Shown: positions 1 to 40,317 of the stretch, in pieces
How positions within the stretch are numbered: the first letter of the stretch is position 1
Layout of the letters: every line of letters starts with the position of its first letter
Source of the DNA: Geminicoccaceae bacterium
Lineage (GTDB): Bacteria > Pseudomonadota > Alphaproteobacteria > Geminicoccales > Geminicoccaceae
Assembly (NCBI GenBank): GCA_036274135.1
Contig: DASUGG010000213.1
Span: 1-40,317, forward strand
Direction of reading: 5' to 3'
DNA: 40,317 bases
The notes under the pieces: generated by a model
Told to the model about the DNA's origin: nothing
The model's database searches: none
What the model saw: only the letters and a program-made list of their open reading frames with translations
Made by a program: the position numbers and the translations under genes

Positions 1-886
1 CCTGCGACACGACGCAAGGCGTGGCGGTGAGGCCGAGTTGGATACCGTCGCAATGCTTCAGCACGCCGGACCACTTGCCGTAGATGCTGCGGTGGCACTC
101 GTCGGTGATCACCAGGTCAAAATAGCCCGCCGAGTAGTCGCGATAGACGCTGACCATGCTCTGCAACGTCGTGATCGTGATCCGCTTCTCGTCCTGAAAG
201 CGGCGGCCGGGCTTCAACACGTAGGCGGGATAGTCGCGGAGTTGCTCGGCGAAGACATCCTCGGTCTGCTTGGCGAGCGTGATCCGGTCGACCAGGAACA
301 GCACGCGCGTGACCGCGTTGGCCTGGAACAGCCGCTTAATCAGGGCAGCAGCGGTCCGCGTCTTGCCGGTGCCGGTCGCCATCTCGACCAGCAGCTTACG
401 GTGCCCCTGGGCGATGGCCTGGCAAAGGGTCTCGATGCATTCTTTCTGGTAGTCGCGCCCGGCGATCTTGGCATCGATCGGGACGGTTAGCGGGTCGCGA
501 CGCGTCGTCAGTGTCGCGATGCGCCTCTCGAGGTCCTCCTGCGCGAAGAACGTCCTGACCGCGCGCGGATGAGCCTCGCGCTCGTACTCCCAGAACCAGA
601 CCTCGGCACCGTTCGAGAGGAAGGCGAACGGCACGCCCAATTGGCGGGCATAGCCGGCTGCCTGCGTCTCGGCAGTTCGTGGGTCGATCGAGGTGCGCTT
701 CGCCTCGATGACGGCCATGGCCCGCCCGTGGCGGTCGCAGAGCGCGTAGTCGGCCTTGGTGCCATCGGGCAGCATGTATTCGAAGCGCACGCTCCGGCCG
801 TCGGTCAGGTCCCAGCCGACGTCCTTGAGCAACGCATCGATCTTGACCCGCGAGAATGCTTCGGGAGGATCCTGAAATCGCACCAT
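1..886 (-). CDS. Restriction-enzyme R-subunit-like nuclease/helicase, N-terminal part (gene runs off the left edge)
   Basis: Own translation of the reverse strand from ATG at 886 gives MVRFQDPPEAFSRVKIDALLKDVGWDL...ADYALCD...AVIEAKR (PD-(D/E)xK HsdR_N-like). Helicase motif I (LVEMATGTGKTRTAA) and motif II (LVITDECHRS) follow. The frame stays open to position 1. It is absent from the ORF track because there is no stop in the window. Confidence 0.75.
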   Translation of the reverse strand, partial: MVRFQDPPEAFSRVKIDALLKDVGWDLTDGRSVRFEYMLPDGTKADYALCDRHGRAMAVIEAKRTSIDPRTAETQAAGYARQLGVPFAFLSNGAEVWFWEYEREAHPRAVRTFFAQEDLERRIATLTTRRDPLTVPIDAKIAGRDYQKECIETLCQAIAQGHRKLLVEMATGTGKTRTAAALIKRLFQANAVTRVLFLVDRITLAKQTEDVFAEQLRDYPAYVLKPGRRFQDEKRITITTLQSMVSVYRDYSAGYFDLVITDECHRSIYGKWSGVLKHCDGIQLGLTATPCVVSQ

Positions 887-1628
887 AAGCCGGTATAACC
901 TCGGCGCGCATCAATCGGCAACGATGGACACGAACCGATTGCGCTATCCGGCAAGCCTCGTGGCGCATCGATGACGCAGAAATCGGACGGGTGACACGGG
1001 AATGCGCCGGGGTGGCGCATTGACGGCGCAGCCGCACAAGTGATTGATTTGAAAAGCTTTCGGATTTTGGGCCGAATCGCCTGGGCAGAGGCGCTGGGTC
1101 CGGGCGGAGGAGAAAAATGGCGGGATTCCGCCGGTTTCTCGAGGCTCCATCGATATCCAGAAAGAATCAAGTGCGATCCATGTTTGTTTCAGCTTGGGGG
1201 CGGCAAATAAATAATGCGGCACTTTTGCGCCGCTCGAAGGAACGGGTGACGCAGTTCCGTCCGATATGTGCCGCATGTCAATCCACTCGGGGTTATAGTG
1301 ACTTGGGATTCATTGTGCTCAGTGGCAGCTTGGGCCGAGCATCCGTTAGCCATGAGCTGGCGTGCATTGGCGGCGGTGTCGGAATGTGTGACGTTGGCAT
1401 CGCATGGTCTCCGGCCGATCATGAGAGGACGGCCGCCGGCTGGGCGACGGTTGCGCCCACCAGGAGGCGCGGATGGAGATGGATGGAGGACGCCGGACCT
1501 TTGCCCACGCCTCGCCGCGGCTGCGGGCGGCCGGACGGCCGGGGACTGGAAGCGGCGATCGGAGGTGCTAAGCTGCGGCTGCGCCCACATGTCGGGCGCA
1601 AAGGCAACGTCGTGCGGAGGCAGGGCCT

Positions 1629-3287
1629 GTGAGATTCGCCGAGCATCCCCCGAGCAGCCCCTACCAGCAGAACCTGGAGCGCAACGAGGCCAACTATGCG
1701 CCGCTGACGCCGCTCAGTTTTCTGGAGCGCACGGCGGACGTCTTCCCGCAGCGGATCGCCTGGATTCACGGGACGGAGCGGACCAGCTACGCCGACTTTC
1801 GCGGGCGCTGCCGGCGGCTCGCCGCGGCGCTCGCCGGGCGCGGCGTGCGGCCCGGCGACACCGTCACGGTGATGGCGCCGAACATCCCGGCGGCGCTCGA
1901 GGCGCATTTCGGCGTGCCGGCGGCCGGCGCGGTGCTGAACGCCTTGAACGTCCGCCTCGAGGCGGAGAGCATCGCCTACATCCTCGACCACAGCGAATCG
2001 AAGGTGCTGCTGACCGACACCGAGTTCGCCCCCGTCATCGCGGACGCGCTGGCGCGCTGCCGGGCGAGGCCGCAGGTCATCGACATCGTCGACGAGTCCT
2101 TCTTCGGGGAGGGCCAGGCGCCCGGCGAGCGCCTCGGCGAGACCACCTACGAGGCGCTGCTGGCGGAGGGCGATCCCGGCTTCGCGCCGCTCTATCCGGC
2201 CGACGAGTGGCAGGCGATATCGCTGAACTACACCTCGGGCACCACGGGCCGGCCGAAGGGCGTCGTGTACCATCACCGCGGCGCCTATCTGAACGCGGTC
2301 GGCGACATCCTGGTCTGGAGCATGGGCCTGCACCCGATCTATCTCTGGACCCTGCCGATGTTCCACTGCAACGGCTGGTGCTTTCCCTGGGGCATCGCCC
2401 TGCAGGCGGGAACGCAGGTCTGCCTGCGCCGGGTCGAGCCGGGCGCGATCTATGCCGCGATCGCCGACCACCGGGTGACGCATCTGTGCGGCGCGCCGAT
2501 CGTGATGGGCATGCTCATCAACGCGACGGCCGAGCAGCGGCGCGACTTCGACCACAAGGTCGAGATGATGACGGCGGCGGCGCCGCCGCCCGCGGCGGTG
2601 CTGCAGAAGATGGCGGAGCTCGGCATTCGGGTCACGCACGTCTATGGCCTGACGGAGGTCTACGGCCCGTCGACGGTGTGCGCCTGGCAGCAGGAATGGG
2701 ACGCGCTGCCGCCGGCCGAGCGGGCGCGGCTGCAGGCCCGCCAGGGCGTCTGCTACCCGGTGCTCGAGGGCCTCGAGGTGATGGACCCGGCAAGCATGAC
2801 GCCGGTGCCGCGCGACGGCGCGGTGATCGGCGAGATCATGATGCGCGGCCACGACGTGATGAAGGGCTACTTCAAGAACCCGGAGGCCACCGCGGCGGCG
2901 TTTCGCGGCGGCTGGTTCCACAGCGGCGATCTCGCGGTGATGCACGCCGACGGCTATATCGACATCAAGGACCGCTCCAAGGACATCATCATCTCGGGCG
3001 GCGAGAACATCTCCTCGATCGAAGTCGAAGGTGCTTTGTATCGGCATCCGGCGGTGCTCGAGGCGGCTGTGGTCGCGAAGCCCGACGCCAGGTGGGGCGA
3101 GACACCGTGCGCCTTCGTCACCCTGCGGGCCGGCGCGCAGGCGACCGAGCAGGAGCTGATCGACCACTGCCGCCAGGTCCTGGCGCATTTCAAGGCGCCC
3201 AAGTCGATCGTGTTCACCGAGCTGCCCAAGACCTCGACGGGCAAGGTGCAGAAGACGGTGCTGCGCGACCGGGCGCGCGCCCTTTGA
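1629..3287 (+). CDS. Acyl-CoA synthetase / AMP-dependent ligase
   Basis: 552-aa ORF with the AMP-binding signature LNYTSGTTGRPKGVVYHHRG. It also has WFHSGDLAV, DRSKDIIISGGENISS and the C-terminal PKTSTGKVQK lysine motif. GTG start taken from the track; exact start uncertain. Confidence 0.9.
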   Translation: MRFAEHPPSSPYQQNLERNEANYAPLTPLSFLERTADVFPQRIAWIHGTERTSYADFRGRCRRLAAALAGRGVRPGDTVTVMAPNIPAALEAHFGVPAAGAVLNALNVRLEAESIAYILDHSESKVLLTDTEFAPVIADALARCRARPQVIDIVDESFFGEGQAPGERLGETTYEALLAEGDPGFAPLYPADEWQAISLNYTSGTTGRPKGVVYHHRGAYLNAVGDILVWSMGLHPIYLWTLPMFHCNGWCFPWGIALQAGTQVCLRRVEPGAIYAAIADHRVTHLCGAPIVMGMLINATAEQRRDFDHKVEMMTAAAPPPAAVLQKMAELGIRVTHVYGLTEVYGPSTVCAWQQEWDALPPAERARLQARQGVCYPVLEGLEVMDPASMTPVPRDGAVIGEIMMRGHDVMKGYFKNPEATAAAFRGGWFHSGDLAVMHADGYIDIKDRSKDIIISGGENISSIEVEGALYRHPAVLEAAVVAKPDARWGETPCAFVTLRAGAQATEQELIDHCRQVLAHFKAPKSIVFTELPKTSTGKVQKTVLRDRARAL

Positions 3288-3344
3288 GCGCGAGCCGCCC
3301 CTTCCGTGCCATGCTCGACCTGACCGGCGAGCCCGGAGACCGCG

Positions 3345-3508
3345 ATGGCCAGGAAGATCAAGCCTGCGAAGGATCTCTACGAGGAGGACCTCTACCCGTG
3401 GTCCCGGATGCAGGCGGCGCTGCTGCGCGCCCGACGCTCGACGAGCTCGATCTGGAGAACCTGATCGAGGAGGTCGAAGACGCGGGCGGTGCGCTGCGAC
3501 CACGGTGA
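3345..3508 (+). pseudogene. DUF29-family gene remnant (5' fragment, frameshifted and truncated)
   Basis: ATG at 3345 reads MARKIKPAKDLYEEDLYPWSRMQAALLRA and then hits a stop. In the adjacent frame the sequence continues LDELDLENLIEEVEDAG and stops at 3508. Joined, they reproduce the conserved DUF29 N-terminus (LYE.DFY.W...QA.LLR.gr...LD.ENLIEEIE), but only about 50 of about 140 residues remain. Confidence 0.55.
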
Positions 3509-3587
3509 GCACGCTGCCGCCGACGCCCTGCCGCCGGCGTGCCCCTGCGGCCTCGATCAGATCACCGCAACTGGCTGCCGTAGAGCG

Positions 3588-3944
3588 TCAGCGGGCCAGC
3601 CGCTCCAGCCTTTCGCGCGCCTGCTCTCGATGCCTGGGCTGGATGTGGCGGCCGACGGCGGCGATCGCTGCGGCGATCACCGAGGCATCGTCGGTGAAGC
3701 CGAGACCAGCCAGAAGATCCGGCACCATGTCGGTCGGCAGGACGAAGTAGGCCAGCGCGCCGAACAGCACCGCCCGTACATAGCTCGGGGTGTCGCGGTC
3801 GAAGGCGCAGTAATAGGCGGCGACCAGGTCCTCGGCGAAGGGAACGCGCGCCACCACACGCCTGAGCTTGCTCCAGAAGCGCCGCTCGTCCGGCGGCACA
3901 TAGGCGACGGGAAGGGCCATCGGTTGCTCGCTGCGTAGCTCCAT
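3588..3944 (-). CDS. DUF1232 (YkvA-like) membrane protein
   Basis: 118-aa ORF. AAYYCAFDRDTP...ALAYFVLPTDMVPDLLAGLGFTDDASV matches the DUF1232 pattern. The start could instead be the internal Met at 3920. Confidence 0.7.
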   Translation of the reverse strand: MELRSEQPMALPVAYVPPDERRFWSKLRRVVARVPFAEDLVAAYYCAFDRDTPSYVRAVLFGALAYFVLPTDMVPDLLAGLGFTDDASVIAAAIAAVGRHIQPRHREQARERLERLAR

Positions 3945-4044
3945 GCTCTATAGCTGGCATCTTCCATGGCGGACGACAAGCCCAAGTGCCGACCACCGGA
4001 ACCCGCCAGTGGTACAGGCGAGAGACTTGAAGAGAGGGACGAGC

Positions 4045-4815
4045 ATGCGGATTCAGGCGAGCGCCGCGATCGTGACCGGGGCGGCTTCGGGCCTAGGTCT
4101 GGCCACCGCGCGGATGCTGGTGGAGCAGGGCGCCCGTGTGGCGCTTCTGGACATCGATGCGGCGCAGGTCGCACAGGCGGCGGCCGGGCTGGGGGCGGAG
4201 CGGGCGATCGGCCTGCCCTGCGACGTGGCGGATGCGGCAAGCGCCGAGCAGGCGGCCGCGCAGGCGGTGGCGGCGCACGGCGCCCCGCGAATCCTGGTCA
4301 ATTGCGCCGGCATCGCCGCCGGTAAGCGCATTGTCGGCCGTGACGGGCCGATGCCGCTCGACGAGTTCGAGCGCGTGATCCGGGTGAACCTGGTGGGCAG
4401 CTTCAACCTGCTGCGCCTGGCGGCAGCGGCGATGACGCGGCTCGAGCCGGATGCCGAGGGTGAGCGCGGCGCCATCGTCAACACCGCATCGGTCGCCGCG
4501 TTCGATGGCCAGATCGGCCAGGCCGCCTATGCCGCATCGAAAGGCGGCATCGCGGCGCTCACCCTGCCGGCGGCGCGCGAGCTTGCCCGGCACGGCATTC
4601 GCGTCGTCACGATCGCGCCGGGCATCTTCGAGACGCCGATGCTGCGCGGCCTGCCCGCCGACGTGCAGCGCTCGCTCGGCGAATCCGTACCGTTCCCCAA
4701 GCGCCTCGGCCGACCCGACGAGTATGCCGCGCTGGTTCACCAGATCCTCGAGAACCCGATGCTGAACGGCGAGACGATCCGGCTCGACGGCGCTCTACGC
4801 ATGGCGCCGCAATAG
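4045..4815 (+). CDS. Short-chain dehydrogenase/reductase (3-hydroxyacyl-CoA dehydrogenase type-2-like)
   Basis: Has the TGAASGLG Rossmann motif, NTAS and the YAASKGG catalytic Y-x3-K. ATG at 4045 is preceded by the purine-rich AGAGAGGGA. The track ORF begins earlier (3943), but that extension has no SDR-like sequence. Confidence 0.9.
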   Translation: MRIQASAAIVTGAASGLGLATARMLVEQGARVALLDIDAAQVAQAAAGLGAERAIGLPCDVADAASAEQAAAQAVAAHGAPRILVNCAGIAAGKRIVGRDGPMPLDEFERVIRVNLVGSFNLLRLAAAAMTRLEPDAEGERGAIVNTASVAAFDGQIGQAAYAASKGGIAALTLPAARELARHGIRVVTIAPGIFETPMLRGLPADVQRSLGESVPFPKRLGRPDEYAALVHQILENPMLNGETIRLDGALRMAPQ

Positions 4816-4822
4816 CGGCCGA

Positions 4823-5440
4823 TCAACCCAGCACCTCGGCGACCTTGCGCAGTTCCGCGACGAAGGTGCGGATCGCTGCCTTGCGCTCTTTGTCGTCCTC
4901 GATCCTCAGCAGCGACGAGGGGTGGACGGTCGCCATGACGTGCGGCGCCAGCGGCGAGCGGACGAAGTTGCCGCGCTCCTGCGTGACCCGGAAGCTCCGC
5001 CCGAGCAACGCCTGCGCCGCGGTCGCGCCGAGGCAGACCAGGACTTCGGGTTTGACCAGGGCAAGCTCCTCCTCGAGCCATGGCAGGCAGGCCCGGATCT
5101 CCAGCGCGCTTGGCTTGTTGTGGATGCGCCGCTTGCCCCGCGGCACCCATTTGAAGTGCTTCACCACGTTGGTGACGTAGGTCCGCCGCCGGTCGATGCC
5201 GGCCTTCTCGAGCGCCCAGTCGAGAAGCTGGCCGGCCGGACCGACGAACGGCCGCCCCTGCCGGTCCTCGACGTCGCCCGGCTGTTCGCCGACCAGCATG
5301 GTCCGGGCGCTTTCCGGCCCCTCGCCGAACACCGTCTGGGTCGCGCGCTCGAACAGGGGACAGGCCGTGCAGGTCCGGGCCTCCTCCTTGAGCTCGGCCA
5401 GGCTGCGCTTGGGCTCGGAAAGGTCCCGCTGCTCGTCCAT
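4823..5440 (-). CDS. udgX: Family-4 uracil-DNA glycosylase of the UdgX type
   Basis: 205-aa ORF with Cys residues for the family-4 Fe-S cluster (CTACPL...), motif A GEQPGDVEDRQGRPFVGPAG and motif B ATVHPSSLLR. It also carries the UdgX-specific insertion VVKHFKWVPRGKRRIHNKPS containing KRRIH. Confidence 0.8.
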   Translation of the reverse strand: MDEQRDLSEPKRSLAELKEEARTCTACPLFERATQTVFGEGPESARTMLVGEQPGDVEDRQGRPFVGPAGQLLDWALEKAGIDRRRTYVTNVVKHFKWVPRGKRRIHNKPSALEIRACLPWLEEELALVKPEVLVCLGATAAQALLGRSFRVTQERGNFVRSPLAPHVMATVHPSSLLRIEDDKERKAAIRTFVAELRKVAEVLG

Positions 5441-5500
5441 GACGTCGTGGCAACGCCGCGGCCCTGGCTCGGTTCCCGCGCGGCGGGGGCAGAAGGCGGC

Positions 5501-6454
5501 TCATCCCGCCTGCAACAGCCGCTCGAGCTCGCTGTCTTGGCCCTCGCAGGAGACGCCGTCGCGGTCTTGCCGAGGCGTGTACCAGACGTAGTCATAAGGC
5601 AGATCCGCCGCCGGCGCCCTGGCGTCGTCCTGGACCTCGAGCAAGGCGATGCTGACGCCGCGCGCTCCCGGTCGCAGCCGCGCCAGGTACCAGGGCACGC
5701 CGCGATCCTTGCGTACATGCGGATTGCCGGCGATCAGCAGCCCGCCGCCTTTGCCGGCGGTCGCCGCCAGCCGGTCAGCCATCATGGCGTCGCGGGCGCG
5801 CTGCACCCGCATCATGCCGATCACGACCCAGCCCGGCGCCTGGTCGCAGACCGCCGCGCGCAGCTCGTCCTGGAGCGACACCATCAGCGGTGCCGGCCAA
5901 GCCTCGCCCAGCCCCGTGCGCCGCACGAAGGTGGCCCGGAATGCCTGAGACCCCTGAACGAACGCCGCCCGCTTCTCGGCGGTCCCGAGATCTGCGGCGA
6001 CGATCTGCGCATCGTTCGCGACCGCGGCTTCCGCCACTGGCTGATACCAGGACCAGTCCGGCCAGCCGCTCTCCTCCCACGCGACCACCTCGCCCAGGCC
6101 CCCAAGATCGCTCTTGGCAGCCAGATACTCGACGATCTCGAGCTGACGACCGGCCGGGATCATCTCGAACGCGACCGCGCGCGGCGCCCGACCCTGGGTC
6201 TCCAGCGCCGCTACCAGCGCCGCCAACAGGCGGTGATGCTCGGGATTGTCGTGCCGCTCGCCGATGAGGACGAAATCGGCGCGCGACGCGTCGGCGACCA
6301 GCGCGGCCTCGTCCACCTGGGCGCCGTCCCCGACCCGGTAGATCTGCCCGGCGAGCGGCTCGCCGCCGCCTTGCACGCCCTGCGACGTGCCGTTGACGCA
6401 GGCGGCGAGCGCCAACGCCACGCACGCCGTCAGGCTTGTCAGCCGTGCATCCAT
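5501..6454 (-). CDS. ChaN-family (DUF399/Tiki-like) lipoprotein
   Basis: MDARLTSLTACVALALAAC is a signal peptide with a lipobox. FVLIGERHDNPEHHRL and LLIAGNPHVRKDRGVP are typical of ChaN-like haem-binding lipoproteins. Start set at ATG 6454 (GAGGG upstream) rather than the track start 6553. Confidence 0.7.
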   Translation of the reverse strand: MDARLTSLTACVALALAACVNGTSQGVQGGGEPLAGQIYRVGDGAQVDEAALVADASRADFVLIGERHDNPEHHRLLAALVAALETQGRAPRAVAFEMIPAGRQLEIVEYLAAKSDLGGLGEVVAWEESGWPDWSWYQPVAEAAVANDAQIVAADLGTAEKRAAFVQGSQAFRATFVRRTGLGEAWPAPLMVSLQDELRAAVCDQAPGWVVIGMMRVQRARDAMMADRLAATAGKGGGLLIAGNPHVRKDRGVPWYLARLRPGARGVSIALLEVQDDARAPAADLPYDYVWYTPRQDRDGVSCEGQDSELERLLQAG

Positions 6455-6597
6455 CCCTCGTTCTCGCAGCTGCTCGGCCGGCCGCCGGCGGCTCCGCTGG
6501 CCGCAAAGGTAAACATAGAGGATCGTGCCAGCTTGTCGAACGGAACGCGGCAACGCTCCGCTTCGACGGCGGGGCTCTTGCCTCGGGCCGGGCGACT

Positions 6598-7131
6598 TCA
6601 GCGGTAGGTGCGCAACGAGACCCGGCGGTACTTGAAGAGGCCCGGGGCCAGGCCGCGCTCCTCGCGCCGTGGCGCCTTCGAGACCGGCACGAAGGTCAAC
6701 GTCTTGAGGCGCCTGCCGGGCGAGCTCAGGATGCGGCGCAGCGGCTCCGTGATGGTCAGGATCCTGGTCTGCGGCGCCAGCGGATGCTGATGGCCGCCGC
6801 TCGGATCGATCGCCTGCGTCGGAATCGCCGCGGCGATCGCTGGCTGGCAGTGGTCCTGCTCGCCGAAGCAGCGGCCATGGCCGAACACGACGAAGCGGCC
6901 GGCATAGCCGGTCTCCGGCGAGCGCGCCGTCGTTTCATCGGCGCCCTTGTTGTTCAGGAAGACCCGGACCTCGTAGGACTCGCGTGCATGGTCTACCCCT
7001 TCGAACACCAGGTCGGCACGGCGGAACGCGGTCTCCTGCGTCGGGCCGGGATCGAACGGCATATCACGGTGCGCGATCGCGCTCTCGCGTTCGTCTGCCC
7101 GCGATCGCTTGCCCTTCCTGCGCTGCGCCAT
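6598..7131 (-). CDS. Stand-alone protein resembling the C-terminal shielding domain of polyphenol oxidases (PPO1_KFDV/Tyrosinase_C-like)
   Basis: 177-aa ORF starting 11 nt after the tyrosinase stop on the same strand. DLVFEGVDHARESYEVRVFLNN...GYAGRFVVFGHG...LTITEPLRRIL...KTLTFVPVSK resembles by eye the plant/fungal PPO C-terminal pattern (vlviEGIE.d....kFDVfvN...eFAGSFvnvpH...lgIt.lledl...vvVtLVPr). Confidence 0.5.
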   Translation of the reverse strand: MAQRRKGKRSRADERESAIAHRDMPFDPGPTQETAFRRADLVFEGVDHARESYEVRVFLNNKGADETTARSPETGYAGRFVVFGHGRCFGEQDHCQPAIAAAIPTQAIDPSGGHQHPLAPQTRILTITEPLRRILSSPGRRLKTLTFVPVSKAPRREERGLAPGLFKYRRVSLRTYR

Positions 7132-7141
7132 CGCTCGCTCC

Positions 7142-8008
7142 TCAGGCTATCAGCTCGACGGCATAATCGTAGCCGAGGCGCTCGACATCCAGCGTCTGGG
7201 CGACGGTCATCGGGAACGGCGCGAGCACGGTGCTCATCATGTCCGGCGGCGGGTCCATGCCCAAGTCGCTGAGCTGCCAGAGATACCATATCCGGTCGAT
7301 CATCGCATGGTGCGCCCAGAAGATCGGGTCGTAGGCCGAGGTCGGCACCAGCGCCATGCTGCCGCCGACCCAGACGTGCACGTCGTTATGCACCTGCTCG
7401 AGGCTGGTCGTGAAGGTGCCGAACGTGTTCTGCCGCATCACGATGTCGTCCAGCGTCGCGCGTCTTGGCAGTTCGTCCGGCTCGTCCGGATCGCGCACCG
7501 TTTGCGGGGGGCCGTCGTCGGTGATCGAGCCCGGGATCTGCTGGCGCACGGCGTTGACCAGCGGCGCCGACCATACGCCGGTGGACAGTGGCTCGCCGCC
7601 AACGCACGAGCCGATCGTCGAGGCGGCCAACGGGTTCGGCTGACCGTCGATCTCGCCGAGCGCATAAGTCTCGGGGAGGCCCTCGCGGTGCGAATCGTCC
7701 GACGTCCAGTCCCACCACGGCAGGCCGACGTCGGCGAACTCGGGAACTTGCGGCGCGATGGGCGTGAAGCGCGGCCCGAGGCGCGTCTGCATCGCGAGCT
7801 CGAAATAGTAGAGGTAGGCGCGGTGCCAAGGCAGGAACATCGGCGTGCCGTGCTCGCACCAGGCTGGCAAAGCGAGACCGTGCACCGAGGCGAACCAGTC
7901 GTAGCCGCGCTCGTCGGCGACCGTTTTCATGCGTGCAATGGCGCGTCGGATCAAGCCGATCTGGGCGGGATCGCGCGATGCGCCGCGAACGCTCGTTCGA
8001 ATCGCCAT
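7142..8008 (-). CDS. Tyrosinase / type-3 copper polyphenol oxidase
   Basis: CuA site: FASVHG...AWCEHG...FLPWHRAYL. CuB site: QVHNDVHVWVGGSM...DPIFWAHHAMIDRIWYLWQ. ATG at 8008 has GGAGGA about 10 nt upstream; the track ORF extends to 8098. Confidence 0.9.
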   Translation of the reverse strand: MAIRTSVRGASRDPAQIGLIRRAIARMKTVADERGYDWFASVHGLALPAWCEHGTPMFLPWHRAYLYYFELAMQTRLGPRFTPIAPQVPEFADVGLPWWDWTSDDSHREGLPETYALGEIDGQPNPLAASTIGSCVGGEPLSTGVWSAPLVNAVRQQIPGSITDDGPPQTVRDPDEPDELPRRATLDDIVMRQNTFGTFTTSLEQVHNDVHVWVGGSMALVPTSAYDPIFWAHHAMIDRIWYLWQLSDLGMDPPPDMMSTVLAPFPMTVAQTLDVERLGYDYAVELIA

Positions 8009-8281
8009 CTTATGGCTTCCTCCCTGCCGGCCGGCCCGCACCCCACGGCGTTTGGCCGGTCCCGCCCTCAATACGCCGCCCGCCGTAGCGGGTCTCAACT
8101 ATTTCCAATCTCCTATGCGCCGTTTCGATCACAGCGACAAGCGCCGCTGCGCGCCGGATCCGGCATCGCCGCATGCGCCCCGCGAGCACCACTCCCGTTG
8201 AAGCCGAGCCTGAGCCCGCAACTTGCGCTGTGAATTGCCTTGCCCCGCGGCATGCCGGTACCATTTTCCTAAGGACCAGGG

Positions 8282-9526
8282 TTGTGGGCTTGCGGAGCGC
8301 TGAAAACGGTGCAGGGTAAACGTATTCTGCTGATCATTGCCGGCGGCGTGGCCGCCTACAAGAGCCTCGAGTTGATCCGCAGGCTGGGGGACCGTGGCTG
8401 CCGGGTCCGCTGCGTTCTGACGGCGGCGGGTGCCAGCTTCATCACGCCGCTGGCCGTTGCGAGTCTGTCCGGCGAGCGGGTGTTCGCCGATCTGTTCTCC
8501 CTCACCGACGAGGCCGAGATGGGCCATATCCGCCTGTCGCGTGAGGCGGATCTGGTGGTGGTGGCGCCCGCGACCGCCGATCTGATCGCCAAGATGGCGC
8601 ACGGTCTCGCGGACGACCTGGCGTCCACGACCCTGCTCGCCACAGACAAGCCGGTGCTGATCGCGCCGGCGATGAATCCGCAGATGTGGGGGCATCCCGC
8701 GACACGGCGCAACGTCACGGCCCTGGCGAACGATGGGATTCGGATGGTCGGCCCGAACCCGGGCGACATGGCCTGCGGCGAGACGGGACTCGGTCGCATG
8801 GCAGAGCCGGAAGAGATCATCGCGGCGATCGAAGCGTTGCTGCGACCGGCCGAGCGCCCGTTGGAGGGCATCCGCGCCCTGGTCACCAGCGGGCCGACGC
8901 ACGAGGCGATCGACCCTGTTCGTTTTCTCGCCAACCGGTCCTCGGGCAAGCAGGGGCACGCGATCGCAGCTGCGTTGGCCGCCGCCGGCGCGGATGTCAC
9001 CCTGGTGAGCGGTCCGGTCCACGAGCCTGACCCAGGGGGCGTCCGCGTCGTGCGGGTCGAGTCGGCGCTGCAGATGCTCGAGGCCTGTCAGGCCGCGCAC
9101 CCGGTCGATGTCGCGGTATGCGCCGCTGCAGTTGCCGACTGGCGGGTTGCAGAGCTGACCCTGCACAAGGTGAAGCGGCAAGGAGGACCGCCGACCTTGG
9201 TTCTACGCGAGAACCCCGACATCCTGAAGACGCTCGCCAAAGCGGGTCCTGGGCGGCCGAGACTGGTGATCGGCTTTGCGGCGGAAACGGATGACCTGTT
9301 GGCCAATGCGCGGCGCAAGCTGGCCGCCAAGGGATGCGACTGGATCCTCGCCAATGACGTCTCTGCGGAACAAGAGGTGTTCGGCGGCGTTAACAACAGT
9401 GTCGCCCTGATCCGATCGGATGCCGACCCCGAGCATTGGCCGAAGCTCGCGAAGACCGAGGTGGCGGCGTGGCTGGTGGCGCGCATTGCGGCCTACCTGC
9501 GAGGCAAGCCGGCGGTTGCGGCATGA
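8282..9526 (+). CDS. coaBC: Bifunctional phosphopantothenoylcysteine decarboxylase / phosphopantothenate-cysteine ligase
   Basis: N-terminal flavoprotein domain (GKRILLIIAGGVAAYKS, PAMNPQMW) and C-terminal CoaB domain (ALVTSGPTHEAIDPVRFLANRSSGKQG, AAAVADWR). The start may be the GTG at 8309 instead. Confidence 0.9.
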   Translation: MWACGALKTVQGKRILLIIAGGVAAYKSLELIRRLGDRGCRVRCVLTAAGASFITPLAVASLSGERVFADLFSLTDEAEMGHIRLSREADLVVVAPATADLIAKMAHGLADDLASTTLLATDKPVLIAPAMNPQMWGHPATRRNVTALANDGIRMVGPNPGDMACGETGLGRMAEPEEIIAAIEALLRPAERPLEGIRALVTSGPTHEAIDPVRFLANRSSGKQGHAIAAALAAAGADVTLVSGPVHEPDPGGVRVVRVESALQMLEACQAAHPVDVAVCAAAVADWRVAELTLHKVKRQGGPPTLVLRENPDILKTLAKAGPGRPRLVIGFAAETDDLLANARRKLAAKGCDWILANDVSAEQEVFGGVNNSVALIRSDADPEHWPKLAKTEVAAWLVARIAAYLRGKPAVAA

Positions 9527-9602
9527 CGGCGGACGCCCCCTTGTCAAAGGCCGGATGGACATCATTTGAGGCGCAACAGCCGAGACATCTAGGACGGATA
9601 CG

Positions 9603-10058
9603 ATGGAGAGGCCATCCAAGAAGCTGGTTCTCACGCTGACCGCGGTGACCGACATCGCCTATCACGGCGGCGCGGAGCCGGTGCAGAGCCAGGATATCGC
9701 GCGGCGTCTGAGCTTGCCCCGTCGCTATCTCGAGCAGGTGATGCAGCAGTTGGTGCGCGCCGGCATCCTGCGCGGCGTGCGCGGACCGCGGGGTGGCTAT
9801 CGCCTGGCGCGCGAGCGCCGTCGGGTCAGCGTGGGCGACGTGGTCCGCGTCGTGCGCGGCATCGAGGACACGCCCGTCGTCGATGATCTGGGGCCGGCGT
9901 CCGAGCTCGGCGCGAAGGTGATCGGCCCGTTCTGGGCCGCCACGGAGGAAGATCTGATGGCGCGCCTGGATCGGGTCACGATCGAGGACCTGTGCCGCCG
10001 GGCCGAGGACAAGGGCGTGATCAGCGAGGCGCAGCGCGAGGTGGATTTCGCGATCTGA
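9603..10058 (+). CDS. Rrf2-family transcriptional regulator
   Basis: Winged-helix signature SQDIARRLSLPRRYLEQVMQQLVRAGILRGVRGPRGGYRLAR. It has only one Cys, so it lacks an IscR/NsrR-type three-Cys cluster ligand set. Confidence 0.85.
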   Translation: MERPSKKLVLTLTAVTDIAYHGGAEPVQSQDIARRLSLPRRYLEQVMQQLVRAGILRGVRGPRGGYRLARERRRVSVGDVVRVVRGIEDTPVVDDLGPASELGAKVIGPFWAATEEDLMARLDRVTIEDLCRRAEDKGVISEAQREVDFAI

Positions 10059-10175
10059 CGGGCAAGGTTTCGAGCGCGACCGGAAGCGACGAAGCTAGAG
10101 GCACCACGACGGGGACGCCCCGGGGTGCGTACGCATGGAGACAGCTTCAGGCTTCGCTTGAAGCGCTCGCGCGTC

Positions 10176-11051
10176 CTAATCGGCTGAAGCGCCGCGCTTG
10201 CGCAGCCACAGGCTACATTCGAGGGCGCCGGCCGGCCGCGGCAACGTGGCAAGCGCGCTGCGCGCCAGGCGATCCGCGTGACGGCTCACCAGGTAATGGC
10301 TCGCAAACACCACCTCGTAGGCATCGCCCTGAAGCAGGGCGGCGACCGCCGATTGCTCATTGTAGCCCCGCCACGCCCAGCCTTCCGGGTAGGGATCGGG
10401 CAGGAAGATGTCGTGAAGGTGGACCAGGGTACCGGGAGCGAGCACCGGCAGAACGTGGTTGAGGAGCCGGTCGACGTCCGATCCCGGCATGAGGACGTGG
10501 CTGGAATCGATGAACAGCACGTCGCCCGGCCGTAGATCCGTGAAGCAGGCCTGTGGGACGTCTTGCAGCAGATGCGGCAGCCACTCGACAGCCAAGTTCT
10601 GCAGCGACGCACGCGGGGCCGGATCGATGCAGAGCAGGCTGGTCCTGAGGCCGCCATCGGCGATCGCCCGGGCGAGAAAGCGGGTCGAGTGGCCCGAGCC
10701 GACCTCGACGATGCGATGCGGCCTCGTCCGTCGCACGATGGCGTAGGCGGCGGCTGCATCCAGGCGCGCAAACCAGTCCTGATCGAAGCGCGGCGCAGGT
10801 GCCGGTCCCCTCATCGTCAGGAACTGCGGGATCCAGGCTTCGATCTCCGCCAGAAGGTCGAGGAACGCACCGGCCCGAGCCGCGAACCGGGCACCGAGCG
10901 CCGGGTAGCCGCCGGTCTTGACACGATCGGCATATCGATAAGGGATGAAAAAGCCCCGCGGCTTCGCGCCGAGCAGGGTCGACAGTCCCATCGCGAGGCG
11001 ACGCCGTCGGCCTGAGCGCCGGTAGCGCGATCCCCACAGCAGTCCGGCCAT
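10176..11051 (-). CDS. Class I SAM-dependent methyltransferase
   Basis: 291-aa ORF with motif I IVEVGSGHSTRFLA, followed by LCIDP and LFIDSSH (post-I and motif II-like). Confidence 0.65.
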   Translation of the reverse strand: MAGLLWGSRYRRSGRRRRLAMGLSTLLGAKPRGFFIPYRYADRVKTGGYPALGARFAARAGAFLDLLAEIEAWIPQFLTMRGPAPAPRFDQDWFARLDAAAAYAIVRRTRPHRIVEVGSGHSTRFLARAIADGGLRTSLLCIDPAPRASLQNLAVEWLPHLLQDVPQACFTDLRPGDVLFIDSSHVLMPGSDVDRLLNHVLPVLAPGTLVHLHDIFLPDPYPEGWAWRGYNEQSAVAALLQGDAYEVVFASHYLVSRHADRLARSALATLPRPAGALECSLWLRKRGASAD

Positions 11052-11072
11052 CCGGCGACCACCCGCCTGCGC

Positions 11073-11909
11073 TCAAGGGCGCAGCACCAGCCCCTCATAC
11101 GCTACGCTCGAGCCGGGGCGGGCCCGGGCGAGAGCTTCGGCGATGCGGTCGAGATCGGCATCGCTGTGGTCGGGGTCGTGATGGAAGGCAATCAGGGCGC
11201 CGGCCCCCGCTGCTTCGCAGAGCTTCACGCCTTGCTGCCAGGTCGAATGGCCCCAGCCGCGATAGCGCGGGTACTCCTCCTCCGTATAGGTGCAGTCGTA
11301 GAGCACGAGCTGGCTGCCGCGGATCAGCTCGATGATGTTGCGGTCGAGTTCGCCCTCGCGATGCTCGGTATCGGTGACGTAGCAGATCGACCGACCGCCA
11401 TAGTCGATGCGATAGCCGGTCGCGCCGTCGGGATGATTGAGGGGCGCGGTGCGCAGCACGATGCCAGGCAGTGGTTGCAGCGTGTCGCCGGCCTCGAAAT
11501 CGTGAAACGCCATGTTGGCGTGCATGACGCGCAGCGGCACCGGAAAGATGGGTTTGCTCATGATCGCCGACAGCGCGCTCCGAATGCTGCCCTGTTCCGC
11601 CGGCCCGTGACCCGCCCAGATCTGGAAGGTGTTCTTCGCGCTGTAGGCAGGACGAAAGAAAGGAAAGCCGCCGATGTGATCCATATGGGTGTGGGTCAGG
11701 AAGATATGTGCGTTCAATCCTTCCTGCTCGGCCAGGGTGGCACCGAGCGCGCGGATTCCGGTACCGGCATCGAAGATCAGCCGCTGGCCGCCGCACATCA
11801 CCTCGACGCAGGGCGTGTTGCCGCCGTAGCGTACGGTGTCGGGGCCGGGGACAGGCACCGTACCGCGCACGCCCCAGAAGCGGACCCAGAAGTCCTCATC
11901 CTGTGCCAT
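11073..11909 (-). CDS. MBL-fold metallo-hydrolase
   Basis: Has FWGVRGTVPVPG...YGGNTPCVEV...DAGTGIR...LTHTHMDHIGGFPFF (HxHxDH) and GWGHST...AFHHDPDHSD. ATG at 11909 is preceded by AGGGGG. Confidence 0.85.
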   Translation of the reverse strand: MAQDEDFWVRFWGVRGTVPVPGPDTVRYGGNTPCVEVMCGGQRLIFDAGTGIRALGATLAEQEGLNAHIFLTHTHMDHIGGFPFFRPAYSAKNTFQIWAGHGPAEQGSIRSALSAIMSKPIFPVPLRVMHANMAFHDFEAGDTLQPLPGIVLRTAPLNHPDGATGYRIDYGGRSICYVTDTEHREGELDRNIIELIRGSQLVLYDCTYTEEEYPRYRGWGHSTWQQGVKLCEAAGAGALIAFHHDPDHSDADLDRIAEALARARPGSSVAYEGLVLRP

Positions 11910-11999
11910 CGAGCCGCCCCCTGCGCGCAGCAAAGATGGAATTCCGGGCCGCGACAGGACCTGGAAACCATTGGAAGGCTATGATGTCGAGCAGGTGCT

Positions 12000-12515
12000 T
12001 CATCGAGATCGATGGACGTAGAGGAAATAGCGGTCGGGCGCGATATCACCGGGCAAGGGCTGCGGCACCAGGAAGGGATGCCGCAGAGGCTGATCGGCGG
12101 CCACCCATGCACCCGCTGCGAGCAGAGCGGGCAGAGCGCCGGAAAGCCATTGGGCCAGCGCGGCGGTGGCCTCGTGATCGCCGCTGCCGATGTCGGCATG
12201 CGCCAGCGCCGCCTTGGCCTGCAGCCGCCGCCCGGCGTCCGGCAGCGTCTGGCGGAGGTCGCCCAGGAAGAGATGGTGCCGATCCGGCCGGTCGGCGGGA
12301 TGAGCACGGACCTCGCGCTCGAAGACGAAGATTTCCCGCGCCGGCAGCCGCTCGCACAGGTGGTCGTAGGTGCGACCGTTGCCCAGGCCGAGCTCGAGCA
12401 CTGGCCCCGGCAGATCGGCAATCCTTGCGATCGCCAGCTCGAGGCAGGCTCGTTGCGCCTCAAGCCGACGGATGAAGCTGTCGAGACGGCTCACATGGCT
12501 TTCCTTGACGGACAT
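12000..12515 (-). CDS. Small class I SAM-methyltransferase-like protein
   Basis: 171-aa ORF. VLELGLGNGRTYDHL is a glycine-rich motif-I-like segment, followed by IFVFER and LAHADIGSGD. The family is usually annotated as a class I SAM-dependent methyltransferase. Confidence 0.55.
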   Translation of the reverse strand: MSVKESHVSRLDSFIRRLEAQRACLELAIARIADLPGPVLELGLGNGRTYDHLCERLPAREIFVFEREVRAHPADRPDRHHLFLGDLRQTLPDAGRRLQAKAALAHADIGSGDHEATAALAQWLSGALPALLAAGAWVAADQPLRHPFLVPQPLPGDIAPDRYFLYVHRSR

Positions 12516-12595
12516 CCCAGGATTGCCGCAGCCGCGCCACCGGTCAACAAGGCATCGGCGTAGGCCACGTGGCCGACCTGAACGGATCGAAACGC

Positions 12596-13414
12596 ATGCG
12601 AACAGCCAGGTTCATCATGATCGTCCTTGCGGTCTGGTCGGCGGGCGGCGTCGCCGGCATGGATCTGCATCTTGTCGGCGAGCTCACACAGGGCAGCCTG
12701 GTACGCGGTCGTGTGGCCCCTGGGAGTGAGGCGTGGCTGGACGGGCGAGCGCTGCGCGTGACGGCGGACGGCTGGTTCGTGTTCGGGTTCGACCGCGATG
12801 CCCCTGTCTCGGCGGAACTCGTGCTGAGGGGCCCGAGCGGCGAGGAAGGTCGCTATCCCCTGGACGTCGCCCCGCGAACCTATCGGGTTCAGCATATTGA
12901 CGGTCTGCCGCCCCGCGAGGTCACGCCGAGCGAGACGGATCTCGCCAGGATCCGCGCCGACGGCGTCCTGCTGGATGCCGCGAAGCGGCGTGACAGCCCG
13001 GCGGATGGCTTCACGGAGCAGATGATCTGGCCGGTGAGCGGCCGGATCAGCGGCGTGTTCGGCAGTCAGCGGATCCTCAATGGCGAGCCGCGAGCGCCAC
13101 ATCGGGGCGTCGACATCGCAGCGCCTGCCGGCGCCTCGGTAGGCGCGGCGGCGAGCGGCGTCGTATCGCTTGCCGAGAGCGACATGTATTTCACCGGCGG
13201 CACGGTCATGCTCGATCATGGCTACGGTGTGCACAGCATCTATGCTCATCTCGACGAAGTCAGGGTTACCGTCGGCCAAAGGCTCCGCCAGGGCCAGGTC
13301 CTCGGCACGGTCGGGGCGACCGGGCGCGCCAGCGGACCTCATCTACACTGGGGGGTCTATTGGTTCGACCATGCGGTCGACCCGGCATTGCTGGTCGGCA
13401 GCGTGTCGAAGTAG
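12596..13414 (+). CDS. M23-family metallopeptidase (secreted)
   Basis: Signal-like N-terminus MRTARFIMIVLAVWSAGGVAG. Zinc motifs HRGVDIAAPAG (HxxxD) and GATGRASGPHLHWGV (HxH). The track ORF starts at GTG 12569. Confidence 0.85.
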   Translation: MRTARFIMIVLAVWSAGGVAGMDLHLVGELTQGSLVRGRVAPGSEAWLDGRALRVTADGWFVFGFDRDAPVSAELVLRGPSGEEGRYPLDVAPRTYRVQHIDGLPPREVTPSETDLARIRADGVLLDAAKRRDSPADGFTEQMIWPVSGRISGVFGSQRILNGEPRAPHRGVDIAAPAGASVGAAASGVVSLAESDMYFTGGTVMLDHGYGVHSIYAHLDEVRVTVGQRLRQGQVLGTVGATGRASGPHLHWGVYWFDHAVDPALLVGSVSK

Positions 13415-13543
13415 CGAGAAGCAGGCCGCGCCGGTTGGGCATGCTTAATCGCTCTTTATGAGTTTGTCAGGGATAACTGCTGGCGCTTGCTGCTGCCGCG
13501 AGTCGAATCGGCTTAAAGCGTCACCACCTATTTCGAGACTACC

Positions 13544-14821
13544 ATGCAGCCCTCTTCGGAACGAGCCCAGGTCGAGACGCAGCTAGTCGCCTTTGTCGAA
13601 AGCCTGGAGAACCGCGTCTTCGGCTGGCGAGCGATCCATCTGCAGCTATCGCAGCTGGAGCCGCACAACCGACGCCATCTCAAGCTCCATATGGCGGTCA
13701 GCGCGTTCGGTGGCCTCCTGGAGCGCTTCAAGGGCGAACTGTTCCAGCTGTCCCACGGCGACATTTTCTATTGCTGGCACGGAGACTCCGCGGCCGAGGT
13801 TCAGCAGGTAGTGCTGGGACTTTGCTGTCTGTTCAGCGATGACCCGCTGATCAAGGCTGACGGCGATCACATAGACCCGGCGGACAACCCCGACCTTGAC
13901 GGGATTCGCGGCGGTGCGGCCATACGGCGACGCTTCTGCAGCTGGTTCGACCTCGAGTGCGAGTACGAGACGCTTTGTCTTCGCGTGCAACAGAGCGTCG
14001 TCGAGGCGGGCGGAACGGCCAAGGGCCGCAAGGCAGGCGATCGGCGTCCGCTCGATCCCTCCCAACTGGCGAGGATCGAGACGCGTCTCGAGGCGATGAG
14101 CCTCTCAGGGCTCATCCGCCGGCAACCGATTTGTGCCCTGCTCCCCGGCGCCGCACCGCGTGCCCTCTTCACGGAAGTGCACATCGCCATCCGCAAGCTG
14201 GCCGAGGTGCTCGACGTCGACCTCACCGCCGATCTCTGGCTGTTTCAGCGTCTTGGCGAGTCGCTGGACCGCCGTCTGATGTCCAGCCTGGCGCATGGCG
14301 TCAAGGACCTGGGAGGGCCGATCAGCATCAACTTGCGGCTTGCGACGCTGCTCTCTCCTGAGTTCCTGAAGTTTGACGACACCTATCGCAAGCATCGCTC
14401 AAGCTCTGTCGTCATCGAGTTGCAGCTGATCGATATCTTTGCCGAATTAGGAAGCTTTCTGTTCATTCGGGAATTCTTGCGGGCCCGAGGCTATCTGGTC
14501 TGCGTCGATGGTCTTCACTATCTCCATCTACCGTTGATTGACCGCAAGCGCCTCGGCGCCGATATGGTCAAGATCATCTGGAGCCCAGATCTGCTGGATG
14601 CGATGAACGGTGGCCAGCTCGAGGAGTTCAAGGCGGCGACCAAGCGCACGGGTGTCGACCGGGTGGTGCTGTGTCGCTGCGAGACCGCGGACGCGGTCAA
14701 CTGGGGGCAGACCGTCGGCATTCGGCTGTTTCAGGGCCACTACGTCGATTCGCTCCTGCGTGCGTCGCGTCCGGCGGCCATCGCCTCCGCGCGCAGTGCT
14801 CTCCGCAACGCCAGCTGTTAG
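13544..14821 (+). CDS. Degenerate GGDEF-like / EAL-like domain protein (probably catalytically inactive)
   Basis: 425-aa ORF. The C-terminal half follows the EAL-domain motif order with substitutions: RRQPICAL...EVHIAIR (EAL->EVH), ISINL (N kept), VVIELQL (ELTE-like), VCVDGLHY (DDFG->VDGL), MVKIIW (KID->KII), VLCRCET (EGVE->CRCE) and FQGHY (QGY kept). The N-terminal segment LSHGDIFYCW sits where a GGDEF motif would be. Confidence 0.6.
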   Translation: MQPSSERAQVETQLVAFVESLENRVFGWRAIHLQLSQLEPHNRRHLKLHMAVSAFGGLLERFKGELFQLSHGDIFYCWHGDSAAEVQQVVLGLCCLFSDDPLIKADGDHIDPADNPDLDGIRGGAAIRRRFCSWFDLECEYETLCLRVQQSVVEAGGTAKGRKAGDRRPLDPSQLARIETRLEAMSLSGLIRRQPICALLPGAAPRALFTEVHIAIRKLAEVLDVDLTADLWLFQRLGESLDRRLMSSLAHGVKDLGGPISINLRLATLLSPEFLKFDDTYRKHRSSSVVIELQLIDIFAELGSFLFIREFLRARGYLVCVDGLHYLHLPLIDRKRLGADMVKIIWSPDLLDAMNGGQLEEFKAATKRTGVDRVVLCRCETADAVNWGQTVGIRLFQGHYVDSLLRASRPAAIASARSALRNASC

Positions 14822-15074
14822 AGCCACGATCCTTCACGCGGCCTTAGCTCTGGCAGCACTCCGGACCTCGACGATCCCGGTCGTCTCGTCGCGCACAGGC
14901 GGAATGGTCCCGGCCTGTGGCGCCTCCAAGGTCAGGGAGGAGACGCCATCGTTGCGATACTGGCCCGGTCATCCGGCACGGCCTCTCCGAACTTTCCCGC
15001 CGTCGTCGCGTCCCACTTCGTATCGACGCCGATCGCTTTGCGGCTGCGGCGGGCAGCTCGTGTGGCCCGCTGGT

Positions 15075-16385
15075 TCAGGCGCTTCTTGCCAGAGGTTCGG
15101 TTGGCCCGGCGGCGAGCGGCGGCACCGCCACTCCCTCCTCACCATACTGGCGAAGCCTGTTGCGCAGCGTGCGGATCGATATGCCGAGGAGAGCTGCCGC
15201 GATCGTGCGGTTGCCGGATGTGGAATGAAGCGTCTTCAGGATCAGGTCGCGCTCGACTTCGGCGACCGTCCGGCCGACCGGCGGCCAGCCACCGGGCCGG
15301 CCGGATGCCCCACTGCCGTGCAGCCCGAGGTCGTCGATGCCGATCTTGTCGCCGGTCGCCAGCAGCACCGCACGGTGGATGCAGTTCTCGAGCTCGCGGA
15401 CGTTGCCGCGCCAGTGATGGGACCGTAGGCGTGTCACCGCGGCCGTGCTGAGCGGGCGGCGGCGCAGGCCATTGATCGCCGCGTATCGCGCCGCGAAATG
15501 GCCAGCCAGCATGACGATGTCCGCGGGTCTCTGGCGCAGCGGGGGGAGGTGCAGGTTGACCACGTTCAGCCGGAACCAGAGATCTTCCCGGAATCGGCCG
15601 GCAGCGACCTCGGCTTCGAGATCGCGATTGCTCGTCGCAACCAGTCGGATATCGACCTTGATCGGAGCGGCGCTGCCCAGCGGATCGATCTCCCGCTCCT
15701 GGATCGCGCGCAGCAGCTTGGCCTGAAGGCGAGGGTGCATCTCGCTGATCTCGTCGAGCAGAAGGGTGCCCCCGTGCGCCTCCTCAAACTTGCCGACGCG
15801 GCGTGCGACGGCACCGGTGAAGGCGCCCTTCTCATGCCCGAACAGCTCCGATTCGAGAAGATTTTCGGGGATCGCGGCGCAGTTCACCGATACGAGGCGC
15901 TGATCCCGCCGGCGGCTGTGCCGATGCACATAGCGCGCCAGCATCTCCTTGCCGGTGCCACTCTCGCCGGTGATCAGCACTCCGGCATCGGAGTGGGCGA
16001 TTTGGCGCGCGACGGCGAGGAGTTGCCGCGTCGCCATATCCACCGAAACCAGCTCGCACGGATCGTGGACCGCGTCGGCGGCGAGGGCATCCACCAGTCC
16101 GGGCTCGGCCGGCAGTACCAGAAAGCCCCTTGCGCGCGCCGCGTCGGTCGCGGCTGCCAAGGCATCGGATCGGTCCGTGCCCGGACATCCGGCCGCGGCG
16201 ACGTGCCCTGATCTCGCAACGTCGGACGCCGCATCGATCAGGATTGCGTCGATATGCGGTTCGGCGAGCAGTGCCAGCCGTGCGTGCGCCAGGCTGGGCA
16301 CCTGGTGAAAGACGATGCCGGGCACCTCGAGCCGGCGCGCGCGTTCAAGCACCTCGTCGCTTGCGGCGACGATCAGGAACTGCAT
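15075..16385 (-). CDS. Sigma-54-dependent Fis-family transcriptional activator with a degenerate receiver-like N-domain
   Basis: Walker [18 protein letters not shown] (GAFTGA loop), [15 protein letters not shown], and a C-terminal [23 protein letters not shown]. The N-terminus is [11 protein letters not shown] where canonical receivers have DD. Start set at ATG 16385. Confidence 0.9.
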
Positions 16386-16704
16386 CGCAGCATCCCGGCG
16401 ATGGCGGGCCGGCAGGTCGGACGCGCCGTGGCGTGCCGCCGGCAGCACTGCACTTGCCGCCGGCCGGCTCGACGGCTCCGGCTCGGACCGTAGAGCGTGT
16501 CCAGTAACTCCGTCATCGCATCTGCTGTCGCGGGTGAACCCTGCAGGAAAACTTGATCGCAGAGTGTTCCCGTCGTCGTTAAGGATGTCTTGCGCCGCGG
16601 CGGGATGGTAGGGCGCGCAGTGCCGCGGTATCCGGGCGCGTTACGTCGTGCGGCGGAGGGCGAGCTGCACTACGCCGCATCTCTCCGGAATGAAAGTGAG
16701 GCCG

Positions 16705-16719
16705 TTAACCTTATGTTAA
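16705..16719. promoter_or_regulatory. Perfect CtrA-type box TTAA-N7-TTAA
   Basis: The sequence is TTAACCTTATGTTAA. TTAA is rare in this GC-rich window, and this is the only full TTAA-N7-TTAA I found by eye. It lies in the 570-nt intergenic region between the sigma-54 activator and the repressor gene, just upstream of the candidate sRNA. Confidence 0.4.
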
Positions 16720-16744
16720 GCGGCTACGTGTTACAGCTCTCGAG

Positions 16745-16872
16745 GCTTGGTCGTGATGCCGATGCTCGATATCCCGAGCTACCCGGCAATCCTGCCAAGT
16801 CGATGTCCTCCCTGACGTTGTGATGCCTCCCTGTTGAATTGGCCGCCGGTTTACCGGCGGCCTCTTTGTCTG
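16745..16872 (+). ncRNA. Candidate trans-acting sRNA with two CCUCCC anti-Shine-Dalgarno motifs (5' end not defined)
   Basis: No plausible protein ORF on this strand. The hairpin 16801-16820 (CGAUGUC-CUCCCU-GACGUUG) displays CUCCCU in its loop. A second CCUCCCU at 16826-16832 is unpaired, immediately before a strong intrinsic terminator at 16841-16872. Confidence 0.35.
16841..16872 (+). terminator. Rho-independent terminator
   Basis: GGCCGCCGG-TTTA-CCGGCGGCC is a perfect 9-bp GC stem, followed by TCTTTGTCTG. On the opposite strand the stem is followed by AATTCAAC (no U tract), so plus orientation is favoured. Confidence 0.6.
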
Positions 16873-16954
16873 TGGCGACAGGATCTGCACCGTGCGGTAG
16901 CCACGCACACTGCTATGGGTCTTGAGTGGAACGAGCGTCGCAAAGAAGAGTCTG

Positions 16955-17596
16955 CTATTGGCTAGCCCACACGATCCGTGCCAGCCAGCTCACCTCGCCA
17001 ACCGCGTAACGTCTGGTCTCCTCGTTGTGGGCAAGAGGGGCGATCTCGACGCGCTGTGCGGTCCGGCGGAGCAGCAGGCCGACGCTCAGAGGGCCCTTGA
17101 TGGGCTTCAGCAGCACCCGGTCGTGACGGCGGATGCTGGCGCCTGGCGACGCGACCAGCAAGTCGCCGTCGCGATAGATCGGCACCATGGCATCGCCGTG
17201 GATCTCGACGGCATAGGCGTGGGGATCGTCGAGGTTGGGAAAGTCGATCTCGTCCCAATCCCCTCCCACCGGAAATCCGGCTTGGTCAAATAGGCTGGAC
17301 CGATGCGCCTGATCCAGGGCCACGCAGCGCATCCGCTGCGATGGAGGTTCGATCTTCGCTCCCGCCTCGTCCGACATCATCGCCACGAATTCTCGGAAGG
17401 GCGTTTCGGTAGCTGTCAGAATTTTCGCCAGGCTTTCGGTGCTGGGCCACCGTGGCTTGTCCTCCTTGGTGATCCGCTTGCTTGGATTGAACGTCGTGGG
17501 GTCCAGCCCGGCGCGACGTGCCAGCCCCGAAGCCGTCAAGCCGTGGTGCCTGGCGAGCCGGTCAATGCCGCGCCACACCTCGTCATGGGTGAACAT
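16955..17596 (-). CDS. CI/LexA-like repressor: N-terminal HTH plus C-terminal S24 peptidase-like domain with Ser->Ala at the nucleophile position
   Basis: MFTHDEVWRGIDRLARHHGLTASGLARRAGLDPTTFNPSKR is an XRE-type HTH. AVEIHGDAMVPIYRDGDLLVASPG sits where S24 proteins have GDSM. The C-terminus is WLARIVWASQ. Start taken at ATG 17596; the track uses TTG 17605. Confidence 0.85.
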   Translation of the reverse strand: MFTHDEVWRGIDRLARHHGLTASGLARRAGLDPTTFNPSKRITKEDKPRWPSTESLAKILTATETPFREFVAMMSDEAGAKIEPPSQRMRCVALDQAHRSSLFDQAGFPVGGDWDEIDFPNLDDPHAYAVEIHGDAMVPIYRDGDLLVASPGASIRRHDRVLLKPIKGPLSVGLLLRRTAQRVEIAPLAHNEETRRYAVGEVSWLARIVWASQ

Positions 17597-17894
17597 GGGA
17601 ATCAACCCCGACTAAGAATGCGATCCTGACCAACACTAGGAATGACCGCTGCGCTTGTCAGTAGGAACATCGGGCTATGCAGCGTCCGAAGGCGAAGCAT
17701 TCCGGCTTGCCATACAGGCATTAATTCCGCTATATCTAGATCCTTCACCGCGCGATGTGTCTGTCGCGCTTGGCGGCCTCGATCGCGCCGCTCGCGCGCC
17801 TCGCTGTTCAGGGGCGGGCTTGATCGACCCGATCGTGCGCCCCTTACGGAGGAACTTCGTGATCAGCTCGCAAGCGTCCTGCGGCCGGGTCGCC

Positions 17895-18269
17895 ATGGCC
17901 GTCTTCGTCGATGGGACCGAATGCTGTTGGCTTCGCGGACTGAGACGCGGGTTTCGCCACTGTTTCGTCGCCTTGGAACATGGCGATGCCTGGCTGGTCT
18001 GCGATTCCCTGAAGAGCCACATGGAGCTTACGCTGCTGGACCTGCCGCGCTCGGTTGATCTCGGGAGACACTATGCGGGCCAAGGTCACCGGGTCTTGAT
18101 CGGACGAACCGGCAAGCAGCCGCGACAGCGAACCCTGCCGCCGGGCCCGCTGACCTGCGTCAGCGTCGCCAAGCGGCTACTGGCGATTCGCGCGGCCCGG
18201 GTTTGGACTCCCTGGCAGCTCTTCTCCTACCTCTTGCGCCAACCGCACGTCTGGCGCCTGGTCCCCTGA
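17895..18269 (+). CDS. Hypothetical protein between the repressor and the portal gene
   Basis: This is the ORF frame of track entry 17655..18269. I start it at the internal ATG 17895 (MAVFVDGTECCWLRG...) because the upstream 240 nt are AT-richer and look non-coding. I recognised no family, and no clear RBS is present. Confidence 0.35.
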   Translation: MAVFVDGTECCWLRGLRRGFRHCFVALEHGDAWLVCDSLKSHMELTLLDLPRSVDLGRHYAGQGHRVLIGRTGKQPRQRTLPPGPLTCVSVAKRLLAIRAARVWTPWQLFSYLLRQPHVWRLVP

Positions 18270-18307
18270 ACGCCTCGACCATCGCGGAGTTGAGGCACGA
18301 TTGACGC

Positions 18308-18336
18308 TTGACAAGTAGGCGTTATAGGAATATAAA
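18308..18336 (+). promoter_or_regulatory. Near-consensus sigma-70-type promoter upstream of the portal gene
   Basis: TTGACA (18308-18313), a 17-nt spacer, then TATAAA (18331-18336), in a locally AT-rich patch 89 nt upstream of portal ATG 18425. A second TTGACG lies at 18301. Confidence 0.5.
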
Positions 18337-18424
18337 CCAAGCCAGTTCATGACGCCACGCGCCGCCTTCAGGCCAGTCGGTGCAGCTGCGGATCAATTCC
18401 CCCGATCGTACGCGGAGTGGTTGG

Positions 18425-19957
18425 ATGGGTGATCTCTCGCTCGAGGCCGTCTGGTCGCGTTACCAGCGGGCCAAGGACCGGCGACTTCGCTGGGAAGGCC
18501 TCTGGCGGGACTGCTACACATACGTGCTGCCGCACCGTGGCGCCGGATTCGGCGCCGAGTTCGCGCCCGGTCGCAACCACGCCGAGCGGACCTTCGACGG
18601 CACGGCGCCCGACGCCGTGGAGCAACTCGCAGCCTCGCTGCTCGCCGAGCTCACGCCGCCCTGGTCGCAGTGGTTCGGCCTGGTCCCGGGACCGCAGGTT
18701 CACTCCTTCGAGCGTGGGATCCTCGCCGAAAGGCTGGACCAGGTCTCGCTGACGATTCAGGCTCATTTCGACCGTTCCAATTTTGCGGCCGAGATCCATC
18801 AGGCCTTCCTCGACCTGGTGAGCATCGGCAGCGCCACGCTCCTGTTCGAGGAAGCGCCGATCGGGGACCTCAGCGCCTTTCGGCTGACCGCGGTGCCGAT
18901 GGCCGAGATGTGGTTCGAGCCGGGGCTCAACGGTCAGATCAGCGGCCATTTTCGACAGAGCGCGCTGCCCATGGAGGCGCTCTGCGCACGGTTTCCCGAG
19001 GCAGAGCTGCCGCGCAGCCTCTTGGACGAGTGCCGGCGGCACAAGGAGCGGCATCTCGAAGTGGTCGAGGGTGTCTTGCCGGCGGGCACCGGCTACCACT
19101 ACCTCGCCATGCTTCATCACGGCACCGACCAGCCGCTGCTGCTTGCGCAGGGCCGCTTCGACAGTTCGCCCTTCATCAGCTTCCGCTGGCTCAAGGGCGC
19201 GGGCGAGGTCTACGGACGCTCACCGGTAATGACGGTGCTGCCCGACATCAAGACGGTCAACAAGGTCGTCGAACTGGTGCTCAAGAACGCCTCGATCTCG
19301 GTCACTGGGATCTGGCAGGCGGACGACGACGGCGTGCTCAATCCGGCCAACATCCAGCTAGTGCCCGGCAGCATCATACCCAAGGCGGTCGGCTCCGCCG
19401 GCCTCACGCCCTTGCAGGCGCCCGGTCGCTTCGACGTCTCGAGCCTGATGCTCGAGGAGTTGCGCGGCCGTATCCGGCATGCGTTGCTGGTCGATCGCCT
19501 CGGCGCGATCGGCAGCCGCAAGATGACCGCTACCGAGGTGCTCGAACGCAGCGCCGAAATGACCCGGCTGCTCGGCGCGACCTACGGGAGGCTCCAGGCG
19601 GAGCTGCTGACACCGCTCCTGGGCCGTGCCATGGGGATCCTGCGCCGCCGCGGCGAGATCCCTGATCTCGCCCTCGACGGTCGCCTGGTGGACCTGCACT
19701 ACAAGTCGCCGCTCGCCCGCCAGCAGGCGCAGCAGGACGTGCAAAGCACTCTGCTTTGGCTGGAGACCACCGCGAAGATGGGCGCGGAGGCGCTTGCCGC
19801 GGTCGACCTCCCCGCGACGGCGCGCTGGCTGGGTGACCGGCTGGGCGTGCCAGGCCAGCTGATCCGCGACATCGAGTCACCGAGCGCGCTCCTAGACCTG
19901 GCGGAGGACCTGGTTGCCGTGCGGCCGGAAGTGACGGAAGCGGCTGATGGACAGTGA
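18425..19957 (+). CDS. Phage portal (head-to-tail connector, podovirus type)
   Basis: 510 aa. GGAG lies 8 nt upstream of ATG 18425. The N-terminal pattern RYQRAKDRRLRWEGLWRDCYTYVLP...ERTFDGTAPDAVEQLAASLLAELTPPWSQWFGL is typical of T7 gp8-like connector proteins. Its position at the head of the structural module fits. Confidence 0.8.
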   Translation: MGDLSLEAVWSRYQRAKDRRLRWEGLWRDCYTYVLPHRGAGFGAEFAPGRNHAERTFDGTAPDAVEQLAASLLAELTPPWSQWFGLVPGPQVHSFERGILAERLDQVSLTIQAHFDRSNFAAEIHQAFLDLVSIGSATLLFEEAPIGDLSAFRLTAVPMAEMWFEPGLNGQISGHFRQSALPMEALCARFPEAELPRSLLDECRRHKERHLEVVEGVLPAGTGYHYLAMLHHGTDQPLLLAQGRFDSSPFISFRWLKGAGEVYGRSPVMTVLPDIKTVNKVVELVLKNASISVTGIWQADDDGVLNPANIQLVPGSIIPKAVGSAGLTPLQAPGRFDVSSLMLEELRGRIRHALLVDRLGAIGSRKMTATEVLERSAEMTRLLGATYGRLQAELLTPLLGRAMGILRRRGEIPDLALDGRLVDLHYKSPLARQQAQQDVQSTLLWLETTAKMGAEALAAVDLPATARWLGDRLGVPGQLIRDIESPSALLDLAEDLVAVRPEVTEAADGQ

Positions 19958-20213
19958 TCGCCAGCCGAGCGGCTGGTCCTGGTTCGAGGCGCGCGAAGAA
20001 GCGTCGCCCGATCCTGGCGAGACGTCGCTCTGCCGGGCCTTCGCGCGATGCTTCTCGGGACCCGAGGGGCAGCAGGCCCTGGCTCACCTGAGGCGGCGGA
20101 TTCTCGATCGAAGGCTCGGGCCGAGCGCCACCGACGCCGAGCTCTGGTACCTCGAAGGTCAGCGCGGCGCGATTGCGTATGTGCTCGGCATGATCGAGCG
20201 CGGCGGCCGCTGA
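19947..20213 (+). CDS. Bbp19-like small phage protein
   Basis: 88 aa, overlapping the portal stop by 11 nt. AFARCFSGPEGQQALAHLRRRIL...LEGQRGAIAYVLGMI resembles the Bbp19 family pattern (tF.sPeG..VL.dL...reGrr.v...I) found after the portal in BPP-1-like phages. Confidence 0.55.
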   Translation: MDSDRQPSGWSWFEAREEASPDPGETSLCRAFARCFSGPEGQQALAHLRRRILDRRLGPSATDAELWYLEGQRGAIAYVLGMIERGGR

Positions 20214-20229
20214 TCCGCCGCTTCGGCAA

Positions 20230-21051
20230 ATGACAACCTCGACTTTAGGGGCGACGATGATCGAGCAGGAACTGCAGGCAGAAGAGGGCACGGTCGAATC
20301 CGATGTCGAAGCAGCGGCCGCCGCCGTGGCCGAGCCCGATCCGGATGCCTCGCTCGAGCCGAAGCCTTCACGTCCGGCCGGGGTGCCGGAGAAGTTCTGG
20401 GACCGAGAGGCGGGCTGCGTTCGCACCGACGCTCTCCTGAAGTCGTACCTCGAGATCGAGCGCAAGCTCGGGTCGATGATCGCGCTGCCGGCGGACGATG
20501 CCGACCTTGATGGCCGCAGACGCCTCCACCGGGCACTCGGTGTACCCGAAAGCCCGGACGGCTATCAGATCGCGGCGCGAAGCGCTCTTCTGGAGCCGGC
20601 TGCAGAGATCAATGCGAAGCTCCATGCTGCCGGGTTCACCCCGCAACAGGCGCAGCTGGTCTACGACCTGGCGGCTGACCATCTGCTGCCGTTGGTGGAC
20701 GAGCTGCTCGATGAGTTCGGCTCGGCGCACGACTCCGAGCGTCTTGCCCATCGCTTCGGCGGCACCGAAGCCTGGCGGGCTCTGGCCCCCCAGATCAAGA
20801 CGTGGGGCCGCGCCAATCTTTCGGACAAAGTCTTCGCCACGCTGTCGGCCAGCTATGATGGCGTGCTCGCGATGCATCAGATGATGCAGGCGCGCGAGCC
20901 GGCGGTGCTGCATGACGGCGAAGGTCCGCAAGCCGCGCTCGACGAGGCCGCGCTCGGCCAGATGATGCGCGATCCGCGCTACTGGCGAGACCGCGATCCG
21001 CAGGTGATCGCGAAGGTGACCGAGGGCTTTCGGCGCCTCTATCCGGCATAG
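20230..21051 (+). CDS. Probable capsid scaffolding protein
   Basis: 273 aa, acidic and alanine-rich, helical-looking, with the VPEKFWDRE...LLKSYLEIERKLG motif common in podovirus scaffold proteins. It occupies the gp9 position. An alternative start at ATG 20257 is preceded by AGGGG. Confidence 0.6.
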   Translation: MTTSTLGATMIEQELQAEEGTVESDVEAAAAAVAEPDPDASLEPKPSRPAGVPEKFWDREAGCVRTDALLKSYLEIERKLGSMIALPADDADLDGRRRLHRALGVPESPDGYQIAARSALLEPAAEINAKLHAAGFTPQQAQLVYDLAADHLLPLVDELLDEFGSAHDSERLAHRFGGTEAWRALAPQIKTWGRANLSDKVFATLSASYDGVLAMHQMMQAREPAVLHDGEGPQAALDEAALGQMMRDPRYWRDRDPQVIAKVTEGFRRLYPA

Positions 21052-21135
21052 CAGATCAGGGCCGCGGCGCTCCGCGGCACCCGATGTTCAACCTCTGTGG
21101 AGCCGGCCGGTGGGCCGGTGCCGAAGGAGACGTTC

Positions 21136-21498
21136 ATGGCGAGACTCCGGCGCAAGGGCCTCGGCACAACCGAGCTGGTTCGCGACAACGACGGCGCCAA
21201 GATGCCGATCATGCCCTGGGGCAAGGTGCACAACCTGGCCGCGACCGAGGCGACAGCGGCGCGCAACGCGACCGCGATCTCGGCCACCTGCGGTGTGGTC
21301 AGCATCGTCGCGATCGGCGGCAGCGCGCACTTCAAGCAGGGCAATTCGAGCGTCGTGGCAACCACCAGCGACGCTTACCTTCCGGAAGGCGAGTGGCACG
21401 AGCTGCCCGTCTTCGAGGGCGCCGACTGGAGCTACGTGTCGATCCTGTCTGCGGCCGGTTCCGGCAACATCGTGGCGCAGATCTGCGAGCGGCAATAG
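21136..21498 (+). CDS. Small phage protein of unknown function
   Basis: 120 aa. The strong RBS GAAGGAGA lies 5 nt upstream of ATG 21136. Composition looks beta-rich. I recognised no family. Confidence 0.5.
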   Translation: MARLRRKGLGTTELVRDNDGAKMPIMPWGKVHNLAATEATAARNATAISATCGVVSIVAIGGSAHFKQGNSSVVATTSDAYLPEGEWHELPVFEGADWSYVSILSAAGSGNIVAQICERQ

Positions 21499-21501
21499 GC
21501 A

Positions 21502-22269
21502 ATGACCGCGCTTGGCCTTCGGCCCTCTGGACGGCTTGCCTTAAGCTCAAGGCGCCGGCGTGGCGCCGCAGCGCCGCCGGAATCGCCGGATCAGATCAGC
21601 TCTCTCGCGTTCTGGTATGACGCGGAAGCCAGTCCCACGATCGAGGCCAGCGGCGTGATCGAGCGCTGGGACGATTTGAGCGGCAACGCGAACCACGCCG
21701 ACCAGACGGTCAGCAGCGAGCGCCCGGTCAAGGCGACCGATGGTCAAGGTCGCCACGTCATCCGGTTTGACGGGATAGACGATACGCTCGCGGTCGCGAG
21801 CCCGCCGGATCTCGCGGCAGGCATGACGCTGTTCGCCGTGTTCGCGGTACGTACGCGCAGCGATTTCTCCGGCGTCGTCTCGGCCGCCGCCACCACCGGC
21901 GTCGACCACGAGGCGTTCTTCAGCCTGCAGAACGCAAGCGCGGCGAGTGAGCAGTTTCAATGGATCGGCAAATCCGCTGGCGCGGATCCTCTGCTGATCG
22001 GACGTGACGACAACGTAACCGCCGGTCTCGCGATCCTGACGGCGGCCGCTGGCAACGCTCTGTTCGAGGACCTCGACGGCCAAGGTTCGGACACCTACGA
22101 CGGATCGTTCGGGAGGCCAGACCAGATCGTCCTTGCCGGTCACTACGACGAAGGAACCTACGGCTACAGCGCCATCGACGTCTATGAGGTCGGGCTCTAT
22201 GCCCGCGCCCTCACGGCGGGAGAGAGGGGCGTGCTGCAGGGCTATCTCAGGAACAAGTACGGGTTCTAG
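21502..22269 (+). CDS. LamG/concanavalin-A-like lectin domain protein
   Basis: SSLAFWYDAEASPTIEASGVIERWDDLSGNANHADQTVSSERPVKATDGQGRHVIRFDGIDDTL is the characteristic Laminin_G_3 opening (L.lW.DA.d...v..W.D.SGngn.a.Q....P......FdG.dD.L). Confidence 0.7.
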   Translation: MTALGLRPSGRLALSSRRRRGAAAPPESPDQISSLAFWYDAEASPTIEASGVIERWDDLSGNANHADQTVSSERPVKATDGQGRHVIRFDGIDDTLAVASPPDLAAGMTLFAVFAVRTRSDFSGVVSAAATTGVDHEAFFSLQNASAASEQFQWIGKSAGADPLLIGRDDNVTAGLAILTAAAGNALFEDLDGQGSDTYDGSFGRPDQIVLAGHYDEGTYGYSAIDVYEVGLYARALTAGERGVLQGYLRNKYGF

Positions 22270-22271
22270 GT

Positions 22272-23561
22272 ATGGTTGATCGCACGCCACAGGAGTTCGG
22301 CGGAGTTCCCGACGGAGTCACGGACAGTACGGCGGCGATTCAGGCCGCCATCGATGCCGCGGGAGCGTCGGGCGACGACGTCTTGATCGCCGGCGGCATC
22401 TTCCGGACCAGTGGGCAACTGAATTGCCCGCACGGCGCACTGCGCATCAAGGGCGATGGCGGTATTCAGGCGCTGAGCGGCGCCTGGCCGAGCCAAGCGG
22501 CGATCCTGGCGATCACCGGAAGCGGCGTCGTCGTCGATGGTGACGGTCTGTTGCTCGATCAGGCCAACGTGATCCCCGAGGGCTACAGCTTGCGGGGAAC
22601 CGGGGCGGTCGGGCTGACGATGTCAGGCTTGATCTCGCGCAATTCGCAAGGCGCCTTCCTGTTGCTCGACGATGGTTGCACCGACGTGCTGGTGCACGAC
22701 ATCCACCATCGCGGCAGCGGCTATGGAATCCTCGCCGCGGACCCGCAGAGCCTGGCCCGGATCGAGATTCGCGACAGCGATTTCGAGCACGCCGGAACAG
22801 GCCCGACCGGCGACGGGATTCAGCTCAATTGCGCAACGCATGGTGGCGACGACGTCGAGGTCACCGGCGTCACGGTGCGCGGCTACATCGGTGAGTCGGT
22901 CGGCCACGGCAGTGGCTTCGGCTTCGCAGGGGTGACGAACACGCGCCTGTTCGGTTGCATTGCCGAACTCTGCGAAAGCGATGGCTTCCGGTGGCAGCAG
23001 CAGAGCAACGATACGGTTGCCTTCAACTGCCGCGCGTTGAACTGCGGCAGGCCCGATCACGTCAACGACTGCGGCTCCGGCTTCATCGTGTACGACTCCA
23101 GCCGTTGGCACGGCGAGAGCCTCCTGGCCGTCGGCTGCTGGTACCATGGGATCGCGCTGAGCGGACAAAACAGCGTATCTCACCCCGCGGACAACGTGAT
23201 CGTCCGCTGCAGCGCTCTCGACATCGGCCGCGACTGCTTCCACTTCACCGCGCAGGCCCGGGCCGTGATCACCCGTTGCCATGCTCGCGATCCCTCGCGA
23301 AGCAGCGACGGCGGTTACGCCGCCTATCATCTCGCGAGACAAGGTGGCGCGACGCTCGAGAACGTCGACTGCACGGGCGACAGCAACACGGTCATCTCCA
23401 CCGGCGCCACCACGCCGCTCGGCGACACGGTCGTGCGACCAGAAAGTGTCAACTGCCTGGTCAACGGCATCAGCGGCGGTACCGCGGTAGCGCGCGTCAC
23501 GGAGGATGGGGCGATTCGCCTGACGGAATCGGGCGAGGAGCGCCTGCTCGAAGCGGCTTAG
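22272..23561 (+). CDS. Right-handed beta-helix (pectate-lyase-3-like) protein, possible tailspike/depolymerase
   Basis: The N-terminus FGGVPDGVTDSTAAIQAAIDAAGASGDDVLIAGGIF is the Pectate_lyase_3 opening motif, followed by repetitive G/D/N-rich beta-helix-like repeats. It lacks a T7-type particle-binding N-domain. Confidence 0.7.
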   Translation: MVDRTPQEFGGVPDGVTDSTAAIQAAIDAAGASGDDVLIAGGIFRTSGQLNCPHGALRIKGDGGIQALSGAWPSQAAILAITGSGVVVDGDGLLLDQANVIPEGYSLRGTGAVGLTMSGLISRNSQGAFLLLDDGCTDVLVHDIHHRGSGYGILAADPQSLARIEIRDSDFEHAGTGPTGDGIQLNCATHGGDDVEVTGVTVRGYIGESVGHGSGFGFAGVTNTRLFGCIAELCESDGFRWQQQSNDTVAFNCRALNCGRPDHVNDCGSGFIVYDSSRWHGESLLAVGCWYHGIALSGQNSVSHPADNVIVRCSALDIGRDCFHFTAQARAVITRCHARDPSRSSDGGYAAYHLARQGGATLENVDCTGDSNTVISTGATTPLGDTVVRPESVNCLVNGISGGTAVARVTEDGAIRLTESGEERLLEAA

Positions 23562-23790
23562 CGAAGGCGACGTCATCGGGTCGCCTCGTCGATCTCGCCG
23601 CAAGATTTGCCGGTCGAAGCAGCGGACCAACCCGCGCCCAGGAGCGGGCCCGCCCGAACTCGACCCGCCGAGGTGGAGCGCATCCACCGAGACCGCGGCC
23701 CGCCCGGGCGGATGGAACGGCGAAAGCCACCCCGTACGGTGCGGACCAACCGCGCGTCGTCTCTCGGTACACACCCACGGAGGGACGAAC

Positions 23791-24609
23791 GTGTCCACGA
23801 CGATCGACCAAGCTTTCATCAAGCAGTTCGAGGAAGAGGTCCATCAGGCCTATCAGCGGATGGGGTCGAAGCTGCGCAATACCGTTCGCATGAAGAACGG
23901 GGTTCGCGGCAGCTCGACCGTGTTCCAGAAGGTCGGCAAGGGCAGTGCCGCGACCAAGGCGCGGCATGGCAAGGTGCCGGTCATGAACGTCGACCACACG
24001 CCGGTCGAGTGCCAGCTGCTCGACTTCTATGCCGGTGACTGGGTCGACCATCTGGACGAGCTCAAGACCAACATCGACGAGCGCCAGGTGCTCGCCAATG
24101 CCGGGGCCTTCGCCCTGGGCCGTAAGACCGACGAGCTGATCATCCAGGCGCTCGATGCCACCACCAACCTCGCCGGCACCGGCGCCGACGGGCTGACCAA
24201 GGCCAAGGTGCTGACGGCCTTCGAGCTGCTCGGCAACAAGGACGTTCCCGACGACGGCCAGCGCTTTGCGGTGATCGGCTGGAAGCAGTGGTCGGATCTG
24301 CTCGAGCTGCCGGAGTTCGCCGATGCCGACTTCGTCGGCCCGGACGAGCTGCCGTGGCGGGGGACCCAGGCGAAGCGCTGGCTCGGCACCCTCTGGTTGC
24401 CGCATTCCGGTCTGAAGCTCAGCAGCGGGGTTCGTACCTGCTTCTGGTACCACCGCAGCGCCATCGGCCACGCCATCGGTCAGGAGGTTGCGACCGACGT
24501 GACCTGGCATGGCGACCGCGCCGCTCACTTCGTGTCCAACTCGATGAGCCAGGGCGCATGCCTGATCGATGCCGACGGCGTCGTCGAGATCCCCTGCCTG
24601 GAGAGCTGA
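23791..24609 (+). CDS. Major capsid protein (N4-gp56/BPP-1-type HK97-fold family)
   Basis: 272 aa. GTG start with GGAGGGA 6 nt upstream. IKQFEEEVHQAYQRMGSKLRNTVR...FQKVGKGSA...HTPVECQLLDFYAGDWVDHLDELK...WYHRSAIGHA is typical of this capsid family. It occupies the gp10 position. Confidence 0.8.
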   Translation: MSTTIDQAFIKQFEEEVHQAYQRMGSKLRNTVRMKNGVRGSSTVFQKVGKGSAATKARHGKVPVMNVDHTPVECQLLDFYAGDWVDHLDELKTNIDERQVLANAGAFALGRKTDELIIQALDATTNLAGTGADGLTKAKVLTAFELLGNKDVPDDGQRFAVIGWKQWSDLLELPEFADADFVGPDELPWRGTQAKRWLGTLWLPHSGLKLSSGVRTCFWYHRSAIGHAIGQEVATDVTWHGDRAAHFVSNSMSQGACLIDADGVVEIPCLES

Positions 24610-24611
24610 GC

Positions 24612-24881
24612 ATGGCCTACTCGTCCAAGAACCTGAGTGCCCTCGCCTACGCCAACGGCTTCACCTTGTGGCACTACAAGACGTCCGACCTCGCGCTGGA
24701 GGTCGATACCACTGGCTATTTCAACGGCGCGGCAACAATGCTGCGTGCCGGTGACTTCATCATGGCCAACACCAACACCAGCGGCACGGTGCAAAGCGGC
24801 ATGTTCATCGTGAAGTCGAACAGCGGCACGGTCGTCGATGTCGCCAACATCGCCGACTTCGGTTCGGTGAATACCGACTAG
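24612..24881 (+). CDS. Small conserved phage protein following the capsid gene (possible decoration/cement protein)
   Basis: 90 aa. ATG lies 2 nt after the capsid stop. LSALAYANGFTLWHYKTSD...TGYFNGAATMLRAGDFIMANT resembles hypothetical proteins that follow this capsid type in alphaproteobacterial podovirus-like prophages. Function unproven. Confidence 0.55.
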   Translation: MAYSSKNLSALAYANGFTLWHYKTSDLALEVDTTGYFNGAATMLRAGDFIMANTNTSGTVQSGMFIVKSNSGTVVDVANIADFGSVNTD

Positions 24882-24933
24882 ATCCTCCGCATCCCCACCC
24901 GACGCGCGACAGCGCGGAAGCCCTTACCAGTGT

Positions 24934-24964
24934 CCGGGCGAGCGACGATCAGCGGCTCGCCCGG
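24934..24964 (+). terminator. GC-rich hairpin downstream of the capsid/90-aa genes (possible attenuating terminator or RNA processing site)
   Basis: CCGGGCGAGC-gacgatcagcg-GCTCGCCCGG is a 10-bp perfect stem. No U tract follows, so it is not a canonical intrinsic terminator. Confidence 0.3.
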
Positions 24965-25034
24965 CCTGGCCCTCCTTTCGCGGCATCCGCTGGCCCCTAT
25001 GGCCACGCGTCGGCCACATTCCTCGGAGACGGCC

Positions 25035-25406
25035 ATGCCCAGACTGCTCGCCATTGTCTTAACGATCTTCATCACATCGACGCCGGCGGCTCGGCTCGCA
25101 GCTGAGCCGGTGGGGGCAAAAGCGGTCTGTCCCGGCATTGCCTTGACGTTGTTCGAGCATCTGCTTCCGAGCGAGGTCCGACGCTATCCTTTCGAGCACG
25201 CATTGCTCGAGCCGTTCGTCCAGCTGTGGCAGTCCGGTTCGCGGCCTGCCCTGCCGGTGATGCCCGAGCGCGTCACGGTCTATGCGGTGCCCGACCATCC
25301 GTTGCTCGTCGGCTATCAGAGCGGTGCCTGCGTGATCGCATCACTCGCCATCGATCGCGAACGCCTCGTGAGCTGGCTTGGGCCGCGCATCGGTTGGACG
25401 ATCTAA
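25035..25406 (+). CDS. Small secreted protein (moron-like insertion in the structural module)
   Basis: 123 aa. GGAGA lies 5 nt upstream of ATG 25035. The N-terminal signal-peptide-like MPRLLAIVLTIFITSTPAARLAAEP is present. I recognised no virion-protein motif. Confidence 0.45.
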   Translation: MPRLLAIVLTIFITSTPAARLAAEPVGAKAVCPGIALTLFEHLLPSEVRRYPFEHALLEPFVQLWQSGSRPALPVMPERVTVYAVPDHPLLVGYQSGACVIASLAIDRERLVSWLGPRIGWTI

Positions 25407-25459
25407 GGCGGCGCGGCTCGGCTTCTCCCGTCTGTATTCAGCGTGAAGGACCGTCAGTC

Positions 25460-26032
25460 ATGGCTCTCAGCAGTATCGAGCTGTGCTCTAGTGCCCTCGT
25501 CAAGCTCGGCGCCGAAGACATCAGCTCGTTCGACGACGGCAGCGCCGAGGCACGCGTCGCATCGCGGCTTTACCCGTTGGCGCGCGATGCGCTGCTCTCG
25601 ACCCATCCATGGTCGTTCGCAACGCGTCAGGCCGCCCTGGCGCGCCTGGCCACGGTCCCGACCACGACCTTCGCCTACGCCTACCAGCTACCGAACGACT
25701 ACCTGAAAGCCCTGTCTGCGGGCGACGGAGGGCGTGGTAGCGGCCTGGTCTTCCAGATCGTCGGGCGGCAGCTCCACACGGATGCCGAAGCCCCCGCGCT
25801 CACCTATATCTTTCGTCCGAGCGAGGGCGACTTCCCGCCCTATTTCAGCGCGGCGCTGGTGGCCCGACTCGCAGCCGAGTTCTGCCTTCCCCTGACCGAG
25901 AACTCCAGCCGCGCCGAGCGCCTGTCCCGTCTCGCCGATGCCGAGCTCAAGCTCGCGAAGCTGGTCGACAGCCAGCAGGATACGCCGCCGCGGGTCGAGG
26001 ACTTCACCCTGATCCGGGCGCGCTTCGCATGA
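25460..26032 (+). CDS. Head-tail adaptor / tail tubular protein A-like (T7 gp11 position and size)
   Basis: 190 aa. GAAGGA lies upstream of ATG 25460. IELCSSALVKLGAEDISSFDDGSAEARVASRLYPLARDALLSTHPWSFA is the pattern seen at the N-terminus of podovirus adaptor proteins. Confidence 0.55.
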   Translation: MALSSIELCSSALVKLGAEDISSFDDGSAEARVASRLYPLARDALLSTHPWSFATRQAALARLATVPTTTFAYAYQLPNDYLKALSAGDGGRGSGLVFQIVGRQLHTDAEAPALTYIFRPSEGDFPPYFSAALVARLAAEFCLPLTENSSRAERLSRLADAELKLAKLVDSQQDTPPRVEDFTLIRARFA

Positions 26033-27933
26033 CCCGGGCTTTCCTGGCGCAGACGAACTTCACCGCCGGTGAGCTTGACCCGCGGCTGCTCGGACGGACC
26101 GATCTCAAGTCGTACGAGAACGGTGCGGCCAGGCTGCGCAACGTCGTGGTCGATACAACCGGAGGCGCCCGGCGCCGCCCCGGCATGGCCTATGTCGCCA
26201 CCGCTCCGGGCGAGGGCCGGCTCGTGGCGTTGGAGACCGGCCCCTCTCAAGCTTTCCTGCTCGTGTTCACCGAGTTCCGGATCGACATCTATCGCGACGG
26301 GATCTGGCGAGCGATGGTCGCCGCTCCCTGGTCGGGGGCACAGCTGTCGCAAATCGTCTGGGCGCAGCAGAAGGATGATCTCCTCATCATTCATCCAGAC
26401 ATTCCGCCGCAGCGGTTGAGCCATGAGGGCGATGCCGCATGGAGCATCGAGGAGTGGCGTTTCGAAGAGAAGACCGATGGCGCGCTCTGCGCTCCGTTCG
26501 CGCGCTTTGCCGACACCGACGTGGAGATCCAGGCATCGGCGACGAGCGGCGCGATCACCTTGACCACCTCGGCGCCGCACTTCGTCGGCCAGCATCTCGG
26601 CGTACGCCTGCGCATCGAGGGTAAGCAGGTCGAGCTGACCAACATCCAGTCCACGACCGAGGCGGACGCCTTGGTGATCCAGACCCTCACCAGCACCGGT
26701 CCCACCAAGAATTGGGAAGAACTTGCATTCAGCGAAGCGCGTGGCTGGCCTGTAGCGCTCAGCTTCCACCAGAACAGGTTCGTGATCGGCGGCTCCCGAG
26801 ATCTGCCCAACGCTCTCTGGTTCTCGAGATCGGGCCGGTTCTTCGATTTCGACACGGGCGAGGGTCTCGATGACGAGGCGATCGTATTCCGCCTGGCCGC
26901 CAACGACGACCCGGCCATCCGGGCGCTCGTGTCGGGTCGAAGCCTGCAGGTGTTCACGAGCGTCGGTGAGTGGGTGGTGTCGGGCGACCCCCTCACGCCC
27001 ATCAATATTCAGGTCGAGCAACAGAGTAGGATCGGGTCGCCGCGCCACCGCCAGGTGCCGCCGGTCGATGTCGACGGTGCGACCATGTTCGTCGCACGGA
27101 ATGGCCGCGAGATCCGTGAGTTTCTGTTCACCAGCGTCGAGGACGCCTACCAGGCCACAGATCTGGCGCTCCTTGCCAGGCATCTGGTGATGGATCCGGC
27201 GGATCAGGCCTTCGATCAGGGCCGCCGCCTCTTCCTGATCGCGATGGCGGACGGCTCGCTCGCGGCCATCGCAATCTACCGCAATGCGGACGTCGTTGCT
27301 TGGAGCCTGCAGGAGACCGACGGCCGGGTGTTGTCGGTAGCGATGCTGGACGGACAGGCGATGCTGCTGGTCGCACGGGCCAACGGCGTGTTCATCGAGC
27401 GATTCGACGACACCCTGCTCGTCGACTCGGGCCGTCGCTTCAGCAGCCCGCAGCCCGGCCTCGTCTGGGAGGGCTTGGATCATCTCGAAGGCCAGCAGGT
27501 TGCGGTCGTCGCGGACGAGCAGGTCGTGGAGCCGGCGACCGTCACCGGCGGCGCGATCATGCTTGGCGCACCGGCGCGTACGGTCGTCGCTGGCCTGCCC
27601 TACACGCACATCATCGAGCCCATGCCGGCTGTGCTGACGGCCGGCGGCGCCGGCGGGCAGGATCCGCCCTATCGGCCGGTCCGGATCACGCTGCGGCTGC
27701 TGGCGACGCAAAACCTTTGCATCGACACCGGCGGGGGCTTGCGGGACTTGCCGCTGCACGCGGTAGGCGAAGGTCCGACGGACCGCAGCCCCGCTCCATT
27801 CACGGGCGACCGCTCGGTGCGTGCGCTCGGATGGCGACGCGGCGCGGCGCAACCGCCCTGGCGGATCGAGCAGGCCGCACCGTTGCCCTGCACATTGCTC
27901 TCAGCAACCACGGAAGTGAAGGTGAACAGCTGA
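26029..27933 (+). CDS. Tail tubular protein B / nozzle-like (T7 gp12 position)
   Basis: 634 aa. Its start overlaps the upstream stop (ATGA). The N-terminus is NFTAGELDPRLLGRTDLKSYENGAARLRNVVVDTTGGARRRPG. Size and position fit a nozzle protein. Confidence 0.6.
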   Translation: MTRAFLAQTNFTAGELDPRLLGRTDLKSYENGAARLRNVVVDTTGGARRRPGMAYVATAPGEGRLVALETGPSQAFLLVFTEFRIDIYRDGIWRAMVAAPWSGAQLSQIVWAQQKDDLLIIHPDIPPQRLSHEGDAAWSIEEWRFEEKTDGALCAPFARFADTDVEIQASATSGAITLTTSAPHFVGQHLGVRLRIEGKQVELTNIQSTTEADALVIQTLTSTGPTKNWEELAFSEARGWPVALSFHQNRFVIGGSRDLPNALWFSRSGRFFDFDTGEGLDDEAIVFRLAANDDPAIRALVSGRSLQVFTSVGEWVVSGDPLTPINIQVEQQSRIGSPRHRQVPPVDVDGATMFVARNGREIREFLFTSVEDAYQATDLALLARHLVMDPADQAFDQGRRLFLIAMADGSLAAIAIYRNADVVAWSLQETDGRVLSVAMLDGQAMLLVARANGVFIERFDDTLLVDSGRRFSSPQPGLVWEGLDHLEGQQVAVVADEQVVEPATVTGGAIMLGAPARTVVAGLPYTHIIEPMPAVLTAGGAGGQDPPYRPVRITLRLLATQNLCIDTGGGLRDLPLHAVGEGPTDRSPAPFTGDRSVRALGWRRGAAQPPWRIEQAAPLPCTLLSATTEVKVNS

Positions 27934-28352
27934 TGGGTGCTCTCAGCAGCCTTGCCACGACCGGCCTCAGCCTCGCGCTGTCCCAGCAGGCTGCCAGTGG
28001 CCGGACCCGCGATGCGCGCCAGGAGCGCGACCGCAGAATCGAGGAGATCCAGGCCCGTAACCGTGAGGAGAGCCGCAGGCGACGGGAGGAACTGCGACGG
28101 CGCCTCGCTGCCGAGCGGGCGCGTGCGGGCGCCGCCGGCGTGGCGACCAGCGGCGGATCTTCCGATGCCGTTCTGCGCGGGCTCGTGGAGGAAGCCGACA
28201 GGGCCGACCAGGCCGCCGCCGGCTCGGTGCGCCGGCAGATCAGCGAGCTGCGGCGGAACGCCAACAGGACGCGACGCAACAGCCTGCTCGACCTCGCGGG
28301 CGATGTCGCCGGCGGCGTGTTCGGCGGCTCCGGCCGTTCGTCGCTGCTCTAG
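27933..28352 (+). CDS. Arg/Glu-rich coiled-coil protein (possible small internal virion protein)
   Basis: 139 aa. ATG overlaps the nozzle stop (TGATG). It has a hydrophobic N-terminus, an RDARQERDRRIEEIQARNREESRRRREELRRRLAAERARA segment and a Gly-rich C-terminus. Confidence 0.5.
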   Translation: MGALSSLATTGLSLALSQQAASGRTRDARQERDRRIEEIQARNREESRRRREELRRRLAAERARAGAAGVATSGGSSDAVLRGLVEEADRADQAAAGSVRRQISELRRNANRTRRNSLLDLAGDVAGGVFGGSGRSSLL

Positions 28353-28398
28353 ACGGTCGTCCGGCACGCCGCGAATCCAGCAACGAGGCTAGGAGCCC

Positions 28399-30633
28399 AT
28401 GTCCGACACCTTCACCCGCGATCCCCAGCCGCGAATCCGCTATGCTGGCGATGGCGTTCGAATCAGCTTCGACCTGCCGTTCCCGATTCTGGCGAGCGAT
28501 GACTTGCTGGCCTTCGTCGACGATCAGCCGGCGACGGGGTTCGCGATCGCCGGTCTCGGCGAGCCGACAGCCAAGATCACGTTCCTCCAGCCGCCGGCCG
28601 CCGGCGCGACCGTAACCCTGCTGCGTCGCACTGAAAGCATTCGCGAGACCGAGTTCGTCGACGGCGGCCCGTTCCGGGCAGCAGCGATCAACGCCGAACT
28701 CGATCGCGTCATGCTGCTCATCCAGGAGAACCGGGAAGAGCACAATCGTGCGCTCAGGGCTCGGCCGTTCGAGGGCGATCTCGACTTCTGCCTGCCGCCC
28801 GCGGCGCAACGGGCCAACAGGCTGCTCGGCTTCGACAGCTCCGGCCAGCCGATGATATTCGGCCAGAGCGAGTTACCGATCGGTGGCGACGCCAGTGGCC
28901 AGTTGGTCACGCCAGCCGGTGCGACGACGGCGCGTGCGCTCGGCGAGCATCTGGCGTTCGTGGTGAACGTCCGGGATTTCGGTGCGCTCGGCGACGGTGT
29001 GTCCGATGATGGCGCCGCGTTCCAATCGGCCCTCGCGGCGGCACAGGCACGCTCTGGCGTGGTCTACGTTCCGGCCGGCCCCAATCCCTATCTCCTCGGC
29101 AGCGCCCTCGTGCTCGACGGCGTGCGGCTGATCGGCGATGGCCCCGGCAGCGTGCTCAAGGTGGCGGTCGCCAGCGGCTTCGGCTTGCAGCTCACCGGCG
29201 ACGCGCCTCGCCTTTCGGGCCTCCGGCTGATCGGTCCCGGAGCCGGTGCCTGGCCACAGGGGGCCGAGGACGTGAATCTTGCCGGCGTGGCCCTTGATGG
29301 CGTTCAGATCGCCGCCGGCGCGCGCGATGCTATGCTGCATGGGGTTGAGGTCGCGGCCTGCCATACGGGTCTGGCGATCGAAGGTCCGGTTGGCGCCATC
29401 GTCGATTGCCGCTTTCTGTTCTGCCGCAACGGATCGGAGGTGCGTGCCGGCGGTGTGGGCTCGATACATGTGGCGCGCACGACGTTTCACGGCTGCAGCT
29501 CTGGGATGCGCGCGGACGCCGGTTCGCTGTTCGCCCGGGCAACGCTTGCCGGAGGGACGGCCTCGTCTTGCGGCAGGGCGATCGATCTTGTCGCTCCGGC
29601 AAGCGGCCGGCGCGTCGTCGAGATCTCCAATCTGGAGCTGGCGGGCAATCTCGAGGCCGATGTCAGGATCGGGCCGCGCCACGCCGTGGCGGTACGCGGC
29701 TGCTGCATCGACGCCACCGGCAAGCGCAGCGGGGTCGGCTTGGAGTTGCTCGCCTCCGGCGAGACGGACCTCGCCCCGGGTTTGATCGTCGAGAATACCT
29801 GGGCCGACGTCACCGAGGTCTCGTCGGTCCAGCTGAGCGGGGGAAGCAACCTCGACCTGCTGGAGCCCGGAGATCTGATCGTTCTCGGCGCTGACTCCGA
29901 TGACGTCGATGATCTTTGGACGGCCCTCAAGGCAGGCCGCGCGGGCGTCGTGCACAGTGTGATCAGCCAGACGACTGAAAGCGCCGAGATCGCATTGGCG
30001 CGGGCTGGGAATCGGCCCCTCATCCAGACCGACGACCTCATCAGGGTGGTCGGTCGCTCCGGCACCGCGACGGTCGACAGCATTGCAGCGGCCACGCCTG
30101 CGGCGACCTTCGCCTGGCTGCGAGCCGACGACTACACTCGCGTGCTCTCCGCCCAGAACCCGATGCCAGCCGATCAGATCGACCTGGTCGGCAGCAATGC
30201 GGAGCTGCGGCATTTCCCCGGCATCAGCGATGAGCCGGTCGCGATTTCCGGCGTCGAGTTGCGGCGGGGAGCGGTCAACGGCGCCCTCACGCGGCTCGTG
30301 ACGCTCGAGCTCGCCCAGGATACCGCCGCCTCCTTCGCGCCGGACTCGACCGTTGGTATGGTCCATGTCTTCGGCCATGCGGCGCTCGGCGATCCGAGTG
30401 CTGCCATGTTCACCTATCGTGCGGATGGCCTCGCCTACACCGAACTGCTTGCCCGGGCCGACAACGACCCTCCGACGGTCAAGGTGACGGCGGCAACGGC
30501 GCTGACGGGGACGACCGGCGAGTCGGGCGTGTTCACGTTCTCGGCGCACACCGACGGCAGGATCTACGTGGAGAACCGCATGGTCGGGTCGCCGCGTACG
30601 CTGAGCCTGTTTTTGATCGGTGCGCCGCTCTAG
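28399..30633 (+). CDS. Tail fibre/tailspike: T7 gp17-like N-terminal particle-binding domain fused to a pectate-lyase-like beta-helix
   Basis: The N-terminus RIRYAGDGVRISFDLPFPILASDDLLAFVDD...VTLLRRTESIRETEFVDGGPFRAAAINAELDRVMLLIQE parallels the T7 gp17 N-domain (Y..DG....F..PF...v.v......i.l.R.T.....dF.dGs.l.A..LN...q....qE). It is followed by VNVRDFGALGDGVSDDGAAFQSALAAA (Pectate_lyase_3 opening). Confidence 0.8.
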   Translation: MSDTFTRDPQPRIRYAGDGVRISFDLPFPILASDDLLAFVDDQPATGFAIAGLGEPTAKITFLQPPAAGATVTLLRRTESIRETEFVDGGPFRAAAINAELDRVMLLIQENREEHNRALRARPFEGDLDFCLPPAAQRANRLLGFDSSGQPMIFGQSELPIGGDASGQLVTPAGATTARALGEHLAFVVNVRDFGALGDGVSDDGAAFQSALAAAQARSGVVYVPAGPNPYLLGSALVLDGVRLIGDGPGSVLKVAVASGFGLQLTGDAPRLSGLRLIGPGAGAWPQGAEDVNLAGVALDGVQIAAGARDAMLHGVEVAACHTGLAIEGPVGAIVDCRFLFCRNGSEVRAGGVGSIHVARTTFHGCSSGMRADAGSLFARATLAGGTASSCGRAIDLVAPASGRRVVEISNLELAGNLEADVRIGPRHAVAVRGCCIDATGKRSGVGLELLASGETDLAPGLIVENTWADVTEVSSVQLSGGSNLDLLEPGDLIVLGADSDDVDDLWTALKAGRAGVVHSVISQTTESAEIALARAGNRPLIQTDDLIRVVGRSGTATVDSIAAATPAATFAWLRADDYTRVLSAQNPMPADQIDLVGSNAELRHFPGISDEPVAISGVELRRGAVNGALTRLVTLELAQDTAASFAPDSTVGMVHVFGHAALGDPSAAMFTYRADGLAYTELLARADNDPPTVKVTAATALTGTTGESGVFTFSAHTDGRIYVENRMVGSPRTLSLFLIGAPL

Positions 30634-30640
30634 CCCGCCA

Positions 30641-32152
30641 GTGGGCGAGGAAACCGATCGGGAAGTTCAGCCCGAGGGTCCGCAGATCGGTTTCCGTCAG
30701 TTCGTCTGGCTCTGGAACCACTACCAGGGCCAGACGACCCCGCCCCTGCACGTCGAGATTGCCGAATGGCTGGAACGGCGCTGGCGGCAGGGCGACCGCC
30801 GCCTTGTGCTCCTGGTTTTCCGCAGCGCCGGCAAGTCCACGCTGGTCGGCATCTTCTGTGCCTGGCTGCTGCTGAACGATCCGGACCTCAGGATAATGGT
30901 CCTCGCAGCTGAACACGATCTGGCGCGCAAGATGGTCCGCAACGTCAAGCGGATCATCGAGCGGCATCCACTGACCCGTGGGCTGCGGCCAAAGCGGGCA
31001 GAGCAGTGGGCCTCGGATCAGTTCACGGTGCGACGGCGGTTGACCCGAAGAGACCCGTCACTCCTCGCGCGCGGCATCGGCGCGAACATCACCGGCTCGC
31101 GCGCCGACGTGGTGATCTGCGACGACGTTGAGGTGCCGAATACCTGCGCGACGGCGCCGCGACGCGAGGAGCTGCGATCACGCCTGCAGGAGATCAGCTA
31201 CGTGCTCGTGCCCGACGGTCTTCAACTCTATGTCGGCACGCCGCACAGCTACGACTCGATCTATGCGGAGGAGAGCAGCGAGGAAGAGGAGCCGCCCTTC
31301 CTGTCGGGGTTCCAGCGGCTTTGCCTTCCCCTGCTCGATGCGCGCGGCGCAAGTCGTTGGCCGGAGCGGTTCACGCCCGAGGGGGTCGCCGAGATCCGGC
31401 GGCGGAGCGGGCCCGCCAAGTTCGAAAGCCAGATGTTGCTTCGGCCAAGGAGCGTCGAGGATATCCGGCTGGATCCGGCTCTCCTCGTGCGCTACGACGC
31501 CCCGCTCGAGTTGCGGGAGGCCAACGGCGAGAGCATTCTTTCGCTGTCCGGCCGGCGCCTGGTCTCGGCGAGTTGCTGGTGGGATCCGGCCTATGGCGCG
31601 CCCGACGGGGGCGACGCGAGCGTCGTGGCCGCGGTGTTCGTCGACGAGGCCGGCGGCTATTGGCTGCACGACATTCGCTACCTCACGCACGACCCCGCGC
31701 GACGGCACGAGGTCGACGAGGCCACCCAGCTGTGCCGCGAGGTCGCCGCCTTCGTCAGAGAGCTGTATCTGCCATCGATCACCATCGAGACGAACGGCCT
31801 GGGCCGGTTCCTGCCGGCCTTGCTTCGTCGCGAGCTTCGGACCCTTGGCGCCGCCTGCGCCGTGCTCGAGCACGTCTCGAGGAGCAGCAAGGAGCAGCGG
31901 ATTCTGCAAGCGTTCGACCCGCTGCTGGCGGCCGCCGCGCTTCGCGCGCATGCGGCCGTCTGGGCCTCGCCCTTCATCGAGGAGATGCGCGAGTGGCGTC
32001 CGAGACGCCGTTGCCGCGACGATGGTCTCGACGCGGTGAGCGGGTGCCTGCTCGCCGAACCGGTCCGACTGCCCAGGGCGGGACCGGGCAAGCGCTTCGA
32101 TTGGCGCCCGGGGCGATCGCTTCACAGGGCAACCATCGACTTCGATCCCTGA
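30641..32152 (+). CDS. terL: Terminase large subunit
   Basis: Walker A VFRSAGKST, Walker B DVVICDDVE, coupling motif YVGTPH. The nuclease-domain acidic residues are present (CWWDPAYG, ITIETNG, RDDGLDAV). Start is GTG 30641, or GTG 30620 overlapping the fibre gene. Confidence 0.85.
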   Translation: MGEETDREVQPEGPQIGFRQFVWLWNHYQGQTTPPLHVEIAEWLERRWRQGDRRLVLLVFRSAGKSTLVGIFCAWLLLNDPDLRIMVLAAEHDLARKMVRNVKRIIERHPLTRGLRPKRAEQWASDQFTVRRRLTRRDPSLLARGIGANITGSRADVVICDDVEVPNTCATAPRREELRSRLQEISYVLVPDGLQLYVGTPHSYDSIYAEESSEEEEPPFLSGFQRLCLPLLDARGASRWPERFTPEGVAEIRRRSGPAKFESQMLLRPRSVEDIRLDPALLVRYDAPLELREANGESILSLSGRRLVSASCWWDPAYGAPDGGDASVVAAVFVDEAGGYWLHDIRYLTHDPARRHEVDEATQLCREVAAFVRELYLPSITIETNGLGRFLPALLRRELRTLGAACAVLEHVSRSSKEQRILQAFDPLLAAAALRAHAAVWASPFIEEMREWRPRRRCRDDGLDAVSGCLLAEPVRLPRAGPGKRFDWRPGRSLHRATIDFDP

Positions 32153-32231
32153 TCCAGGGCGCCTCGCCGCGTCGCTCGCGCGCGAGATGCCCTCGAGATC
32201 GAGCCGCACTTCATGATCGGGAGGAAATCAG

Positions 32232-32615
32232 GTGGGCGAGGAATGGAGCATCAGCTGGATGTGGTGGACGACGGCGGTCGAGGTGCCGGTGCTCGGTTGC
32301 ATGTTTTGGTTGATCCATCATGGCCGTCGCGAGGCTGAGCGCGCGCTGCTCAGGATCTACCGCGAGATCCAGGGAAACCTGAACATGGTCCTGGACAACC
32401 TCGCCCAGTCCAAGCTCGAAACCGCGCGCTTCTACGCCACGGTGACCGACCTCAAGGATGTCGAGCAGCGCCTGACCGACCACCTCCTGCGCCTTGAGAC
32501 GCGGCTTACCTACCAGCCTCCGACGCCATCGGGTGGCACGCCGCCAGACTGGTCGCGGCCCCCGGTCGAGACACGCCGCGAGCCGCAGAAGAAGGTCGAT
32601 TTCGATGCTGCGTGA
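32232..32615 (+). CDS. Membrane-anchored coiled-coil protein (holin/spanin-like position)
   Basis: 127 aa. GGGAGGAA lies 7 nt upstream of GTG 32232. It has a single N-terminal TM segment (WWTTAVEVPVLGCMFWLI), then a coiled-coil-like segment and a Pro-rich tail. Confidence 0.5.
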   Translation: MGEEWSISWMWWTTAVEVPVLGCMFWLIHHGRREAERALLRIYREIQGNLNMVLDNLAQSKLETARFYATVTDLKDVEQRLTDHLLRLETRLTYQPPTPSGGTPPDWSRPPVETRREPQKKVDFDAA

Positions 32616-33033
32616 GCGCGCGGTAGCGGTGAAGATCAGCCCCGACCTGGTCGAACGCCTGGCCAACACGCTGCTCGATCTTGCCCGGGACCAGGATGTC
32701 CGCGTGATCGAGGCGCTTGCCGCGGTGCTTGCAAGGCAAGCGCGCGACGACCAGCCGGAGGGGTATCCCGGCCTCTCCGAAACCGGGTCGCAACCAAGGT
32801 TCGTCATCGAGCCATCAAGCCCTGAGGACACACTGCGCCGCGCGATCTGCCGTCGGATCGCCCGGCGGGCGCTGCACGGCACTCTGGTCGACCCGACCGG
32901 AGGAGCCACTGCAGCGCATCGTATCGACGTCAGCCCGGCATGGGCGCATGATCTCCTGCCGATTGGCATGTTCGGGCCATTCCTGTTCTACCGCCCACCG
33001 TCGCGCGCGGCTTGGCGAGTAGGTCGGGGCTGA
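32605..33033 (+). CDS. SleB-like (Hydrolase_2) cell-wall hydrolase, divergent; candidate endolysin
   Basis: 142 aa, overlapping the upstream gene by 11 nt. The C-terminus RRAICRRIARRALHGTLVDPTGGATAAHRIDVSPAWAHDLLPIGMFGPFLFYR follows the SleB-domain ending (A.r.A...l.G.....tgGAt.fH...v.P.Wa.....iG.H.FY). The N-terminal LANTLLDLARDQD sits where the family has ..EARGE. Confidence 0.5.
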   Translation: MLRERAVAVKISPDLVERLANTLLDLARDQDVRVIEALAAVLARQARDDQPEGYPGLSETGSQPRFVIEPSSPEDTLRRAICRRIARRALHGTLVDPTGGATAAHRIDVSPAWAHDLLPIGMFGPFLFYRPPSRAAWRVGRG

Positions 33034-33185
33034 CAGCTCAAGGCGATGGGCGCTCGCTGCGCCGCGCTGAGTGCCGGCGAGCATCCGCAAAATCGACATC
33101 CTGCTGCGCCGGCGCCGCGCTTTTCTCAGCACTCGGGCGAGCGTATAGAGTGCTCTCGTGCGCTCTCCAGCTCGGACAAACCGAC

Positions 33186-34391
33186 GTGATCGTATCTGTT
33201 CGGCCGACGGTGGCGTTCGTCAACGTCGGCCACACCTATGCCCACCTCTTCATGCTCCTGTACCCGACCGTGGTGCTGGCGCTGGAAGGCACTTGGGGGC
33301 TGGGCTATGCCGAACTCCTGCCGCTCGGCGTTGCGGGCTATTTCCTGTTCGGCATCGGCGCTCTACCGGCCGGCTGGCTCGCCGACCGCTGGAGCAGCGC
33401 GCGCCTCATGGTGCTCTTCTTCCTGGGCACCGGTAGCGCCTCGGTCCTGACCGGACTGGCGCTGGGGCCCTGGACGTTGGCGCTGGGGCTCACGCTGATC
33501 GGCCTGTTCGCCTCGATCTACCATCCCGTGGCGATCGCTTGGCTGGTCGGCGCCGACGACCGCCCTGGGCGGACCCTCGGCATCAACGGCATCTATGGTG
33601 CGGCAGGCATCTCCGGAGCGGCCCTGATCGCAGGCTTCCTGGCCGATATGATCAGTTGGCGCGCCGCCTTCATCATCCCCGGCGGCCTCTGCCTTCTCAC
33701 CGGCGCCTGGTTCACGCTGCGGCTGATCGCCGGCAAGGTCACGATGGAGCGGCGCAGCTACCGTCAGGACAAACGCAGGGCGAGCGCCGACGAGGCGCGC
33801 CGCGGGCTGTTCATGCTGCTGGGTGCGATTCTGTTCACGGGCCTTATATTCCAGATGACGTCGGTGGCCATGCCCAAGCTCTTCCAGGCGCGGCTCGGCG
33901 ACGTCATCGGCAGCGGCGCGTTGGCCGCAGGCACGCTGGTCTCCATCGTCTATGCCTTCTCCGCCCTCGGCCAGTATGTCGGCGGCCTTCTCGCCGACCG
34001 TTACGACGAGCGCTGGACCTATCCTCTCGGCTACGCCGCTCAGGTGCTCGTCCTGGCGGTGGCGCTGGTGACGCACAGTGTCTGGCTGGTCGTCGTGGTG
34101 AGCCTCGCCGTGGCCTTGCAGAACGGGACGGCCACGGTCGAGAACTGCCTGATCGCGCGCTACACGCCGGCCGCCTGGCGCGCCACGATGTACGGCATGA
34201 AGTTCGTGCTGGCGCTCGGGCTGTCGTCGGTCGGCGTGCCGCTGGTCGCGCTCATCTATGGCAGCAGCGGCTCGTTCGACGGCGTCTTCTGGGCTCTGAT
34301 CGCCTGCGCCGCAATTGTCATGGCGATCGGCATGGCGCTGCCGCGAACCGCAAGTCCGGCCGCAGGCCCTGCCATCCAGCCTGCGGAGTAG
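33186..34391 (+). CDS. MFS transporter
   Basis: About 400 aa of alternating hydrophobic segments, with GALPAGWLADRWSSARLM (MFS loop 2-3 motif-like). The start is uncertain: GTG 33186 was chosen, the track begins at 33012. Confidence 0.8.
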   Translation: MIVSVRPTVAFVNVGHTYAHLFMLLYPTVVLALEGTWGLGYAELLPLGVAGYFLFGIGALPAGWLADRWSSARLMVLFFLGTGSASVLTGLALGPWTLALGLTLIGLFASIYHPVAIAWLVGADDRPGRTLGINGIYGAAGISGAALIAGFLADMISWRAAFIIPGGLCLLTGAWFTLRLIAGKVTMERRSYRQDKRRASADEARRGLFMLLGAILFTGLIFQMTSVAMPKLFQARLGDVIGSGALAAGTLVSIVYAFSALGQYVGGLLADRYDERWTYPLGYAAQVLVLAVALVTHSVWLVVVVSLAVALQNGTATVENCLIARYTPAAWRATMYGMKFVLALGLSSVGVPLVALIYGSSGSFDGVFWALIACAAIVMAIGMALPRTASPAAGPAIQPAE

Positions 34392-34461
34392 CAGCTTGGC
34401 GCCGCCGCCGCGCCGCGCTGCGGCTCCAGAGGGCAACAGGTCCGGCAGGCGGCGGCCAGGC

Positions 34462-35628
34462 ATGGGCGCCGCGCGGCGCGGCCGCACGATCAGTGCAGCG
34501 GAGGTCGCGGCTCTGCCGGTCCGAAACGTGGCCGGCCTGATGACCGGAACGTCGATGGACGGGCTCGACGTCGCGCTGTGCCGGATCACCTCGGCGCCGC
34601 TTGCCTTCGAGTTGCTGGCGTTCGAGACCGTGCCGATGCCGGCAGACCTGCGGCAGTCGCTTGCGGCGGAGCGGCTGGCGGAGGTCGGTGCGATCGCCCG
34701 CGCCAACATGGCGCTCGGCCACTACTTCGCCGACGCCCTGGCGGATGTGCTGGCGCGCCATCCGGTCGCACTGCACCTGATCGGCAGCCACGGTCAGACA
34801 GTGTACCACGAGCATGGCGTGACCACCCTGCAGCTCGGCGAGCCCGCGCTCCTGGCGGGGCGCTTCGGCTGTCCGGTGGTGCACGATTTCCGCGCCAACG
34901 ACATCGTCGCCGGAGGGGCGGGCGCACCCCTGGTGCCTTACGTCGACTGGCGGCTCCTGGGCAGCCGCGGCGAGGCGATCCTCGCTCTCAATGTCGGCGG
35001 CATCGCCAATTTCACGGCGCTGCCCGCGGGCGGCGGCCCCGATCAGGTGCTAGGCATGGACTGCGGTCCGGGCAACATGGTCCTGGATCAGCTTGTGCAG
35101 GCCTATAGCGGCGGCACGCAGTCGATGGACATCGACGGTCGTCTTGCTTCTCGCGGCCGTCCGCTACCGCTCCTGCGGGAACTCGAGCAGCATCCTTTCT
35201 TTCACCAGCCACCGCCGAAATCGGCCGGTCGCGAGCAGTTCGGCGCGACGTTCGTCAACAGCCTGCTCGATCGCGCGCGGCCCGACGGCGAGCAGGCGTG
35301 GTGCGATCTGCTGGCCACCGCAGCGGAGCTCACCGCCTACGGCGTCGAGACCGCCTATCGTCAGCACGTGGCGGCGAAAGTGCCGGTGACGGCGGTCGTC
35401 GTGAGCGGCGGCGGTGCCCGCAATCCGGCGCTCATGAGCCGACTCGCGGAGCGCTTCGCGCCGATACCGGTGCGGCGCAGCGACGCGTACGGTCTGCCGG
35501 TCGACGCCAAGGAGGCGATCGCCTTCGCGATTCTGGCGTCCGAACGGATCGACCGGCGGCCCGGCAACATGCCGTCGGTGACCGGCGCCGCGCGCTACGC
35601 GATGCTGGGCAAGATCACCGAACTCTGA
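34462..35628 (+). CDS. anmK: Anhydro-N-acetylmuramic acid kinase
   Basis: Has AGLMTGTSMDGLDVALC (the N-terminal GxMSGTSxDGxD motif), GSHGQTVYH, DFRANDIVAGGAGAPL and VVVSGGGARNPALM. The start is ATG 34462 or a downstream GTG. Confidence 0.85.
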   Translation: MGAARRGRTISAAEVAALPVRNVAGLMTGTSMDGLDVALCRITSAPLAFELLAFETVPMPADLRQSLAAERLAEVGAIARANMALGHYFADALADVLARHPVALHLIGSHGQTVYHEHGVTTLQLGEPALLAGRFGCPVVHDFRANDIVAGGAGAPLVPYVDWRLLGSRGEAILALNVGGIANFTALPAGGGPDQVLGMDCGPGNMVLDQLVQAYSGGTQSMDIDGRLASRGRPLPLLRELEQHPFFHQPPPKSAGREQFGATFVNSLLDRARPDGEQAWCDLLATAAELTAYGVETAYRQHVAAKVPVTAVVVSGGGARNPALMSRLAERFAPIPVRRSDAYGLPVDAKEAIAFAILASERIDRRPGNMPSVTGAARYAMLGKITEL

Positions 35629-35642
35629 GCCCGTTCGCGACG

Positions 35643-36233
35643 TCAGCCTGCGTCGATCTGCTCCAGCGTGCCGAGGCGCGGGCGATGGTGGGCGCGCCGA
35701 TAGAGCGTCTGGGGCTCGACGATCAGCTCGCTCAAGAACGGCTCGAAATCGTAGAAGACCTCGGCGATGATCGCGGTCTCGCCCTCGCGCACCTCGAAGT
35801 CCGCAGACAGGTTGGCCGAACCGCCCTCCGTCCCGATCTGGCTCGTATGCGATGCGGTTCCGGCACCGGTGCGCTGCCAGGCGATAGTGGGGCCGCTGCC
35901 GTCGTCGTTGGTGACCGCCGAGACGATGACGACGCCGAGGGAAGCGAGATCGAACGGCTGCGCCACCAGGTCGGCGGCGTCGAAGATGTCCTCGAGGTCC
36001 GACTCCTTGATGGTCTCGGCACGGGCGACGAGATCCGACGTCGTCACGGCGACCCGATCGACCTTCTGATGCAGGATCACGAAGCGTGCCATCTCGGCGC
36101 TGCCGAGCATCAGCAGCATCAGCACCGGCAAGGTGAGCGCGAACTCGACCGCGACGTTGCCGGCAGCGCCGATCCGCGCGCACGCACCGCTCGACCGCAG
36201 AAGCCGAAGAACGTTGAATCGCCCGCCCTCCAT
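35643..36233 (-). CDS. TadE/TadG-like pseudopilin
   Basis: GNVAVEFALTLPVLMLLMLGSAEM is the TadE N-terminal motif. Start set at ATG 36233; the track starts at 36299. Confidence 0.7.
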   Translation of the reverse strand: MEGGRFNVLRLLRSSGACARIGAAGNVAVEFALTLPVLMLLMLGSAEMARFVILHQKVDRVAVTTSDLVARAETIKESDLEDIFDAADLVAQPFDLASLGVVIVSAVTNDDGSGPTIAWQRTGAGTASHTSQIGTEGGSANLSADFEVREGETAIIAEVFYDFEPFLSELIVEPQTLYRRAHHRPRLGTLEQIDAG

Positions 36234-36309
36234 GAGAACGGAGAGGCGGTGAGGCACAGGGTGCCACCCGGAGAGCAGAACCATCTCGAATGCTCCCATC
36301 GATCGCTGC

Positions 36310-36909
36310 TCACTCGTACGGCTCGTTGCGAACGGCGATGTTCGCCCGGAGCGTCACGTAGTCGCCGAAGAACGGCCGGAACAGCGGAATGATGATCGGC
36401 CAGTCGTAGCTCATCTCGTAGACCACCACGTCGCCCGGCCCGCCCAAGCCGGCAGCGCCCATGTCGTCGTCCCAGCTGCCGTTGCCGTTGACATCGGTGT
36501 AGGGCTCGCCTTCGTCGTAAGCGTCGTTGCCGTTCTCATCGGTGAAAGGCTCGGGCTGGCCCACGTCGTCGAAGTTATCGTAGACCAGCGTCTCCATCGC
36601 GAGCTCGTCCACGTCGATGATGCCGAAGCTGTTCTCGCTCACGATCTGAAGGATCATGCCGTCCCGGCTGATGCCGTCGGGCTGTTGCCCGGTCAGGCCG
36701 TAGCGCGAGGCCTCGCGGGCGCCGCCCTCGAGCAGGGTCTGCACGAACATGATTCCCGAGAACTCGAGGATCGAGAGCGTGATGCCCAGGAAGATCGGCG
36801 CGAGGAAGGCGAACTCGATGATCGTATTGCCGCCGTCGCCGACAATTCCCCTGCGGGCCGGGCGCGAAGCTTCGGCGGCAGGCGGTTGAGCCGGATTCAC
36901 GAAGCTCAT
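36310..36909 (-). CDS. TadE-like pseudopilin with an acidic DxNGN repeat segment
   Basis: GNTIIEFAFLAPIFLGITLSILEF is a TadE motif. The C-terminal segment is TDENGNDAYDEGEPYTDVNGNGSWDDD. Confidence 0.75.
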   Translation of the reverse strand: MSFVNPAQPPAAEASRPARRGIVGDGGNTIIEFAFLAPIFLGITLSILEFSGIMFVQTLLEGGAREASRYGLTGQQPDGISRDGMILQIVSENSFGIIDVDELAMETLVYDNFDDVGQPEPFTDENGNDAYDEGEPYTDVNGNGSWDDDMGAAGLGGPGDVVVYEMSYDWPIIIPLFRPFFGDYVTLRANIAVRNEPYE

Positions 36910-36980
36910 CGGTCTTTACCCTTCCGTAAGGTTACTCTTCCAGCATGCGGGTGCTCACTGGTTGAGTTGGAGGACTTCCG

Positions 36981-38156
36981 ATGCTCGTCATGTCTTGGAG
37001 GGGCTGGCCGACGGCGGCGGTCGCGCTCGGCGCGCTGCTTGCGCTCGCTGCCTGTGCTCCGAATTCCGCCCGCACGCCGATCCAGCCGCGCCTCAATCCG
37101 ACGCTGGCGGCGGCCGAAGGCGAGGACAGCCGCTACGGCACGCTGCTGCGGCTGGCCCGCTCGACGCGCGCCGCGGGCGATCCGGCCGCTGCGGTGAGCG
37201 CGTACCAGCAGGCGATCGCGCTGGAGCAGGGTCGGCCGGAGGCCTATCTCCTGCTCGGCGACACGCTGATCGAGCTGAAGGCCTACGACGAGGCCGCCAA
37301 GGCCTTCCAGCTCGTGCTCAAGCGCGACTCCGGGAACATCGCGGCGCACCGCGGCTATGCCCGGGTCCTCCTCGCGCTGAACCGGCCGGACACCGCGATC
37401 CTGCATTACAAAGCAGCGCTCGCCGCGGATCCCAACGACGTGCAGGCGTATAACGGGCTCGGCGTCGCCTACGACATGAACGGCCAGTACGAAGCCGCGC
37501 AGGCCGCCTACCGCGAAGGTCTCGAGGTCGCTCCCGACAGCATGCTCCTGCGCAACAATTACGGTCTGTCGCTCGCCCTCGCCGGGAAGCACGAGGAATC
37601 GCTCGAGATCCTGAGGGCCGTGGTCGACGAGCCGGGCGCCACCGCACGCAACCGGCAGAACCTCGCTCTGGCCTATGGCCTCGCCGGCAATCTCGCGGAG
37701 GCGGAGCGGATCAGCCGGATCGATCTGGACGAGCAGGCGGTCGAGAACAATGTCGCCTATTTCGCGGCGCTGGCCGCGGTCGAGGACGGGCGGCAACGCG
37801 CGGCGGCGCTCGGCGTCCAGGGTCCGCAGATGGCCGATCGCGCCAGCGATGCCGAGGCCAACCGGCGGGTCGTCGCGGTCGCCTTGGAGGGCGCGGGGGT
37901 CGAGCTCGGCGTGTCGCCGACCGGACGCTGGTTCGTCAATCTCGGCGAATTCGGCAGCAGCGCGCAGGCGGCGGCGGCATGGCGCCAGCTGCGCAGCCAG
38001 TACGGTGACGTGCTTGGTGGTCTCAGCCGTCTCGCCGGTGTACAGGAGGGACCGCAGCCGCTCCTCGCCGGGCCTCTGGCGAGCGCCGAAAAGGCCCAGT
38101 CGCTTTGCGAGACGCTGAGCGCGCGCGGCCAGCATTGTCGTGCCCTGCCACTCTAG
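36981..38156 (+). CDS. TadD-like TPR lipoprotein with a C-terminal SPOR domain
   Basis: Lipobox LLALAAC. Several TPR-like repeats are present (AYLLLGDTLIELKAYDEAAKAFQLVLKRD, AYNGLGVAYDMNGQYEAAQAAYREGLEVAP). The C-terminal WFVNLGEFGSSAQAAAAWRQL...LLAGPLASAEKAQSLCETLSARGQHC matches the SPOR pattern. Confidence 0.7.
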   Translation: MLVMSWRGWPTAAVALGALLALAACAPNSARTPIQPRLNPTLAAAEGEDSRYGTLLRLARSTRAAGDPAAAVSAYQQAIALEQGRPEAYLLLGDTLIELKAYDEAAKAFQLVLKRDSGNIAAHRGYARVLLALNRPDTAILHYKAALAADPNDVQAYNGLGVAYDMNGQYEAAQAAYREGLEVAPDSMLLRNNYGLSLALAGKHEESLEILRAVVDEPGATARNRQNLALAYGLAGNLAEAERISRIDLDEQAVENNVAYFAALAAVEDGRQRAAALGVQGPQMADRASDAEANRRVVAVALEGAGVELGVSPTGRWFVNLGEFGSSAQAAAAWRQLRSQYGDVLGGLSRLAGVQEGPQPLLAGPLASAEKAQSLCETLSARGQHCRALPL

Positions 38157-38286
38157 ACCCTATCACCCGGCGCACCGTGGCGCTGCCGCCGCTCGAGGGC
38201 GGGCGGCACCGCGCTGCGCGGTACGGGCAGGGGGCCTGGCGAGGCCGCAACAGGCCGGATCTGGCCTCTGGCGGCGGTGACGGTGA

Positions 38287-39264
38287 TCATGACAGGAGGT
38301 TGTCCATCACGCTGATGATCGCGGGCCCGATCAGCACGATGAACAGCACGGGCAGGATGAACACGATCATCGGCACGGTCAAGGTTGCGGGCAGGCGGGC
38401 CGCCTTCTCCTCGGCCCGCAGCAGGCGCTGCTCGCGAAACTCGTTGGCCAGGACGCGCAGCGACTGCGACAGCGGCGTACCGTATTTCTCGGTCTGCAAC
38501 AGGGTGTTGACGACGCCGCGAATGGCCGGAAGGTTGGTGCGGCGACCGAGATTGAGCAAAGCCTGCCGCCGCTCCGGCAGGAAGCCCAGCTCGATCGACG
38601 TGAGCTCGACCTCCTCGGCCAGTTCCGGGTTCGCGGCGCCGATCTCGTTGGCCACGCGTTCCAGGGCGACATCGAGCGCAAGGCCGGATTCGGCGCAGAT
38701 CACCAACAGATCGAGTGCGTCCGGCAGCCCTCTCGACAGCGAGAGCTGGCGCTTCGAGGTGAGATTGGAGACGTAGAGTTCTGGCGCGAAGAAGCCGAGC
38801 ACGGCGCCGCCCAGAACCGCGCACCATTGCCCCGCCGGCGAGAGCCCGCCGATGTCGAGCACGCAGACCAGGAAGAACACCGCTGCGCCCAACAGGAGCG
38901 GCGTCACGACCTTGAAGAACAGGAACACCGTCACTGCGTCGCGGGAGCGCAGCCCGGCGTGCGCCAGTCGCTCGCTCAGCTTGCTGCTCTGCTGACTGCG
39001 CACCAGCTTGAACAAGGCGACGACGCGCCGCATGGCGCTGAGGCGTTCCTGCTGGCGCCGGCTCTGACTGCGATCCTTGAGCATGCTCGTGCGCAGTTCG
39101 GCGCGCCGGTCGGCGAGCACGCGCGCCCGGCGCTCCATCGGATGCCGCTCGATCAGGGCGTACCAGACGGCAAGCACCGTCATGAACGCCACGGCCGACA
39201 TCAGCGTCAGCAGCAGACTGTCGCCGGTCAGGCCGAACGGCAGGAACTTGTCGAGCTCGTTCAT
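38287..39264 (-). CDS. tadC: Flp pilus assembly protein TadC (T2SS-F family)
   Basis: 326 aa from ATG 39264 (MNELDKFLPF...). It has multi-TM segments and a T2SSF domain (LPDALDLLVICAESGLALD...FREQRLLRAEEKAARLP). ATG overlaps the tadB stop (ATGA). The 5' extension of the track ORF to 39903 is rejected. Confidence 0.85.
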   Translation of the reverse strand: MNELDKFLPFGLTGDSLLLTLMSAVAFMTVLAVWYALIERHPMERRARVLADRRAELRTSMLKDRSQSRRQQERLSAMRRVVALFKLVRSQQSSKLSERLAHAGLRSRDAVTVFLFFKVVTPLLLGAAVFFLVCVLDIGGLSPAGQWCAVLGGAVLGFFAPELYVSNLTSKRQLSLSRGLPDALDLLVICAESGLALDVALERVANEIGAANPELAEEVELTSIELGFLPERRQALLNLGRRTNLPAIRGVVNTLLQTEKYGTPLSQSLRVLANEFREQRLLRAEEKAARLPATLTVPMIVFILPVLFIVLIGPAIISVMDNLLS

Positions 39265-40283
39265 ATGTCGAACCTGATCATCTTCGCCATGACCGCCAGG
39301 CCGATCAGCAGGCTCGTCAGCCCGACGCCGATCATCATCCAACCGCGGGGGTCGGTGAACAGGACGTTCATGTAGCCGGGATTCACGAAGGAGATGACGC
39401 CGCACATGATGAACGGCAGGGCGCCGATGATCATCGCCGAGGCCCGCGCTTCCGAGGACATGGCCTTGACCTTGAGGCGCATCTGCTCGCGGCGCCGGAC
39501 CATGTCGGAGAGCTTCTCGAGGATTTCGGCGAGATTGCCGCCGGTCTCCTGCTGGATCGACAGGCTGATCACCAGGAAGTTGAACTCGGCGATCCCGAGC
39601 CTTCGCGCCGCGGTCCACATCGCCTCGTCCAGCGCCACGCCGATCCGCATCTGATCGGTCACCTGGCGAAACTCGGGGCCGACGGGGGCGTCGATCTCGT
39701 CGCCGATCGTCTTGAGCGCCTCGGAGGCCGGCAGGCCGGAGCGGATGCCGCGCACGATCAGGTCGAGCGCCTCCGGCATCAGGCTTATGAACTTCTTTTG
39801 ACGACGGCCGATCTGTTGCTGCAGCGCGAAGTGAGGCAGGCCGATGCCGAACACCACCGCGACGAGCGCATCGATCAGCAAGGAAAGGTCGAGGACGAGC
39901 CACATGCCGAGCATGGTGACGGCGGCGAGCGCCAGGCAGATCAGCAGATAGTCGCCTACCTTGAGGGGCCAGCCGCTGCGCGCGAGGCGCTGCCGCAGAA
40001 GCCCGATATTGGGGACGAACCGCTTGATCAGCCGATCGAAGCTGGCGATCGAGCTGTCGCTGCGGTTGCGGCGGAGGCTCTCGACCGGGCCGCCGGATTG
40101 CTCGGCGCCTGCGGTGTGGGGTACGTGCAGCCGCTCGAGGCGTCGGCGCAGGCGGCGCTCTTCCTGGCCGAAAAGGGCCCCCCAGACGGCGGCGAAGATG
40201 CCGGCGCCGGCGAGGCAGACCACGAAGACCGAGGCGGCCAGCAGATTGGGATCTGCGGCGATCCGTTCGAGCAGAGGCGTCAT
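39261..40283 (-). CDS. tadB: Flp pilus assembly protein TadB (T2SS-F family)
   Basis: 340 aa with a T2SSF domain (MPEALDLIVRGIRSGLPASEAL...RREQMRLKVKAMSSEARASA) and a TM-rich profile. Confidence 0.85.
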   Translation of the reverse strand: MTPLLERIAADPNLLAASVFVVCLAGAGIFAAVWGALFGQEERRLRRRLERLHVPHTAGAEQSGGPVESLRRNRSDSSIASFDRLIKRFVPNIGLLRQRLARSGWPLKVGDYLLICLALAAVTMLGMWLVLDLSLLIDALVAVVFGIGLPHFALQQQIGRRQKKFISLMPEALDLIVRGIRSGLPASEALKTIGDEIDAPVGPEFRQVTDQMRIGVALDEAMWTAARRLGIAEFNFLVISLSIQQETGGNLAEILEKLSDMVRRREQMRLKVKAMSSEARASAMIIGALPFIMCGVISFVNPGYMNVLFTDPRGWMMIGVGLTSLLIGLAVMAKMIRFDI

Positions 40284-40317
40284 GTCATCATCGCCTGCTG
40301 GAGCGCGCGCTCGAGGC
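40280..40317 (-). CDS. 3' end of the upstream gene, probably the tadA/cpaF ATPase (only 12 codons visible)
   Basis: The reverse strand reads ...LERALQQAMMT-stop, with TGA overlapping the tadB ATG (ATGA). The identity is inferred only from the usual tadA-tadB-tadC order. Confidence 0.3.
   Translation of the reverse strand, partial: LERALQQAMMT

Follow-up and report, generated by a model that had tools for sequence, protein, structure and literature searches.

A candidate domesticated, gene-transfer-agent-like cluster of podovirus origin in Geminicoccaceae

Gene content and borders of the cluster

The window analyzed here is a 40,317-nucleotide stretch of a Geminicoccaceae genome. At positions 16955-33033, an S24-type regulator faces 17 co-directional genes in a block of 16 kb. 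These encode a portal protein, a Bbp19-like protein, a T7-type scaffold, a capsid protein, gp11- and gp12-like adaptor and nozzle proteins, a gp14-like protein, a fibre, the large terminase (TerL), a membrane protein and a SleB-like hydrolase. The head gene set is complete, with portal, scaffold and capsid, and a short tail is encoded by the adaptor, nozzle, small internal protein and fibre/tailspike genes. There is also a packaging motor in which the ATPase and nuclease motifs are conserved, together with a lysis pair and a CI/LexA-like regulator belonging to the cluster itself. A first-pass annotation had read a T7-like late region at this locus, and all of the elements it named were recovered at the coordinates given, the gene identities mostly with Pfam and PHROGs. 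The features are as follows.

16955..17596, minus strand: CI/LexA-like regulator with S24 peptidase domain, 213 aa from ATG (PF00717, E 8e-7; phrog_4, transcriptional repressor)
17597..17858, no strand: divergent control region with two TAGGAAYR motifs (17637-17644, 17662-17669), putative operators (motif statistics, alignment)
17820..18269, plus strand: orf141, small conserved protein in cro-like position; alternative start GTG 17859 after GGAGG (homologue alignment)
18308..18336, plus strand: sigma-70-type promoter of the particle operon, TTGACA-N17-TATAAA (sequence reading; conservation in relatives)
18425..19957 (alternative start 18380), plus strand: portal protein, T7 gp8 type (PF12236, E 3e-128; phrog_332)
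19947..20213, plus strand: Bbp19-like small protein (PF25181, E 3e-16)
20230..21051, plus strand: scaffolding protein, T7 gp9 type (PF05396, E 5e-12)
21136..21498, plus strand: u133, conserved 120-aa protein specific to Geminicoccaceae-type clusters (column identity)
21502..22269, plus strand: virion structural protein (phrog_10356, E 2e-18)
22272..23561, plus strand: beta-helix (pectate-lyase-like), tailspike-like protein (PF13229, PF12708, tail spike PHROGs)
23562..23790, plus strand: conserved, structured capsid gene leader, one helix predicted to sequester the Shine-Dalgarno sequence (alignment, RNAalifold)
23791..24609, plus strand: major capsid protein, HK97 fold, PF19821 type (PF19821, E 2e-85; phrog_3437)
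24612..24881, plus strand: p89, small conserved protein after the capsid gene (phrog_18004, E 8e-18)
25035..25406, plus strand: 123-aa protein with hydrophobic N-terminus (conserved in Geminicoccaceae-type loci)
25460..26032, plus strand: tail adaptor, tail tubular protein A, T7 gp11-like (phrog_394, E 1.5e-48)
26029..27933, plus strand: tail nozzle, tail tubular protein B, T7 gp12-like (phrog_376, E 8e-127)
27933..28352, plus strand: small internal virion protein in T7 gp14 position, assigned by gene order (phrog_418)
28399..30633, plus strand: tail fibre/tailspike, T7 gp17-type N-terminal adaptor and pectate-lyase-like domain (phrog_1640, E 3e-20; PF12708, E 8e-14; PF03906, weak)
30620..32152, plus strand: TerL, ATPase and T7-type RNaseH-like nuclease (phrog_38, E 4e-84; PF22530; PF03237)
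32232..32615, plus strand: membrane protein with N-terminal hydrophobic segment, holin- or spanin-like (phrog_29007, E 8e-22)
32605..33033, plus strand: SleB-like cell-wall hydrolase, endolysin (family profile against PDB)

The genes are tightly packed, as first described, with -14 to 229 nt between consecutive genes. Their composition resembles that of the flanks (GC 66.5% vs 68.2%; GC3 0.82 vs 0.85; RSCU correlation r = 0.987), and codon usage is fully ameliorated. Both borders are chromosomal: a sigma-54 activator gene lies to the left, and the right side carries genes for MFS, AnmK, two TadE proteins, a TPR/SPOR protein and members of the T2SSF family (TadB/C-like). The reported lack of replication and integration modules also held: no cluster ORF matched integrase, replication or RNA polymerase families in Pfam, PHROGs or further family searches, profile searches found neither gp15/gp16-like ejection proteins nor a recognisable small terminase in the cluster, and the window contains no tRNA and no direct repeats (att) bracketing the cluster.

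Among the head genes, the portal has 4359 homologues, the closest being 511 aa long, and the capsid gene is full length in 129 of 131 loci. The capsid leader combines a hairpin with two covarying pairs and an invariant 12-bp helix, GUCGUCUCUC/GGAGGGACGA (RNAalifold on the alignment); a motif scan found its anti-SD motif GTCTCTC in 17 of 127 loci, and no Rfam family matched. The Bbp19-like family profile has no PDB match, u133 (mean column identity 73% over 18 loci) has no Pfam, PHROG or PDB match, and the 123-aa protein matched no family in Pfam, PHROGs or further family searches; p89 occurs in most lineages.

The tail adaptor and nozzle are full length in 160 of 161 and 157 of 158 loci, respectively, and nozzle homologues carry the precomputed annotation PF25675 (Phage_nozzle). 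For the gp14-like gene, the match to phrog_418 (internal virion protein) has an E-value of 3e-4 in the window and 3e-7 in the Elioraea orthologue, and phage Hodr has a 159-aa gene in the shared position after gp12. The fibre is conserved across lineages at its N-terminus and variable at its C-terminus. TerL is full length in all 109 loci, and its Walker A, Walker B, GTPH and acidic nuclease motifs are at least 95% conserved (110 sequences). The membrane protein following it is kept in most lineages. That the last gene encodes a hydrolase was borne out by the match of its family profile to spore cortex-lytic enzymes (4f55, E 1.9e-5; 4fet, E 7.8e-5); orthologues carry a weak precomputed PF07486 (Hydrolase_2) annotation. 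A PF11351 ‘GTA_holin_3TM’ gene follows the hydrolase in 17 loci.

Regulator and control region

In all lineages the regulator gene points away from the particle genes. The AQAG, GDSM and GEVMxK of other lineages are DQAH, GDAM and GPLSVG in the window, whose regulator has neither the cleavage site nor the Ser nucleophile nor the Lys. Judged from these motifs it is catalytically dead in the window's lineage, in agreement with the non-cleavable repressor first proposed. Most lineages have retained an autocleavable regulator, with the Ala-Gly site, Ser and Lys present. Many loci also carry a GTTC-N7-GTTC SOS-type box, of the kind that alphaproteobacterial LexA binds: it is present in 23 of 57 loci (expected 0.009), at 50-86 nt, and in 22 of the 23 at 77-86 nt. 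The window's lineage has lost both. The listed ORF of the window's regulator begins at TTG 17605.

The TAGGAAYR motif occurs only three times in the 40 kb window, always in control regions of the cluster, a count reached by 0 of 100 shuffles. It is kept in the alignment of Geminicoccaceae-type loci, and a TAGGAA/CAGGAA motif occupies the equivalent position in all other lineages. The third copy (18325-18332) overlaps the spacer and -10 hexamer of the promoter. The consensus-like promoter noted on first reading is itself conserved in relatives, where the hexamers are maintained and the spacer has diverged (L001, L010, L087, L090). An automatic promoter scan misses it because the scan demands T as the last base of the -10 hexamer. 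A CtrA box had also been placed near this promoter. A single TTAA-N7-TTAA box does exist (16705-16719), but it lies past the 3' end of the regulator gene, some 90 nt ahead of a small-RNA-like element. It is a likelier promoter signal for that element than for the cluster, and its link to the cluster is doubtful.

Between regulator and portal, all lineages encode orf141. Its 145 homologues share invariant R-H-C and P-L-x-C-V motifs and a nearly invariant T-P-W-Q-L. An AlphaFold2 model (pLDDT 82.5) has no fold match in the PDB, and the protein has no Pfam, PHROG or NCBIfam match.

Distribution and evolution in related bacteria

Relatives of the nozzle were found in 238 stretches of GTDB species-representative genomes, the best 80 of which match along their whole length at 48-85% identity; the module including the regulator is present in at least 80 such genomes. 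The comparative evidence is drawn mostly from metagenome-assembled genomes. The whole module, with regulator and orf141, is collinear in Geminicoccaceae, Azospirillum, Magnetospirillum/Phaeospirillum, Elioraea and other MAGs. The cluster is syntenic across genera and orders, often between shared housekeeping genes: class-I LysRS is found upstream of it in 13 loci and pyrD downstream of it in 19, and methylmalonyl-CoA mutase is a neighbour in 8. In Elioraea, for example, lysK is followed by an MprF-like gene, then by the cluster, EamA and pyrD. The window's right flank is shared with L001 and L010 and its left flank with L165. In Azospirillum, a host GGDEF-EAL gene lies between scaffold and capsid.

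Orthologues are nearly all full length and under purifying selection, with dN/dS of 0.09-0.37 in cluster genes and 0.10-0.29 in flanking host genes, at similar dS and amino-acid identity. When cluster proteins are compared pair by pair, their identities correlate with those of the neighbouring pyrD (r 0.92-0.99) and lysK (r 0.90-0.95), the absolute values being similar too, and in a tree built from four cluster proteins the host groups come out as clades. By these comparisons, related bacteria are seen to have inherited the cluster like an ordinary chromosomal locus, under purifying selection.

Known phages share only 30-53% identity with the cluster proteins. Searches of INPHARED and IMG/VR found no complete phage with a near-identical cluster, and no close relative turned up in 50,697 phage records and 72,556 plasmids. 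The closest phage to encode a homologous capsid protein (52.6% identity) has a genome of 34 kb, so that the head may hold more than the 16 kb cluster, in contrast to classical GTAs. The nearest phage, Hodr, encodes proteins of 783 and 1247 aa after its small internal protein, both missing from the cluster, which has the gp14-like protein only and no counterpart of the ejection proteins gp15 and gp16.

Origin and possible function

We consider that the cluster is probably a domesticated, vertically inherited and chromosomally fixed viriform (a GTA-like element) derived from a T7/BPP-1-like podovirus, and not a prophage, with DNA transfer as its presumed role. The first-pass annotation had preferred a domesticated GTA-like locus to a prophage remnant, and each of the refutations it proposed that could be checked here came out in favor of domestication. 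The regulator may bind the TAGGAA operators in the control region and over the promoter's -10 region, keeping the 14.7 kb operon silent. In most lineages, DNA damage would lead to RecA-stimulated self-cleavage and derepression, as suggested by the retained Ala-Gly site, Ser and Lys and by the fixed position of the GTTC-N7-GTTC box. Since the cleavage residues and the box are lost in the window's lineage, another inducing signal would be needed there, possibly acting via the orf141 protein. Procapsids would then assemble and be filled by TerL in headful fashion, probably with little sequence specificity, given that no small terminase is recognisable, so that host DNA would be taken up. The membrane protein and SleB-like hydrolase would lyse the producer cell, and the particles may attach to surface polysaccharide via the pectate-lyase-like fibre. 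Since the cluster has a gp14-like protein but nothing equivalent to gp15/gp16, DNA would be delivered no further than the periplasm and would then require uptake machinery of the recipient, as in RcGTA, in which DNA entry is established to rely on the recipient's own uptake machinery. Several observations weigh against this reading: the head capacity suggested by the 34 kb phage genome, the retained phage-type repressor with SOS-type control in most lineages, the lack of a fibre gene in one Geminicoccaceae sublineage, fragmented genes in a few loci, flanks that vary among Geminicoccaceae sublineages, and the prophage-like region beside the regulator in L166.

It is unlikely, but deserves serious consideration, that the domesticated particle is kept for a purpose other than transfer, as an SOS-inducible killer (bacteriocin-like, as PBSX) or a programmed lysis or DNA-release device in which packaged DNA is incidental. 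An autocleavable S24 repressor with an SOS-type box is typical of pyocin- and PBSX-type systems, and a phage-type repressor with SOS-type induction is just as characteristic of defective prophages that can be induced and of bacteriocin-like particles; the cluster keeps a repressor, most lineages an autocleavable one, and many the box. Variable polysaccharide-degrading fibres would suit strain-specific targeting, and no ejection proteins are present to take DNA across the inner membrane. However, all copies examined conserve the portal and TerL, the latter with ATPase as well as nuclease motifs, which a DNA-free killer would not need, one Geminicoccaceae sublineage without the fibre gene retains the head and packaging genes, and we know of no podovirus-type bacteriocin. 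A precedent for such a particle is PBSX, which acts on sensitive Bacillus strains (PMC12946183).

We regard as improbable a still-mobile temperate phage or helper-dependent element that inserted repeatedly near lysK or pyrD, with replication and integration supplied elsewhere or by the host. IMG/VR pipelines do label these regions proviruses (mostly contigs or calls of up to ~25 kb, typically ~18 kb), flanks vary among some lineages, including Geminicoccaceae sublineages, a head of ~34 kb capacity could carry the whole cluster, and in L166 a second prophage-like region with VapE-like and other phage genes adjoins the regulator. Yet the window offers no integrase, att site or tRNA, the 87 ORFs adjoining the clusters belong to housekeeping families with an IS481-type transposase as the sole mobile family, and the ameliorated codon usage, the divergence in step with neighbouring genes and the phage and plasmid searches all speak against mobility. 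A recently inactivated prophage, well preserved by chance and decaying neutrally, is very improbable. The missing replication and integration modules would fit it, as would fragmented genes in L003 and L165, although these breaks could be assembly or sequencing errors since both are metagenome-assembled. Neutral decay would have destroyed the reading frames over such divergence; instead, dN/dS is far below 1 in all 18 cluster genes, intact orthologues occur in more than 100 loci of several orders at identities down to ~50%, and the TerL catalytic motifs, control elements and capsid leader are conserved.

From its genes and their conservation, the Geminicoccaceae cluster is a strong candidate for a gene-transfer-agent-like element that is new and derives from a podovirus; we found no published description of it in the literature. 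It resembles FpGTA of Faecalibacterium, reported in 2026, in being podovirus-like and GTA-like; with that report, elements of this kind are already known.

Gene content and borders of the cluster

The window (40.3 kb, ~67% G+C) carries the cluster at 16955-33033, where one minus-strand gene is accompanied by 17 plus-strand genes. The plus-strand genes are co-directional and tightly packed, with intergenic gaps of -14 to 229 nt, and profile searches (Pfam, PHROG) bore out the assignments that a first-pass annotation had made from the sequence alone.

Genes of the cluster and the profile evidence for each
16955-17596, minus strand, S24-peptidase/CI-like regulator (profile search)
Portal (PF12236, E 3e-128)
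Bbp19-like protein (profile search)
Scaffold, T7-type (PF05396)
Virion structural protein (phrog_10356)
Beta-helix, tailspike-like protein (profile search)
Major capsid protein (PF19821, E 2e-85)
p89, small protein after the capsid (phrog_18004)
Tail adaptor (phrog_394)
Nozzle (phrog_376, E 8e-127)
Small internal virion protein (phrog_418)
Fibre (T7 gp17-type N-terminus plus pectate-lyase-like domain; profile search)
TerL (phrog_38, E 4e-84)
Membrane protein (phrog_29007)

The last cluster gene had been read as a hydrolase; its family profile matches the SleB spore-cortex-lytic enzyme, and it is therefore a cell-wall hydrolase. Family profiles of the Bbp19-like protein and of u133 (21136-21498, plus strand) matched nothing below E 0.4 among PDB sequences, and no NCBIfam family was matched by ten unassigned ORFs of the window. 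The gene order follows the T7 late order 8-9-10-11-12-(13-16)-17-(18)-19, with portal, scaffold, capsid, adaptor, nozzle, small internal protein, fibre, and TerL in the corresponding places, and equivalents of T7 genes 15, 16, and 18 are absent.

The phage modules described as missing are indeed missing. No integrase, excisionase, replication, RNA polymerase, or small terminase family was matched by the 18 cluster ORFs (Pfam, PHROG, NCBIfam), and no T7-like prophage genes (single-subunit RNA polymerase, DNA replication module) occur between the chromosomal borders. Five small cluster ORFs have no assigned function, and a divergent small terminase may be among them. The cluster encodes neither a prohead protease nor a tape measure, and all matches are to podovirus families (PF12236, PF05396, PF19821, phrog_394, and phrog_376). 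Large ejection proteins are also lacking: Pelagibacter phage Hodr (34 kb) encodes proteins of 159, 783, and 1247 aa after the nozzle, at the positions of T7 gp14, gp15, and gp16, whereas only the small internal protein is kept here. A tRNA scan found no tRNA gene in the window, and a direct-repeat search of 16000-34000 for att sites returned only short imperfect chance matches, none of which brackets the cluster. The cluster departs from a temperate podophage of the BPP-1 or HTVC019P type in having no integrase, att sites, or tRNA gene, and in a position that is conserved across genera. Judged from its gene content, it appears to share with the GTA/viriform class the lack of replication, integration, or excision functions.

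Both borders are ordinary chromosomal genes, as first described. Pfam identifies a sigma-54 activator on the left, and on the right lie MFS, AnmK, two TadE genes, a TPR/SPOR protein, and T2SSF-family (TadB/C-like) proteins. The resemblance of base composition and codon style to the flanks, previously judged by eye, holds when calculated (GC3 0.82 in the cluster vs. 0.85; RSCU correlation 0.987). The left chromosomal flank includes a tyrosinase gene (7142-8098, minus strand) with a 177-aa partner ORF that has no family match (window 6598-8098), and two ORFs without a Pfam match at 12491-13342 (283 aa) and 13544-14821 (425 aa).

Distribution, inheritance, and selection

Homologues of the portal number 4359, and the closest 120 of these are 62-90% identical. 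Many of the closest homologues are on contigs of 0.2-1.8 Mb, and the named ones are Geminicoccaceae or Alphaproteobacteria MAGs. A nozzle-profile scan of one genome per GTDB species uncovered 238 stretches encoding a relative. The best 80 of these 238 relatives are full length at 48-85% identity, and include Geminicoccaceae MAGs, ten Azospirillum species, Magnetospirillum/Phaeospirillum, Elioraea, another Acetobacteraceae MAG, and other Rhodospirillales-type MAGs. The loci are mostly from MAGs, a few of which are labelled Hyphomicrobiales or Rhodobacterales.

The collinear module is present in at least 80 species-representative genomes. With all window proteins as tblastn queries, the whole module proved collinear in every lineage: the divergent regulator, orf141 (17820-18269, plus strand, in the window), portal, Bbp19-like protein, scaffold, a variable interval, capsid, p89, a second variable interval, adaptor, nozzle, internal protein, fibre N-terminus, a third variable interval, TerL, membrane protein, and hydrolase.

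The comparative check proposed at the outset found the cluster syntenic in related genera, with shared housekeeping flanks. Clustering and scanning of the flanking ORFs placed a class-I lysyl-tRNA synthetase upstream in 13 loci, a dihydroorotate dehydrogenase downstream in 19 (in both Azospirillum and Elioraea), and a methylmalonyl-CoA mutase as neighbour in eight. For example, the order in Elioraea thermophila is lysK, an MprF-like gene, the cluster, an EamA transporter, and pyrD. The right context of the window recurs in two homologous loci (L001 and L010) and the left context in a third (L165); flanks vary among Geminicoccaceae sublineages, and the position of the cluster is conserved across genera. 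A Pfam summary assigned the cluster-adjacent ORFs (n = 87) to housekeeping families, the only recombinase matches being to the rve_3 integrase core (two members). One of these is an IS481-type transposase (L001, 1-399), which is the left neighbour in place of the sigma-54 activator gene; the CtrA-type box and small-RNA region are kept at this locus, which is that of a close relative.

Selection on the cluster was evaluated against two syntenic relatives: its genes have dN/dS of 0.09-0.37, and the MFS, AnmK, TadE, and TPR genes of the flanks have 0.10-0.29. The dS and amino-acid identity of the cluster set are about those of the flanking set, with dS near saturation in more distant pairs. Full-length core genes occur in 90-100% of loci, and copies that are both full length and stop-free account for 129 of 131 capsids, 160 of 161 adaptors, 157 of 158 nozzles, all 109 TerL, and 76 of 84 portals. 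Fragmented genes in two loci (L003 and L165) may be assembly or sequencing errors. The Walker A, Walker B, GTPH coupling, and nuclease acidic motifs of TerL are kept in at least 95% of 110 sequences. In loci with a pyrD or lysK neighbour, the pairwise identities of cluster proteins and of pyrD/lysK are correlated (r 0.90-0.99) and similar in absolute level, the mean being 67% for pyrD, 70% for the nozzle, and 66% for TerL. Neighbour-joining of capsid, adaptor, nozzle, and TerL gives a separate clade each for Elioraea, Azospirillum, the Magnetospirillum group, and the Geminicoccaceae type. The shared flanks, the co-divergence with pyrD, lysK, and the flanks of the window, and the host-congruent clades together point to chromosomal residence and vertical inheritance, a feature of GTAs and viriforms.

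The nearest sequenced relatives among phages are Pelagibacter phage Hodr (capsid 52.6%, portal 35%), HTVC pelagiphages, Yersinia YeP4-6, Methylophilales MEP301, and BcepC6B (nozzle 28-33%). No near-identical phage copy emerged: family members are 50-90% identical to one another and about 30-53% to any phage. A plasmid location was ruled out, as PLSDB contains no close copy of the cluster.

That the cluster is a neutral prophage remnant, the alternative that the first-pass annotation had left standing for a well-preserved one, is contradicted by the low dN/dS, the full-length core genes, and the conserved TerL motifs. The proposal that it is a mobile or helper-dependent phage conflicts with the co-divergence, with flanks made up of housekeeping genes, and with the lack of recombinases. 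Thus intactness, selection, co-divergence, distance from phages, and absence from plasmids exclude a decaying remnant and make a mobile phage very unlikely.

Individual loci vary in content. One Geminicoccaceae sublineage (L012, L013, L015, L166, L167, L003, and L014) has no fibre or tailspike gene in the cluster, and TerL soon follows the small internal protein, the minimal version being ~11.8 kb (L167); the gene for the receptor-binding protein either lies elsewhere or has been lost. In Geminicoccaceae bacterium 1502E (L166, 1-8220), genes for VapE-like, DUF1441, tape-measure, and Phage_capsid_4 proteins adjoin the regulator on the other strand, and are a second, unrelated prophage-like region. 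An Azospirillum brasilense locus (L056) harbors a host-type HAMP-PAS-GGDEF-EAL signalling gene in the scaffold-capsid interval (4395-6779) and a tail-collar-domain protein ahead of the adaptor gene (8858-9361). A holin gene (PF11351, "GTA_holin_3TM") directly follows the SleB-like hydrolase in 17 loci (e.g., L026, 16529-16945), and the window has no homologue of it.

Control region and capsid leader

The regulator and orf141 are divergently transcribed, like cI and cro. Self-cleaving LexA/CI proteins have an AQAG site, a GDSM serine, and a GEVMxK lysine, and all three are kept by the regulator in Azospirillum, Magnetospirillum, Elioraea, and other lineages. The repressor of the window had been called non-cleavable, and this holds: the window and its Geminicoccaceae relatives have DQAH, GDAM, and GPLSVG instead. 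By these alignments, the loss of self-cleavage features is limited to the Geminicoccaceae lineage of the window.

The window has only three copies of the motif TAGGAAYR, two in the divergent control region and one overlapping the -10 region of a TTGACA-N17-TATAAA promoter ahead of the portal gene. Three copies were reached by 0 of 100 shuffles, a figure that is indicative only, as the motif was picked after the alignment had been viewed. A TAGGAA/CAGGAA motif stands at the equivalent place in every lineage. The consensus-like promoter reported before the portal gene is supported by conservation, its hexamers being retained in relatives whose spacer has diverged; an automatic promoter scan did not report this promoter (at 18308) because of its -10 hexamer rule.

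In 23 of 57 loci, the cluster carries, alongside its own repressor, an exact GTTC-N7-GTTC (or complement) in the divergent control region, 50-86 nt from the regulator start codon. This motif is of the alphaproteobacterial LexA-box type and could place the cluster under a host circuit in these loci (among them L017, L018, L020, L023, L031, L032, L035, L041, and L047). It lies at 77-86 nt in 22 of the 23, with 0.009 expected per 260-nt region. Neither the window nor the loci of Geminicoccaceae type or of Azospirillum have the box; near its position, visual inspection shows GAACATGTGTTC in the Azospirillum loci. Since cleavage features and a LexA-type box are kept elsewhere and both are lost here, ancestral control looks SOS-linked, and the lineage of the window looks rewired to another signal.

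A single TTAA-N7-TTAA box in the window (16705-16719) is conserved in L001, L010, and L012. About 90 nt downstream of this CtrA-type box is a small-RNA-like element (16705-16877 region) with two CCUCCC motifs and a strong terminator (16841-16862). It resembles Rfam suhB/mmgR (RF00519) below threshold (28.9 bits vs. a gathering score of 41), and at gathering thresholds Rfam matches nothing in the window. The CtrA box noted near the cluster is real and conserved, and a role for it in cluster control is doubtful, as it lies outside the cluster promoters. We rejected CtrA control as the primary reading on account of this single box beside the small-RNA-like element, which it probably serves.

Two further elements of the cluster are also conserved. 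In orf141 the R-H-C and P-L-x-C-V motifs are invariant and T-P-W-Q-L nearly so. No Pfam, PHROG, NCBIfam, or PDB sequence match was found. AlphaFold2 models the protein with confidence, and Foldseek finds nothing significantly similar to the model in the PDB (best E 0.2). Cysteine-peptidase-like matches are only faint, and we assign the protein neither as a peptidase nor as a terminase. Lineages outside Geminicoccaceae have two more small conserved ORFs between regulator and portal (e.g., L047, 4743-5156 and 5720-5959). The 5' leader of the capsid gene (23562-23790) is conserved and structured and matches no Rfam family. Two pairs of its hairpin GGUGGA/UCCACC covary, and an invariant helix of 12 bp forms between GUCGUCUCUC and the Shine-Dalgarno sequence of the capsid gene, GGAGGGACGA. 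A motif scan found the anti-Shine-Dalgarno motif GTCTCTC in 17 of 127 loci, and RAC(M)AACCG stands ~40-55 nt ahead of the capsid start in all lineages.

Known systems and a proposed mechanism

The cluster resembles RcGTA (Rhodogtaviriformidae) in being a phage-derived set of head, tail, and packaging genes of ~15 kb. Both are fixed parts of the chromosome, descend vertically in several orders, are under purifying selection, and carry no replication or integration genes; release is via a holin and endolysin pair, as predicted for the cluster. Uptake of RcGTA DNA from the periplasm is assisted by the recipient, and such uptake is plausible for both. In contrast, RcGTA is of HK97 siphovirus type, with prohead protease and tape measure, whereas the cluster is of T7/BPP-1 podovirus type with scaffold, adaptor, nozzle, and fibre; its ancestry is unrelated to that of RcGTA. 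RcGTA is controlled by CtrA, GafA, and quorum sensing, whereas the present cluster travels with its own CI/LexA-like regulator. It differs from classical GTAs in keeping this repressor and probably in head size. Among phages with a homologous capsid, the genome of the nearest is 34 kb, so the head is probably not smaller than the cluster, with room for all of it, and the GTA feature of packaging DNA too short for the particle genes may fail. The RcGTA type is absent from Rhodospirillales-type orders (PMC5721377); the present family is mainly in deeper-branching orders, so that the two distributions look complementary. An Azospirillum "10 kb GTA" (PMC2227737), considered as a possible counterpart of the present element, is attributed by a citing paper to RcGTA-like genes.

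FpGTA of Faecalibacterium prausnitzii (Firmicutes), published in 2026 as the first podovirus-like GTA-like element, comprises two operons (10.5 and 5.5 kb), and its particles, whose production was demonstrated experimentally, are ~40 nm and carry 8.4-8.9 kb (PMC12946183). By its description, FpGTA has comparable short-tailed-phage genes (TerL, portal, scaffold, capsid), is near-ubiquitous in its genus, and is without other prophage functions (PMC12946183), whereas the present cluster is alphaproteobacterial, a single locus, T7-collinear, and known from genes alone. The suggestion of a new podovirus-like GTA type, if functional, stands in part: the general idea has had a precedent since FpGTA, and no account of the alphaproteobacterial family was found. 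Our literature search for a podovirus- or T7-type GTA, or a conserved cluster in these taxa, returned only FpGTA, with incomplete coverage that makes an earlier account possible.

T7-like, HTVC019P-, BPP-1-, and BcepC6B-type podophages have a late region collinear with the cluster, which differs from them in being fixed in the chromosome without RNA or DNA polymerase, primase, integrase, gp15/gp16-like core proteins, or a recognisable TerS. PBSX-like and pyocin-type loci are likewise chromosomal, non-replicating, phage-derived particle loci with a phage-type repressor and release by lysis, and SOS-linked induction appears to be shared by most lineages of the present family. PBSX packages random host DNA (PMC12946183). 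These loci are myovirus- or tail-derived, with contractile tails and narrower taxa, whereas the present cluster is podovirus-derived and spans several orders. As far as genes can tell, it works most like a GTA/viriform.

From the established gene content, conservation, selection, and control motifs, we infer the following mechanism. The regulator would repress at putative TAGGAA operators, and DNA damage would derepress the cluster in most lineages, with a different cue in the lineage of the window. Head and tail would assemble in T7 fashion, TerL would carry out headful packaging of low specificity, and the membrane protein and hydrolase would lyse the host cell. For packaging of random host DNA, the evidence is indirect: TerL is conserved and no TerS is recognisable. 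Particles would attach via the polysaccharide-lyase-like fibre; without gp15/gp16 equivalents, DNA would reach the periplasm only, and recipient functions would complete uptake, by analogy with RcGTA.

A particle kept by the host for killing or lysis, not transfer, would be consistent with the SOS wiring and the variable fibres, but leaves unexplained why the portal and both activities of TerL are universally conserved; we regard it as unlikely. Our fullest version of the transfer reading is tentative, though a good deal more plausible to us: the cluster could be the first recognised member of an ancient, order-spanning, podovirus-derived GTA family of deep-branching Alphaproteobacteria (Geminicoccales, Azospirillum, Rhodospirillales, Acetobacterales), the counterpart of an RcGTA confined to other alphaproteobacterial orders. 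The element would need no dedicated small terminase to package host DNA, would have discarded gp15/gp16 and so deliver to the periplasm only, and would be ancestrally SOS-wired and rewired in Geminicoccaceae.

The number of independent GTA families described is very small, with formal classification for only a few of them. A second, unrelated podovirus-derived locus kept intact across orders would show repeated particle domestication within one class, and would show that short-tailed architecture is open to such exaptation and that SOS-linked control can be replaced in the course of domestication. Some hosts of the family are in culture and genetically tractable (Azospirillum brasilense, Magnetospirillum, and Elioraea), which makes the question directly testable. 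Matches in IMG/VR are mostly contigs or provirus calls of up to ~25 kb, typically ~18 kb, and four calls of 33-57 kb carry the cluster at one end. Prophage predictors call cluster regions proviruses, which inflates lysogeny estimates for these taxa.

Follow-up and report, generated by a model that had tools for sequence, protein, structure and literature searches.

A CI/LexA-type regulator predicted to have lost autocleavage beside a T7-like structural gene cluster in Geminicoccaceae and related Alphaproteobacteria

The stretch of Geminicoccaceae DNA analysed here, a window of 40,317 nucleotides, carries a gene for a CI/LexA-type regulator that stands divergent from a cluster of phage-like genes. 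The arrangement raises the question of whether this regulator can still cleave itself and, if it cannot, which signal now governs the genes beside it. A sequence-only reading of the same DNA had proposed that the protein joins a helix-turn-helix (HTH) to an S24 fold, that its catalytic serine has become alanine, and that the neighbouring genes would in consequence be uncoupled from RecA/SOS induction. The regulator and the positions that matter for cleavage are laid out as follows.

16955-17596, minus strand: regulator gene, 213 aa; HTH, linker and S24-like C-terminal domain predicted to be catalytically dead
Regulator residues about 1-75: N-terminal Cro/CI-type HTH
Regulator residues about 101-213: S24-like C-terminal domain, predicted to be catalytically dead
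17303-17317, minus strand: former cleavage-site region LDQAH, aa 94-98; catalytic relatives read LAQAG, with the Ala-Gly scissile bond
17180-17200, minus strand: HGDAMVP, aa 133-139, with Ala136 at the Ser nucleophile position
17078-17080, minus strand: codon of Gly173, at the position of the Lys general base (LexA K156, UmuD K97)

The minus-strand open reading frame spans 16955-17605, and the start of the regulator was set by homology at the ATG at 17596; MFTH is the N-terminal start of all regulator homologues. Pfam PF00717 (Peptidase_S24) matches residues 122-209 with an E of 8.2e-07 and 29.2 bits against a cut-off of 23.3, and PHROG_4 (transcriptional repressor) is matched as well. The N-terminal 83 residues give a sub-threshold match only to a Cro/C1-type HTH (HTH_26, E 0.0019), and NCBIfam has no model for the regulator. 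A single-sequence phmmer search of the PDB returned a chance match to a UvrB fragment and nothing else, so that a family profile was needed for the comparison with solved structures. The AlphaFold model, built from 34 homologues with a pLDDT of 84.7, has a helical N-domain and a beta-rich C-domain. Its top matches among solved structures in Foldseek are LexA, the λ CI C-domain, UmuD' and phage 186 CI, each with a probability of 1.00, and full-length 186 CI (2fjr) is among the best fold matches of the full-length model (E 6.9e-06). An S24 fold is therefore combined with detectable sequence homology, and the HTH-plus-S24 layout of the sequence-only reading is borne out by PF00717 and by the Foldseek matches to LexA and CI. 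LexA, λ CI and UmuD (MEROPS S24) share the two-domain layout and the C-terminal beta-fold of the regulator, to which they are homologous in both sequence and structure. One difference from LexA lies in the DNA-binding domain, which is a Cro/CI-type HTH in the regulator and a winged helix in LexA.

The more consequential difference from these proteins concerns the residues of autocleavage. Relatives of the regulator at about 50% identity have the canonical Ala-Gly, the Ser of GDSM and the Lys, whereas the regulator itself has A97-H98, A136 and G173 and would be classed in MEROPS as a non-peptidase homologue. When the family profile was aligned to PDB chains, Ser60 of UmuD (GDSM) fell on position 136 of the regulator, whose Ala codon is GCC on the minus strand (plus-strand 17189-17191), and the Lys base (Lys97 of UmuD; Lys156 of LexA, which appears as Ala in the aligned chain 1jhe through K156A) fell on the clade-invariant Gly173. 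Direct alignment with catalytic relatives of 43-55% identity gave the same mapping of Ser and Lys: the relatives read SGDSM(E/L)P against HGDAMVP in the nucleophile region, VMAK(Q/E)L against LSVGLL in the general-base region, and LAQAG against LDQAH in the scissile-bond region, where the former Ala-Gly site is now Ala97-His98. For mapping the dyad we take this alignment of the regulator with its own catalytic relatives to be stronger evidence than the PDB profile. Where an active S24 protein would have a Ser nucleophile in a G-D/E-S-M motif, a Lys general base about 37 residues downstream and an Ala-Gly (or Cys-Gly) scissile bond in the linker, the regulator presents Ala136, Gly173 and LDQAH.

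What the sequence-only reading had said of the catalytic residues holds. Both alignments agree with its change from GDSM to GDAM; the general-base Lys that it considered probably replaced by Gly or Leu is placed at Gly173; the GDSM that it ascribed to relatives is the SGDSM of the catalytic relatives; and the alignment to LexA and to orthologues that it had suggested as a check finds both dyad positions replaced. At the level of aligned sequences the loss is confirmed for all three determinants of autocleavage, which goes beyond what had been seen before. Among the 120 closest homologues (65-100% identity, almost all of 213 aa), position 136 is distributed as A51/G21/S20/D11, position 98 is E, H, G or D, and position 173 is Gly in 120 of 120. 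The C-terminal domain of these homologues contains no conserved Lys, and its sole invariant Ser, Ser150, is present in the catalytic relatives too and is therefore structural. An alternative Ser/Lys dyad, the outcome that would have overturned the earlier reading, is thus not visible in the C-terminal domain. Contigs from four independent soil metagenome runs also cover codons 136 and 173, with no difference at either among the best-supported differences listed. On the strength of these alignments, catalysis has almost certainly been lost in the regulator.

How old the loss may be is suggested by its distribution. GTDB species genomes contain at least 594 stretches that match the regulator family, which is widespread in Alphaproteobacteria, and 92 of its loci were scored in the species genome survey. 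The site, Ser and Lys are all intact in 25 cluster-linked loci, which include Azospirillum, Magnetospirillum, Telmatospirillum, Defluviicoccus, Terasakiella, Paeniroseomonas and Pseudoroseomonas, and the dyad is lost in 13, which come from uncultured soil Alphaproteobacteria, Geminicoccaceae and Marivibrio. Loci with no phage cluster within 10 kb (Hyphomicrobiales, Parvibaculum) are mostly intact, and the extra loci retrieved through their terminase and capsid genes fall into the same two states. Across the family as a whole, Ser and Lys are both kept in just 20 of 150 representatives (50% clustering of 1,610 matches at E <= 0.001). Neighbour-joining places the window protein together with all 13 lost-dyad cluster-linked orthologues in a single long-branched clade, and the few other dyad losses are independent of it. 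Within the dead clade the former Ser position is A, G, D, H or V, and the Lys position is Gly or Arg. To the earlier question of whether Ser-to-Ala is fixed in orthologues linked to the cluster, the answer is divided: the loss is clade-wide, but Ala itself is not fixed. Rather than a recent single-nucleotide change from Ser to Ala, the aligned sequences indicate an old loss common to the whole clade, after which position 136 drifted.

The regulator is under purifying selection despite its dead domain. Inside the clade dN/dS is 0.09-0.25 whether the entire gene or just its C-terminal domain is considered, and the dead domain is therefore maintained. In the C-terminal strand, W204, R207 and W210 are conserved in dead and catalytic forms alike, which would fit a retained dimer interface.

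Turning to the genes beside the regulator, a T7-like, structural-only cluster of about 14 kb runs divergently from it on the plus strand.

18425-32615, plus strand: T7-like structural-only cluster, comprising the following genes
18425 (ATG) to 19957, plus strand: portal (PF12236, E 3e-128)
20230-21051, plus strand: T7-type scaffold
21097-21498, plus strand: unknown gene
21502-22269, plus strand: virion protein
22272-23561, plus strand: beta-helix tailspike-like protein
23791-24609, plus strand: major capsid
25226-26032, plus strand: tail tubular A
26029-27933, plus strand: tail tubular B
27937-28392, plus strand: second unknown gene
28399-30633, plus strand: fibre
30620-32152, plus strand: large terminase
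32232-32615, plus strand: small conserved ORF at the cluster end

NCBIfam has no model for these structural genes, Rfam has no match in the window, and no tRNA, integrase, replication gene or recognisable lysis gene was found there. The same absences speak against a complete prophage; a satellite or PICI is set aside for want of an integrase and a replication module, and a tailocin because capsid, portal and terminase are present. An flbD orthologue lies on the flank of the regulator, and ampG-like, anmK and Tad pilus genes of the host follow the cluster end at ~32.6 kb. In relatives down to 51% identity the order regulator-orf204-portal-scaffold is kept and the far flank consists of unrelated metabolic genes; orf204 is the small gene between regulator and portal. 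Scanning for the terminase located the cluster in at least 197 species genomes, and in its minimal versions the regulator and the terminase gene start lie 8.5-10 kb apart. In the complete genome of Defluviicoccus vanus the cluster is flanked by transposase genes and ordinary genes of the cell. When the window is compared with its closest relatives, dS is 0.4-0.9 for the structural genes and 0.45-0.94 for flbD, ampG and anmK, and the structural genes have an omega of 0.06-0.16. A dS equal to that of the host flanks, together with such an omega, is the signature of a domesticated and vertically inherited element. Domestication had been offered by the sequence-only reading as an explanation of the lost cleavage; since lineages with an intact repressor have this structural-only cluster in an equally domesticated state, it does not explain the loss.

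A vertically inherited head-tail-terminase cluster without replication or integration genes is what defines a gene transfer agent (GTA) at the level of genes, and it is what the window contains; by its gene content the cluster looks like a GTA. Like clusters of the RcGTA type, the element beside the regulator is a head-tail-terminase set, here of roughly 12-15 kb, without replication, integration or recognisable lysis genes, and it resembles them further in its fixed chromosomal site, its divergence along with the host flanks and its purifying selection. The RcGTA genes, however, are those of an HK97-like siphovirus, whereas those of the window cluster are of the T7-like, podovirus kind (PF12236 portal, T7 scaffold, tail tubular A and B). 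Control differs as well, being exerted by CtrA and GafA in RcGTA and putatively by a CI/LexA-type repressor in the window. CtrA control of the window cluster was rejected, as the lone perfect TTAA-N7-TTAA box (16705-16719) lies on the flbD side, outside the cluster promoters.

If the regulator does act on the cluster, its sites of action should be sought in the intergenic regions at 17.6-17.9 kb and 18.3 kb, where the conserved elements sit.

17633-17667, minus strand: putative regulator promoter, conserved across loci; -35 CTGACA (17661-17656), 17-nt spacer, -10 TAGTGT (17638-17633)
17662-17667 and 17637-17642: two TTCCTA motifs 25 nt apart in the regulator promoter, candidate operator
17707-17735, plus strand: putative divergent promoter toward orf204, TTGCCA-N17-CTATAT, read from sequence
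17859-18269, plus strand: orf204, conserved Cys/His-rich protein; start probably GTG 17859, database gene call TTG 17820
18308-18336, plus strand: portal-operon promoter, TTGACA-N17-TATAAA, near-consensus
18325-18330: TAGGAA, the reverse complement of TTCCTA, in the spacer of the portal promoter beside the -10

Related loci carry an equivalent promoter directed to orf204, TTGACA-N17-CTATAT, and in the portal promoter the TTGACA and most of an AGGnATATAA block are invariant in 10 loci. Three of the five TTCCTA copies in the 40 kb window fall in the two promoter regions of regulator and portal. Beyond the window, TATAATTCCTA(T/G) is present upstream of most regulator-family genes, cluster-less members included, and TTCCTA is proposed as the operator core of the family. 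Across the family a TATAAT-like hexamer directly adjoins TTCCTA, and the conservation of the motif may thus be due in part to promoter sequence. The stretch before the portal gene also differs between the two forms of the locus: in catalytic-clade loci an additional small Arg-rich ORF separates orf204 from the portal gene, and most of the window's clade has the strong portal promoter in its place, the Marivibrio locus being one that keeps the ORF.

The regulatory DNA of the catalytic relatives holds a further element. LexA boxes of Alphaproteobacteria follow the consensus GTTC-N7-GTTC (PMC12700426), and at -92 to -109 from the regulator ATG a box occurs in 15 of the 25 catalytic cluster-linked loci (8 perfect, 7 with one mismatch); one further locus of this group has a perfect box at -207. 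The lost-dyad loci have a perfect box in 1 of 13 cases, at a different position, and the background rate is 0.008 per 300 nt. In loci that were parsed by hand (e.g. L018 and L037) the box, on the opposite strand, overlaps the -10 of the promoter directed to orf204. No perfect box is found anywhere in the 40 kb window, and one-mismatch boxes are at chance level there (29 against 23 expected). That GTTC-N7-GTTC is instead the regulator's own operator is unlikely, because cluster-less catalytic members, whose HTH is closely similar, have a perfect box in just 2 of 46 loci while TATAATTCCTA is common upstream of those genes. The uncoupling from RecA/SOS put forward in the sequence-only reading hence gains comparative support: cleavage site, dyad and LexA box are lost together in the window's clade, and orthologues that share the synteny have AG, Ser and Lys all intact, 15 of 25 with the LexA box in addition. 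The window's lineage has probably disconnected its cluster from a DNA-damage control that is still present in related bacteria.

The reading that we favour, with a probability of roughly 0.6, is that the regulator acts as a non-cleavable, dimeric CI-type repressor of its own promoter and of the portal operon through TTCCTA, and that the cluster now answers to a trigger other than SOS. The S24 domain would have turned from an enzyme into a non-enzymatic dimerisation module. A regulator dimer would bind one TTCCTA site within the portal promoter and two over the promoter of the regulator gene itself, and would thereby keep the particle genes off while repressing its own synthesis. The ancestral module, still found in Azospirillum, Magnetospirillum and others, would have been doubly responsive to SOS by way of a self-cleaving repressor and a LexA box. 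In the window's clade both links would have been removed and the trigger would have become something else; with no self-cleavage on RecA filaments and no LexA box, DNA damage would no longer de-repress the cluster directly. Release of the regulator could come from an antirepressor or protease (orf204 being one candidate), from host proteolysis or from another signal.

The main rival explanation keeps the SOS coupling in an indirect form, in that a LexA-repressed antirepressor encoded elsewhere in the genome would inactivate the non-cleavable regulator, as Tum does in coliphage 186, AntC in N15, and as occurs in Gifsy. The phage-type repressors of these systems (186 CI, N15 CB, Gifsy GfoR and GtgR) are not cleaved on induction, and the regulator likewise has no autocleavage determinants. 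Such repressors remain inducible by other means, and the antirepressor route is established for non-cleavable repressors of the CI type (PMC3121763). The resemblance of the regulator model to 186 CI (2fjr) also speaks for this explanation. In 186, N15 and Gifsy, however, a LexA box precedes the antirepressor gene, whereas the 40 kb window has neither a perfect box, nor one-mismatch boxes beyond chance, nor a recognisable antirepressor, and the LexA box of the catalytic relatives is absent at the window's regulator. The likeness has other limits. Gifsy repressors are short and have no C-terminal domain, whereas the regulator would keep its domain as a pseudo-enzyme; and all three systems control complete inducible prophages, whereas the regulator adjoins a structural-only chromosomal cluster flanked by host genes. 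We consider indirect SOS control unlikely on balance, at perhaps a third of the weight given to a non-SOS trigger.

Less probable again is that the regulator does not repress the cluster at all, and either acts as an activator or serves the host as a general regulator and is no more than a neighbour of the cluster. Catalytic family members in Hyphomicrobiales and Parvibaculum have no phage cluster within 10 kb, so the regulator may have other or additional targets, and one TTCCTA lies just upstream of the -35 of the orf204 promoter, a position like that of an activator site. Against this, regulator and cluster are adjacent and divergent in 38 genome loci of several families, even as the other flank changes; the same motif lies in the spacer of the portal promoter beside the -10, a position like that of a repressor site; and the architecture matches switches of the CI/Cro type. 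It is highly improbable that the domain is still a peptidase through another pair of nucleophile and base, or that the gene is decaying into a pseudogene. In favour of these readings stand the invariance of Ser150 and Arg156/157/177/178 across the clade and the length of its branches, but Ser150 is equally conserved in the catalytic relatives, the C-terminal domain has no conserved Lys, the Ala-Gly substrate site is gone in most members, and the full-length 213-aa ORF in nearly all of the 120 closest homologues, together with a dN/dS of 0.1-0.25, excludes a pseudogene.

Under the favoured reading of a non-cleavable repressor released by a non-SOS trigger, orf204 deserves attention as a candidate for the releasing factor. 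The gene always lies between regulator and portal gene, encodes roughly 136-149 aa and belongs to no Pfam, NCBIfam or PHROG family. Its invariant residues include His47, Cys48, Cys61 and Cys113, the last at a predicted helix start. A fold search against solved structures in the PDB gave nothing significant (best E 0.27); the significant fold matches are all to uncharacterised proteins of uncultured tailed phages (best E 8e-06, TM 0.70). A role as peptidase or amidase is possible, the resemblance of the model to permuted papain-like enzymes being weak and non-significant. The arrangement recalls ImmR/ImmA, in which a non-self-cleaving HTH repressor also stands beside a small conserved gene. The adjacent gene in that system encodes a COG2856/HEXXH metalloprotease, however, and an ImmA-like metalloprotease was rejected for orf204, as it has no HEXXH motif in addition to matching neither Pfam nor NCBIfam. 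A second difference from ImmR/ImmA is that orf204 also occurs where the repressor is predicted to be still self-cleaving; since it accompanies intact and dead regulators alike, it cannot alone explain the dyad loss.

Catalytically dead S24 domains, non-cleavable repressors of the CI type and the S24-like fold of 186 CI are already known. What is new is the documented conversion of a whole clade within a conserved module whose intact form persists, the loss of the LexA box concurrently with the autocleavage set, and the nature of the controlled element, a T7-like structural-only cluster. The module of regulator, orf204 and T7-like cluster exists in an intact form, with autocleavage and a LexA box, and in a stripped form, and so provides a natural evolutionary comparison. 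That comparison makes it testable how a domesticated phage element switches its induction signal and what role an S24 domain plays after it has ceased to be an enzyme.

A broader proposal can be put forward tentatively, and we would currently wager somewhat against it. The regulator may guard a previously undescribed, GTA-like family derived from a podovirus of the T7 kind, passed on vertically in Rhodospirillales and relatives (at least 197 species genomes) and ancestrally wired to SOS twice, by a self-cleaving CI-like repressor and by a LexA box over the operon promoter. The window's clade would then have been rewired to a non-SOS trigger through the loss of cleavage site, dyad and LexA box and the gain of a promoter of its own for the portal operon. 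No description of a T7-like GTA, or of a T7-like cluster conserved in Rhodospirillales, Azospirillum or Magnetospirillum, emerged from literature searches. In IMG/VR at least 598 contigs carry this capsid gene; among the 80 listed, nearly all are shorter than 23 kb, two measure 34-36 kb, and none adds a complete phage genome. If so widespread a cluster does represent a new kind of GTA in soil and aquatic Alphaproteobacteria, it would bear on horizontal gene flow within their communities. According to a genome paper, mitomycin C induced particles in Azospirillum lipoferum strains and in Azospirillum sp. B510 that contained ~10 kb of random host DNA and were thought to be GTAs (PMC3899980). It may be speculated that these particles stem from the SOS-wired version of the T7-like cluster.

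The T7-like cluster of the window may be an as yet undescribed GTA-like element of podovirus type. Its gene content, here and in the surveyed loci L093-L172 (L-numbers denote loci in GTDB species genomes), is confined to structural genes and the large terminase, and no integrase, replication genes or recognisable lysis genes were found in it. At least 197 species genomes, the majority from Rhodospirillales, have kept the cluster, whose dS equals that of the host genes flanking it and whose omega is 0.06-0.16. The features of the window that bear on the cluster and its neighborhood are as follows:

13544-14821, EAL-like protein
15075-16448, FlbD-type sigma-54 activator, adjoining the EAL-like protein
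16705-16719, perfect CtrA-type box, TTAACCTTATGTTAA, the single perfect copy in the window
16841-16862, plus strand, terminator-like hairpin, GGCCGCCGG-TTTA-CCGGCGGCC, with a T-rich tail after it
16955-17596, minus strand, LexA/CI-type HTH-S24 regulator
17820/17859-18269, plus strand, orf204, conserved Cys/His-rich protein (H47, C48, C61, C113)
18425-32615, T7-like cluster
22272-23561, beta-helix or pectate-lyase-like protein, between the scaffold and capsid genes
28399-30633, second beta-helix or pectate-lyase-like protein, joined to an N-terminal T7 tail-fibre domain
32232-32615, g32232, small conserved ORF 3' of the large terminase

The two beta-helix proteins suggest receptor-binding proteins that degrade polysaccharide; minimal T7-like clusters are without a fibre. 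The position after the terminase is taken in most loci by g32232. At L126 (Defluviicoccus vanus Ben 114), a homologue of the GcrA cell-cycle regulator (PF07750, E 2e-31; 12367-12741) lies immediately 3' of the terminase gene.

Of the 25 loci with a cluster-linked regulator that is still catalytic, with its Ala-Gly site, Ser and Lys intact, 15 carry the alphaproteobacterial LexA box GTTC-N7-GTTC approximately 92-109 nt 5' of the regulator ATG. The box is perfect in L014, L015, L030, L032, L035, L036, L037 and L082 and carries one mismatch in L018-L020, L024, L025, L028 and L031; in loci parsed by hand, such as L018 and L037, it overlaps the -10 element of the promoter directed towards orf204. 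No such box was found in the window or its clade, whose regulators have lost the Ser/Lys dyad, with the sole exception of L008, where it lies at a different position. An SOS-wired T7-like cluster is present in Azospirillum oryzae, A. endophyticum, A. formosense and A. himalayense. Mitomycin-C-induced particles of A. lipoferum strains and Azospirillum sp. B510, which reportedly carry random host DNA of about 10 kb, have been ascribed to RcGTA-like genes on the ground of weak similarity (PMC3899980). The SOS-wired cluster is a candidate alternative source of Azospirillum particles, the species scanned for it being different from those in which particles were reported.

The gene orf204 holds a constant position, in every case with the regulator on one side and the portal gene on the other. 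Its product matches no known family and has significant fold relatives exclusively among uncharacterised phage proteins; possible functions are those of a permuted papain-like enzyme, an antirepressor or a lysis enzyme. Between orf204 and the portal gene, an extra small ORF with the motif ...RRRRGR.G.IATS.RGVL...LLGE occurs in L011, L014, L015, L024, L035, L037, L053, L059, L068, L076, L077 and L080, all of the catalytic clade save L011 (Marivibrio), which has lost the dyad. In the window and in most members of its clade this ORF is lacking, and a strong promoter stands before the portal gene instead.

On the opposite side of the regulator, the CtrA-type box and the terminator-like hairpin both fall within the 500 nt that separate flbD from the 3' end of the regulator, where no Rfam match was found. 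Together they may point to the promoter region of flbD or to a small transcript of the plus strand. FlbD itself scores 516 bits against NF050807, below the equivalog cut-off of 750. Since the Pfam score of the EAL-like protein (21.7 bits) is under the threshold of 31.3, its EAL domain may be degenerate.

Outside the cluster, in catalytic Hyphomicrobiales members of the widespread HTH-S24 regulator family that have no T7-like cluster within 10 kb, a nearly invariant (C/T)TATAATTCCTA(T/G) lies 40-90 nt 5' of the regulator homologue (L041, L049, L052, L057, L061, L074, L075, L083, L084, L087-L089 and others). A handful of further cluster-less loci (L046, L048, L054, L055 and L063) have an inverted TAGGAA partner nearby. 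The homologue at L091, from a Bradyrhizobium sp. MAG, reads SGDAMKP, with only Ser replaced by Ala and both AQAG and Lys intact, which represents either an independent recent inactivation or else an assembly error.
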